In this document: positions 1 through 64,000 of the stretch, in pieces | Numbering within the stretch: position 1 is the first letter of the stretch | Layout: each line of letters starts with the position of its first letter | Assembly: GCA_002245135.1 (NCBI GenBank) | Contig: NGBS01000606.1 | Location: forward strand, 1-64,000 | Length of the DNA stretch: 64,000 nt | From: Proteromonas lacertae | Taxonomy: Eukaryota | Direction of reading: 5' to 3' | Notes under the pieces: generated by a model | What the model was told of the DNA's origin: nothing | Seen by the model: only the letters and a program-made list of their open reading frames with translations | Database searches by the model: none | Translations under genes and position numbers: made by a program

Positions 1-2588
1 TAATATATTCAGCAGTTAAAACATTATAACTTTTAGATGTTTCATCTATTCTATCATAATAATCACCTGTTATTACAAGATTAAACAACTATTCACATTA
101 TATTATAATGTATAGTATATATATATCATATATACTTGTTCTTTTGATAATTCATAACATGTTACTTCAATTGTCAATTCTACTCTATCACCCTTTATAA
201 AGTCTGGAGGAATTGTTATTACTTCAACGTTATTGTAACGATCTGGATACACTAAACCATTTGGATATATTATTGTGTCGTTTATTTCCACTGTTAAATC
301 CAAGTCATTCATACAAAGCTTCTTGAAGTCTTCTTCACTGGTGGATCATTCCACACTAATGTCACTTTGAACTTTTGCTTTGGATTATAATATACAGTTT
401 TAGTGTATTTATCTCTTTTAGTATAGAATCTATTATTATCTTTTATCAATTCTAATCGAAAGTGAGGATTATCTGCAAAATACAAAACCTTATCTAAAGA
501 AGCAATTCCAAATCCTTGTTTATGATTTGGCCATTCTTTGAATGTAACTTTTGCTCCTTGTTTTGTATAATATCCTTTTGCATTTTCACCACTATGAATT
601 AACATTGCTTTTACTAATGAAGAGGTTGGAGTAAGCCCATTTCCTGATACTTTTGTTCCTGTTGGATAATATCCTTCTTGTAAATACTGTTCAATAATTG
701 CAACAGCAGAAGCACCTAATGGAGTAGCCATTGATGTACCAGATTTAGTACTACACCACAACTATTATAATCAACTGGATTATTTTGTGAAGCAGCAGAA
801 GACCAAATTTCATCTCCCATGAATGAAATATCTGGTTTTATTCTATCATCATTAGTAGGTCCTTGAGATGAAAAATATGTTATATAATATTTTGTACTAC
901 ATTATAAATGATAAACATAAATATACTCTCTTGTGGTTGCATAGTATTGATGACTTGCTCCAACAGTAATTATATTTTTTCCTTGTGCTTGAGAGTCTAT
1001 AGATATACCTCTAGGAAGAAATTAGATTAAAAAAAATACGATAATTCACCTTCATTACCTGCAGCAAACAAAATGACCATATGCGGATTATTATATGCAT
1101 ATTCATCTATACTATATGTTTCCATGCTATATTTGTAATATTCAGCTCCCCAACTGTTACTAGATATAATACTGCCATAATCCTTCATTCTATCAAAGTA
1201 TTTTGATAAATCTTCTGGAACTGTCAATCCATCATCTTTCACTTGTATATCAATAAATGCAATTTTACTATCTTTAGCTAAAGAGTAAATAATGTAATAA
1301 AAGAAAATATGATTGAATTAATATATTGAAAAATGATATATTCGCTTCACTATCTTCATTTTGTAATGCACCAGCAGCTATTCCACAAACATGTGTTCCA
1401 TGTCCGTCTCTACAAATATAAACAATATATATATGAATTTATTATTATACTTTATATCACTTTTATCACCCATGTACTTTCATATCCTTGTACTTTTCTA
1501 TGATTTGACAGTTTAGTGTTATATTGTATTGATGCTGTTGTATCTCTAAATAAACAGTGAGACGTATCTAAACCAGTATCACCTATTCCAATTACTATAT
1601 TCTTTCCAGTTAACTTATTTCCTAAATACTTTACACCAGTACTAAAGCTCTCTGTATATCTGAAATGATTATAGGCTTGATTAGCTATACAAAACAATAA
1701 AATAAAAAATATATTAATAGATACATTTCACTCCACATATTTTACTATTATTGTGTGAAGATCTTAGTGTATTATGTTTTATCTTCAATTTTGGATCTAT
1801 TGATTCAATCATTGGTTCTAATAGTATGTAACTTAATACTTCATCTTCATTTCATCGTTTATTGATAACCTAATATAAGTATCAGAAGTATAATATTCAG
1901 AGAGAGATGAGTGCAATATTCGATAGTTAACAGAGTTAAGATTTCTCTTTAATAATTTATTTTCTCTTACCTTTTTGAAAGTATTTCTGTTGTTTTTCAT
2001 CAATTTTAGTATGTTTTCATAATTAATAACTGATTTGTCTTTTTCACTTTTGACCTTTTTTGTCTTATAAAGCTTGGATGATTGTAGCTCATCAACATAG
2101 AAATCTACTCCATTCATTATCATATTCTTTTCTTCCTTGTTAGAATTATCTCGAAATTTAATAACATATTCATCAGATATTTTATCTAATGTCAATAGCT
2201 TTATAAGTAAGCTCAACTCTTCATACTCGAAACTACAACTTGGATGATTTGTAAAATAGTCTTTTATCTTATTTTCATATGTATAAAAAATCATAGCACT
2301 TCCTTTATCACCTTTTATAAATTCTCTTCTTCCCAGTTCCTTTTCAAGATCTTCATTCAACACACAATCTGTTTTTACAACATACTCTTTGGGATCACTT
2401 GTAATATTGTAAAATGATTCATAATACTATATCAGAATAAATAAATAGTAAATGATTGAATGTAATACTCTATAAAATAATTTAGTATTCTCCTCATTTA
2501 TATTGATATAATCAATGTAGAATGGTTTTGCATCTGAAAAATGCACTAAAGCGATAGAGCAAATGAATAACAGAAATAGTATTTTCAT
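1..2588 (-). CDS. Subtilisin-like S8 serine protease (TagC/KP-43-like), paralog 1; 3' end runs off the window
   Basis: Signal peptide MKILFLLFICSIALVHFS from ATG 2588. Catalytic motifs GIGDTGLD, DGHGTHVCG, AAGNEG and SGTSMATP lie across exons, followed by IKPD and LVWNDPP. Three 1-bp deletions in homopolymers (~1478, ~746, ~315) break the frame. Confidence 0.88.
1285..1339 (-). other. Putative minor (U12-type) AT-AC intron, 55 nt
   Basis: ATATCATTTTT...TTATTACATTATTTAC. Removal joins EDSEAN|SLAKDSKI, matching the intron-free paralog 3 (YNSLAKNSRI). Confidence 0.7.
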
Positions 2589-2652
2589 AATTTTTTCATA
2601 CACCTAAAACGATCAAAAGATGTTAATTAAATAAATATGAATTTTGATATAT

Positions 2653-5553
2653 TTAAGGAGTAGGAACATTTATTTCTTCTGGAGATATTCTGTGATGATG
2701 TATTTCTTTCATTCTACAACGACATATACAATAACAACAAGCTAGTATCAAAAATAGAACAGCTACGCAAGCAGCTGATATTAATACTATATAAACAGGC
2801 TTCATTGTAGTTGATTCTGTAATACCACCATTCTCACTATCTGACTTCTTTGATGTTGGATTTACAATATATTGAGGGTTTTGACAAACAAGATCTACCT
2901 TCTTACCTGTAAAAGGATCAACAGAAATAATAGGTAATGGAAGAAGATTATATTCTTTAATTGGATCATTTTCATTATCATAGAATATACCAGTAATAAC
3001 AAGTGAATAATTCTGTGAAGAGGTTGAAATACTATCAGCACTAATGATTATTTCAGCAGCAAAATTTGATATAGTGTCATTACTATAATAGCATGGAGGA
3101 ATAGTAATAACTTGAACATTATTAGTATTATCTTCTTGTGATAGACTATTTGGATGGATTATTGTGTTATTCACTTTTACTTTTAAGTGTAAATGATTTA
3201 ATAAATAGGATGTTGCTCTATAATCAACTGGTGGATCATTCCATACTAAAGTAACTTTGAATTGCTGTGTAACTTAAAAAACATTAAGAAATACAATGAC
3301 ATTTATAAAAATATAAAAGAAAAGATATGTTAAAGTAATATTTGTATGAATGAATCTCATTTGAAGAAATACCTTCTTCTTCTAATAATAATAATCGAAA
3401 GTGAGGATTATCTGCAAAATATAAGATTCTATCTAAGGAAGCAATTCCAAACCCTTGACGATTGTTTGGCCATTTATCAAACAAATTCTTAGATTCTTGT
3501 CTTGAATAATATCCTTTTGCATTTTCACCACTATGAATTAACATTGCTTTTACTAATGAAGAGGTTGGAGTAAACCCATTTCCTGATACTTTTGTTCCTG
3601 TTGGATAATATCCTTCCTGTAAATACTGTTCAATAATTGCAACAGCAGAAGCACCTAATGGAGTAGCCATTGATGTACCAGAGAGTTGAAAGTAAGAGCA
3701 ATGCTCATAATTATCATTCTCTATTGCTTGTGATGAATATATACTTCTCCCCATTACAACTATATCAGGTTTGATTCGATTATCATTAGTTGGACCTAGT
3801 GAAGAGAAATATGAAATATAATATCTCGAACTATTCAGTATATACATAATAGTAATAATAGAATATATATACTCATCTGTTTCATCTTCATTAAAATCAG
3901 GTCTATTATTTGAACCAACAGAAATCCCATTTTTGAATTGAGCTTCTGAAGTTATTGTTGGATATCTAAATAATAATAACAATTATATTATACGGATAAT
4001 AACCATAGTTATTAGCAGCTATAAGTGCAACATGAGTAGGATTTGCATATAAGAATCTATCAAGATTATAAGATTCTATTGTATATTTATATTCATCAGT
4101 TCCCCAACTCATACTTGAAACAATACATCCATCATCCATTAATAATTTTAAATATTCTTCGCCAATGTCAATTGGTGTATATATATTTACACCACCTTCT
4201 CCTAAATCCCAAAATAATATTTTACTATCATATGCTAAAGATTAAAATAAATGTTAAAAATGAACTAAATAACAAACAATAACTATAGGAGGGAAAAATG
4301 ATATTTTTGAACTATCGTCAGTTATACTATATCCTGAAGCAATACCACAAACATGTGTACCATGTCCATTACTATATACAATACAATACAAATACATACT
4401 TTGTATCTGTACTATCAACATAAATGAAATACTCAACTACTTTCCTATGATTCATGTTTATATTATCATAAACAATATTATTGTTTTTATCATAAAACAT
4501 ACAATGATATATATCTAAGCCACTATCTCCAATTCCTAATAGTATATTTTTACCTGATAATTGGTGTTTCCAAGCTATTTCTTCACCTGTACTTAGACTT
4601 TGTAAATATTTTATATGACTAAAATCATCACTCTTTAATTGTCTACATGAACTTGTGTGATTATTGCATGAATATTCTTCTTGAATAATTGGAATAATTC
4701 TCTTTCTATGATTAATATAAACACTATCAATTTCATTTCGAGTGAGTAAATAACTTAAGATTTCATTCACTGATTCTGGCTCTATATACACTCTAAAACA
4801 AATTAAATAAATAAACAATAATACAGAATATGTTTCAATGAAGATGATTTTGGTTTTAAAATACGAAATGAATTGGATTTTAATCGTCTCTTTAATGATT
4901 GTTTATGTGATTTGTCTTTTATCTTTTTTCTTATACTCTTTGTGTTTTTCATAAGCTTAATTATCCTTTCATTGTCAATTACTTCGTCTAATACTTTTGT
5001 TTCCTTCATCTTTGTTTTATATGGTGATATTATGCTATTTACTTCATCCAAGTAATCTTCAACTTCATTCAATAGATGTATTAACTGATCTTCACTTTTG
5101 AGGTGGTTTTCTCTAAATTTCATTATATATTCATTATTTGTTGAATTTTTATTCTTAATAAAAATCAATTTCATAATTACACTCATTTCTTCATATTCTA
5201 GAGTGCAATCTTTATATTCAGAAAAACAATTCTTTATTTCACTTTCATTAGCATATATAATCATAGCAGTCTCATTAACACCTGATATAAACACACTTTT
5301 ACCAAACCATCCTTCAAAATCTACGCCTGAACTACAATTTGTCTTAATAACATATTCTTTTGGATCGTTTTCAAATCTTCTAAATGATTGGTAGTACTAT
5401 AAACAATAATAATTGTTGAATAAGAAAATGTGTAGATACCTTATTAAACAGTAATTTATCGTTATTTTCGAGGTTAAAATACTTTAAATAAAATGGTTCT
5501 ACACATTCACAACCTCTAAATACTATGAACAAAATAAACAAAAACTGACACAT
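2653..5553 (-). CDS. Subtilisin-like S8 serine protease, paralog 2, with C-terminal transmembrane helix and Cys cluster
   Basis: Motifs GIGDSGLD, NGHGTHVCG, SSLGPTNDNRIKPD and SGTSMATP; TM segment VYIVLISAACVAVLFLILACCYCIC; exons join in frame. Confidence 0.9.
3274..3328 (-). other. Putative minor AT-AA intron, 55 nt
   Basis: ATATCTTTT...TTCTTAATGTTTTTTAA. Removal gives YYFN|VTQQFKVTLVW, colinear with YYNPKQKFKVTLVW and YYNPKHMFKATLYW in the paralogs. Confidence 0.7.
4242..4304 (-). other. Putative minor AT-AA intron, 63 nt, at the same position as 1285-1339
   Basis: ATATCATTTTT...TTTTTAACATTTATTTTAA, containing in-frame stops. Removal gives DDSSK|SLAYDSKI. Confidence 0.65.
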
Positions 5554-5709
5554 TTTTCAAAAACTTTTCGTTTAAATAATCCCCAATTCTTTAAAACAGT
5601 TGTTAAATACACAAAATTCAAATAACAAATGTAAATAATACATATAAATATGTCATATAAAATTTAATCCTATCAAAAAAAACAGATTCTGATAGATTCA
5701 TTGATTAAT

Positions 5710-8547
5710 TCACTTCATTGTTGTTTTAAATCTAGCATTATTATCAGGTATTCTTTTAACAGATGGTTCAAAACAATTACCACCATCATCACTCTTCTCT
5801 CTCTCAGGAGTTGCTACTAATCTTCCTGTATTATGATTAGCAACAGTTGGTTTCTTTCTTCTCTTTCTGATGTTATAAGAACACATATATATGCATGTAA
5901 TAAATATCACTACTACTAATATACATCCAACAACAATGATTAGTATATACCCAAAAGCTAATTTTTCTGTAAATGAAATATATCCAGTTATTGGATCAGG
6001 AATAACAGGAGGAACAGGTAAAGGATCATAATAAACATCACGTTCATAATAACTATCGTAAAAATCACCTGTTAGGATTAAAACATATTCTTGCATTACT
6101 GAAAGATTTGAATATGTAACAACTACTTCTATTGATAATCTATCATTATTATATTCAATATAATTTGGTGGAATAATGATAACTTCAACATTATTTACAT
6201 TATCTAATGAGTTTCTACAATTTGCATTTAATAAAATTGTTCCATTAATGATTATTTGTATGTCCAAATCATTTAATAACAGAGATTTTGATTTTCTAGT
6301 AACTGGAGGATCATTCCAATACAGTGTTGCTTTAAACATATGTTTAGGATTATAATAATAATAAAATATTTGTGTTTTATTAGTTGAATGAATAATTTTT
6401 TCAAATATTTTTAATCTGAAGTGTTTATCATCAGCAAAATATAACACTCTATCCAAGGAAACTATCCCAAAACCTTGCTTACTGTTTGGCCAAGATGTAT
6501 ATTTATGTTCAGTATAATAATTCTCTTCAACATATCCATATGAATATTCAGCGCTATGAATTAACATAGCTTTTATTATAGCTGATGATGGTACAAATGA
6601 ATCTTCAGGATTCTTAGTACCACTTGGATAATATCCATCTAAGAAATATTCTTCAAGTATTGCTACAGCTGCTGCTGCTAAAGGTGTTGACATTGATGTT
6701 CCTGATTTGGTAGATTTATCACAATGTTGAGTAGTTGATAGTCTTTTAGATTTGGCAGAATATATTTCATCTCCCATTAGAATTATGTCTGGTTTGAATC
6801 TTCCATCAACAGTTGGACCTTCAGATGAGAACTGAGTTTCATAATACTTTGATCTATTTGTATATAAATAAATAATTATACTTCTCTTTTAATCCACTTA
6901 CTGAATTAGGTTGTAATGATGCTCCAACAATTATTGCATTCTTTGATTGGCTTTGACTTGAAATTGTTTTAGCACCTCTTTTTCCTTCATTTCCAGCTGC
7001 GTATATAACAACAAAAGTTGGATTATTATATCTATTGTAAAAAATATAATACTTCAATAATAACAATACATAAATCTATCAATTCTATATGTATCTTCAG
7101 AATAATAATATACATTAGCTCCCCAACTATTACTTGTTAATGAATCACCTTTACTCATCATCTTCTTAAAATAACTATTCTCAATATCACTTGGTGCAAC
7201 AATTATATCTCCATCTCTGCTTAAATCCCAGAAATCTATTCTACTATTTTTAGCTAAACTATTATAAGGAGCATCATTCATAGTAGAAGAACCAGCAGCA
7301 ATACCACAAACGTGTGTTCCATGTCCATTACTATAAACAAATATAATTAATTGACATACTTTAAATCTTCTATATCATTCTGTAATGTATTATAAGAAAT
7401 GACTTTTCTATGGTTATAATTTACTGAATTGTAATATATTCTCTCATAACTATCATAAAACATACAGTTTGTTACATCTAATCCAGTATCACCAATACCC
7501 ATCATTATATATTTACCTGTCAAGTTATGGTTTGATGCTATTCTTTTTCCTCCACTTAAACTTTCAGTATAAGCAAAATGATCATAATTAGCTGCTAATA
7601 CTATTTACAAATCATAATTAAACATATAGAATACCTCTACTTTCTCTTAAACTCCTTTTACAGTTTTTATTTTCTTTTATATCAAATAAAACATTCTTTA
7701 ATCTTGGAAATATATCAATCACTTCTTTTTCTAAACATAGATAACTAATTATTTCATTGATTGAAGTTGAATGGATGAATAACCTAAATATTTATATGAA
7801 ATATAGATATACGGCATATAATATTCATTATTATATGAATTACTAACTTCTTCTAATAACCTGAAAGAATTGCTTGATGAAATTAACAACCTTTTGTATT
7901 TCATTTTCTTTGCTTTTGATTTGATTGATTTTCTCATTTCCTTATTATGTTTCATTAATTGAAGGATTATCTCATGATCAATTACATTATTTGGCTGTGA
8001 CTGATCATTTATTTCTTTTATATCTTTTGATTCTACTGTTTTTAATTCATTTATATAAATATCCAGTTCATTCAATATTTGATTTATTTTGTCTTCTATT
8101 TTGATGTATTCATCTCTCATTTTCACTATATATTCATTACTCTGTTCTGATTCTTTTAAGAACAACAACTTCATCAGAATACTCATCTCTTCAAATTGTA
8201 ATGAACATTCTTTATTTTCTCTAAAATACTCTTCAATTTTCTCTTCACTAGAATATATTGTCATAACACTTTCTTTGCCCCCTGCCACAAATACTCTTTC
8301 TCCTAACTTTTCTTCAAAATCGATATTCGCACTACAGTTTGTTTTAATAATATATTCTTTTGGATCAGATATTACCTCTTTAAATGATTCATAATACTAT
8401 GGATTAAAGAAACAAACTAGAAATTTTACATACCTTTTGAAACAATTCTAGATCTTTCTCTTCTATGTCAAAATACTGCAAATAGAAAGGGTGAAGTTGT
8501 GTACATAAGGACACAGCGAAATAAGCCAGAAAAACAAACTGAAGCAT
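5710..8547 (-). CDS. Subtilisin-like S8 serine protease, paralog 3, type I membrane-anchored
   Basis: Signal peptide MLQFVFLAYFAVSLC; motifs GIGDTGLD, GHGTHVCG, YAAGNEG and SGTSMSTP; C-terminal TM helix. Confidence 0.9.
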
Positions 8548-8666
8548 ACTTGAAACGGATAAAAATACAAAAAAACAAAAAATGTAGCAAATGTGCAATC
8601 ATTGCATTTAATAAACACAACAATTTAATAATATAGGTTACCAATCAATTAATTGAAATATACTTC

Positions 8667-10147
8667 TTATATTAATTGTTTTTCTATATACTGGAATAAT
8701 TTCTCTTTCATTCTACGTTTATTGCATTTTAATGCACTATAATCCATAATCCATTTATACATTGTACCTATTTTAACATTTGATAAATCGAATTTCAACA
8801 GCTCATTAAGTGCTGGTTCAATCCTTGCATCATGAAATGGATAATATTCCATCTTAATTCTATTATTATTAGCTAAAGAGCATGCCATCCATTGAATCAA
8901 ACATTTCAATTCATGATTTCCATGATATACTCCACAACCCCAGTTACCAGTACTTAAAACTGTTTTATTTGTCTTTTTCTCATCAATTAAGAATGCAGTA
9001 TACGCTTTATTCAACTCTCTATCAATACAAGTCTTACTAAACTGATAAAGAGAATTATTTCCTTTGACTGTTCCATTATTCATGAAATGTAAAGCATCAA
9101 ATATAGTTATCTATATTAATAAAAAACAATTAATACATCATTTTGTATTACTCCATCTTTTACATCAGTAGTATCTTTAATAATTCCATTCAATACTGCC
9201 TTATTTCCATATCCCTCATATTTATTAAACGATTCACATCCTTGTACAAACACAGCTTCATTATCACTCATTTTCTCACACAATAGCACAGCCATTAATG
9301 ATTCTGGTGATCTCATTTCTATTAATTCTTCTTGTATTAATCCATAACCTAATACACCTCCACCTACTAAATTATTTGCAAATATTGAATGTATTGTATC
9401 ACTATTGTCTGTTAAACTACCTTCTGGTTTAATTGTAAAATCACAAAGAGTTTGAGTGACGTTTGACCAATCGATTGGGGCAGGTAATACATTACGAACT
9501 ATTCTTATATATTTACCTTCTGGATTATGTAATTCTTTTTCTTTCATACATTTGAAATATTGAAATAAACCAGCTATTTTTTGAGGAATTACTACTTTGT
9601 TAAAACCAAAATTTCTGCGATTTAAAATGTAACGGAATGTTGCACAATTCATAGGTGGATCTGGATATGAACCAATTAACAAATGAGACATTAGATAGGT
9701 TACATATTGACGATCTATAAGAATCTCTGAACTCTATACGAATATAATATATTAAACAACAATACAGATTGTGATTCAAGATAAGGCAATCTATTATCAT
9801 TGAATTCAATTAGTTTCTTTGAACATTCCAATATGTACTATTATTTTAAAAATTGTTTATCAAAAATATTATACGTTAAATACTCCATCATCATTTAGAT
9901 ATTCATTATAGTCTAAAACTCCACTACCATCTTTATTGAAAATTTGTGGTACAGCATTAGCAATTTGTTTTTGTTTGAATGCTAAGAACATATTACTGAT
10001 TTTTTCAACAGTATAAGGTGGTGTAGGAAGCTTTGATAAGAAATCTGACCAGTTTTTCTCTAATAAACAATATTTGTTTTCTTTCCATAACATATATGGT
10101 AAATTAATAAATTTTACTGCTTTTTTGCTAGAAGTAAACTTGAACAT
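8667..10147 (-). CDS. PARG: Poly(ADP-ribose) glycohydrolase
   Basis: Catalytic loop FANNLVGGGVLGYGLIQEE; motifs RELNKAYTAF and TGNWGCGVY; three GT-AG introns join the ORFs. Confidence 0.92.
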
Positions 10148-10243
10148 AGAGTTAACAATAATTCTATATTTTTGGGAAAACGAAATAATTTTCAGACACC
10201 CCGAATACAATTTTACATAAAAACGAATAAAATAAACAATTAA

Positions 10244-13200
10244 CTAAGTATTTAAAGGTTCTACTGGAGGTGTAACAGCAATAGGAAGTGGAGTACTACT
10301 TTCAGATTGAATTTCTTTCTTCTCTGAAGTTTTCATACTATCTGGTGTTTGAAAATCAAATTCATTTTTACTATTATTAGCTGCAGGTGTAGTAACATTA
10401 TGTGTCGAAGTACGATTAACAATTCGACTATTTCTATTAACTATACTATGTGTAGTTGCAGTATTACCATTAATATGAGTATGTGAAGTACGACTAACTG
10501 TTTTATGAGCTATACTACCATTACTAACACTGCTTCTATCTCCTTGCGTAGGATGAGAACCACATGTTCTTATCAAAACAGTTTTAGTAGTTCTTTGAGT
10601 TAATGTTGTATATCTTATTGCTTGGAAAGCTAAATTTGTACTTTCATTCTGTGTAAAGACAGAGTAACCACTACCTATTTGATTATTTTCATTCTTAGCT
10701 TGTTGTTCTTCTTTATAACCAACCATTTTCTCAACTACGGCATCTTGAAGTTCAGTATTCATTTGTTCAAAACCATTGAACCATCTTAACAAATCCTTTG
10801 CTTTAGTAGCATGAATACTACCTAAAAATGATTGTCCACAATTCTGTATTATCAATTGTAGAACTTCTTCATCTACTTTTTCAAATAATTGAGCATTTGG
10901 TTCTTCTTCTGCTGCTGTTTTTAATATTTTTTCTTTCAGTGAGTCACTAATATTCACTTGATATTTACCATCATCTTTAATATATTTATCAATCATTTTC
11001 TGTGTATAAACTTTTAATTTCTTTGGATCAGTATTTGGATTGTTGGCTATTTTGAAGAATTTTATTGAATCTAAGAAGTAATAAATGTTTTCCTCTAAAT
11101 GTAAATCTCTCATATGAAACATTAAGCAATATCTACTAATTGGATCAGCTAAAATCGCTGTATAAGTTGCATTAATTGATGTATAAGGTCCAATTACGAT
11201 TTTATTGGACATTCTGACATGAATAAATGTAGGAATACTAAGATAATATACTAATGATATAATAATGTAAATTATAACAATTGTCAATCCATCACCAAAT
11301 GAAATAGCATGTAATGCAAATAATAAGTCAATTATAATGAATAATAAATCACCTACTATAACAGCAATATTCATTATCAATAATTGCTTTTCTAGTTTAA
11401 TCCTTAATAATCTGAAACAATCAATGAGTGACACTAAATCAACCAAAATCTATAAGTAAATAATTAAAAAGCAAATATTTAGATAATCATACACTACAAG
11501 CTAATGCTAAAATCATATTCAAAACATCTGCTCCACAAGTTTCATAGTGAATTGGGATTCCTGCTCTCACATATTCATTCATATATTTGTTTTGGTATAA
11601 ACTTATTGATAGAACAGCTGTAATAATGAAGAAAACTCCAAATCTTTTGAAGTAAATACGATAATCTGCTTCTAACACCATATTCTTCTTTATTTCTTCT
11701 TCAGCTGTTTGATGACTGATACAATAATGTGATCTATTCATATTACAATATCAAATATTTTATACATACGATGCTATAAAAACATTAGCGAAGTAAAATA
11801 AATATAATCCAACCCAACAATTAATATCACCACTTGTTCCAGTTAAAATAAGAAAAGAAATTGTTATTAATACATAACCAAAAGCTCCTGAAAATATATA
11901 AGTTCTTTGTGTTGTAAGAGAAATAGCCAGATGTTTTTTTAAGAAAAATATAGAGAATAGTATTATTGATATAATGAAGGTAATACATGTAAATACCATT
12001 TGTATATAAAACAACCAAGAGGATGATATATTATCACAAGGAATATTTACATTTTCTGTTGGTATTTTTATACCTTTTGTACAAATATGTGGTTCTTTAT
12101 AAAACAATCTAACAGGCAAATCAGTGCTTTTACATTTCTTAAACTCCATATCAATATTAGATAATTTGCAATCATTCAATACAGCAACTGCATTAAATGA
12201 TACATCCTTATAACACTTTCCAGTAGTTGGTTGTGTATTTGTTATAGATATGAATGGCAAAGAACATTGAGTAATTGAATCATCATCACCATTTGATTTA
12301 CATTGAGTTAAATCGACAGTTATATTGAATGTATATGTTTCACCTTTAACTATTTCTCTATATATATCAATATTGGATGTATATATTGAAGCAGTACTTA
12401 ATTCTTTACGCAATTCAATTGTTAATGGCAATTCTCCATCGTTGTGAATTGATACACTTGATGTTGATGTTGTATCACCAGTATTATATCTGAATGTAAT
12501 TGTTGATTCATCTGATTTCCAGGATGCTAATTTTGTTAAATCAGAAATGGGAGTCATAAATACCATGTACAACGTTTTAAATACTTTTGGACTCCATGTT
12601 ACATAGTATTCAATTCCATTTATTGTCACTATAGAATGAGATAATATTAATAATTAGTTATACTTGTAATAATTCTCTCACTATACTCTCTGTGACTATT
12701 CAGTTCAGTTTCATTCATTTGCAACAGCTTATAAATGAATTTAAAATCTTCGGATTGATCTTGAAAATATCCTATATTATACAAACTAATATCATCACTT
12801 TCACTTTCACCTTCTTTCTTATGAAAGAATTGTTTCAGTGTATTATCATGTGCATATACAACATCTCCTGCATCAAGAATACATATAATATGACTATTCT
12901 TTGTAAAGTTGTATTTCTCACTAAATACATCAAAATAATCGATTATATTCAATTCGCTACTCATTGAACCAATTCTTTTACCTTTGTAATGCAATAAAGC
13001 ACAAAATGCTAAAACCCACATTTTGCCTCTAGGATCATTCTCACTTACGTATGGAGGAGATATGTATGGTTCTTGTGTTGGGTTCTGCTCTTCATTTCCT
13101 AGATAAGCCCAAAAGAATTCCTCATTATGCCAGATATCATCACTATAACCATAATCACATACTTTTGGAGCAGTATTTTTAGGATATATCATGTCGATAT

Positions 13201-13672
13201 ATGGAGAATCTCCTACTGTAATACCACCAGATGGACTATTCAACAAAAGATGAAGATATTCTAAAGCAGTATCACCTTTACTAAGAATATCAAGCATTTC
13301 TTGCTTTTCTGCATCATTCCAATTTGTTTTATTCGAACTTACAGGAGGAACATACATTATCATAAAATCACCAGCATCTTCTTCACTCATATTCATATGT
13401 CCATTATGCGTATCATCACAGTGAATAAAACTACTAGCGAGAAACCTGCTTCTAAATACCGGATAATCAGTTAAGACATGGGATTGAAAATCCACAGCAG
13501 CCATGTAATCAGCAAAATTCCCTGAAATATCATCATATGCAACTGTCGCTGTGTCTGAAACGCTTTGTTTGTCACAAACCAACCTATGTTACAAATATTC
13601 AGATTAACTATACAAAGACGAAGTGCTAATACCAGATAAAGTGATAATAAAAAGTAATATGCTGAATATCAT
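10244..13672 (-). CDS. Predicted receptor: signal peptide + dCache-like sensor + beta-rich/Cys-rich linker + ~7TM + RGS domain (~1090 aa)
   Basis: Five exons join in frame through four GT-AG introns. Cache-like motif PYISPPYVSENDPRGKMWVLAFCALLHYKGKRIGSMSSELNI; seven hydrophobic segments; RGS motifs EENIYYF and KYIKDDGKYQVNIS. Confidence 0.8.
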
Positions 13673-13800
13673 AAATTGTAATGATAGATTGAATAAATTA
13701 AAAAATAACAACCAACTCAAGCTAAATGTTTGAAAATCTTCATTTTCTTATCAAAATAAATGAACAATGTAAAAAGTAGATTAAGAAATTATTACTATTA

Positions 13801-15368
13801 TTAACATACAGGTGTTTTTAAAGGTCCATTAAACCATTTTGATGTAGCAGATCTAAAATTGATATTTTTATTATTTCTAGGATCACTATCATAAAATGCT
13901 TGATTGGCCATTGCATTCTCCTTTCTTCTCAACTCCTGTAACTCCTTATAATCAGTTACTCTCACTTTCTCACCATTTTCGTTCATTTTAAACGTCTGTT
14001 TCTTAGTATACTCATTTTCAGGAGTAATTAAAGTATCTTGCATCAAAATAGAACCTTTTCCCCAGAAACATCTATTCTGATTCCTTACTTCATTTATCTC
14101 ATCTGTGAAGTTTTTAGTATTCAATATTGCATCTCGTATTTCCTCATCAGTGTGGTGTTTAGTAATTTTCTTATAATTTCCTTTAAATTGTCTAATATAT
14201 GGATATCCAAATTCATGAATTGTATTCTATATCAAAAATTAATATATAAAAAAGAAATTATACATCAACCAATATTTCTCTTGCTTTTCTTTTATCTTCT
14301 TCATTAATTACACCAATTTTCTGTTTATCAAACGCTACAGATGCTTTCAAATCTTCTCTACCAACTATACCATCACCATCCAAATCATAAGTCTCATTAA
14401 AGTCTTGTAACTTATGCCTGACTCTATCATCGTGTAATTTACTATACTTATCATGTTTTTCTATATTATTAGTAAGTGGATCTAACATTACTGTTCTTAA
14501 TGGGTATTCTTGGGATGTTTTACTGATAGTCCATTTCTTCGTTGTACAGAGATCTTTACAAGTGTGTCGTAAATCATTGTTATCTTCAATATTCCAAGGT
14601 TTTACTACACTTACACTATTGCTTTCATTCATTGTTGTTTTATTATCTTTTTCTTCGCTAAAAGTATTATTATTATTATTATTATTATTTATATCATATT
14701 TTACTGGATATACTGGTTGGGAATGATAAGCCCAGCCATTCAATGAACCAGCTTTTCTTAAAGAAACATCTGGATCATATCTTTTAGCATATTCTTTTCT
14801 ACCTATATCTAATGTTTCATTGTAATAATCATTGGAGTGTTTTACATGTGTAGTGGTTAATTGTAATGATCCTCTTTTTACTGTCTTCATTTCTTTACTG
14901 GTTGTGATTTTGTCTGGATCTGGAGCATATACGTCGATTGTATAGTCACCAAAGGTTTCATGTTCTACAAATTGATTTCTATTTGATCTATAAGTAAGTG
15001 GTGTTCTTCTAGTTAATGTGGGAGTACCAACTTCACAACATGTCCCTCCTCCTGCTATTTGATCCAATGGTAATCTTCTATAATGAGGCTGTTCTCTACC
15101 TAATACTATTTTTTGTTTATATTGTTCTTTTTCTGACATAATTGGACTAACTTGTGATGAACTCCTATGTCGAGGTACTGAAGTATGTGATCGTTGAGAG
15201 GGAGGTGAACAAGGTGGTAATGATGAATGACTTCTCACGCTTCTACGAATAGAAATATATTCAATACGCTTGTGGTGTTGATCTAACAGATGATGCATTT
15301 GTTCTTCCTGTAATTGTTCTTTGCCTACCAGAACTAGCTGGTATAGAAGGCACACTCAATGGTTTCAT
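13801..15368 (-). CDS. Uncharacterised protein with an EF-hand-like motif
   Basis: ATG 15368; two GT-AG introns; EF-hand loop DLDGDGIVGRED. Confidence 0.6.
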
Positions 15369-15459
15369 TAAAAAGAATAAAAAAACGTCTATCTGAAACG
15401 CCTCTATTTCTTTTAACTAACAGAAAAAAGGAAAAGATAAACAAATATAAATATCTAAA

Positions 15460-16878
15460 CTAAATTTCTTCATTATTAGGAACAGATAAATATATAGGAG
15501 CAGCGAGTTCATCCGGACTTTCATCTTTTATCATTTCATAGTATTTAATCTCACCTGTTCTATTAATTAATATTAAATCATTTTCTATTTTCTTTACACA
15601 ACAGAGAGGAATATTTCCAACAACATATTCATGAAATGGTTTTAATTGTTGAGGTTTCTATTCGAATATATATAATCAAAATATAATATATACATCGTCA
15701 CTAAGAGAACAATCTAATACCCAAAAATTCATAAATGAATCATCACCTGAGGTTATAAATTCAATAATGCATTTATCATCATTATAGATAGTATGTATTG
15801 GTAAAATGGTATTAATCCATGAACTATGACCACCACCTTCAGCTAGTTTATTTCCCGTTTTGTAATCATAAATATAAAACAAATCATCTTGTCCAGAAAA
15901 TCCAATATAAGAATCATTGAATAGTTGTAAAGAATTTACTGACCCACAGTATGTTTCAAATATGTATTGTATTACTTTATGATTATTATCAATGATATAT
16001 ACTTTTCCATCCTTATTACCTACAATCAATGTGCTAGTATCACTTGTTATTTCAAACACTATATTATATATATATTTATATATTTATATATTTATATTTA
16101 TACTTGTAATATATTTGCAACCTTTTATTTTTATATAAGATATAGGATTTGTATTAGGTAGATGTTGATATGTAATGGCATTACTAAATAATAATAATAA
16201 TATAGATTAAATATTATTATACTCATTTACTTCTGGAAATTGAACAATTGCTTGTTTATTGCTTAATGATATATTATATCCATGTATTGAACCATCATTA
16301 TAACTAATAAATAGTGTTTTATTATTGTGAATTAAGTACGTTGGATATAATGGAGTGATTAAATTAAGATAGTTAATATGATATATTTCTTTTATATCAT
16401 TATGTATTTTATGAATAAATACTTCACCACATGATAGAATAGATGCTACATGAAATTCTATTAATAATTTTATATAGTAATTTATATATATACGACGCCT
16501 ATAAAAGAATGACACATGATTAATAATTGATGAACAGATATGATGTGTTATAGAAAAATTTGATTCACTAAATACATCTATATAACAACGAAGAGTGTTT
16601 TTAATTCCTTGAGTAAGTATTGGTGTTGTAGTTGCTAGAAATTATATAAGATTATAAATACAGTTAATTGTTGTTTTATGAATTCTAATACCAATCTCAT
16701 TAGGATAAATTAAAAATGTTGACACATTTTCATCTATCCCATCCTCAAGAGATTTTGTATTTATTTCTGTTAGTTGCTAGAGACAATTACATATCATATA
16801 TACATATGTATAGTATCCTAAAACAAAGCTGCCGTTGTTAAATCTCTTTTTACATGGACTTTGAAACGTATTATTCAT
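15460..16878 (-). CDS. WD40 protein, WDR20/DMWD/CreC-like
   Basis: GQDDLFYIYDYKTGNKLAEGGGHSSWI resembles the WDR20-family motif GEDDLV...GHKSWV; six GT-AG introns. Confidence 0.65.
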
Positions 16879-17127
16879 TTTTTAATAAACAACACTGCAA
16901 GATCCGATCAAACCGCATAATTCATTTTTTGATTTTCATTTTAATTATTATAATCACTTCAATTATCACTTTCACAACTATTACCATCTATATTTTACAC
17001 TAATTATGTAAAAAATATACAAAACTCTCATAAAATAATTCATTCATATTTTAAATAAACACCAAAACAATATATTCATACAAATTAAACAATAATAATC
17101 ATGTTTTAAAAACAAATTCAATCAAAT

Positions 17128-17580
17128 CTATTCTGAGGCTGCATTTACTGCTGCTTCCAGCTGTTCAGCCGCTTTCTTCTCTTCTATTTCTTGTTTTACC
17201 CTCATAGATAGTGATTTATTAATTCTCTTTTTATTAACTTGTCCCTTCTTCTCACCAGCTGATAAATCTATCATTTTACCACACTATTCAAATTAAAAAT
17301 AGTATTAATGAAAAATATAATATTTAACAACATCAACAAAACTAGTATATCTTTGGTATTATGCGTATTATTAAAAGTGAGTATAATATACCTTACAAAC
17401 ACAAACTATTGCCACTATAGCTCCTACAATAACTACTACTACCACTACTATGAGTATTATATATCCTACTGATAAACCATCCAATCTAGTTAAAGATTAC
17501 TCTGAAAAAAATAAATACTGTCTTGTGTGGTTATTAAGAGTCTCCAATAAACTTCTAGCAGATAACTTTAGGCTAGACAT
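17128..17580 (-). CDS. Small single-pass membrane protein (~100 aa), absent from the ORF track
   Basis: ATG 17580; TM segment YIILIVVVVVVIVGAIVAIVCVCK; two GT-AG introns; TAG at 17128. Confidence 0.6.
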
Positions 17581-17875
17581 TACAAAATAGTCCAAAAATC
17601 GAAAGAAACAAAAAATCAAACAGTTATTGTAATGTTGGTATATGCGCTTTATTATGATAGCTGTGTCAAAACAAATATGGTTGCTAGGATTGATAGAGCA
17701 TCAGATCAAGTTTTATGTGAAGAATAGATGTACATCACCAAAATCACGAATTTTGAGTTTTCTTCTGGTTAAAAACACAAAACTTAATTTAAAATTAGCC
17801 ATAAATATGATTTTAAAGTGTATTTACAGTTTATAAACATATGCTACCTTTGAAACACAATTAAATTACACACAC

Positions 17876-18226
17876 TTACTCTGGATCTGTATTATTCCTT
17901 TGATGGAAATTGTCTAATATGTTTGATATTTCCAATAATACAGGATCAGTTATCTCACATTCATCAGAAACTCTATCAATACAATAAAACGAATTAAATA
18001 TATACAACATAATATTTACTATGTCTTGTATATTATTCAACTTTTGTAAGTATATATTCCTTTCAGTTAAAAGAGATAAGTGGTAAGATTTCATTTCATA
18101 TTCTTTTTCTGATAATCTATTGTTAATTGATGAGAAACGAACTATTGCATTCCTTTGTGCTTCAGTAATTTCAGGATTGAGCAAATACTCATCTGCAAGC
18201 TTCCACAAGTTTGTTTCTTTTGACAT
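17876..18226 (-). CDS. Small protein with an EB1 C-terminal (EBH)-like motif
   Basis: LLTERNIYLQKLNNIQDI...DPVLLEISNIL resembles EB1 LEKERDFYFGKLRNIE...DPVLQRIVDIL; no CH domain. Confidence 0.5.
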   Translation of the reverse strand: MSKETNLWKLADEYLLNPEITEAQRNAIVRFSSINNRLSEKEYEMKSYHLSLLTERNIYLQKLNNIQDIVNIMLYIFNSFYCIDRVSDECEITDPVLLEISNILDNFHQRNNTDPE

Positions 18227-18412
18227 GTTTGTCACTATTATAAATTACAATATTATTAAATTAAATAATTATACATACAATGAGAAAATCGAATAAATAT
18301 ATTTTTGATCCGAAAACAGAATCACCGACTGACTACAAAAAATAACAAAGAATAACAGTTTTTATAATAATTTTAATCAATAATAAATCAATTAAGATAA
18401 TATAATTATGAT

Positions 18413-19666
18413 TTATAGTTTTGGATTCACACTCAACACAATCTTTCCAATATGTTCATTCTTCTCCATAACTTTATGAGCTTCAACAACATCTTCAAGA
18501 GGGAACTATATAATTACAATTAATTATAAATTATTATACTGTCTTGAAGATAATTGGCTTTACTTTTCTTTGTTCAAGTAATGGCCAAACATTCTTATAT
18601 AATTGCTGTCCAATTTCATGTTTTACTTCAATTGAACGACTTCTCAATGTAGATCCAGTGATTGTCAGTCTCTTTAACATCAATTTAGTCAATGAAACTT
18701 GAGCCTATAATTATATATATAAATATATACTTTAGGTCCATGTTGTAAAGCAATAATCACCATTCTACCATCTTCATTCATTGATTTAATATTTCTCTGA
18801 ACATAATCACCACATATAATATCTAAAATCACATCAACTCCTTTCTTATTTGTCTTTTCAGCAATCACATCTTCAAATTTTGTATCACTTCTATAATCAA
18901 TTGCATAATCAGCTCCAAGTCCAAGACAAGCTTTACACTTCTCAGGACCATCGGCTGTAGTGAATACTTTACATTTAAATGCTTTTGCTAATTGTATGGC
19001 TGTTGTACCAATACCACTTGTTCCACCATGAACTAAGAATGATTCACCTGGTTTTAATTGACATCTCATAAATACATTGGAATATACAGTGAAATAAGTT
19101 TCACAGATTGCTGCAGCTTCGATCATTGAGAAGGATTTTGGGACTGGCATTAACTATAATAATAAAACAACTATAATTTATACAAGTTTATCATCTGCAA
19201 CAGCATATTCTGCATAACCACCTCCTTCTAATAAAGTACACACTTTATCACCTACTTTAACATTTTTTACATTCTTTCCTAATGCAACAACTACACCTGA
19301 TGCTTCTAAACCAGGTATATCAGTTGCTCCTTTTGGTGGAGGATACATTCCACTTCTCTATGATTTATTTAAATAATTAACTATACTTGCATAATATCTG
19401 GTCGATTTATACTTGAAGCTGCTACTTGAATTAACACTTGATTCTCTTTTGGTTGTGGCACTGGTCTTTTTCCTACAACCATTACCTCTGGGCCACCATA
19501 TTTAGGAATCTCAATACATTTCATTGTACTTGGAATTGATGCGAAATATCGAGAAAACAAAGCTATAAAAACATCATTATTTGCTATACTTTTACGACAT
19601 AATGCACTTGTACTTTTTAAAATAGAATTACCTAGATTATTAAAATATATCAGCCATACAGAACAT
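18413..19666 (-). CDS. NAD(P)H quinone oxidoreductase, PIG3/zeta-crystallin family, with a putative mitochondrial presequence
   Basis: Motifs YGGPE, INRPD, GATDIPGLEASG and VHGGTSGIGT; N-terminus MFCNSILKSTSALCRKTLFSRYF. Confidence 0.88.
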
Positions 19667-19752
19667 AAAAGAACAAAAAAGAAAAAAGTAGATATTTACC
19701 CAAAAATTATTTACGAACACCCATAATTTAAAATTCAATTTTTATACTTTGA

Positions 19753-20520
19753 ATGGAAGGCGGGTATGTTGTTGGTATTGTGTATTGGTTAAATGCTTAT
19801 AGATACTTCTAATGATGAAGCTTTAGCGAGAGAATTAGCTAAATCTTACGGAACTGGTATTTTGCAGTATTTATGATATGATTATAGATGGATTTTCTAT
19901 GGAATCAATATGTATAACCAATTATATAATAATAATAGTATGTCCTATCTGTGGAAAGGAATTGAATAAATATGATCCATCTCAAAGAAATTTACATGTA
20001 AGTGAATGTTCAGATAAAGCACCTGTTTTACCAGTATATATTACAAGGTATTTTCGATAGTGTGATGCTCCTAAGAGAAGAAAACTGAATTCTTCTTCTT
20101 ATACTACCATAACTAGAAATGCATATTCTCATCTAGTAGAACTATTGAATAGATGTAAAGATGTAGAAAAGCTAAAAGAAAATTATGAGTATATTATGAA
20201 TTATTCGTTGTAGTTGTGTTGAAGCTGAAAAAACAAAAGAAACAATTGAAATTGTGATTAATAAATTAATTGAAGAACAAAATAATTTGCACGAGCTAAT
20301 AGAAGAACATAATAAACCTGTTGCTACAGTCACTGACACACAGAACATAAAAGATATTCAAAATGTATATTTTTTAGTATTTTATGTGGTATAGATGATT
20401 GATACAATAGGAAACGATGATAAAGATACTATTTTTACTGCTACACAACCATTTCCAAAGAGTAAGTTTGAAAATCAAGGTGATAATTTACCTACATACA
20501 TTAAACCAAGTGATTTATAA
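19753..20520 (+). CDS. Small protein with a UIM/MIU-like helix and a UBZ-type zinc finger
   Basis: SNDEALARELAKSY and CPICGKELNKYDPSQRNLHVSEC; several tiny introns; TAA at 20518-20520. Confidence 0.55.
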
Positions 20521-20609
20521 TTTTAATGTCATTTATTTATACTTTCTATTCTATTGATTAAAACAATAATATATCATATTAAATAAAAATATTGTAATTT
20601 TAACTAAAT

Positions 20610-22781
20610 TTACGATAATAATTCCTCTCTCTGTTTTTGTAACATCAATTCAGTTTGTTGTACTTTATACTGAGTCTCAGTCAAAGCATCTGTCAATTCT
20701 TTAATAGTTTTATCTTTTGCTGCAATTGTATCTCTAATCTTCACTTGTAATTCACTCAATTGTAAATCATAGTCATTATGGACTTTATTGATTTCTAATG
20801 TATGTTGATGATTCAAAGCATCTATTTCACTTTGATGACTATCTATTTTTAACTCCAATTCATGATTTTTCTATATGAATAAGAATTATCATTAATATAT
20901 ATACAATTTCAAGTTGTCTTATTTGTTTCAATAATGGTTCTTTTGATTCATTACATTTATAATTGATTTCACTTTCATGCTGTCTTATCTTCGCTTCTAA
21001 TGACTGAATTGTTGATAATCTTTCTCTTAATTTATCATTTGCATCTTTCAAGTTATTTTCTATAGCTTTTACATTCTCTTCATTTGAATTAATCACTCCC
21101 TCTTGAATGGATATTTTCTTTTTTAATGAATCTATTTCAGTTTGTTTACTTTGTAATTCCATTTGAAAACTAACTTTCATATTTCTAATCTTATTTTCAT
21201 ATTCATCAGCTGTAGTTGAAACTTTGTTATTGGTTTCTTCAGCTATTTTGTTCAAAATACTATCAATTTGTTTATCTCTTTGTTCTGTTAATTCTTTTCT
21301 CATTTGTGTTTCTTTTATTCTATAATTTTCTTCATATTGATTCTTTAAACTTTGTTCTATTTTTCTTTTTTCTAAGTCTAATTTTTGATTCACTATTTCA
21401 CACTCTTCATTTAATTTCTTTTGTAATTCTAATTTCTCTTTATTATAGTTCTGTTGATATTCCATTATCAATTGATTCTTATTCTCTAATTTTCTTTCAT
21501 ATTCTTCACGGATACTAGCTTCGAATCTTCTTCTTTCCTCCATTTCTAGTTTCTTTGATTTGGTTAACTCTTCTTGTAGTTTTACTCTTAAATCAGATAT
21601 TCTTTGTTCATAATCGTCTGTTAATGATTTTAATCTTTCTATTAAATAATTATAATAGATATATACGATCTTGTATTTTTCTATCATTTAATACATCATT
21701 TTGATGTTCATTTTCTACTTGAATTCTCATTTCAGCTAATTTTCTATTCATATCACTTTGAAATGTATTTTTCATCTCATCTATTGTATTTTCATATTTC
21801 ATCGCCATATCCTTCATTTTATTCTGCTGTTGTTCAATTATCCTCTGTAATTCAGGAGCCATTTTCTATTAAGAAAAAATAGATATATATATGTTTATAC
21901 GCTCATCATATCTTTCTTCAATGCTTCTGTCTTTTCTTCTTCCCATTTCTTTCTCTTCTCTTTCTCTTCTTTTGCCCATTTCTCTTTTGCCCTCTTAAAT
22001 TCATCCTGCAAATATTTCTTTTGACTTTCAAACGTATTTTGTTTTCTTCCTTCACTACTTTTTATTTGATTTACCAATTTGTCAATTTGTTCAGTCAAAT
22101 CTTTTTTATCATTTATTAGTTGTTCTAACATTGTTCTTTTATCATCTAATGTTTTTTCGTATGTTTTTTTCATTACTCTCATATCAGAATCATGATCTTT
22201 CTTCATTGATTGAATCATTGATTCATATCTAATTTTTTCTCTTTTCATTTTTTCTTGTAGTAATTCTATTGTTTTTGATTTGTCTTCTAATTCCATTGAC
22301 ATTGATTGAAGTTTTGCTTTTACTCCATCATAAAGAGATGCCGCTGTTGTTGTTGGATTCTGAGTATTTGAGGATTGGGGAATATTTGGAGATGGTGAAG
22401 GAGATAAATTCACTTGTATTGGTCTTTTATGATTTAAAGAATGATGAGTGTAATCTGATGATGGTTGAACAGGTGATATTCGAGAGTCTTGTGAATGCTG
22501 AGACAATTTGTGAGATAATGGCGCTGGTGATATTGTAGACATAGAATTTTCATTTGAATTCTGTCTCTGCTGTGGTTTTGAATGATAAGAATATAAAATC
22601 TATTATTATTGGAACAAATTATACATCATCTGAATAAGAAGGTAAAGGCGGTGGAGGTGGTATTGTCACTGGTACATTTTTTGCTTCATCAAGAAAACTC
22701 ATAAAATCATTGATCTTAGACTTTGTTCTTCTACTTCTATCTATGAATATAGCTGTTCTATATTATACCTGCATCATCCAT
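20610..22781 (-). CDS. CEP131: Centrosomal coiled-coil protein CEP131/AZI1-like
   Basis: LEQLINDKKDLTEQ...KKWEEEKTEALKK...MAPELQRII and the C-terminal coiled coil follow the CEP131 pattern; exons join in frame. Confidence 0.72.
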
Positions 22782-22994
22782 TCTTATAATATTCAATAGA
22801 ATTCAAACAAATGACTATTTTAAAAACAAGGTTATTGAAAAATGAACGAAAAAGTGTTTGTCTTTTAGGTTTGATCAAAATAGATTATAATTTTTCTTTC
22901 ATTTTATGAATAATTGAAATCATCAGTGTTTAGGTATTTAATAATTGTTTGTTGAAACGTAAAATAGAAATACCATAGATTTCTTTGTAAAACC

Positions 22995-25404
22995 ATGCTT
23001 CAAGTTGATATAACTAGATTCAAGAGATACAAATACCATTTCACTATATTATTCACAGCTGGAATAGTTAGTATAGTTAATTATATTTTTGTAGTCACAA
23101 TTTATACTTATAAGTCTTTCTTTGATTCACTCACTAGTAAACTTATGCAATTACCGTTTATAATGCTTTGTGTTGTTATTACATTTTATCAAATTGTAAG
23201 AAGAAAAGAACTAGAAATGTATGTATTATTTCTTTATTTGTTGATATAGAGGAATTAATTACTTTATTTTAGGAGATTTTGTTTTGTATACGCATGAAAG
23301 TGAAGATGATAAGGATGAAGTTGATGATTATATAAAAGAATGTTTTCTTGTTCAATTTCCTCAGTTCAATAAACAGCAACTCAATAGAGCTTTTGCTATA
23401 TTTATTAGATATCTTTTTCATTTTTTATATATAAAAATATTTACAGATGTTTCTTTAATTTCATGTTTTTACATCTTTAGAATTCTATGTTACTACAACA
23501 GATGATGTTAATGATTTGGATTTCGCTTATCAATTCGACAATCGAAATGATAAAGATGAATTATTACCAATATTAACAGCATATGAGTTCTATTATGAAC
23601 TAGAGAGAAGATATGCATTATATTCATTCTTTTATTATCTATCCAATCAAAAGTTCTTAAATGTAATGAGAACTATTCCGTTATGTATTACATCATTTGT
23701 ATATATATTTATTTATGTATTATATATGTTCTTATAGTTATCTTATCACTTTTATGTTGCAAATTTCTGTATATTTTTATTGTGTTTATTTAACCATTTT
23801 TTTGATTCATCAAACTGTAGATTTATAACAAAACCTATTACATATTCACTATGGATTAATTATTTAATTGATATTGATTTATATGATATAAATCAGGATA
23901 TTGATTTAACTTATTATAGTTTTATGTCGCTTTATAAGTATTTATTTATACTTTCAGTTGGGGTTGAACTTCCAGTATAATAACATTTTTAATTATATTT
24001 GTATAGATAAATGTCTATATTTTCCTAAATATTACATATTATTTTGTTTCAGTGTTTTTAGCGTTTTGCTGTATTGAATTAGTAAATTGTTGTAGTATTA
24101 TATAGTGAAATTTATATTATGTGAATAGTATATAAATATATATTTCCATTTGTGTTGGAATTTTATAATATGAAAGTCAAAGAAAAGAATGATATTTCTA
24201 TAGATGATTTAGAAAATGATATTGATAATGAAGAAAACGATAATCTAAATAATAATTGTAATCATATTGAAGAAAATAGTATAATAGTTTCTAAAGAAGA
24301 TGGATATAATGAAGAAGAGAATGATAAAGAAGAAAAGGAAATGGATAATGATGAGGTAGAAGAAGAAGAAGATCTAAATAATGAAGATGATGATATTGAT
24401 AATGAAGAAGTAATAGAATATGAAATTCAAGGTAAATCTGAAGAAGAAAAAGAGAATGAAGATATTGATGATGATGAATATGAAGAGATGGAGGAGGAAG
24501 AAGGAGAAGAAGATAATCAGGAAGAAGTTGAAGAACAACAACAACAGGTAGTAGAAGATGGAGAGAATGAAGAGGAAGAAAGTCAAGAAGATATTCCAGA
24601 TGAATTAATATTGATTAATCAGAATTTATCATCATTCTTTTTACCAGTAAATATAATCAACGATAATTCAGTTGGTGGTGTTATAATAGTAATCATATCA
24701 TTTTTTATTATATGATGAAATATAGTCAACTTAATTAGTTTATATTGCATCTCTATGTTTTGGATTAATACCTCTTCAGAATGTTCTATTAGTCAAAATT
24801 CCACATGAATTACAGTTAATATTGATGATTAGTTCATTGAATATTTTTATATAGTATAATACTAATGATATTATATATTCAACAAATAGTTTATTTTGTG
24901 TATTTAAATATGTACCAATTGTATTGTGGATAATTCAGTTTATAGTTTCATTTATAATTCATTTAGTTTTATATCTCATATTTAACTATGATTTCATTAG
25001 TTCAGATCACTTTTTATTTGATGTAGTATTTATTTCCACAATTCTACATTGGAAATACTCATTTTTATTTAAGAATGTTCCAGTATAGATCTTATTATAT
25101 ATATATATAATATAGGAGGTAATTCATATGGTTATATCAATTAGTTTAATATCATATTTGTATAATAATTTAAATCAGTTTCAACTGTTTAATGAGATTC
25201 TTACCAAATACAACCATTCCTCCTTATTCTTTTCAAGTATATGTAATTTTTTATTATATAATAGCTCCTTATTCATATGGCTTTCAGTTTTTATCTTCAT
25301 TTAGTGAATTCTATATGTACTTTTTATTGCATGTTGATATTGGAAGATTTGATAGTGTTTTGAAGAATGAAATTTGGTATGTTATTGGTAGAGGAATTGT
25401 ATAA
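22995..25404 (+). CDS. Uncharacterised multi-pass membrane protein with a large acidic (D/E) loop
   Basis: Hydrophobic exons are joined by GT-AG introns and two AT-initiated introns; acidic tract at 24200-24600; start uncertain. Confidence 0.6.
23409..23472 (+). other. Putative minor AT-AC intron, 64 nt
   Basis: ATATCTTTTT...TTCTTTAATTTCATGTTTTTAC. Removal joins AIFIR|SLEFYVTTTDDVNDLDFAYQ in frame with ORF 23516. Confidence 0.75.
24695..24743 (+). other. Putative minor intron with ATATCATTTT donor; 3' end is AA at 24734 or AT at 24743
   Basis: In-frame stops follow the donor. Either end restores the TM helix GGVIIVI|(LVY)IASLCFGLIP, and the nearby GTAATC donor gives no in-frame product. Confidence 0.55.
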
Positions 25405-25600
25405 ATATTAATACTTTACTTTTTTGTATTTATATTTACTATAATCTCAAATAATTTTAATATAAAAGAATCAATCTTTTAATTAATGATTTCTGTAGAA
25501 TTTCACTGTTCTTCATGTTTATATTTTTTCTATTTTAATATAAAATCCTTTCAAAGTAAGAGAAATTATTCGTTTATTAAAAAAACAAATTTATCAAAAT

Positions 25601-26794
25601 CTATTTATAATCAGGAGGAAAACCCAAACGATCCATAATCCTTCCATATTCTTTCGTTCGATTAGCATTCTTATCTCGAATTATTAGTGTATTTATTTCA
25701 TATTCATCTTTAGAATCATCAACTTCTTCAGCATGTTTCATTACACATACACTAAAGAGAGGAGGCTTACCTTCTCTACCAATAAAATCATATCTCTCAA
25801 TTATCTTTAATCCATTATCTTTACTACCATTTTCAAATCGATCTAATCTATAAGATGAACCAACTATCACAAATATTCCATTCTTATCTAAATACCTCTT
25901 TGCACTTTTACAATAATCTTCTACTCCACCTCTAAACTCACATAAACATGCTTTTTGATCAACTTTTGCTGGTAAAACTGTTCCTCGTTTTACGATAAAG
26001 TATGGTGGAGTTCCAGTGATTAATTGGAATTTTTTATCTTTCAATATATTCTCATCTCTTAAATCGCCATTATATACTTTACATCGATTATCAATTCCAT
26101 TATATAATAAACTCCTTCTACATAAATCATAACTTATTTCTTGTGCTTCTATTCCATAACAGTTTATATTCTCATATTCAAAGGCAGTAAATAACAACAC
26201 TGTTCCTAAACCACAACCCATATCTAACGATTCTTTTAAATCTACTTTATATTTTTCTACTGATCGAATAGCGACATATGCAGCACATACATCATCACTT
26301 GTAAATCGATGACCACCAATTCTTTGATAGATTTTCCAATCACCACAGATATTTGACAACATTTCACCATTTCTAGGATATAATTCTTTACGACCATCTA
26401 TACCACGACTTTTAACTCCTGGAATTTTATAACCAGCAGGCCATTTGTTGTTTGGTCGAATAAAACCAGGATCTAAATAATGTTTTTGTCTTTTTAATGC
26501 ATATATATGACCAGTACCATCACATATTTTACACTTTATCTTTTTACCTTTCTTTACTTTTCTAATTTATTAAATTCAGCAAAACATACCGATAACCGTT
26601 ACCTTCACATTTCCAACAAGATGTTCCATCCAATTCATTTGTCCCAGGGGGTGCTATTTGACTATATTATATCTAAACAACCAATACTAGTCTTTCTTTA
26701 TTTTTTTTAATATACATTTATAAATTGTGTACATACTATAAGCACCAGTGATACAAATACCACAAAGTACTGTTTTATTGATTATTTCACTCAT
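25601..26794 (-). CDS. TrmN6/YfiC-like (tRNA m6A37-type) SAM methyltransferase with N-terminal hydrophobic segment and CxxCxGxG zinc finger
   Basis: Motifs YQRIGGHRFTSDD, LDMGCGLG and GTPPYF. Upstream exons from ATG 26794 encode CWKCEGNG and CKICDGTG. Confidence 0.75.
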
Positions 26795-26992
26795 AAAATG
26801 AAATGTAAATGAAAGAGAATCAAATCAATAGTCAAGCCTACATTATGTTTTTCTTTATTTATATAAAACAACGATTATTAAAACTTCATAAATGTTGTGA
26901 TTTATTTAAACCTAGTGTTTGTCATACACTTACATATAAAAACAACAATTTTCCAATAGAAAAAATATTTATAAAAAAATGACAAAAAGCTC

Positions 26993-28015
26993 TTACACCA
27001 AACTACTCCTAATACTTCCACTAGTCCTCTCTTCTTCTCTTTTATCTTCTTCATCCAATAACAAATCAATAGCTGAGCTAAATGAAGGTAAAGACGGTAA
27101 ATTTGGCATAAAAAACAACATACTTGTAGTTTCTTGATATTCTCTATATTCATTCACATTCTTCCTTAATTGTCGTTTCTCCATCATAGGAATAGATATA
27201 AATATAAATAAACATGTCATTAATACTGGTCCAACCAACAAATAATGCCAATGTTGTGTATTGTTGAGGATATTAATAAAATAGAAACTCCACCAGAATG
27301 TAAGTTCACAAAAATAATTGGGATGTCTTGAATATTTCCATAAACCAACATTACATATTTTCTTTGAATTATCACCATTAGAATGGAATTTTCTTAATTG
27401 ATAATCTGCTATTCCTTGACATACAACTGATATAACAATTACTACATAAAATGGAATGACAAAATAGGTAAATGTACTGTTACTAGAATATTTAAAATAA
27501 TCAAAAATTGGTTGAAGGTTAATAAATACAATTAAAGTTGGTATAAAATCAATACACACAAAACTTGATATAAACCATAACTTTGGAGAATATCTCTGTA
27601 TTAGAGTGTATCTCCAATCTTGACACATCAAAGATTTAAAAGATATTCCCCAATTAACTGTAAGTCTTATTGACCATAGTAAAACTAAGCCAAATAATAT
27701 AAGATTACCAAAATTCCATTTATAGTATAAAAATAATGCCCACAATAGCAAAACTGGAGGAAAAACACTCCAATACGGATCGTACACAGAAGCATTATTA
27801 ACTATCAAACCACCAACCCATACCACTACTGTAGCAACTGTATCGATGATGAAAAACGAAATACGTAAATCCATATTTTGTAACGGAATAAACACACCCA
27901 GTGCAAAACCGAACGCAATCAAGTATACTCCCACTATAAATACAAACGAAAGCAGTCGGTTCTGCCTGAAATTCTCATATAAAGACTTTGTATTGTCAAG
28001 CTGCATGTTCGTCAT
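26993..28015 (-). CDS. DUF1295 / steroid 5-alpha-reductase-like membrane protein, intronless
   Basis: Motifs NASVYDPYWS, WSIRLT, QDWRY, GLWKYSRHPNYFCE and SIPMMEKRQL. Confidence 0.88.
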   Translation of the reverse strand: MTNMQLDNTKSLYENFRQNRLLSFVFIVGVYLIAFGFALGVFIPLQNMDLRISFFIIDTVATVVVWVGGLIVNNASVYDPYWSVFPPVLLLWALFLYYKWNFGNLILFGLVLLWSIRLTVNWGISFKSLMCQDWRYTLIQRYSPKLWFISSFVCIDFIPTLIVFINLQPIFDYFKYSSNSTFTYFVIPFYVVIVISVVCQGIADYQLRKFHSNGDNSKKICNVGLWKYSRHPNYFCELTFWWSFYFINILNNTQHWHYLLVGPVLMTCLFIFISIPMMEKRQLRKNVNEYREYQETTSMLFFMPNLPSLPSFSSAIDLLLDEEDKREEERTSGSIRSSLV

Positions 28016-28055
28016 TATTATATTAAAAAAATATAGTGGTTTCAAACAATAACGA

Positions 28056-29871
28056 ATGAATAGATTGAACGCATTGAAGCTCAAGAAAATAAGATGGAGT
28101 CATAGAAAAAGTATACTAGATCCTGAATACCGGGTAAAAAGTTTGAAGCGAAGATCAACTGTTGATGAGAATGATGGAACAATCGAAGTGTTTGATGATT
28201 CAGAAATATTTCCTGGTATAGAATATATTTTTTATAAAATTATCAGAGTCTTTGAGAAATCGAAGTGATTTTCAAAAAATGTTCAGTTCTGACCCAATTC
28301 CATTATACACAGTAGCATTAAGAAAAGTACCTCATGGTATTTATTGTTGAAAATTATATTGAATAGACAGATCAAGAGATGATGTTAGTCTAATAAAAGA
28401 TTATGTAAGTCATTTACCACTAATAGACTTATTAACAGAAAGACAACAACAAGAACTAGCAGAAACAATGTATGTAGAAAAGTTCAATAAAGGTGATATA
28501 ATTGGAGATAGTTCAAAAGGTAAAATAGTATTTGGAATAATATTGAATGGTGAAGCAGAAGTGTCGTATATAGGAAAACAGAAAAGATCAAAAACAATGC
28601 TGTATAAGAATGAATTAATAGGAGAAGTATTTACTTTTATTTTATAATAATTCTTTATAAATAGAATATTTGTATGAAAACGAAATTCTTTAAGAATGTA
28701 ATAATAAAAGCATCTACAAACTGTGAAGTAGCTAAAATAAAACAAGAAAGAGTTCATTTAATCTTCGATTCACGTCGAGAGGATTGTATAAAATCAAAAT
28801 TAGAGTTTCTTAATGATATTGATTTATTCAAAGGATGGGAAGCAATGCATTTAAATAGAGTTGCAAGTGTATTAAAGACAGTAATGTATATTTAATATTT
28901 ATTAACATAAATAGATTTGCTCCAGCAGCGTATATAGCCACTCAAGGTGAAATGCCTGAAGATATGTTCTTCGTAATTTCAGGACATATTCTCATCCAAA
29001 GAGAAGTGATTATTCATCAAAAACATACTGCTCCAACTAGTGCACATACATGGGAAACTAAATACTATAAATCTTCGAGAATAGTGAATGTGGGTGATAT
29101 TTTACCAGGTCAATATTTTGGTGAAAGTGCATTGTTGATGAATGAACCAAGATTTGCTCATTGTATATCTGCTGGAATCACCAAAGTATTGGCATTAAAT
29201 AGAAACGATTTTTTGTTATTAGCACATGGTAAAACATTTGATGTATATATACATATATTATTATTATTATTATTTATTAATTAATTAGATTATTGCCTCA
29301 AGAATGGAAACTTATCACACTGATGAATCATTAGAACAATTGATTGTAGAAAAAGAAAACGCTGAGAAAAGATGTATTCATCGAATTCATTACAAATTTG
29401 CAGAGAAAAATAAAAAGAAAGTGTTGGATCTAACATCTGATAAAAAAGAACTTCATGATAATGATGCAAACTCCAATTTTTCACCAATTAAGCATTTTGG
29501 TTCAAAATCAACATCATCAATACCTCATAATTATTTAAAATTGCCTAAAATAGAAGAACATAGAGCTTCAAAATTAGCATCATTAAGTTCATTGAATTTA
29601 TATCCATTTTGCTCCAACTCCTATGTCAGATCATCCACCTAAAAGATTATCCACAAAATTGGCTGAAGAAGATGAAGAAATTGATGTAGTTTCTCCATTG
29701 AAAAGAAATTCAATTACATTTAATCCACTTAATACTCCTATAAAGAGAGTTAGTTTAGTAGTTAGAGAGATAGAAAGAGAGATAGAAGCAAGTGAAAGTG
29801 AAGAATATGGTTTTGATGAAGATGATGATTTTCTAGATGATGGAATGGATAATGAATATGGTGATTTGTAA
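28056..29871 (+). CDS. Protein with two cyclic-nucleotide-binding domains
   Basis: ATQGEMPEDMFFVISGHI and PGQYFGESALLMNEPRFAHC; the first CNB domain is degenerate; 1-bp indel near 29608. Confidence 0.8.
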
Positions 29872-30025
29872 ATAATAAGTAATTATATAAATATATTTAA
29901 ATGTATAACTATGTCTTTTGAGTTTTGATTTTTAGTATGAAAGGACAATATTTTAATTGTCAAACTATAATTCAAGCCATTTAATTTATTATTTTTGTTG
30001 TTTTTGTATTATATATCCACAATTG

Positions 30026-33000
30026 ATGTATAAATTACATCACACGTATATATTCAATGTAATATAAATTCAATAGAGCAAGATTACTTCGCAATAATTC
30101 CTTTCAAAAGATTTATAATAATCAAGTATCGTTTACTTTATCTATTGATAGTGTACAAATTTACCACTTAGTAATTGCTTTAGAACCATTTATCTTTATC
30201 ACAACTTTTCTACATCAACAAATCGTATTGTTCTTATTATATTGTAGAATATCGAGATGAATTCAATAAAATTCTTCAAGAACACAACAATTCACTAGTA
30301 GAGGATGGAGATTTAGAAAAAGAAGCCAAAAGAATTTCATCTTTTCTAAATGAAGATGTTTCATCATTAATTCTTCCCAAAAACTATCACCTCACAATCA
30401 AATATTAACACAATGGGAAATAATAACACAGCATCTTTATGGAATCAGAAAGAAGCAAATGAATGTGATGCTTATAATCAAGCAAAAGAACAATTTGACA
30501 CTCTATTAGATCCCTGATACAGATGATCCATTGAACGATAGAGGAAGGAATTTCACTAGATATGATTATACTAATAGATATCAAAATAACAGATACACTA
30601 ATAACAATCATTATAATAATCCAAATGTTGTACCAAATGAATATAAGAATCAAATGAAATTAAAGAAACAATTGAGTGATCCAAAAGTGCAAGAATGTAT
30701 ATAATATTATGTATATATTATTATAGCAATGTTATTGAATAATTATTTAGAACAGCCAATGATATATGGACCTGAATATATGAAAGGTAAATCAAGAATA
30801 GAAGTGAGTGATCATTTATTGTATAAGTCAATATTAAATGAAATGCCAAGAAGAAGAGCATTAGAAGCAATCTATGAAAGAAGGCTTGGCTTGACGAGAT
30901 TCTTCAACAGATTAATGGATGAACCACCATATGCAACTCGACAAGGTTCTTATTTTAGAAATGAGGCAATGAACAGATCTTGGCCAAGAATAGCTAATAG
31001 AAAAGATAAACAGAATCCATATGTTGAGAAATGGGATTTGAATAAGTTGTTAGAAAGTGTGGATGTTGTTGTTGAAGATAGAATTGTATATATATATTAT
31101 ATATTATTAATTAGATTCCTGATCATCCTCAAGAAGAAATGAATCTCTCAAACAGGTTTGATGATTATGCACTAATTGATGAAGGAAGAGATAACTTCAT
31201 GAAAGGTAAAAGTATTGAAGTCAACAACGAAGAAAAAACTCAACTTCGAGAAAATCCATTTGATTATAAATCTGATATTGAAATAGGTGAATATAGTAGT
31301 GATGGTATAGTAACAGAACCAGAACAACCAGGTGGATATAATCCATTAATAATGAAGAGAGATTATCGATACAAATGGCCAAGATTCAAAAAAGATGAAA
31401 TAGGAGAAAAACCATATGAAGGTTTTAGTGATAGTGAATTAAAAGAAAGAGTAGTTGAAATAATGCCGAATGTGTATTTCTTTAAAGATGATCCTAAACG
31501 TAAATATTATGAGTATCGAGATGGAAGATTCCACTTATTAGATAAAAAGATATTAAAAAGTTCAATAAATCCTGAAGTTGAATATAATAACAGTTTAATG
31601 GCAACTTCTGATGAGTATGGATCAGATCTTGAACCAACACCTCCACATCAGTTTTACAGTAGAGATTATAATAGAACTGAAAAATCGTTAATCCCAAGAG
31701 CAGTTGGACAATTTTTAGATGGTTTAAAACAGTTGGATCATAATGAAGAAGTTGATAATAATACAAAAGAAGAAATAAGAATGTATATGGAGAATTCATT
31801 GATTAAAACAATCAAACAAAATAAATTAGAATTTGCTGATTTTTGTGATAATGATATACCTAATAAAGAAGGTATTTATTCTGAACCATTAGATGAAAAT
31901 GACATGTCAAATGGTAAATTACCATCCAATTTACCAAAATCAAGATTGTGGAAATTATTAGGTCCAAAATTCACTAAAATAGCTGAAAGACATTATAACT
32001 TATCACCTTCTGAAAAGGTAGAATTAGAATTACCAAAAGTTAGGAATTTACCATTAGATCAACAAGAGATATATAATTCATCAAAATATTCATTTTATAG
32101 TCGAAATAGGAAATCTGATTATCAAAAATTCTACGAAAGAGATGATGAAGATTTCTTGATTCAAGATTATTCATTGTCAGAATATAAACAGAAATTTGGA
32201 TCAAAAGCAACTGAAGAGTTTAAACAAGATAATGAAAACAATCAAAATAACAACGATAGAAACAATAATGAAAATGAAAGTCAAACATCTCCAATATTTG
32301 GAGAAAATACATTTTCATTCTATCAAAGTAGAGTATTGAAATATCCAAATAACAGTTTGTTTGGTAGTAGTGCATTTAATCCATCTCCTGTATTATTAGA
32401 TAAGAAAAGATTTGATTTATTTGACAGTTTAGATGTTTTATTACCATCTGATGAAGAGAATAGATTTCATGATGATTATTCAAATGATGAAATTCATATG
32501 AATTCAAGTGTAGAGCCTGCCAATTTTAGTGAAATACTCAAAAATTCAAATCTTTCAAATGAAGAATTAATCAAAATAGTCAAAGAATATCCAAAGTATA
32601 AGAAAATGAATCTATCAGATAAAGAGGCAATGAATGTATTAAATGGCATTCTTCCTGATCAATCAAAATATCGTTATAATCCATATTCAGTACCAGAAGA
32701 TGCAGAAGGAATATTAAAACCACCTAATGGTGTAGATCCAAAGCTGTTTAGAGCAATGACATTGTTTCAGACAAGACATAATCATAAAATATATGATGAA
32801 AAGGAAGAAGAAGATAATAATAATAAAGATGTGAATGGTAAAGATAATAAAAGGAAAAAAGTTGAAAAAGTTGAAATGTTGAGTAGTGAAAGTGATACTG
32901 ATTTTGATCCAAGTATATATTATCATTATTATTATTATATAATTGAATAGATGATAATATTGAAAATCCAATGAATGAAGTATTTCAATTGGAGAAAGAA

Positions 33001-33645
33001 AAAAGAACCAAATATCTATGCTAAAGATATAGCAGAATCTCCTGATAGAAGTACAGGTCAATCAGGTTCAGTATCCTTCGTATTAGATCAGAAACAAGTA
33101 CAACATACTACTAAAGGTGGAAGATCTGCTTTAGCTGTTGTTTTAGGTATTGCTGGTAACTTAGAAGGATGTGTTGGATATGGATATGGTAGAGCAAGAG
33201 ATGTAACTAAAGCAAGAACAAAAGCATTAGTTTTTGTATATATTATTATTATATTATTGAATGTATATAGGCAAGAAATAATTATGTTGGCTGTGATTTA
33301 TATGAAGGAAGAACATTATATCATGAAGTATCGGGTAAATATAACTCAACAAAAGTATTAATAAAACCAGCTGCTCCAGCTACAGGAATTATTGCATGTG
33401 ATAGTTTATGGGCTATTCTATTCTGTTTAGGTATTAAAGATGCAGTTACTAAAGTGAGTGGCAATAGAAATATTTATTCATTAGTAAATGCAACTTTTGC
33501 AGCTTTGGATAAACATCAAAGTGTTTGGGATGTTAGTAGAATTAGAGGTCAGAGAATTAGAGATATGAGATACAGTCATTTGTGGAATAGAAGTAAACTG
33601 AGAGATGCTGAGAAGAAATATGGACTTGATCCACACAGATTTTAA
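30026..33645 (+). CDS. Mitochondrial ribosomal protein uS5m with a very long N-terminal extension
   Basis: S5 domains QHTTKGGR...GNLEGCVGYGYGRA and KVLIKPAAPATGIIA...GNRNIYSLVNATFAAL. The N-terminus is presequence-like. Joining the upstream ORFs needs three 1-bp corrections (~30377, ~30512, ~32974). Confidence 0.7.
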
Positions 33646-33914
33646 TAATTAAGATGATTTTTTTCTTTCACTTTTGTTTTTGATATTATTAATGTATATC
33701 ATAAACATCGGATATATTTTGTTGTGTTATTTACATCTCTATGGGTTTTATTAAAAAAATTAATGAAATTAATAGGAAGAAATGGTAATGCATTGCATCT
33801 AAATTGATATTAACTTATCGTAATATATTTTATTAAATATTTTTAATGAATTTTCAATAATTAGCCAAATCAACAAAATCTATTAAAATAGAAAAATACA
33901 AATAGTAATATTGA

Positions 33915-36900
33915 CTATTCCCAAATGAATTTAGTCAATTTAATCGTTCCATCTACTCCACAACTTATTAACGAATTATCTAATATAATCATATCTAATA
34001 CTCCATAACTTGTCAACTATAATCAAAATAAATATATATAATATACGACAGCATCTTGTAGTGGTTTAATAAGTGTATTTTTAGGGTGTATATTAACAAT
34101 AGTATCAACTAATTGAAAGGATTTACTATTCCATATCTTAATATCACCATCAGTAGATCCAGTAATGAAATATGGTTTTGAAGGATGAACTAATATTGAT
34201 TTAATTGCAGAATTATGTGCATTTTCATTCACATAAATGAATTTCCTCTATTTCAATATAATTAAATATATATACTTGTCTCATATCAAAAATATTCATA
34301 TCGCCTTTATCTCCTCCACTAATAATCATTCCATTAACACTCTCATAGCTGATACTCAAACCACCATCAGGATGACAAGCTGGAGCTTGAATACAAGGAG
34401 TAGAATTACTCACTAAAATATCCCAAATCTTCAAATTCTGTTTTCCTTTATTAGAACCAATTGTTCCAAGTATTGAACCACCATTCAAATAAACCATATC
34501 ATTAGCACGTTTGCTAAAAGCTTGAATTACCTCAATGGATCTATTGTAATACAAATTCCACAGCCACAAGAAACCTGTAGAATTTAAAGCACAGAGTTTA
34601 TTTCCTGAAGTATTAATTCTTACATTAGTGATTCTATGTTGTTGTGTAGATAGATCAACACCAGTTTTCTCATAAATTGCTATTGCATTTGGTTGTGAAT
34701 ATTGCCATAAAGTAACAATGCCATTTGTACTGCCTGATACATAGAATGGTAGCATTGGATGACTGGTTAATCTGATACTATTACTCTTTTCTTTAGAAAA
34801 TGCTGTTGTTGGTGAAACTAAAGATTGTAAATCTATTTATAGAATAATGTATGAAATAAATAAATACTTTTATAATAATTATATTCAGTAATATAAGCAT
34901 TACGAACATCATCTATTCCACTATTCCTTGGTGTCACTAGACAATTACAACTTATAAATATACTTGGTTTATCACTTTGAGTTTCTTTCATTTCATCCCA
35001 TATACTCAATTTCTTTGTTATATAAGCATAATCTTTAATTGACTTTTCACTGATTTTAGTTGCATTGCAAAATGCTAATAATTGATATTTTCCATATTTT
35101 GAACAACTGATACTGGTGATGTTATCATTACTTCTATATATTTCAATTGGCTATATCAAATGATAATATATAAAATGAATATATATATACATGAGCTTTC
35201 GGATTCTTCATTTTGAATGTTGTAATATGTTCTTGTCTTCTTTGTAATAGCTTAATTAACACTGGATTAAGTTCATAATCCCACCATAACTTCTCCATTG
35301 AATCACTACCAAATATCTAAACAAAATAATATATATATAATAAATCATACACTTGTATAAGATTCACTGAAATATAATAATCTTTGAATTACTGAATCTT
35401 GTTGTGTTTGAGTTAAATCTAAATGATTATAATAATTAACATTCTAAAAATATACGTGAAATAGTGAAAGATGAGAGTTTATCAATAAGAAACACTTCAT
35501 ATCTATACAAACTATTGGATAATGCTCTAAACTCATCAAATAATTCTTCATCAACTTCATTAGTAGCTTTTAACTTTGTTTCAATTGTTAAATAAATCTC
35601 TTTTACAACATAAATGGATAATAATTTTGAACAATATTGTTGAGCGATTTTGATTGGATCAATAATTTCACTCTTAAAAACTTGAGATGGTTTGACATTA
35701 TTTATATAATAATGCCATAATGATGAAACAGTTGTAACAATTGACTTTGAAATAGGGAATGATAACCCACCTATATATAGATAAAAATAACAACAATAAT
35801 AAAAATATATTTATACTATTTCTCCACAAATGTAATTGATATAACAATGGATAATCCAACATCAAATAAGCAGCTAATGAAAAATAACAATACACTAATA
35901 TCATAATAGAGTTATAATTGGGTTTAGTAATATCATCACTATTAACATTATGGCTGTTTATTGTCTGGTTCAATAACACATTACTATATAACATCAAACC
36001 AACTGCTAAGATTCTTGGAACATCCATTTCTATACGATGCAATTGAGTTTCACATAATTCATTGATATAATTTCTTAACATTTTTGTTAATAATAACAAT
36101 ATTCTATTATCTAATATAATTGATGATTTGTGGTAGAAATCCTTAATCTGATAAGTTAAGAATGATCCAGTTGTTAATGCATAATTCAATTGTATTGATT
36201 TATAGTCAATCTCTTGAGTAAAATAGGTTATGAATGACATTTCTGTTTCTATTATTGAATGTGCTTTTGTTGGTGTATTTCTGTCATTATGTTTACTCAA
36301 GCTATGAACAGATTTAAACAACAATTTCTCTTCATCTCTAACTAACCTTTTAATTAATGTAGAAAGTGTATTTTTCAATAACACATCCAATTGACTTTTA
36401 TTGATATAATTAACACCTGTTGATTCATGTAATATCAATAATTTCTCATACGCTAAAGTATAATTCTTACTATTGGCATATGCAATTGATGATTTGATCA
36501 AGCTTGCTTCAATAAAATAATTATATTCATCACTTCTTTTCAATGGAGGACAAGACGTTAATAAATAATGAGCCAAATATGGTGTTGATGGTTGATAACG
36601 TGATGTTAAAACTGGATAAATTGTATCTTTAATGTTTGGATCTGACTTATAAAAATCTATTACTTCTGGTGCAATATTAAACTTTGGATAATTCTTTTCA
36701 CTCATTTCTTGATCACTAATAACATCACTGAATAGTATTAAATATGAACAATTGTGTTCTTTTAATAACCAATAACAGATTGAAGCTAAATACCAATCAC
36801 GATTGTAATATGCCACTGATAATATGTGATTTCTAATAATACTCTCATATAATTCTGTATTATTTGGACATAACATTTTACATATTAACAATGCTAATTG

Positions 36901-39086
36901 GTAATCATGTAAATTCTATAATTTTAATAAATAAATATAATAAAACATACTTTTAAACAGACATTTATTGCATCTTCAATTTTATTGGCTAAAAGGAAGA
37001 ATACAACAGCTGTATCATATCTTCTCTTTGATAATAAAACAAATGCATTCTTGGAAGCAGCAATTTGATGTTCTTTCTGATTAAAATCTCTACTAAAGAA
37101 CTGGAACAACTTTGTATCTTTTGCTAACTTGAATAAGTTTGTAACGACTATTTTTTGACTTAATAATAAATAGAATAATGCACAATTCATTGGTTCAGAT
37201 TTGTTATTCTGAAATTCTGCCATTGCTATCTTTTGCACCAACTGTTTTAACTTTATATTAGAATCTAACCATAGTAAAATACCATACTTCTTCAAATTAA
37301 CCCACAAATTAGGAATTGATGGTAAAATATAATCTAAAAACACATCACTAGATCTTGAATGTAAACCCCATAGAATATCAATACTTTGTATATTGAATAC
37401 TCTTTGATTCTCTCCTAAGTACTTATTGCCAAAATCATATGATTTTACTGCTTTCATATATTGAATTCCAGCATTGTCAAGACTTGAAGATATTGGATTA
37501 TTTCCACAAAATAACACTTTATATGTTTCTAATATGGTTTGTAAAGCAGGTAAACTGGATTTATCCATACCTTCTACTTGCATATTCTATTTTATAATAA
37601 TAATAATATATATACTGGTAATTCTTTTACTAAAATATCAATCATTTCATTATTAACCACTACTTTTTCTCTTATATATTTATTGGCATTATTTGCTTTC
37701 TTTGCTTTATTAATCAATACAATCTCTTCTAATGAATTCTCTTTTAGTTTTGGTGAATTTGGACTTACATCACTGAAATTATCATCAATAACACTATTCT
37801 GTTTAGACAAAGCAGGTGTAAATTCATCAAATATGTTTGATTCTTTTTCTACAGGTGTTATAGCAACTCCTCCACCTCCTACTCTACTACCTGATCTTGA
37901 TCTAAACCCAGATTTAGATGGGAAATAGAGATTTGGAGGAAATGTAGAATCATTATTGCTATTAGTAGTTTCATTCTTTAAGTAAAATGGTTCTAATTCA
38001 TTATAAGTGGACATCAAATTAATAACTGGTAAATATGGTAATGCAATGATATATTCAGATGATTTTAGCCCCAAAGTTTCATCTTCTTCTTTCTGTTTAA
38101 TATATTCTATTGTATTATCATAAATAAACTTAATCAAATATTTCACTTTATCATAACCACCTTCACTAAAGAAATGCAACATAAAAGTAGGAACGAATGT
38201 GTGTTTTGAGAATTGTACATGATCTGAGAGTGATATAATGTTATTGGTTGATATATGAGGTATAATAGTATGATTATATTTAGATTGAATTGGTACTCTT
38301 GGTACAATCCATGAAGAAAAACACAAAATAGAATTATTACAAGTTACTACTAGATTTCCATTTAAAGTCCATATTAATGAATGAATAGAATCAGTTATTA
38401 CATTATCACCTGATGTTTTAGAGAGTGTATGCCAAGTATCGTACTCATAATAATAAATAGATACATTCTTACCATATCCTATTGCAATAATTGGTTTAAT
38501 AGTTTGAAATTCACTCCACGCAATACATAATCCATCATATTCATCTTCTTTACATTCATAATCAAGTGATTCTATAAGATGAAATCGATTTACACTGGAT
38601 AAACACCCATAAATCTTTACATTTAAATAAACGATATTATCTTTGATCTTTTCATAACCTACAGCTACTTTACCGAAACAACATCTTACAATTACTGGCT
38701 TATAGTCTATTTCAGGTAATTTAAACTCATCATATGGTAAATTCCTATCAATTATCCATAAACGCAATACATTATTCTTATGAAAAGAAATAAATGACAT
38801 ATTCTTATTGGATATTGTATAACCAATAGAATCAATACAACTATCAACATCAACTAAACCTTCTTCAATTGGAATAGTTTTAACTGTATATAAAGTTGGT
38901 TTAAAATCATTGAAAATATTGGGTAAACTATAAACCATTATAACTTGACCAGTATCTGTTTCAGTAATGTATATTATATACACATTATTCTCACTGTAAT
39001 ACACTTGTAAGAATGAATTAAATACTGTTGAATTAGATCGAACAATGGTGGGAGTAGAACCACAGAAATTAAGTGAACCTACAATA

Positions 39087-39134
<48 letters not shown>

Positions 39135-40955
39135 CTTTCTTCATCAATTGTAAAACATCTGAGGGTATTATTTGTTACATCTAATACATATTTCGTATTA
39201 TTCTTAATCATAATACAAATACCTGATAAATCTCTCGTTTTATATTGAACACAAGGTGATAAGAATTTCTTACATAATAATGCAAATGGATTAACTTTCC
39301 ATATACTAATTGTACCTTTTATTGTATATGTTATAATATGAGTATCTTTAGATTCAACAATACAAGTCCTTGTCTCATCAGCTGTGATTGATGGAATATA
39401 TAAAATATTATGAATTTTACTACGATGACCTACACGATATAACATCTTATTGGTTGCAATTGGTTCATTTCCATTCCATTTTATATCAAATGTTTTCAAG
39501 TTTCCTAAACTTCCTTGACTGATTACATTCAATTCTAATTTTGATATATCAAATGACCATTTCTTATCACTCAATAAATCATCTTTATCATCATTAATCT
39601 TACACCAAACACACATATAACAATAACTTGCCATATTGTATAACTCATTATGTTTTAAGTTCAATTCGTAATTATCTAATTGTAGTTTTACATACATTTC
39701 CATTGTGATGGGAGATCTTGGATAATCATATAGATTATTGACAATATATATCAACAACTATTATAATATATATATATATATATACTTGACTACTATAGGT
39801 TTGACATATCAAATATTGTCTACTATCTAATCTATTCACTATACTTCCAATATGATGTAAATTATGTTTTTCTCGAGAGGTATGATAATGACCTTGATAA
39901 AACCAATATTCAGATTGATTCTGCTTTCTCATGTATAATATATTCTTACTAAAATTGTCATTATTATTTTTATTATCTTTATTTGTTGTTTTGGTTAAGA
40001 TTATTTCATTCTTATTTTCAGGTAAATAAAGATTAATATATGATAATGATGCAATCTTAGATGGAGATGGAATATACTCTAATGTATAAGATAATACGAA
40101 TTTAAATGATTCATAAAAATCAGTTTCTATATATATCCTTATCTTATTATCTCTACAATAAGTTAGAAGTGAATTTGGTATTGATTTGTTCGTTATGTGA
40201 TTCTTATATAAAGGAGACCATAATACTGAATATAATGATCGAGGATGTCTTAATGTAATGGATATTGGATTGCATAATGTATTGATACATAAATTATACC
40301 ATATTCGAATAAATGAACCATACTGTGTCATTGTATAAAATAATCTACCATCTGGAGAAAATTTACTGTCTAAAATTGGATTTTTTAATTTTTGATCGAT
40401 TTGTTTTTCGTATAGTAATGACCACCAGTTACTCCATTCTAATTCATTCTCTGGTTGACTTCTTGTACCAAATAAACTGATATTATCTCCTGTGGCTAGT
40501 AAAATTGGATCTAACGGATGAAAACTTAGACTGTATATGTAACCATTTGGAGACAATGCGCATCGTGCATACCACTATATTTTAATTATATAATATTAAA
40601 TGTATACATAATATTCACTGATTGACGAAGGATCAGAAGAACGAGCATACAATATTACTGTCCCATAGGAGGCAACAGCAAATACATTCAGATAGTTTGG
40701 TGATACATACAACGAATCGTTCCAACACACAGCAGTTATACTATTCTTGTGTAATCCATCATCTATAGTTTGTCTTATATAATAACTGTCACTATCAGAT
40801 GAGCCATAATTATTACTACAATAGATTATTACTTTCTTTCCTACAGCACATAATAACCATAACTCACCATCAAATTCACTGCTATCAACAGTATTTGGGC
40901 CAGAATTAGTTGAACCACTTAAATGCTGGATTTTACTTATTTCTGAAGGCTGCAT
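33915..40955 (-). CDS. DMXL/Rabconnectin-3alpha/Rav1 (RAVE, V-ATPase assembly) WD40 protein
   Basis: Rav1p_C motif FFSRDFNQKEHQIAASKNAFVLLSKRRY...FFLLA; N- and C-terminal WD40 repeats; about 13 GT-AG introns. Confidence 0.88.
39092..39129. repeat. Intronic (AT)n microsatellite
   Basis: Pure AT dinucleotide run inside a DMXL intron. Confidence 0.9.
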
Positions 40956-41085
40956 CAATTGTTACAACAGATTTTAAAAAATCCAAACTTATCGAAACTT
41001 TTCTAAAACCAATTTTAAAATCGGTTTGATTTCTTGTTTATCGAAAAGCTATATGGAAAAATAGAATTACATAAAGAAATATTGC

Positions 41086-43409
41086 ATGTCTGAAGGAGAT
41101 GAAATTAAAAAACCACTTGGAAAAGGTGGACAAGGATGTGTAAAGCTTGTAGAGCATAATGGACAACGAATGGCAAGAAAAGAAATAAATGTGAAAAAAA
41201 ATGGATTAGAACAATGTCTTAAAGAAGTAAAAATGATTGAACAACTTCGCGATAGACATGTGTTGATATTTAAGGAGTATTATCATGATAAAGAACATGA
41301 TAAGTTTTACATTTACACTGAATACTTCAGAAATCGAGATTTAAGACGTTTAATCGAGAAACAGAATCATAAAGATTTTGAAATACCTGTATTTATATTT
41401 ATAATACATATTTTGAATAGATTGTGATAAAGTATATGAAAGACTTGATAAATGTTGTTAAATACATACATAGTAAGAATATTATTCATCGAGATTTGAA
41501 ACCAGGAAATATATTAGTGAGTGATAATAATGAACTTGTAATTGGTGATTTAGGTTTAGCTGTTGAAAAAGGCATGTCACACTATGGTTTTGGAGGTACT
41601 CCCAACTATATTGCTCCAGAAATATATGAAAACGAAGAAAATCCTCCATATTCTGAAGCTAGTGATATATTTGCTTTGGGTTGTATATTCTATGAAATTT
41701 ATACTTTAAGAATGTTATACAATGGAAGAGATAATAAAGAAATTCGAGATAAAATACTCAGTAATATAGTAGTATCATTTGAAAGAAATGATTTAGATAG
41801 AAATACTTTAGTAGAGAATCTAATAATGAAAATGCTTGAAAAAGATCCAAGTAAAAGATTATGTTTGAAAAGAATTGAAGATAGAGTAAATATAATCGAA
41901 GAAGATTTAGATATTTCATCTGTACCAAATTCAACAGTATCTAGTTTCATCCCTTCTTCTATTTCTGCTTCTCATCCAGTTGCTGGTAAAATTTCTACTA
42001 CCTATAGTTCATTTGCTCCATCTCAACAATTAAATCCAATTATAGCTTTTTATTTACATAATGCTTCTGTAGCTAATATATCACTCGATGACATGTGTGC
42101 AATGAGTCAAGAACAATTCAAAAGGATATGGAAAAATGATAATATAAATTTCATGTTTCCTATTATTGATCAAACTAATCCGCCATTTACTGCCAAAGAT
42201 GCATTGCTATTAAAGAATGGTAAGAATGAGTTTGAAGATAAACTACAGAAACTAATACAAATGATCAATAGTCTACCTGATTATTATAGTAGTGGAATTG
42301 AAGATAGAATTGACTTATTTTTATCTGTTCTTGAATTACAATTCTCATTTGATGAAATTGATACTGTAAATAACTCTAAAAACAGCAAAACAACAACTTC
42401 AACTCAACTACCACCATCATCACCACCACAATCTACAATGAATTTCTATTTAGAGGATGGTGCAATTGAAAGTAAATCACTCAATAACATGTGTAGAATG
42501 AGCCAAGAAGAATTTAATCAGTTTTGGAAATATGATTATATAAATATGATGTTTCCAGTTGTTGGTCAAACTAATCCACCATTTACTCTTGAAAATGCAT
42601 TTGTGTTAATGAAAAGAAAAAACGAGTTTAAAGATAAATTGGAAAAACTATTACCTCTATTAAGACAATTACCCGAAGAAATGATTATTAGTATTTCAGA
42701 GAGAATTGATTTATTTCTAGCTTCTCTTGAATTGCCATATTCGTTTGATGGAATTGAAAGTGTAAATAACTCTTATAATATCAAATCAACTTCTTCATCA
42801 GCTCATCCTCCGCCACCATCAACATCTTCATCAACAAACTCATCATCAACAATTCCATTAACTCCCTCAATAACAAAAAGAAAAATACCAATTTATCAAA
42901 GAGGTGGTTTACATCCTTCAAGATGGATTCATGTAACTGATGTTGAAATTGATAATTGTCCTGCACAAGTTCAATCATTATGGTATGAAAGGCCTGATGA
43001 AGGAAATAATTTACTATCTGTGAATGGAGAACCACCAAATTATCATCCTTCTGGAATAGTACAAGGATCAGAAGGATTGGATTATTCATTCCTTAACAAG
43101 ATTGGATATGGAAATTGGTGGACTAAGACTAAAGAAGAAGAATATGTATATGTTCCTGTTTATCAAAGAGAAGGACATCATCCTTCTAAATGGATATATC
43201 AAACAACAGCCCCAATCAAAGCTGAGTATAAAGATAAAATTACATGTCTTTATTATGCTCGAAGTAATGAAGGAAATGAACTACTATCTGTTATTGGAGT
43301 ACCAAGTGTTTATCATTTGAATGGAAGACAAGTTGAAGGATCATCAGGAATTCCAAGAGAATATTTGAATAAGATATCTCAAGCTGGTTGGTGGAATTAT
43401 ACGAAATAA
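41086..43409 (+). CDS. NEK-like Ser/Thr kinase + two OGFr-like modules + two C-terminal ~80-aa repeats
   Basis: Motifs GKGGQG, HRDLKPGN, GDLG and GTPNYIAPE; intron 41389-41420; internal repeats visible in the protein. Confidence 0.88.
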
Positions 43410-43629
43410 TTTCTTTAATGACTATTATTATTCTTAAATCTATTACTTGTTCTACATAAACAATATAAACAATATTGAACTAAAATAAGATAAATCGTTC
43501 AAATTAAAAAAATATGAATGTTTTTGAAGTCTATATTAATAGATACAGTCAAATTTAATAAAAATAAAATAGGTTTATCAAAAAAATTCACAAACCAGTT
43601 TCAGCACTATTTACATATAAAATATTTAC

Positions 43630-44937
43630 ATGTCTGAAGGAGATATTATTATAAAGTCACTCGGAAAAGGTGGACAAGGGTCAGTGAAGTTGGTTAAACA
43701 TAATGGACCTTCTTATGGCAAGAAAAGAAATAAATGTGAATAAAAATGGATTAGAACAATGTCTTAAAGAAGTAAAAATGATTGAACAACTTCGCGATAG
43801 ACATGTGTTGATATTTAAGGAGTATTATCATGATAAAGAACATGATAAGTTTTACATTTACACTGAATACTTCAGAAATCGAGATTTAAGACGTTTAATC
43901 GAGAAACAGAATCATAAAGATTTTGAAATACCTGTATTTATATTTATAATACATATTTTGAATAGATTGTGATAAAGTATATGAAAGACTTGATAAATGT
44001 TGTTAAATACATACATAGTAAGAATATTATTCATCGAGATTTGAAACCAGGAAATATATTAGTGAGTGATAATAATGAACTTGTAATTGGTGATTTAGGT
44101 TTAGCTGTTGAAAAAGGCATGTCACACTATGGTTTTGGAGGTACTCCCAACTATATTGCTCCAGAAATATATGAAAACGAAGAAAATCCTCCATATTCTG
44201 AAGCTAGTGATATATTTGCTTTGGGTTGTATATTCTATGAAATTTATACTTTGAAACAATTATTTAATGAAAATGAAAGTAAAGAAGTTATTAAAGATAA
44301 GATAACAAGTGACCTTGATTTAGTATTTGAAAGAAATTTTGAGAGAAATTCTTCGATTGAAAAATTAATAATAAGAATGGTTGAAAAAGATCCAAATATA
44401 AGAATAAACCTTGATAAGATAGAAGAGAGAATGGAAATAATTGAAGATGATTTAGAAGCATCATCAAGACATGACTCTACTGTATATACATCTGTATCAC
44501 GTACTATATCAGTTTCACAACATCATAATCTAACTGTTGGTTTTTATTTATTTAATGAATGTATTGAAAATATGTCACTAGCATATTTGTGTGAAATGAA
44601 TCAAAATGATTTTAACAGAGAATGGAATTATGAATATGCCTACATACTATTTCCTACTATTGGTCAAAATAATCCACCTTTTACACTTGAAGATGCGCTT
44701 TTATTAAAGAATAGAAAAAGTGAATATTTAGATAATTTGAGGATATTATTAAATTTATTAAGAAGTTCTCCTAACTATATGAGTAGTGGAATATCATATT
44801 CAATTGATTTATTCTTGGATATTATAGAATTACCAGAGTTTAAACAAAATCCACTTGATGAACAAAGAATTCAAACTGAATTTATTAACATGTTTAATAG
44901 AATGTTCACACTAATTGCTAATGTTAGTAGCCAGTAA
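43630..44937 (+). CDS. NEK-like kinase, tandem paralog with a single OGFr-like module
   Basis: Kinase core nearly identical to the 41086 copy; +1 frameshift near 43708 (assembly error or inactivation). Confidence 0.8.
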
Positions 44938-44997
44938 TTATAAATAATTCAAACTCAGCTTTAAAAACAACATTATAAAAAACAAATCAAGAATTTT

Positions 44998-45243
44998 TTA
45001 TTTTTTATTTTTTTCTTTGATATTATTAAGTACTTTCAAATCTTGCTTGATAGATTCATTCAATTTTTCAATACCATCTTGTAATTGACATAAAATCTAT
45101 TTAAAAATAATAACAATAACGAAATAATACATTTTCTAAGTTTTCTTTTTGTTTATCATTCAATTGAACATTATCTTTACTAAATTTCCATCCTTGTACA
45201 TTCTTCAATGAATTTAATTCAGTTAATCTTGCATTGAAAGAAC

Positions 45244-45286
<43 letters not shown>

Positions 45287-46425
45287 TAAAAATACTTTGG
45301 TTTTGATAAATTCTCTAACAATTCTCTCAGTCTATTATTATAATTTATTTCTTCAGTATAAAGAGGATGTCTATCATTTTTAATTATTTCTAATCTAATT
45401 AACAACTGTATCAATCTTTTACTCAACTCCCATTGGTGGTTTCTACATTCATTTAATAATCCATTATTCTTAATTGCTTCTAATTTTATCTTTTCTATTG
45501 TATTCAATAGCTTCTTCACTAATTCATTTATTTTTGGTATATTTTTAGTTTGTTGTTCAGCTCTTTCTTTTAATTGTTTAAATCCATATAATGGAGTTGG
45601 TATTAAATTATTCTTGTCAGGATTATTCTGTCCAATGGCTTGTTTCCAGGTTTGTTCAGGTATTGATGTTGGAGGTGATAAAAATGATGATGATGGTTGT
45701 TGTTGTTGTTGTTGAATATTATTATTATTATTATTTATTGAATAAGTACTATAAAATACATGTTGGAATAAACATCGTGGACTTGGTTCATACATTGAAT
45801 TTATTCTTTCTATTTGTGATAATGGTGAATCATTTGGAATATTTGACATATTATTATTATTTCCAAATATTCCACCACCTAATCCAGTATTTGCTGCATT
45901 ATTACCAAATAAACTACTTCCACCACCTAATCCACCAGTTGCTGTTGTTGTTGAATTACCAAATAATCCATTTGTTGAATTATTACCGAATAATCCTCCA
46001 CCTATTGTTGTATTAGTTCCTGTATTGCCAAATAGACCTCCTGGTTTTGCAGCATTATTATTACTATTGCCAAATAGACTACTTCCAGTTGTATTGTTTG
46101 TATTACCAAAAAGACCTCCAGTTGCTGGTGCAGTTGTATTACTTGAATTGCCAAAAAGACCTCCGGTTGATGGTGTAGTTGTATTACCAAAAAGGCTAGA
46201 TCCTGTTGTTGTATTTTTGTTATTGTTTCCAAAAAGTCCACCAGCGTTATTATTTGCACCATTATTCCCAAATAAACTGTTTGTAGTGGTAGGTGCAGCA
46301 TTTTGCTGTGTATTTCCAAATAAACTATTAGTAGGTGGATTTGAACTTAATCCATTCAAGCTCAAAGGAGGTGCAGCAGATATTGGTGCTATAGAAGGTC
46401 CTAAATTTGGAGCATTAATGTTCAT
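44998..46425 (-). CDS. NUP54: FG-repeat nucleoporin Nup54
   Basis: GLFG/SLFG repeats; Nup54 motif PTPLYGFKQLKER; C-terminal coiled coils. Confidence 0.8.
45245..45286. repeat. Intronic (TAA)n microsatellite
   Basis: Trinucleotide run inside a Nup54 intron. Confidence 0.9.
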
Positions 46426-46820
46426 TCTCTCTAAAAATTGAAAAGAATGTGAGAGAGTTTCAAAAATATATTCGTTTTTAGATGTATTTTGAATGTAATA
46501 AACAAAACATGAAAATAAACATCAAACAATAACATCATAAAAATATAAAAAACTAAAATGCGCTTATAAAGAAGTATAAGTAAAGAATGAAAATCCATTT
46601 TAAACAAAAGTTCTGTCTCATTTTTCTTCAAAACAATATAGTGACTCACTTAATTCGATTATGTGATTTTTTTAGTTTATATGTTTATAATTCATTAGAT
46701 TATCTAAAAATGATAAAACATACTAAAACGAATATTTTTTCAATTTTTAAAATTCGTTATTTATGCTAGAAAGGTTTAGAGAGATATAAAGGTTATTTTT
46801 AATATATAAGTCAGCAAGAA

Positions 46821-48398
46821 ATGTTAAGTATAAACGAAAAAGTGTTTAGATATTTCCACTGTATGATGTTTGATCTATTTTTATGTAGTGAACCAAGTTG
46901 ATACATTTAAACTCGATAAAAATATAAGAGAAGTGTTTAAGTATGATCTGGTATTTATTATTTCTAGAAATAACTTCAAAGTCTCTCCATCAGAATTTGT
47001 TTTTCATTTCGACAAGGAAATCACTCCATGTAATTTAACGCTGGTTCAACAATTATGTATAAACAATATTTTATAAGTATGATAGCATTGATTTGTCAAA
47101 CCCACTCTATATCTTTATCAGACTGTTATTTTATAATTTTATCAATATGCATGTCTACATCATCAATAGATAATATTACATTTTATTTAAGTTCAATCGA
47201 TGAACATTGGCCGATTGATTCGGTGCAAATGTATACACTGAAGAAGAATGAAGAAAGTAAAATATACAATTCAGCCAAATCATTTGATAAAGACAATGAT
47301 GATTTGCTATCACTGGATGAATTTCAGTTATTTTTTTCTAAATATAAAGAGTTATTCCAACCACTTGACTCATTTATAAAATCAATGAAAAGTAAAATAT
47401 TAGGCGTGAAATATTGGGATCTTTTATTGGATAGATACAAGAAATATGAATTTATATATAAATATAGACAAAAGAACAATGATAGAGCACCAAAACAAAC
47501 AATATGTAAAAGGATTGATTGTTATTTAGTGACTGGATATTTTTCACTTTATGATTGTGATTATTGTGATCCACCAATAGATTCAGATAGATTTGAATTA
47601 ATGCAACTACTACAAAAACGAACAGCTAAAATTAGACCTTCCATACTCAACAATAGTGATAATATGCTACGAATGTCATTAGCATCTAGGAAAAGTTCGG
47701 GAGTAAGAAGGAAGAAGAGTACAGCCATATCATTTAATAGTTCAACAAATACGAATATGGAAAGATCAAGACTGTATAATATGGAGAAATCAAAACGACC
47801 ATCTGATGTTGGTGCAATGAAGAAACAAAGTCGAAGAATTGATGATATTAATAACACACCTCAAGCTATTATACAACAGCAAACAATATTAGAGAAAAGA
47901 TCAAAGCCAAATGTGGCAAAAAGATCAATAGATGATAAACTAAAAGCAGCTAGAGCAAAATCACCATCTACACCTCATAAGGTTAATAATAATAATAGTA
48001 ATAAATCTGATAGTAATACTAAATCATCCAATATAACATCTCCTCATTCTCCTCCTATTAATTTGAATACAAAGAAAAGTAACAATTCACCTCAATTTTT
48101 ATCACCAAACAGAAGAAGTGTTAAGGCTAGTAAAAATGGTAATATTAAAGAGGGATTACTACCAGGTGAACCTATACCTAATTCATCTGTAAATACTAGT
48201 GTTACACCATCTAAAAGTGGTAGTATAAAAATAGTAATTAATAAAGCTAATCCACCCAATTTAAATTCAGGAGTAGTACCAATACATGTGGATATAGGTG
48301 AAGTTGTACCTGATACTACTGCTTCAGCACATCATAGTCTTAGTGATGAAGATAAAACTATTAATATTGCAACCAATAATGAAGTTGTTCCGTTTTAA
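46821..48398 (+). CDS. EF-hand-like protein with a basic, low-complexity C-terminus
   Basis: EF-hand DKDNDDLLSLDEF; start uncertain. Confidence 0.55.
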
Positions 48399-48586
48399 TG
48401 TGTTATGAAACCCAAAAATTAGTATCCAGATTATAGTCTTTTGTCCATATAACTTATTTATATTGTTTAAATATGTTTTGTTGATGTGATTATTAATAAA
48501 AATGAGTATTTATAACTTTACAAAAATATAGTCGTTTCGAATAATCACTTTTTCAAAATCATTTAATTATGATTAATTAGAGATAC

Positions 48587-50382
48587 ATGGGAGAATATGT
48601 AATATCCAAATCAATTCATGTCACTGATATTAAGGATTTTGTATCGTACTAGATATTTGATTCTATAGATTGAACTAAGAGGTGAATGTGGTTCTGGTAA
48701 ATTCGCAACTGTTCAAAAAAGTAGATTAAAATCATCTGAAATTGAAGTTGCTGTAAAGATAATAAATAAAGCAAAGACTTATGAACATACAAAGAATGGA
48801 GAGCATAAGAATGATCCTTTCTATCGTGTTGAAAGAGAAATAAAAATTTTATCATCCTTATCTCATCCACATATTGTAGAATACAAAGGTTGTTATGAAG
48901 ATAATGATAATGTGTATATTCTTCAAGATTATGTTACATATGATAATTGTAAGTTTGATCTTGATGATTATTTGTTATATCATGGAAATGTATTATTTAT
49001 TTATTATAAAATAGTTATCTGAATTACACTCTCATCATTTATTCTGTCAATTACTTTCGGCAATAGAATATATCCATTATAAGAACATATGTCATTGTGA
49101 TTTAAAAACTGCAAATATACTGATCAGTAATATTGGTGTTAAACTAATAGATTTTGGATTAAGTCGATATTTTCAAAAAGATTTATTATTTCATAAAGTA
49201 TATGGAACTCCTAATTATATGAGTCCAGAAATCTATTTAAATACACCAGAGCCAGGTTATGATGGTGTAAAAGCTGATATTTGGGCATGTGGAATAATAC
49301 TATATATAATGATCACTCGAGAAAAACCATTTATAGGTGAAGATATTATGGAACTTAGAAATAATATAATAAATCATCAATATACACCAATAACAACAGT
49401 TTCTGATGAATTGAATGATTTATTGTCGAAAATGTTTATTAAAGATCCAAATGAAAGAATATCTTTATCACAAATCAAACATCATATATGGATTACTAAA
49501 AATAATACTGATTCTGAAGAAGGAAAGAGTTGTAACAATAAAACAATGACTGTTTCAACACCTACAAGTGAAAAAAAGAATAATCATATAAATAACGTTG
49601 CTGAAAATAATGAAATAAAAAATGAAAATGAAAATGATGATTTGCCATTGAATAGATCATCTTCTATCACTTTAGCTTTAGCAAAAACAACAAAACAAAA
49701 GAAAAACCATAATCATATTATCCCTCCTTTATATCCAAATAATCCTTTATTTCAATCTGAACCTGATATAAATAGTGGTAATAACAATAATAAAACAAAT
49801 TCTCCTTTTAATGGAAATGCAATAAGTATATATGAATTTATAGCTGAACAAAATAATGAAGAAGAAGATGATGATGATGAAGAAAAGGAAGAAAAAGAAA
49901 ATGAAATAGAAAATCCTAAACATAAACGTCATTATTCGTTTCAATCATTTCCAATATCATCTTTACACTCTGCAAAGACTACTCCTTCCTTTAAACCCAG
50001 AAGTATGTCAACAGCCTTGTCAATGTCAAATACATCACCTTTTTTGTCTTCTTTTTCATTACTACCTCCTGCTGCTGTTAATTATAGTAATTCTAGTAGT
50101 AATAATTCTATTATATTACCTTTACCTATAAACTCTTCAACTAATTCAAATAATAACTCATTTTCGTTATTATCATCTTTCCCATCTCCACAGAATAATA
50201 CAAATGGTAGTAATAACAATAGTACAACACCTACTGGACAGTATTCTTTGTATCCACAACAATCTCCGTTTTTACAACCAATTCCTGTTTTACCACACAC
50301 TTATTCACTGAGTTTAGATGATGACTATGGGGAAGAAGAAGAAGAGTGTGATTTAGATGCTATCTGGCAATTTAGAGGATAA
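48587..50382 (+). CDS. CAMK/SNF1-like Ser/Thr kinase (HCD catalytic loop)
   Basis: Motifs GSGKFA, VAVKII, HCDLKTAN, DFGLS, GTPNYMSPE and DIWACG; two introns. Confidence 0.88.
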
Positions 50383-50519
50383 ATGTTAGTATTTGTACAT
50401 AATTTTTTTAACAATGTTTTATTATTATTATGTTTGTAAAAACCAATAAAAAGAAAAGTTGTAAATCAAAAATATCTACATATTTACTATAAATGTGCTA
50501 ATTGCATAAAATACTTTAT

Positions 50520-51030
50520 TCACACTAGTCTAACATAATACGCTCCACATATAATACATAATTTGGTAGGATTTATTAGATATCCCATGTCTATGTTTAA
50601 ATTGTAAAGCCCACGAGGGAGTAATATTAAGGGGTTTCATTGCTCTCTGCTTCTTTAAAACTTCATAAACACTGAAAGCAACATCTTTAATGTTGTTGTC
50701 ACTAAATGCCACGTGTGATCCTATAACAGAGGCTTGATTCCACAATATATTCATGATAATGTCTTCTTCATCCCTTGTAAAAACTTTCGTTGATGAGCCT
50801 CTTCTATCAATCGATGGATCTTCTAATCTGTTCTTCCAAGCACGATACTTCTTGGACAGTGTGGGCCTCTTTATTTCATAAGTTCTAGCAATAAGTGAAA
50901 TGTTACCAGTCTGTTCAATTAAGTTGAACAGTTCAATCCATCTTTCAGGTGATAGATTATACGCAACTCCCTGTCTCTTGTAGCCTATTTTTTCTGTGGA
51001 TGAACCTTTACTTTCTAACACAGTTTTCAT
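50520..51030 (-). CDS. CENP-B/pogo-type double HTH DNA-binding protein without a DDE domain
   Basis: ISLIARTYEIKRPTL (psq-like HTH), FTRDEE and PSWALQFKHRH (CENP-B HTH). Confidence 0.7.
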
Positions 51031-51837
51031 GGATGAAACTAAGAAAAAATGAAACAAATACCAAATTAAAAATTATCAATTCATCTTACTCAATTTATTG
51101 CATGTGTATTTCAAAATGGATTAGCACTATCCCATTAGATGAAATTTATTTCGCCGATCAAATTTATATGTACTATACAGCTGTGCATGCAACCTCACAT
51201 AAAATTACAAATATTTAAAGAATTATGTTCAATCAAAAACACACATAACAAAAACATTACACAACACTACATACGTTCCTTAACACCAATATTGCACTTT
51301 TTTAACATACTGATCAAAAATTTAAATAATAAATTATATTCCATCAGTTTTCATTATCATCAATATATTTCATCTAATTCTAAATTCATCCACGCTAAAA
51401 TCGTTACTCTAACCTGAAGTGTCAGAATTAAATTTTGAGATAACACATCGGTAAGGATTGTAATTTGTGCTGCTAGAATGTATACATAATATACAATAAT
51501 AAAAGAACATAAAAAACCTAAATAGTGACAAAATTTAATTGTGCAACATTAGTTACAGGATTTTAAACATTTGATAACTATCAGATACTAACTAGCGAAA
51601 CCAAAACAATGTTTCTGTCGATTACATTATCCAAAGAAGGTATTTCTTAAAGACTAAATGTTGTTTTTTGTGTGAATTATTAATAAATAAGCATTTTTAG
51701 ACATAAATAGTAATTTTATTACATTAACACCCTCACTCTTACCCTTTTCGTCTAGTTAAATTAACACTATAATTTCGGTTATACATTTATAGAAGCTTGA
51801 TCAGGCTTGCTACTGTTACATAATCTACTCAAGAACA

Positions 51838-52928
51838 ATGCCACCTCCTAAAACTACACCTGTAAATTCGAATCTCTTTATTATAATGCATAGAAAAAGC
51901 TAAGATCCACATCCAATAGAAAGAAATCTGCAACAGAATCAGTAGAAGTATCCGAAGCTAGGAGAAGATTGTCTGTTATGGGCGGAAATCCCCATTTAGA
52001 TGGAGTGGAGCATGCCAAAAGTCCAGAAGCTCCTGGTACATCAAGTACAGTAATGCAGAACGCTATAAGAGTATATTATGGTAGATCAAAGAAAGGTATT
52101 GTTCCATTTAATGAACACAAAACCAATCAAGACAGAATGTTTATGCAGACAGATGCAAAAACTAATTCTGTGATATTATGTGTAATGGATGGACATGGGG
52201 AAGTAGGTCATTTAGTAAGTAGTTTTCTACAAACAAAAATACCCAAAATATTACTAAACAATCCAGCTTGGACAAGTAATGTACCAAATGCGTTAAAGCA
52301 GACAATACAACAAGTCGATCAAATGCTTCAAAGAGATACAGCAATACAAACTCAATTTAGTGGATCAACGTTAGTAATGGCAGTAATTCGGAGTAATACT
52401 CTATATACTGCAAATGTTGGTGATAGTAGATGTATATTAGCTAAAACTATCAGTGACACACCAGGAAACACTTGGTTGCCTGAACAAATCACAATTGATC
52501 ATAAACCTGATTTACCTAAAGAAAAAGAACGTATAATAAAGTCGGGTGGAAGAGTATTTTGTGTGACATATCCAGGAGGCATTGTAGGCCCACCACGTGT
52601 ATTTCTTAAAGCTATGGACATACCTGGTTTGGCTATGAGTAGAAGTATCGGAGATGAAGTGTCTCATAGTGTAGGAGTGTCAGCTATTCCAGATATTACC
52701 ACTAGACAGTTATTACCTACAGACAAAGCAATTATATTAGCATCAGATGGATTATGGGAGTTTATTACTAATAATGAAGTGGTTGCTGTATGTGCTAAGA
52801 AACCACATCCTAAAGATGCTGTGGATGTAATGATGAAGATGAGTGAAGAGATATGGTTGAAGAATGAACAAGTGGTGGATGATACAACTATAATAGTAGC
52901 ATATCTAGATGTAAAAGATGTAAAATAG
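51838..52928 (+). CDS. Protein phosphatase 2C (PPM family)
   Basis: Motifs NQDR, DGHG, SGST, ANVGDSR, DHKPD, GLAMSRSIGD, ASDGLW and DDTT; one intron. Confidence 0.95.
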
Positions 52929-53027
52929 GTAGATAATGTGATTATAATATTATAGTATTACATAATTTGATGTGTTCATATAATACTTTTTTAATATATT
53001 TGTTTTTTTGGCTGTTTAAATAAATAG

Positions 53028-55221
53028 ATGAATGTTGCAGATCATAAAAAATATTGTCGATGTATGTATTGATCGTTGTTTGTCAACATGTACATAACTA
53101 TTGCAGATAGGCTTCAGTGCGGTTGGTTAGCAATTCTATTGAATGTATAAATGTTTATAAATATATTTAAAGGAGAATGAAGAAGTCACCTATGGAACAA
53201 TAGCATTATGTGTGCCGTACCTCATCATAACGTATATTCAATATCCTATTGTATATTTAGCTATACTTGGATGTTTTTATCGTATTTATTTGGGCATATC
53301 ATCACCTTTTTTATTTATTTCGCAATCGTTTGTTATATCATCAGAATAATATGCAGATATGCTACATTCATAGGAGCTATTTCCATGATAAGTGATGATG
53401 TCGTTACCTGTTTTGCATCAAAATTTGAAATTAAACTCAGTCAAACATTTAAGAATGTATTATCATATATGCAATGTATACAATATAATTAGATTAATAA
53501 CTTGGTTGCTTTGTTGAAATCTGATACTTTACCTTCTTCAAGTGTAATAGAAGAATCAATAGATTTTCCAACACTTAGCTTATTAATTCAAACCCTTAAA
53601 TATTTGGACGAACAGAATTATCTAATAGATATTTATAGACCATTTTATTTATCAGTTCAGGATTTATCAAATCAAATATCAAAGATTTCATCATTAATGT
53701 CATTATATACTGATTTAACAAATCATAAAGCAGAATTATTAAATTTAGCAAATTTAATACAAGAAAAATTACAGCATAATTGAAGCTATGAATATCAAAT
53801 ACTATAATATGAATAAGATATTTGGAATCTACTTCAGTTAAAAGTATTTTAATCAACATATATATAACATTCACTCAAACACCAGGTTTGATTAATTATG
53901 ATTTCTTAAGGGGATATTTGGTATATGTTTATATTACATTAAATATTATTTTGATAGATTGTAAGTCATGGTTATGAAGAATTTACACTTCCAACAGCTG
54001 ATGGAAAAGGTTCAATAAATGGATTATATAGGACAAGTCAAGTATATTATTAAAATATCATATTATATATATATATATACTAATTAGAATAATTCAAATC
54101 GAACAATTATATTGGCTAATCCAAATGGAGTGACGTATGAAACAATGGCAACTGTACTTGATCAAACTTGGATCAATTATTTCTATAAACATAATTTCAA
54201 TATTTGCATATATAATTATCGTGGATATGGTAGAAGCAAAGGATCTCCATGTTTGCAGAATTTATGTGAGTATAATAATAATATTTATAATAATAATTAT
54301 TATAGTGATTTTGATACACTTATTTCGTATATTCATAATTACAAATCAATTGATTATTTTGGTGTTTATGGATATAGTATTGGTGGAACAGTTGTATGTC
54401 ATGCTATTAATAATAATATGGTGAAGTTTATTATATCTGATAGGAATTTCAGTGAAATGAAAAGTGTAGTGAAATATCTGTTAGGTAATTTTATTGGATT
54501 TTTATATGATAATATATCAGAGAATAGAATTAATAACTCGTTGACCTATGATAGTAATGATAATTGTATTAAAATCATTACTAATTCTATAAACGATGAG
54601 ATTATTAGATATCCATCCTCGTTATTAGTTGGTGTATCAAAAGAATGTGAAAGGAAAGATCATAATATTCATTTAATAGCAATAAATACATTCATAGAAC
54701 AGTATTTGTTTCTATATGATCATTGCAATAAGAAAGATCATAGTCCAATGATATTATGTGATGTATTTATATATATATATTATAATATAATAATAATTAT
54801 TATTAGATTTTCCATCATATTGAGACTTTCGATTTTCTTGGGGTTGAGTTAAGAAAAGTGTTTTCTAAACATGGTGTGAATGGTTTGAAAGATTATATGT
54901 TGTGCGGAATGATATGGAATTATATATTTAATAAAATATATAAACCTAAAGTGACAATAGATCAACTAATATCGTATTTAGAAGAAAACAAGAATGTTGA
55001 TTCGAGAGTTGATTTGTTATGTCATTCAGTATATATATATATATATTATTTTTATATTGTTTTGTATGTAGTTATGTTTAATAAAAGAAGGGATAAAACC
55101 AAGAGAGAATTTAGGTTATTTGATAGTATTGGGTTGTTGTCATAATGATACAATAGATCATACATCTTTTCATTTGATAACTGAAATATTGAAAACTGAA
55201 GGAATTGTAGAAAGAAAATAA
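53028..55221 (+). CDS. Alpha/beta hydrolase (ABHD-like) with an N-terminal membrane segment
   Basis: Motifs NPNG, YNYRGYGRSKG, nucleophile elbow GYSIGG, SDRNF and C-terminal GCCHND. Confidence 0.75.
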
Positions 55222-55303
55222 TTTATTATAGAACTGTGTTGTATTATTATTATTTTGTAAATAAAAACAATTTTAAAAAGTATATAAATATTAAACAAAA
55301 AAA

Positions 55304-56776
55304 CTACATAATTACACAACCAGGAGTTTTTTCTTGAATATGATCAGCTTTCTAATTGATTATATTACTAAGAAAAGATATACTTTCAATTCATTTACGC
55401 CTTGTTCAGTTGCACTTAATGCATTTGCTGTATTATCTTCTATTTTATTAACCATTTCTCCTTGTTCATTCACCATATTAGCTACTTCTTTAAATGTTTC
55501 ATTCACAACTTTCATATCACTCTAATATATATATAATATAATATAATATAAATAAATACATGTAATTGTCTAATTTGTTCATTTCTTTCATTCACTATTT
55601 GTTCCATTATATCTACATCACTAACTGCAACTTTGGATAATTGTTTGCTTATTTCATATTCTTCTTGAGTTTGTTCTACAAAGTTACCACTTTGATCATA
55701 ATATCCACTATATATATATATATGTTATTATTATAATCATTATATATATACTATTTCTGTTTTACTTCATCAGTAATTGGATTTGGAAATTTCTTCAACA
55801 TGATATTATACTTTGTATTAAACGCTTGATATTTCTCAATCTCTTTCTCTATATCTTTTTGTATTTTTTGAGCTATTATAATTAATATATAAACGCAACA
55901 TATATTTATACCATCAATTTTTGATTTTTCATCTGTATTATTCTTCAATACATCTTCATTATAGAATTTAGTCTATTTTACAGAATAATAAAAAAAACAA
56001 TAACATACATCTTTCAATTTTCTTTCACCTTCAGCATAATTCATTTTTATTACATCTCTTATCTTTTGAGTGTCACCTGCTCCTCCTATTCTTGAAGATA
56101 ATTGTTCAGCATTTGTTCTATGTCTTGATACTTCCTGCAAATTTTTAATAATCTAAATATAATAAAGTATAAACATATTCTAAATAAAAAATATACGATT
56201 TTTATTAATTCCTTCTTGTCATTCACTTTGGGTAATTCTGGTGTAGATTTTGAGATTAAATCAGGAACTTTCGGATAATAAGAATCTGATTCTTCTTCTT
56301 TTGGAATTCTTGTTCTTTTCCAAACACGTTGACGAAAGATCTTTGGCCATGTTTGAATGAATACTTTTTTGACTCCTTTCATATCTTTAAATGCTTGTAG
56401 GTTTTGAGCATATAACCAACCTTCTGGATCTGTGAATCTTGTATGATCTATTTTCCAGTTTACTGTCCATTGATAATTCTTTGGACACTTTGATGATTCA
56501 ATTTCAAGTGTACTACAATAACTAAACATCATAAATTATACTCCATCATAACATAATCTTGATCAGCTATCAATTCTCCAGTATTTTCATCTACATTGCT
56601 CCAATTATCTTTCTCTCTATTGTATAGTTGAGTTTGATAAACCTAGTAAATAGTAGTAGTTATTATTCTTACTTTTTGAACAATACCATTTGTTTCATCC
56701 TCTTTCATTAAATTCAATTTCTCTAAAAGATATATCCAAACATAATACTAACTGGATTAGCCTTTTGAAAAGCCAT
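55304..56776 (-). CDS. Qa-SNARE (syntaxin-7/12/Pep12-like) with N-terminal DysF domain and C-terminal CaaX (CVIM)
   Basis: DysF motif WKID...DPEGWLYA...RQRVWKRTR; Habc-like IGGAGDTQKIR; SNARE motif FKEVANMVNEQGEMVNKIE; ends KTPGCVIM-stop. Confidence 0.8.
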
Positions 56777-56877
56777 TTTTAGATTCAGCTTGGCTTGATA
56801 GTTATTTTAATTTTTAAATTTTAAACCCTTTTATAGAAGCTATTGTATATTTGGTTATTAAATTTCTGTATTAAACA

Positions 56878-57116
56878 ATGTCATCATCCATAAAAGAAGC
56901 TCAAGAAGCAATGAACAGTATATATAAAACGTTTTACGTATTGTAGCAATATATGAAATATCAAACATTCTCAACACAGGATTAGACAGAGAATCTTTAT
57001 CATTGTTGGTTGCTCTATGTGAAAATGGAGTGAATCCAGATTCATTATCAATGGTTGTGAAAGAAATCAGACATGATAGTTCAACAGTTAAAGAAAAGTC
57101 TGTAGAAGGGAAATAA
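56878..57116 (+). CDS. MZT1: Mitotic-spindle organizing protein 1 (MOZART1), absent from the ORF track
   Basis: IYEISNILNTGLDRESLSLLVALCENGVNPDSLSMVVKEIR; one 29-nt intron. Confidence 0.92.
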
Positions 57117-57208
57117 AGTAATTTAATATATAATCTGTTTTTCTTTGTGGTAAATGTTGTTAGAAGAAAAGAATCTATACACAAGCATTAATATTGATAC
57201 TTATTACT

Positions 57209-57571
57209 CTATTCATCTTCTTTTGGAGGTGGAGGTCCACATGGTTGCAACATTTTCTATAAATATGTTAAAAGAATAGATATACTTCAAATAATTCATA
57301 TCTACATCTTTCAACTGGAACATTTTCAGCAAGTGCGAAGTAATATAACATATCAATATGTCCCATGTGAGAAGCTATTGTATCACGATGATGATTTACT
57401 GCAAATTCACTGTAACAAATATAAAATGTAAAATAATACTGTCTAGTAATATCTGGATGACCAGTTCCTACATATTTATTTTGTAAATGCTCCCAGTTTC
57501 TTGAAAATGAAACATTCACATTGAATCTATCTGTGTTAGACTATTACATGATAAAAATAATGCTATACCAT
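57209..57571 (-). CDS. SF3B5: Splicing factor 3B subunit 5
   Basis: EHLQNKYVGTGHPD, HRDTIASHMGH and KMLQPCGPPP; an intron lies directly after the ATG. Confidence 0.95.
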
Positions 57572-57673
57572 TTATTATAAACGAAAAAAAGAGAATTAAT
57601 TATTCTATAAAAACTTGGCTTGAATTTACAAAATATATTCGTTACAAAATTCAATAAAAACAATTAAAAATAC

Positions 57674-59480
57674 TTATTTCTTTATTCCTAATACTTCACA
57701 TAATGTAGAATTCAGCATTTCATTATGTGGAACAGAATTTTTATTTAATAAACTTCCATTTATATCATTTTCTAAATCATTGTTATTATCACTCTTCTTT
57801 TCTAATTTCACCTTATTATCTAAAATATCAATCAACTCTTTTGTATCCCAATACTTTTTACTTAATAAACTTTCTTTATTATACAACAAATCTTTATAAT
57901 TATCAAACCATCCTTTCAACATTTTTCCTGGAATAACTACAAAAGAATCACCTTGATAAGCTAAAGGAATATTCAACTTTGGAATAAGGCAATTACTAAC
58001 TACTTTCTTTGTTACTGTATTTAATAAAATACCTCTTCCTGTTTCATAAGTTATATCACTTGGATATCTCTTTAAATTGGATTTATAACTATCGAATTTT
58101 ATAGCTAATGATTTTAATATAAGGCATATTGCGATTGAACTACTACATCTCTGTAAATTCACTATTTAAATATAAATATAATAAGAAAATACATATATTT
58201 AAATCATTTCGGTTTAATCTATTACTAAAAAATCGATTGTAATTATCCAATTCTCTAATTCCAAGAGATATGTTATTCGTATAAATGCAACTACTACAAA
58301 AACTATCCAATATTCTTATTGTTTCATTTTCATTACTCTTTCTGTTATTATTATTATTATAGTTGTTGTTGTATAAGAATTTATCTTTATATTCTTTATA
58401 ATACTTTATACAGTTTTTCATATCATTTTTTCTACCATTTCCTACAATTAATAAACAATAACTAATCACATCAGGCGTTATATTATTTTCTTTCATTTCA
58501 TCAAGTACTCTATTTACTTCATCAAAATATTTGTTGTTGCACAAATAATTTAGTAATATATTGTATGTATAATTATTCATTTTATAACCATTCTTTTTTA
58601 TATCATTATAAAACAACATTGCATCAGAGTATTTGTTATTCTCCAAAAACATAGATAAAATAGAATTCAATAACACTATATTGGGTATATATCCTTTACT
58701 TTGCATTTCATCAAAGTATTGCAAAACTTCTTCCATTTTTCCACATTTTCTTAATGCATTTATTATATTATTATAACTTCTTTCATCAACTACATTCATA
58801 GATTTTAAATATTCAAATATTTCAACACATTCTCGATAGTAATGACTTTTTCCAGAAGCAATTATTCCATTCTCAAAATCCATACGGTTTATATTCATGT
58901 TATTATTCTTCATAAAACTGTATACATTGTATATTTGTTTCGCATATCCAAATTGAGCAAATCCACAGATTAATTCATGACAAAGTTGTTCATTCTTTAA
59001 ATTACAGTTTTGTAATACATATTTTAATAAGTGTTTGTATTGATCTGGATTACTCTTACTTCTTCTATATATGCTTAAAGCATATGACATACTATTATTG
59101 TACAATATTTAAATATCTATACTCAACTGCAGATAATTCTCTTGATGAAAATTTTGTCAATAAATATTCCATTCTCTCTAGCTCATGGTAATTAGGCTTT
59201 ACATTATTCATCAAACCAGTTGCTATTTGTCTTATTACTGTTGAACATTCACTGTAGGAAGAATTTATATCTAAATCCATAATTGATATTCTATTTCTAT
59301 TGCTTTATATCTGCATCTATACTTTGGAATAGTTTTACTAGATTCTTTGAATGTATCAAAAGGAACTCTATTGTATGATCTTGAAAATAGATTAACTGTA
59401 TTTCTGTAACACACTTTATTTATACTGAAAGATGTATATATTAGTTTCTTAGAAAATAGACGAGAAAAATGAAAAATCAT
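57674..59480 (-). CDS. Organelle-targeted PPR protein with a divergent SMR-like C-terminal domain
   Basis: Presequence-like MIFHFSRLFSKK; PPR repeats (SYNNIINALRKCGKMEEVLQYFDEM, TYNILLNYLC); LNLQRCS...YETGRG; three introns. Confidence 0.8.
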
Positions 59481-59708
59481 TTTGTTACTAAAAATCAATT
59501 CGTTTCATTATTATTTAAATTATCAGAACACATTAAATACATAAGCAATCAATAATATTTATAACATTTACTACTTAATGTTTTATAATTATTTTGATAA
59601 CACTTTTTTTCCTTCTTCTTTTATTCATTTTACATAAAAGGTTAAATATTTACACAATAAACAAATTAACAATAATATTATATAATAATAAATGTAAATA
59701 TTTTATTA

Positions 59709-61153
59709 CTATTCTGATTTTTCTTCATTTTTATCACTCTCTTCAGTTGGAGTGGGAGTAGGAGTAAATATGGCATATTGAGGCATTGGTACTTTCTCTA
59801 TATATAAATATATAATAACAATATTATACTCTTCTTTTTAGGCTTAGGTGGTTCATATATTGGAGTTTGAGTTGGATTTAATGGATCAACATACAAAGAT
59901 AGACTTGAACTTTTACTAATTGATTTAACCAAATCTGGAGAAACAGAAGGAGGTGGAAGAGCTATTGTATTATCTGATGAAGGAGGAGGAGGAGCAGTAG
60001 AAGGAGATGGTCTTGGAGTTGAATTGGAAGATGAATTATTTGATTGAATTACTATATTAATTATAATAATAATATTATATATATACCTGAATCAGTAGGT
60101 GGTGGTGGTGGAGGAGCAGTATCTTCTTCTTGAGGAATTGGATTACCATTTTCATCAACAATTATCCATCTTTTTAATTCCTTATCATACACAGCTTTAT
60201 TAGTCTTCTTTTCTAAATTAACTATCTTTACATTACTTGGTAAGAATATTCCTCTAAGAAATCCAAATACACCTCCACCTCCACTACTACTTCCACTACT
60301 ATTATTACTCTCTTTTGGAGATACTGGAGATGGTTTTGGTGTTGCTGGTTAATGCAGGGCTTGAGGTAGGCTTGGGATTATTTTCACTATCAGGTTTAGG
60401 TGATTGATATGTAATGGAATTATTATTTGATGTATTTGATGGTATTGTTGTTGTTGTTGTTGTTATTGTTGTTGTTGTATTTGGTAATTGTGGAGATGAA
60501 TAATCATTTGTATTATTACTAGGGGGAGATTTCATGTAAGGATTATTAATGTTGGATTGTACTATAGGTGATATTGGATTAGTAGAAGTTGATGAAGATG
60601 AAGTTGTTGATAATAACATTGCAGATTGATTGATCTGTCTTTCTTTTTCCTTTTCACTTTTATCATTATTATATGCTTCTGTTCCATCAACGATTGAATT
60701 AATTGCATTATCAAATTGATGAAATACTGTTGAAAACCAACTTGAACTCTTTAAATTACGAGTCTCTTTCTCTACTGTTTTTTCATCTAATCTCAGTCGA
60801 TTTTGAATTAATGATATTTCATTTTTTACATGTTTTACAAACACAGAATTACTGCTATTCCCTTTTACACTTTCTATACATGCTTTTACATCATAAAAGT
60901 ACTTCTCAGCTTTATCAAGAAAACCATAAGAGATTAATGTATGAATAAATAATAATTTTATTGATAAATATGACATACTGCTCTTTTCACCTTTATTTTT
61001 CATTGATAATATATAACTATATATTTCAGTAGCGTTACAAACTTGTGGATTTAATAACATTCTATTTAAATCACCACATCTATGATTACCACCAATAAAC
61101 ACCATTTTTGATTGACTTTTCATTTCTTCTAAATCCATTCCAATTAACTATTT

Positions 61154-61202
<49 letters not shown>

Positions 61203-64000
61203 TACAATATAACAGGAATGTGCAGCAGCAAAATCACCACTTAAAAGCAACGAATCTCCCAATTCTTTCATATTCTTATCATAACTTACACTATTCGTAG
61301 ATAAAAACGAATATAACAAATGTTTCCAATTACTAATACTACTATTTGGGTTAGAAGATAAAGAATCAGAAAAATGAGTATAAAATGAAGGTAATAAACT
61401 ATCTTGAGGGAATATATGATTATTAAACTTTTGTACAATATTTCCAAACCCTTTCGATCCTCCAGATGAACTGATTATTAATGCATGAGACCATAATTCC
61501 TTAGATATTGCCAAGTCAATTGCTTCATGTAATTTACCATGTAATAATAAAGACTCTATTTCATTTAACGCCTTTTCTTGTTCTTCTACTGGAACTGTTT
61601 TTATATTATATTTCCTTTCAATTACCGTCTCTTCTGGTGGTTTTAAGAAATTCAATAATTCAGTTGGTGGATGAGATAATAAATCAATTTCTCCTTTATT
61701 TTCTAATAAATACTTTAAACTAAGCCATAATATTTTCCAAGAACTTGTTATTGAACATAAACATAGTTCTTTTTCGATATAAAATAATAAATCTTCTAAT
61801 TTTGTATCTTTATTTAATGGTCCAGGAAAATATCTTTCACATACGATCGATTTATTATCTCTAATCACTTCATTCAAATGATTAATTACTATTGCACCAT
61901 TTCTATTGTTATTAGGTTTCATTACTAATAATTGACCTCTATAACCGAATTTGATTATTGGTTTTATTCTATTCATATCTTCACTCTGGTTCATTGTAGT
62001 ATTAGCAGAAGATGATGGAATTGATGATGATGATGATGATTGTCTTTGTGAAATGTTTAAACTAGGGATGGGTATTCTATTGTTATATCCAGTTTTATTA
62101 TTTATTGGATTAAATATTGGTGGAGGTATTGGCTTCTTATGTAAGTTTCTTGAATCAGTTTTTTTACTATCTTTCTTTGTGGCATTTGGATAGAATGATG
62201 CTGGATTTACTACTTCTGTAGTATTTGCTGTTGTAGTTGTAGTTGTTTGTTCTAAATTTGGTTGTACAATTTGAGATGGTGTTAGTGTTGGAGTGGCAAA
62301 CTGTTGTTGTTGTTGTTGTTGTTGTTGTTGTGGAGATGTTGTTTGTACTTTGGGTGAAACACTTTGTGGAACGATATTAACAGAAGGAATGAATGGCAAT
62401 GGAGGTGGTGGAACATGATTCTTAAATTTTGTATTTGTTCTAACTGAGGATTTTGATAATGGAGGTTGTTGTTGTTGAGGTTGTTTTTCAGTTGTACGAG
62501 ATGGAAGAATAGGAGATGGACTTGGGAAAAATTTATGAGTAGCATTAGTTGTAGGATTTGGTGTAGTAGACAATGAAGAAGAGGATGTATTAACAGGTAT
62601 TGGAGTGGCTACTTGAGAATTTGGCTGACTTATAACTATTGGTTTCTTGGTGAATGGATTAATGGTTGGTTTTGGAGCATTTGTTGAAAATGGAGATGCT
62701 ATTGTAGCTGGAGCTTTTGCTGTTGTTGAACTGTATTTCTGCTTCTGTTGTTGTTGTAGTTGTTGAAATGGTGTTGGAGGTGGAGCGTTTGGAAATGGAG
62801 TATTAGCAGATCCATTCATTCTAATAAATAAAAATATAATACAATATTATATATACGGAGTATTACTTGTATCTAATACATTACCACTGTTTATTAATGC
62901 ACCTGGTTGTACAACTTCACCATCATTAGTTGTTATAACAGTTGGAAAAGATGTTTCTACTGTTACAGTGTTACGAATAATTGGTGGTGATGAGAATATT
63001 GATTCAGCATCAGGTTCTTTAGCAGGAGGAAATAATGTTGGAGGAGGAGGAGGTGGGATATTAGAAGTATTGATAGGTTCTTCTGTTTTATTTGGAATTG
63101 ATGGTGAATTATTTAAATTGGTAGGAAAACTTAAACTATCAATAACACAAGGAGGAGGCTGATTCTGATTTAGCAATTTCTGATAAACTAATTACTTTTG
63201 TAGTAGTAGTTGTTGTTGTAGAAGGTGGTGGTTTATCGAATATACTTGCTAGTATTATCATCATCAGCAAGGGGAGATTTACCAAATAAATCATTACTAT
63301 TGGAGGATTGAAATAATGTGTCTGGCGGTGGTGGTGGTGATAGTGATGTGTTATTATCCTTATTTTGATTGGAATAATGATTATTATTATCAAATTCGCT
63401 AATTAGTGGAGAAGGTGGAAAATCTAAAGATGATTGTTTAAATAAATCAACTGGTGGTGGTGGAGGTAAGAGTTTTGATTCTGATTTGGGTTTATTATCT
63501 TCTTGAATATTGTTATTGTACACGGTTGATTCTTGCTTTTCTTCACCATTATGTTGTTCTGTTGATGTATTATTTGTGACTTGTAATGTGGAATTATTCT
63601 CTACACTCTCATTCTCTTTTACTTCTACTTTTTCTTCATTACTAACTGGTTTTTCTTCTACTGGAATTGTTGGAGGAGAATAAACATCCTCTTCTTCTCC
63701 TTTTTCTTCTTCATTTCTAATTGGTTCTTCTACAGTTGATATTGGAATAACTGGATGAGGTGGAGGAGGAGGTAAAGTAGAATAAACATCATCCTCTCCT
63801 TCTCTTTTTTCTTCTTCATTTCTAATTGGTTTTTCTTCTACTGAAATAACTGGAGGAGGTGGAGGAGGTGGCAAATTTGAATAAACATCATCTTCTTCTC
63901 CTTTTTCTTCTTTTACATTTTCATTGCCATTATCATTACTTTCTTCAGTAACACCTATTGGTATTGATGGTGGTGGAGGCGGTGGTGGTAATGAAGAATA
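59709..64000 (-). CDS. SEC16: COPII scaffold Sec16; 5' end lies beyond the window
   Basis: Motifs KFGYRGQL, FPGPL, WSHALIIS and AAAHSCY; C-terminal YDKELKRW; Pro-rich termini; several 1-bp indels. Confidence 0.85.
61155..61201. repeat. Intronic (TAA)n microsatellite
   Basis: Trinucleotide run inside a Sec16 intron; it produces the spurious poly-Tyr in the ORF track. Confidence 0.9.

Follow-up and report, generated by a model that had tools for sequence, protein, structure and literature searches.

Five segments of the 64-kb window (the whole stretch of DNA that was analyzed) are probable U12-type introns, which the minor spliceosome of what is probably a Blastocystis-like stramenopile would excise. 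All five open with ATATC[AT]TTT, at the coordinates given in the first-pass annotation. The sequence supports a separate minor (U12) type intron class whose donor appears to have drifted at position +6.

Candidate minor-type introns in the window

The candidates at sites 1 to 5 measured 55, 55, 63, 64, and 49 (or 40) nt, compared with a median of 33 nt and a range of 24 to 58 nt in the 103 clean GT-AG introns of the window (P = 1e-4). The lengths of about 40 to 64 nt in the first-pass annotation, and the excess over the major class, held up; its figure of about 30 nt for major introns needed correction to the median above. A motif-blind gene model called six non-GT-AG introns with free boundaries in the 64-kb window, and five of these were sites 1 to 5. 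With the motif lying at most 25 nt from the 5' edge in 2/103 GT-AG introns, the binomial probability of recovering the five sites by chance was about 1e-7. The motif alone showed no enrichment, with 17 occurrences on the two strands of the window where Markov simulations gave about 14 ± 3.5; it is the recovery of all five sites by the motif-blind model that ties intron-like breaks to the motif far beyond chance. Four of nine sense-strand matches within gene bodies were not donors. Matches at 55381 and 56733 (inside ordinary GT-AG introns) and at 27646 and 47727 (inside open reading frames) were rejected, as were the sixth free-boundary call, 53777-53814, which has no ATATC and whose gene is poorly modelled, and the GT-AG candidates of U12 type, three sense GTATCNTT matches within gene bodies (12203, 33071, 41772) that fall in modelled exons.

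A YTTAAY element ended 8 to 13 nt before the 3' end at four of the five sites, as had been described, and in 7/103 GT-AG introns (P = 3e-4). The termini were AT-AC twice, AT-AA twice, and once AT-AT or AT-AA, with phase 0 at sites 1, 2, 3, and 5 and phase 2 at site 4. The major class used GTAT donors in 100/103 and TAG ends in 99/103 introns; a TTTAG a few bases past the 3' end was skipped at sites 1, 3, and 4. A gene model limited to GT-AG was forced into wrong introns at all five sites. The window sequence carries at least eight single-base frame breaks, so that frame by itself is weak evidence; excision from the coding sequence is based on homology at sites 1 to 3 and on composition plus frame at sites 4 and 5. 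For the claim that GTAT-AG splicing cannot repair the five breaks, the coordinates and motif stood, but in-frame GT-AG options were present at every site.

Coding context of the five sites

Sites 1 to 3 lie on the minus strand in subtilase genes (Pfam Peptidase_S8). Paralog A (1..2588, minus), which extends beyond the window edge and whose frame is broken at four single bases, near 338, 748, 1475, and 1850, hosts site 1; paralog B (2653..5478, minus; start uncertain) hosts sites 2 and 3. Paralog C (5710..8547, minus; start uncertain) has no intron at either minor position and served as an internal control. Some subtilase paralogs carry minor-type introns and others lack them.

Site 1 (1285..1339, minus), a 55-nt AT-AC candidate in phase 0 with donor ATATCATTT, interrupts the loop that follows the catalytic His in paralog A. 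When 2,088 in-frame removals were scored against paralog C, which lacks the intron, this one gave the best product, equalled only by its own slides; the best GT-AG option ranked 805. Site 3 (4242..4304, minus; 63 nt, AT-AA, phase 0), also with donor ATATCATTT, occupies the same codon position in paralog B. Its removal was the best ATATC option, at rank 15 of 1,123 (best GT-AG, rank 233), and left a product one residue shorter than paralogs A and C; a branch-like TTTAAC at 4253..4258 (minus) ends 11 nt before its 3' end. The first 12 bases of sites 1 and 3 were identical at 12/12 positions, compared with 4 to 9 of 12 in four homologous GT-AG pairs. The residues S-L-A, retained only with the proposed 3' ends, aligned to G-M-A of the solved subtilases 9ues and 1wmd.

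Site 2 (3274..3328, minus; 55 nt, AT-AA, phase 0, donor ATATCTTTT), with a branch-like CTTAAT at 3283..3288 (minus) ending 9 nt before the 3' end, ranked first of 867 in-frame options against three intronless homologs, the best GT-AG option ranking 169. All 15 homologous ORFs, forming two clusters, stopped at the same codon after I-S-F plus 0 to 2 residues; they came from other sequencing runs and provide evidence at the amino-acid level. I-S-F followed by a stop at this codon is the expected read-through of ATATCNTTY, the chance of I-S-F from intron-like bases is about 0.001, and the mutual identity of the two clusters is only 52%. A tree of nine subtilase rows had no well-supported branch and did not separate gain from loss of site 2, and a metagenome scan with homolog cluster P0134 yielded one distant locus only (30%).

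In-frame GTAT-started GT-AG alternatives, four at site 2 (22, 40, 49, and 100 nt) and one at site 3 (93 nt), were ruled out by homology. Homology selects the exact boundaries of sites 1 and 2 and, for site 3, the best of the ATATC options, which fixes the predicted ends as AT-AC, AT-AA, and AT-AA. Judged from sequence and homology, sites 1 to 3 are non-coding, and the donor is under constraint and unlike GTAT, the donor of the major class.

Site 4 (23409..23472, plus; 64 nt, AT-AC, phase 2, donor ATATCTTTT) lies in a gene modelled at about 22995-24082. This motif-blind call had the best composition score among six options and outscored the best GT-AG option, whose donor would be GTTTTT, by about 10 log units; a branch-like TTTAAT at 23454..23459 (plus) ends 13 nt before the 3' end. 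Site 5 (24695..24743, plus; phase 0, donor ATATCATTT), likewise a motif-blind call, lies in a predicted membrane-protein gene modelled at 24170-25404 and is the weakest of the five. Its preferred 3' end is the AT at 24743, giving 49 nt; the alternative is the AA at 24734, giving 40 nt. The composition scores of the two are -303.7 and -304.8, versus -307.8 for the best GT-AG option, for which a GTGTTA donor is needed; a branch-like CTTAAT at 24730..24735 (plus) ends 8 nt before the AT end. One 76-aa exon of the site 4 gene had no match among 1.84 billion representatives, one exon of the site 5 gene gave Atlas scores of 0.80 or less only, Pfam had no match for 8/8 pieces of the two genes, and an exact look-up found 0/10 window ORFs.

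Donor base +6, 3' ends, and known minor introns

Base +6 was A, T, A, T, and A at sites 1 to 5 and never C, compared with C in 336, T in 3, and A in none of 339 ATATC-started introns of Blastocystis ST1, which supports the drift from C to A or T proposed in the first-pass annotation. All five sites had RTATC at +1 to +5 plus T at +7/+8; C at +5 occurred in 2/103 major introns, and C+5 with TT at +7/+8 in none of them. The full CCTTAAC branch sequence was found at 0/5 sites, four having the degenerate YTTAAY. The CC at +5/+6 of canonical donors pairs with GG of both U11 and U6atac, and the CC5/6GG mutation blocks U12 splicing in mammalian cells, where CC is functionally needed (PMC4980772).

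Following established U12 biology, U11 and then U6atac would read the donor, and U12 would read the YTTAAY element, the branch A lying about 10 to 15 nt from the intron end. How far a site lies from the branch point would decide the 3' end, and this would account for AC, AA, and possibly AT termini. This lineage may have dispensed with the C normally needed at +6, so that C+5 and the three T at +7 to +9 would carry donor recognition. Since A and T both occur at +6, pairing there has more probably been lost or relaxed than re-established. Within the 64-kb window, no Rfam spliceosomal RNA was found at gathering scores, with two chance-level matches at E up to 1; this null covers the window alone and says nothing about the rest of the genome.

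Named matches of the PP2C gene were stramenopiles at 42-49% identity, none named Blastocystis among the 120 matches listed, and one further cluster was 92-94% identical. The tiny introns and low GC (27%) fit low-GC Blastocystis members; TGTTTGTT occurs 4 times in 64 kb versus 1 per about 3 kb in human Blastocystis subtypes. A genome scan with the DUF1295 gene gave one distant locus only (27%).

Blastocystis ST1 (Gentekaki 2017, PMC5608401; Larue and Roy 2023, PMC10639083) resembles the window in its intron-rich genome and tiny major introns (mode 30 nt), and in minor introns that are ATATC-started, short yet longer than the major class, often phase 0, locally clustered, and ended by AC, AG, AT, or AA. 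All four minor snRNAs and seven minor-spliceosome proteins are present in ST1. Besides +6 (A in 3/5 and T in 2/5 here), ST1 differs in variable +7 to +9 (TTT is fixed here) and in a branch element about 3-7 nt from the end (8-13 nt here), both in the rows listed, in a minor intron median of 39 nt (49-64 nt here), and in a GC content of 55%. Of the 42 ATATCC introns that head the ST1 list, 21 end in AC, 18 in AG, 2 in AT, and 1 in AA, so AA or AT make up 3/42 there versus 3/5 here (P = 0.01). The relaxed 3' ends noted earlier are real (AC, AA, possibly AT) but not new. What differs here is donor +6; published work on ST1 already describes short minor introns that start with AT and have loose 3' ends.

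In the available part of a preprint on Physarum polycephalum (bioRxiv 2020.10.12.336362), transformed minor introns likewise include a +6 T donor variant, a drifted splice signal, AT-AG, AT-AA, and AT-AT ends, and paralog support. There, however, the drift is in the branch site and matches a U12 snRNA change, 20,899 of about 175,000 introns are minor and mostly GT-AG, and +6 A, found in 3/5 here, is not among the variants described in that part. Canonical U12-type introns of animals and plants share the ATATC start, T at +7/+8, a branch element near the 3' end, and AT-AA and AT-AT as the commonest non-canonical minor ends (PMC10639083), but keep CC at +5/+6 (PMC4980772) and disfavor phase 0 (about 22%; PMC10639083).

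Alternative readings, local frequency, and significance

The introns could be real with these ends and yet be removed by the major spliceosome as an AT-started subclass, the minor spliceosome being lost or irrelevant. The GTAT donor of 100/103 major introns is one base from ATAT, C at +6 is missing, and some AT-AC introns are within the reach of the major spliceosome according to the available part of PMC11347168. This explanation is nevertheless improbable, given that all five sites share C+5 and TTT at +7 to +9, which are rare in major introns, that the candidates are longer and have a positioned branch element, and that TAG, the end of 99/103 major introns, was skipped just downstream as TTTAG at sites 1, 3, and 4. 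It is highly improbable that nearby GT-AG introns combined with single-base errors, or pseudogene decay, mimic AT-started introns. The frame breaks, four of them in paralog A, the in-frame GT-AG options at 5/5 sites, and the lack of overall motif enrichment would favor such misreading, as would an AG at 24738 in site 5, which is out of frame, so that a small indel error would permit AT-AG or GT-AG; it would leave unexplained why sites 1 and 3 agree in position and donor, why ORFs of independent assemblies end in I-S-F, and why the homology is free of gaps. Misreading is plausible for sites 4 and 5 only. Removal by the minor spliceosome remains the preferred reading; the counterpoints to it are a +6 that is never C, although CC is needed in mammalian cells (PMC4980772), and the absence of a clear YTTAAY branch element at site 1.

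The local share, 5 of about 108 introns, comes from one window chosen for apparent richness, and the five introns reduce to four positions in three gene families, three being in two tandem paralogs and two representing one homologous position. In ST1, 346 of 35,412 introns are minor, about 1% (PMC5608401, PMC10639083), so that "normally well under 1%" is wrong for the likely clade; among the first 3,839 rows of the ST1 list, 5.8% of 108-row stretches hold at least five minor introns, with clusters of up to seven. The expanded minor system suggested from the first reading is not sustained on these figures, and the local share most likely reflects paralog-family clustering superimposed on one to a few percent across the genome. 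It is doubtful that the minor class makes up at least 3% of introns genome-wide through recent gains via an AT-rich relaxed donor. Such an expansion would fit 5/110 introns against a 1% rate (P = 0.005), the uneven presence of minor-type introns among the subtilase paralogs, and the four phase 0 introns, phase 0 being linked to possible recent gain in Blastocystis (PMC10639083). Against it, P rises to 0.024 for four independent positions and 0.10 for three gene families, the exact interval for 5/110 is 1.5-10.3%, ST1 reaches its densest clusters at about 1% overall, the window was selected for looking rich, and the 40 kb beyond position 24,743 yielded no minor-type intron; site 2, common to genes about 52-57% identical, is therefore not very recent. 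A joint reading, in which +6 C would have been abandoned (ATATCWTTT), U11 and U6atac would have changed to match or to relax the pairing, and this AT-rich, readily arising donor would have let the class spread to 3-5% of introns, several-fold above ST1, is unlikely.

The CC at +5/+6 is the pair used to prove U11/U6atac pairing in mammalian cells and is 99% conserved in ST1; for Physarum, the available part of the preprint reports co-evolution for the branch site only (bioRxiv 2020.10.12.336362). GT-AG gene finders would miss or mis-annotate introns of this type, and classifiers based on human donors may under-score them, so minor intron counts in AT-rich protists could be too low. A lineage with A or T at +6 would be a natural test of the co-evolution of minor snRNAs and donors.

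Intron boundaries at the five ATATC segments

Genes are densely packed in the window, which has a GC content of 27%. A self-trained gene model run on 31 gene regions set by hand called 112 GT-AG introns. After removal of nine (non-GTA start, length of at least 70 nt, or GC-rich), the clean major set of 103 introns had a median length of 33 nt, with a GTAT start in 100 and a TAG end in 99. For the PP2C of the window, the named homologs were stramenopile proteins (42 to 49% identity), and one further protein cluster was found at 92 to 94% identity. The source organism is more likely than not Blastocystis-like.

The five ATATC(A/T)TTT-started segments reported in the first-pass annotation, here sites 1 to 5, were recovered with the same positions and donor motif: 1285-1339, 3274-3328, and 4242-4304 on the minus strand, and 23409-23472 and 24695 to about 24743 on the plus strand. 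The ATATC[AT]TTT motif by itself occurred at chance level (17 matches versus about 14 expected), and four of the nine sense-strand matches were not donors. A model restricted to GT-AG introns was forced at these sites into the odd donors GTGAAG, GTTATT, GTTTTT, and GTGTTA and into one 100-nt intron excising a conserved stretch. A second model, in which free intron boundaries were permitted without a motif being supplied, placed six free-boundary introns under either of two penalties; five overlapped sites 1 to 5, and the sixth lay inside a poorly modelled gene. Because the motif is found within 25 nt of the intron start in only 2 of 103 major introns, the overlap of five of six corresponds to p of about 1e-7.

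Site 1 is located in paralog A, and sites 2 and 3 in paralog B, of tandem minus-strand subtilase genes whose third member, paralog C, is intronless at both minor-intron positions. At site 1, removal of 1339-1285 (AT-AC) and its equivalent slides scored best against C among 2,088 in-frame removals, the top GT-AG removal ranking only 805. At site 3, 4304-4242 (AT-AA) was the best ATATC removal (rank 15 of 1,123, with the top GT-AG removal at 233); the removals scoring above it retain one extra residue and are without splice signals. The S-L-A retained by the site 1 and site 3 ends aligns with G-M-A of solved subtilases. At site 2, 3328-3274 (AT-AA) scored highest of 867 in-frame removals when compared with three homologs that have no intron there; the GT-AG alternatives, four with a GTAT start, were rejected at rank 169 or worse.

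For the genes of sites 4 and 5, no homologs were found by Pfam and protein database searches, and the boundaries were ranked by composition score. At site 4, 23409-23472 (AT-AC) topped six options. Site 5 has two candidate 3' ends, AT at 24743 or AA at 24734, and its lead over a GT-AG option was only 3 to 4 log units. Sites 1 to 3 are real minor-type introns, site 4 is likely to be one, and site 5 is tentatively assigned.

Class features, sequence quality, and neighboring genes

C at donor position +5 was present in all five sites versus 2 of 103 major introns, and sites 1 to 5 were longer than major introns (p = 1e-4). Phase 0 was observed in four of the five and in 53 of the 103. A YTTAAY element ending 7 to 14 nt before the 3' end was present in four sites (7 of 103 major introns) and absent from site 1, which is without a convincing branch element since the looser pattern matching all five sites also matches 34 of 103 major introns. 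The canonical minor donor ATATCCTT had no sense and nine antisense matches in gene bodies across the window, four of the nine stemming from the duplicated A/B block; codon usage or cryptic-donor avoidance may account for the skew.

At least eight single-base frame breaks were detected in otherwise intact genes, four in paralog A (338, 748, 1475, and 1850, minus strand) and others at 30512 and 32998 (plus) and at 60349 and 63250 (minus), with a further break near 53780-53830 (plus). These are likely assembly sequence errors or, in A, pseudogene decay; A is possibly a pseudogene or sequence that was insufficiently polished. A and B share a near-identical block around the catalytic Ser (about 560-750 and 3500-3690, minus), the remainder being diverged, which would reflect gene conversion or mis-assembly.

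Tandem protein kinase genes (41086-43409 and about 43630-44937, plus) have near-identical kinase domains, an identical 32-nt intron, and different C-terminal parts. TGTTT, often TGTTTA, occurred within 90 nt past the gene end in 16 of 31 gene models. It may represent the downstream element of Blastocystis, TGTTTGTT, shifted toward AT; TGTTTGTT itself has only four occurrences in the window. An intronless DUF1295 gene (26993-28006, minus) lies beside a nearly intronless methyltransferase gene (25601-26639, minus); with few introns in an intron-rich genome, the pair was possibly transferred from bacteria. A genome scan with the DUF1295 gene matched a single distant locus (27%), uninformative on such a transfer. 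The SF3b10 (SF3B5) gene (57225-57571, minus) has three GT-AG introns and is uninformative on the minor spliceosome because this splicing factor is common to both spliceosomes. A predicted membrane protein (10244-13745, minus) combines a big N-terminal region with a C-terminal RGS domain. An intronless ORF (50530-51072, minus) resembles by eye the helix-turn-helix region of a transposase N terminus; a Pfam search of it gave no match.

Comparison with Blastocystis and recognition of the donor

According to the available text of PMC5608401, Blastocystis ST1 has 346 U12 introns of 35,412 and all minor components. Among the rows listed in its S11 Data, 339 introns start with ATATC, all in the ST1 sheet, with C at +6 in 336, T in 3, and A in none; the 3' ends of the first 42 ATATCC rows are AC (21), AG (18), AT (2), and AA (1). 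In the accessible part of PMC10639083, Blastocystis minor introns number 253 (77% AT-AC, 49% phase 0, median 39 nt), and AT-AA is the commonest non-canonical minor end. For B. hominis, excerpts of PMC11347168 put minor introns at 0.29% and minor-like introns at 2.6%. Longer introns are described for low-GC Blastocystis in PMC12129017 and its preprint, whose available text lacks the word "minor". A Physarum preprint (bioRxiv 2020.10.12.336362) describes, in its accessible part, a +6 T class and 3' ends similar to those here.

In contrast to the +6 C of 336 of 339 ST1 introns, sites 1 to 5 carry A or T; a non-C base at four of four positions versus 3 of 339 in ST1 gives p = 6e-8, a comparison that may be affected by a bias of the ST1 list toward ATATCC donors. 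The apparent +6 A/T preference comes from the sequences of a small sample, five introns. Literature searches, which left out subscription journals and preprint supplements, listed no publication on minor donors of the ATATCA type. The drifted donor proposed in the first-pass annotation is supported, and the relaxed 3' ends are real; the minor class and its loose 3' ends are known from ST1, and the new element is A/T at +6.

Donor recognition in U12-type splicing involves pairing of U11 and U6atac through a GG that faces CC at +5/+6, and the branch site pairs with U12 (available text of PMC4980772). Judged from sequence, homologs, and published work, the introns of sites 1 to 5 are probably removed by the minor spliceosome. 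The 3' end of U12-type introns is picked by distance from the branch point. A G can form a wobble pair with U at +6 whereas it cannot match A, and +6 A and +6 T could not both be paired through one snRNA change, so the likeliest reading would be relaxed pairing at +6, with recognition relying on C+5 and on the TTT of +7 to +9.

The minor share in the window was 5 of 110 introns (4.5%, interval 1.5 to 10.3%; p = 0.005 versus 1%), with p = 0.024 when counted as four positions and 0.10 as three gene families. Within the initial 3,839 rows listed for ST1, the 43 ATATC introns (1.1%) are clustered; 5.8% of 108-row stretches hold at least five and 10% at least four. Sites 1 to 5 all lie within the first 25 kb of a window selected for its rich look. 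A genome-wide expansion of minor introns seems rather unlikely.

Donor conservation and the I-S-F ending

Sites 1 and 3 break the same codon in paralogs A and B and are identical in 12 of their 12 first bases, versus 4, 5, 6, and 9 of 12 in four homologous GT-AG intron pairs. A phase-0 ATATCNTTY donor translated by a gene caller running on reads I-S-F. With the exon upstream of site 2 as query, four proteins were matched. The two close matches (57% and 53%) terminate in I-S-F and I-S-F-F precisely at the site 2 codon. Their two clusters have 15 members, every one with this I-S-F at site 2 and a stop within two residues; the 15 amount to two independent lineages. The two distant matches (36 to 37%) are without the I-S-F ending, and the cluster P0121/P0132 is continuous across site 2, intronless. 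The I-S-F reading was found in none of the 53 phase-0 major introns.

Where eukaryotic contigs are annotated with a prokaryote-style ORF caller, an ORF terminating in I-S-F followed by a stop marks a phase-0 minor donor, as in the site 2 homolog clusters P0134 and P0135, and such endings could serve as a protein-database screen for phase-0 minor introns.

Follow-up and report, generated by a model that had tools for sequence, protein, structure and literature searches.

The window, by which we mean the whole 64-kb stretch of DNA that was analysed, is AT-rich (~27% GC), with densely packed genes and the standard code. Four stop-to-stop ORFs lie on its minus strand at the locus (12647-13588, 11760-12653, 11487-11750 and 10244-11449), and the predicted gene is composed of five minus-strand exons running from 13672 to 10244, with one 1094-aa protein as its product (Table 1). 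A total of 96 GT-AG combinations keep the frame open (4, 3, 2 and 4 options at junctions 1-4); in 4 of the 96 every donor is GTAT, and the 1094-aa product comes from the shortest of the four. The resulting introns (30, 35, 36 and 43 nt) are all of the form GTAT..AG, and their GC content is 16-23% vs. 27-33% in the exons. In 5000 shuffles, a GTAT..YAG intron arose by chance at a rate of 7-11% per junction, or jointly at ~5e-5, a value that is to be read with the donor motif having been picked post hoc. A 51-nt alternative to intron 1 would remove residues 21-27, including C23, D24 and S27, which the window protein has in common with the relatives P0002 and P0003 described below.

A rough survey of the window, covering GTAT and GTAA donors, returned 44 candidate introns, 27 of which are 25-44 nt long. 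The introns of the window vary in length and are not fixed at 30 nt. The sequence TGTTTGTT has 4 copies in the 64-kb window vs. one per ~3 kb in Blastocystis ST1, ST4 and ST7. Together with the variable intron lengths, this makes a human-type Blastocystis an unlikely host. None of 10 ORFs of the window compared to a protein collection was present in it.

A phmmer search with exon 2 over 1,835,955,588 protein representatives returned three matches, P0001 (84%), P0002 (46%) and P0003 (34%), whose clusters hold 7, 15 and 22 members. Among these members 37 of 44 are listed, none is named, and all those listed come from Logan with the exception of one unrelated fragment. The alignments exclude P0018, an unrelated 52-aa sequence, as well as four short fragments (P0013, P0016, P0034 and P0035). 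P0002, which is 601 aa long, also matches exon 3 at 57% identity over 288 aa, and a further relative, P0025, aligns to exon 4 at E 3e-5. At junction 2, P0002 is continuous and in register, with a Met identical to the one created by the splice, and at junction 3, P0025 is continuous in a gapless alignment. The first-pass annotation had proposed that four ORFs and a signal-peptide exon are joined into one predicted protein, and this proposal is upheld: the ORFs are present, the frame is open, and junctions 2 and 3 are read through in relatives.

Junction 4, which joins the RGS exon, is the place at which the gene model might be supposed wrong, with the Cache part and the RGS exon belonging to separate genes or with the gene decaying. 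None of the relatives found is intronless at this junction, the RGS exon is in no relative's sequence piece, and our searches returned no full-length relative. Nevertheless, we regard this supposition as highly improbable, as exons 4 and 5 are only 43 nt apart with a GTAT..TAG intron between them, the P0025 sequence terminates exactly where intron 4 starts, and exon 2 is kept open in relatives at 81-85% identity. The joining of exons 4 and 5 into a single gene is supported because helix 5 spans junction 4, being complete only across it (mean TM5 hydropathy of 2.32 spanning the junction vs. 0.82 and 1.54 for each side alone), and because the 43-nt spacing is that of a canonical intron.

Within the 64-kb window, no paralogue was found by tblastn and no G-alpha motif was found. 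Word-based protein searches, which are weak evidence, returned 0 of 651 candidates for exon 2, 0 of 836 for exon 5 and 2 of 5722 for profile A2, and none of the pattern matches obtained in a search for related loci, 202 from metagenome contigs and 172 from genome contigs, was such a locus. Nothing relevant was retrieved when exon 2 or profile A1 was compared to PDB sequences. Matches to LeuT in the PDB search were taken as chance, as was a match to the Pfam family 'Rhv' under the cut-off (E 0.033, 0.00089).

Table 1. Predicted exons, introns and domains of the minus-strand gene, in order of transcription
Feature	Position in window	Strand	Description
Exon 1	13614..13672	-	59 nt, ATG, aa 1-20, predicted signal peptide; hydropathy peak 2.18
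Intron 1	13584..13613	-	30 nt, GTATAG..CATAG
Exon 2	12664..13583	-	aa 20-327; stalk helices, distal and most of proximal dCache-like module
Intron 2	12629..12663	-	35 nt; missing from P0002
Exon 3	11770..12628	-	aa 327-613; dCache end, Ig-like domain, cysteine stalk, TM1-TM3
ASH/PapD/MSP-like Ig domain	12183..12530	-	~aa 360-475; fold matches of P0002 model
Four-cysteine ELAPOR1_C-like juxtamembrane stalk	12036..12170	-	aa 480-524, adjoining TM1; weak matches
Intron 3	11734..11769	-	36 nt; missing from P0025
Exon 4	11493..11733	-	aa 613-693; intracellular loop 2, TM4, extracellular loop 2 (Cys679), TM5 first half
Intron 4	11450..11492	-	43 nt, phase 0, GTAT..TAG, within TM5
Exon 5	10244..11449	-	aa 694-1094; TM5 remainder, TM6, TM7, RGS box, tail, TAG stop
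RGS box	10817..11161	-	aa 790-904; Pfam PF00615 above cut-off
C-terminal tail	10247..10816	-	~190 aa, Ser/Thr-rich distal half

The predicted ectodomain and its putative pocket

Three lines of evidence, namely Pfam matches under the cut-off in the relatives, the ESM Atlas and fold matches of the P0002 model, moderately support a dCache-like ectodomain. The Cache assignment made in the first-pass annotation stands to this extent as a fold, but it does not extend to the family profile, as exon 2 of the window itself has no Pfam Cache match and does not reach the curated dCache_1 cut-off. In the P0003 cluster, dCache_1 is matched at E 1.1e-5 to 5.1e-5 by all five exon-2-like members of sufficient length, with the match in P0003 covering profile positions 103-190 only, and P0013 matches at E 0.003, under the cut-off. 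The scores in relatives (17.6-25.6 bits) are far under the 45-bit cut-off, and Pfam dCache_1 has no match in P0001, P0002, P0007 or P0016. In the ESM Atlas, exon 2 scores 0.96 to dCache/PDC clusters, and the 10 best named matches all belong to one family or clan, with several of the rows having fewer than 170 features in common with exon 2.

The single-sequence AlphaFold prediction for exon 2 has a pLDDT of 34. A model of P0002, generated from an 18-row alignment, has a mean pLDDT of 52 with residues 144-226 below 50, and because of this weakness the distal pocket is left unmodelled. The P0002 model does contain a long N-terminal helix and a membrane-proximal PAS-like module, as judged from fold matches to solved dCache domains. 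Its residues 13-338 match the dCache chains 9hvj (VIA Z 8.4, rmsd 2.5, 100 aligned) and 6mni (VIA Z 7.5, rmsd 3.2, 95 aligned) and its residues 212-340 match 4wy9 (Z 7.5), values to be read with the fact that PAS domains score equally high on this model (Z 9.5) and that a Z below ~8 can reflect a common arrangement. No VWA domain was found in the ectodomain by sequence match or by fold match.

Between the dCache-like region and the stalk, the P0002 model moderately supports an ASH/PapD Ig-like domain. Residues 340-456 of P0002 match the ASH domain of OCRL with a Foldseek E of 9.4e-5, and the Ig-like domain matches VAP MSP, Hydin and central-pair proteins at VIA Z of 9-10.4. For the cysteine stalk the matches are weak: profile A4 matches ELAPOR1 structures at E 0.015 with four Cys in register, and Pfam ELAPOR1_C is matched by P0025 (E 0.033) and by the window (E 0.14). 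The ESM Atlas gave no usable match with exon 3. The architecture as originally drawn for this locus was right, but it lacked the ASH/PapD domain, the ELAPOR1-like stalk and the class C-like marks of the seven-helix bundle.

With module boundaries estimated, the window protein, P0002 and P0003 agree at 41 of the 107 positions of the distal module, compared to 19 of 104 stalk positions and 9 of 95 proximal-module positions. Ligands of dCache domains are described as usually binding in the membrane-distal module, and the amino-acid sensors of the dCache_1AA type are described as carrying the motif YxxxxRxWY ... Y ... D (PMC8915833). Neither YxxxxRxWY nor RxW[YF] is present in any of the four sequences checked. 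In an alignment made by eye, Y198 does not vary, and two relatives have Asp at the position of E230. On this alignment, the residues that hold the amino group, a Tyr and an acidic residue, are retained (Y198, E230) and the carboxylate-holding Arg is missing. Amine-sensing dCache domains are reported to differ from amino-acid sensors in this same way, with the Tyr and acidic residue retained and the carboxylate Arg gone, and the dCache_1AM amine sensors are reported to combine an aromatic cage and a terminal Asp with an Arg-Asp pair that lies in an upstream insertion (PMC10589655). The invariant Y164, Y166, W171, W178, Y193 and Y198, together with the acidic residue 230, may fit such a cage in kind of residue, as distinct from position. 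We infer that a small ligand other than an ordinary amino acid would bind in the membrane-distal module. That the ligand may be an amine is conjecture, prompted by the aromatic pocket and by the Tyr and Asp/Glu that are kept, and we treat it as a lead because Y198 and E230 are kept and the carboxylate Arg is lost, as in amine-sensing dCache domains.

The ectodomain could instead bind a protein or the matrix, in which case the receptor would place a constitutive GAP at contact sites. The binding of pikachurin by GPR179 offers a precedent (PMC11437087), the absence of the amino-acid motif from all four sequences checked would fit, and the Ig-like spacer keeps the domain off the membrane. Such a role seems quite unlikely to us, however, as the distal module is compact, aromatic-rich and strongly conserved between relatives that share only 33-46% identity, as a pocket would be. 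A small-molecule sensor thus remains our preferred reading of the ectodomain.

The seven-helix bundle, RGS box and tail

Hydropathy analysis gives a signal peptide at residues 1-24 and flags six stretches between residues 530 and 771; a further helix, TM3 (~597-613), lies just under the 1.6 hydropathy cut-off and was identified by reading, which brings the helices to seven. TM1-3 are helical in the P0002 model, and the Lys plus Arg counts of the inner loops (3, 5 and 4) vs. those of the outer loops (0, 2 and 0) point to an outside-in topology. Folding the TM pieces together as three chains scored 0.00 and gave no answer. The large ectodomain, about seven TM helices and RGS box claimed in the first-pass annotation are all found in the predicted protein on the basis of hydropathy and of an RGS match above the Pfam cut-off. 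With respect to the HMMER-type check of domains that it had called for, RGS is above the cut-off, but dCache_1 and 7tm_3 are not.

In P0025, the Pfam family 7tm_3 is matched at E 0.0072 with 16.4 bits vs. the 33.5-bit cut-off, and in the window's own pieces, with exon pieces scanned separately, there is no match. P0025 retains both Cys597, at the top of TM3, and Cys679, which lies in extracellular loop 2. A disulfide between TM3 and extracellular loop 2 is not usually taken as specific to class C. Such a disulfide has been described for GPR158 (PMC8611064). The sequence moderately supports a bundle that is class C-like and that falls under the 7tm_3 family threshold.

These class C-like marks also raise the possibility of a conventional activating GPCR, i.e., a GEF, whose own RGS brake would sharpen its signals, and the 7TM-RGS proteins of Naegleria are described as meeting both GEF-dependent and self-activating G-alphas (PMC9283941). 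We find this possibility distinctly improbable, as the seven-helix bundle is too diverged for the 7tm_3 threshold and the sections of the 7TM-RGS literature examined report no GEF activity (PMC9283941, PMC3971589, 10.1101/2025.09.10.672744). A receptor that acts through its RGS box is the reading that we retain.

The RGS box lies C-terminal to TM7 by ~20 residues, in the same exon as TM6-7, and matches PF00615 at E 1.4e-8 and 35.6 bits vs. a cut-off of 23.9 (E 6e-10 in a second scan), over profile positions 3-111 of 117. The canonical RGS motifs EEN (813-815 region) and VN (858-859) are retained. Alignments to RGS18, RGS10 and EhRGS-RhoGEF are weak (E about 0.047-0.15), and in the last RGS helix an Asn and a Ser replace the Asp and Arg of RGS18 and RGS10, which we take to correspond to D163 and R167 of RGS4, residues of the GAP surface. 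As such, one might ask whether the box is catalytically weak or dead, acting as a dock for G-alpha, an effector or a scaffold, with signalling via the tail or other partners; the two altered surface residues and the low similarity to solved RGS domains (best E 0.047) would be in keeping with this, as would the report that GAP activity is not universal among RGS domains (PMC3971589). We consider a weak or dead box unlikely given that both motifs are intact, that the match spans nearly the whole Pfam profile, and that the protist 7TM-RGS boxes that were assayed are GAPs (PMC9283941). An active GAP remains the favoured reading. The C-terminal tail has no family match above the Pfam cut-off and possibly carries phosphorylation sites.

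Comparison with known receptors and a proposed mechanism

Like the 7TM-RGS receptor-GAPs, as known from AtRGS1, Naegleria fowleri and Trichomonas, the predicted protein has an RGS box immediately after its seven helices. AtRGS1 presumably lacks a large ectodomain. The modelled seven-helix bundle of AtRGS1 is reportedly class C GPCR-like (10.1101/2025.09.10.672744). Naegleria fowleri is reported to have 28 7TM RGS proteins, and the RGS domains of the Naegleria 7TM-RGS proteins are described as GAPs (PMC9283941). Those of their ectodomains that are described are of EGF, lectin and GPS types, in contrast to the combination of dCache, ASH/PapD and ELAPOR1-like stalk predicted here, and the word 'Cache' does not occur in the main text of that paper (PMC9283941).

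The comparison systems named in earlier annotation of this locus left out the closest working parallel, GPR158/mGlyR with RGS7. As in GPR158/mGlyR and GPR179 (PMC8611064, PMC11437087, PMC12834959), the predicted protein would have an extracellular Cache domain, a cysteine-rich stalk and a class C-type seven-helix bundle, with RGS GAP control as the output. In contrast to the fused RGS box found here, RGS7(-Gbeta5) is a separate protein for GPR158 and GPR179; their Cache core is one PAS-like module rather than the likely double Cache of our locus, and their stalk is EGF-like rather than ASH plus ELAPOR1_C-like. The window protein thus falls outside the GPR158/GPR179 subfamily, although it may work alike. 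PDB searches gave no sequence match to GPR158, and we therefore present the likeness as an analogy and do not claim homology. A GPR158/179 chain is absent among the fold-search matches listed, and this absence excludes nothing because the Ig domain dominates those lists.

Other systems share fewer parts with the window protein or wire them differently. The 846-aa receptor TP_7830 (B8C7N6) of the protist Thalassiosira pseudonana carries dCache_1 on a class C-like seven-helix bundle (PMC3251606, PMC4822843, PMC3727952), but it is listed with no RGS output ('No_output'; PMC4822843), and it was not among the three phmmer matches of exon 2. In CHASE-RGS and CHASE4(-HAMP)-RGS proteins, a sensor of the Cache superfamily, whose clan includes CHASE and CHASE4, is wired to an RGS domain, but in the architectures listed a 7TM family is absent and the relay is HAMP (PMC3971589). 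The supplementary figures of the same source contain 7tm_3-RGS, CHASE-RGS, CHASE4-RGS and CHASE4-HAMP-RGS, with 'Cache' appearing once, alongside 7tm_3 alone (PMC3971589). The alpha2delta and CACHD1 proteins also have a eukaryotic dCache domain, but they carry a VWA insertion, whereas the window ectodomain has neither a VWA match nor the amino-acid motif. Such an insertion is stated for all eukaryotic dCache_1 proteins found in one study, in six supplements of which neither 'RGS' nor '7tm' occurs (PMC8915833). A 2025 survey is reported to have detected no Cache domain in the glutamate-class receptors of non-metazoan opisthokonts (PMC12716839).

The architecture had been called uncharacterised in the first-pass annotation. 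A full-text literature search did not find the Cache-7TM-RGS triple, which RGS-fusion surveys (Anantharaman 2011, Bradford 2013) may nevertheless list, but each pair of its parts is already catalogued. Because the Cache_1-7tm_3, 7tm_3-RGS and CHASE/CHASE4-RGS pairs are in surveys, what is new is confined to the triple and its stalk.

On balance, we lean towards the predicted protein being a GAP receptor gated by a ligand, analogous to GPR158/mGlyR-RGS7 but in one chain. We infer its functional steps, including the ligand-regulated GAP role suggested in the first-pass annotation, from parallels with 7TM-RGS proteins (PMC9283941) and with mGlyR-RGS7 (PMC12834959, PMC11437087). In mGlyR, the Cache domain is reported to bind glycine, which changes the activity of bound RGS7 (PMC12834959), and in GPR179 the Cache domain is present, gives no glycine response and binds protein there (PMC11437087). 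At our locus, the likely dCache sensor on the extracellular face of the plasma membrane would bind a small ligand in its membrane-distal module, and binding would shift the Ig-like/cysteine stalk and then the seven-helix bundle. The RGS domain, which would be cytoplasmic, likely accelerates GTP hydrolysis on a G-alpha subunit, and the movement of the bundle would lower this GAP output. The RGS box might be repositioned, which is the effect of glycine on RGS7 at mGlyR, or the tail might be phosphorylated and the receptor endocytosed, as with AtRGS1. In either case, once GAP output is down, a self-activating G-alpha would switch on.

Two questions are described as open for protists, namely if 7TM-RGS proteins genuinely serve as receptors for ligands and in what way an extracellular cue changes their GAP activity (PMC9283941). 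Ligand control of a 7TM-RGS protein would be directly testable here because dCache domains are soluble and are routinely screened by thermal shift or calorimetry (PMC8915833, PMC10589655). The predicted receptor would also offer a single-chain model of the movement of an RGS domain by a Cache ligand, the step left unresolved for mGlyR (PMC12834959), and would add a class C-type, Cache-bearing receptor outside animals, where the opisthokont survey detected none (PMC12716839).

More tentatively, the protein could be the first representative of a protist family, so far undescribed, of 'mGlyR-RGS7' receptors in a single chain, in which a dCache domain of bacterial type, lacking VWA and having a new pocket, possibly for amines, would directly gate a fused RGS GAP via a class C-like seven-helix bundle. 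If true, a distant eukaryote would have evolved the Cache-to-RGS logic of human GPR158 on its own, in the form of a fusion.

The receptor gene and its relatives

The octanucleotide TGTTTATT, which matches the Blastocystis polyadenylation motif with one mismatch, lies on the minus strand at 10231-10238, 5 nt past the stop codon of the receptor gene. Because one of the 16 ORF ends checked has a Blastocystis-like motif at that spacing, its position there is probably due to chance. Among the receptor's relatives, P0003 (related to the ectodomain part encoded by exon 2) and P0025 (matching exons 3-4) fall in a single 90% cluster as non-overlapping exon products of one gene family, which suggests that a longer member joining the two is present among the remaining seven of the 22 cluster members, beyond those listed.

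Neighbouring genes and repeats

At least two genes of the subtilisin array end in a predicted transmembrane helix, and the kinase gene pair is a recent duplication. One further ORF, which presumably resembles a transposase or a CENP-B helix-turn-helix protein, had no Pfam match at 1e-3.

Other features of the window
Feature	Position	Strand	Evidence or remarks
Subtilisin (S8) genes, about three, tandem array	309-8400	-	Peptidase_S8 (E 8.4e-13 for 5710-6888)
Poly(ADP-ribose) glycohydrolase gene, at least 2 exons	8667-9733	-	PARG_cat_C (Pfam); downstream of receptor gene
Coiled-coil protein	20860-22599	-	CEP131 likeness, presumed
DUF1295/steroid-reductase-like membrane protein	26993-28099	-	Single long ORF; E 1.2e-43
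Rav1/RAVE WD40 protein	34225-40574		Ordinary eukaryotic gene
Two adjoining protein kinase genes	41421-44937	+	Kinase exons near-identical; C-terminal unit repeated
Nup54	45223-46521		Ordinary eukaryotic gene
Transposase- or CENP-B-helix-turn-helix-like ORF	50530-51072	-	Likeness presumed
PP2C phosphatase	51894-52928		Ordinary eukaryotic gene
Pentatricopeptide-repeat protein	58143-59108	-	PPR_2, E 8.3e-29
Sec16	61086-62846		Ordinary eukaryotic gene
Tandem repeat	63677-63912		99-nt unit, 2.4 copies, 83% matches

Genes with a possible bearing on host biology

The coiled-coil protein retrieved no Pfam match at 1e-3; we take it to resemble CEP131, a centriolar-satellite protein, and this likeness, if correct, hints at a flagellated host. 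The pentatricopeptide-repeat gene is consistent with a host that retains an organelle genome.
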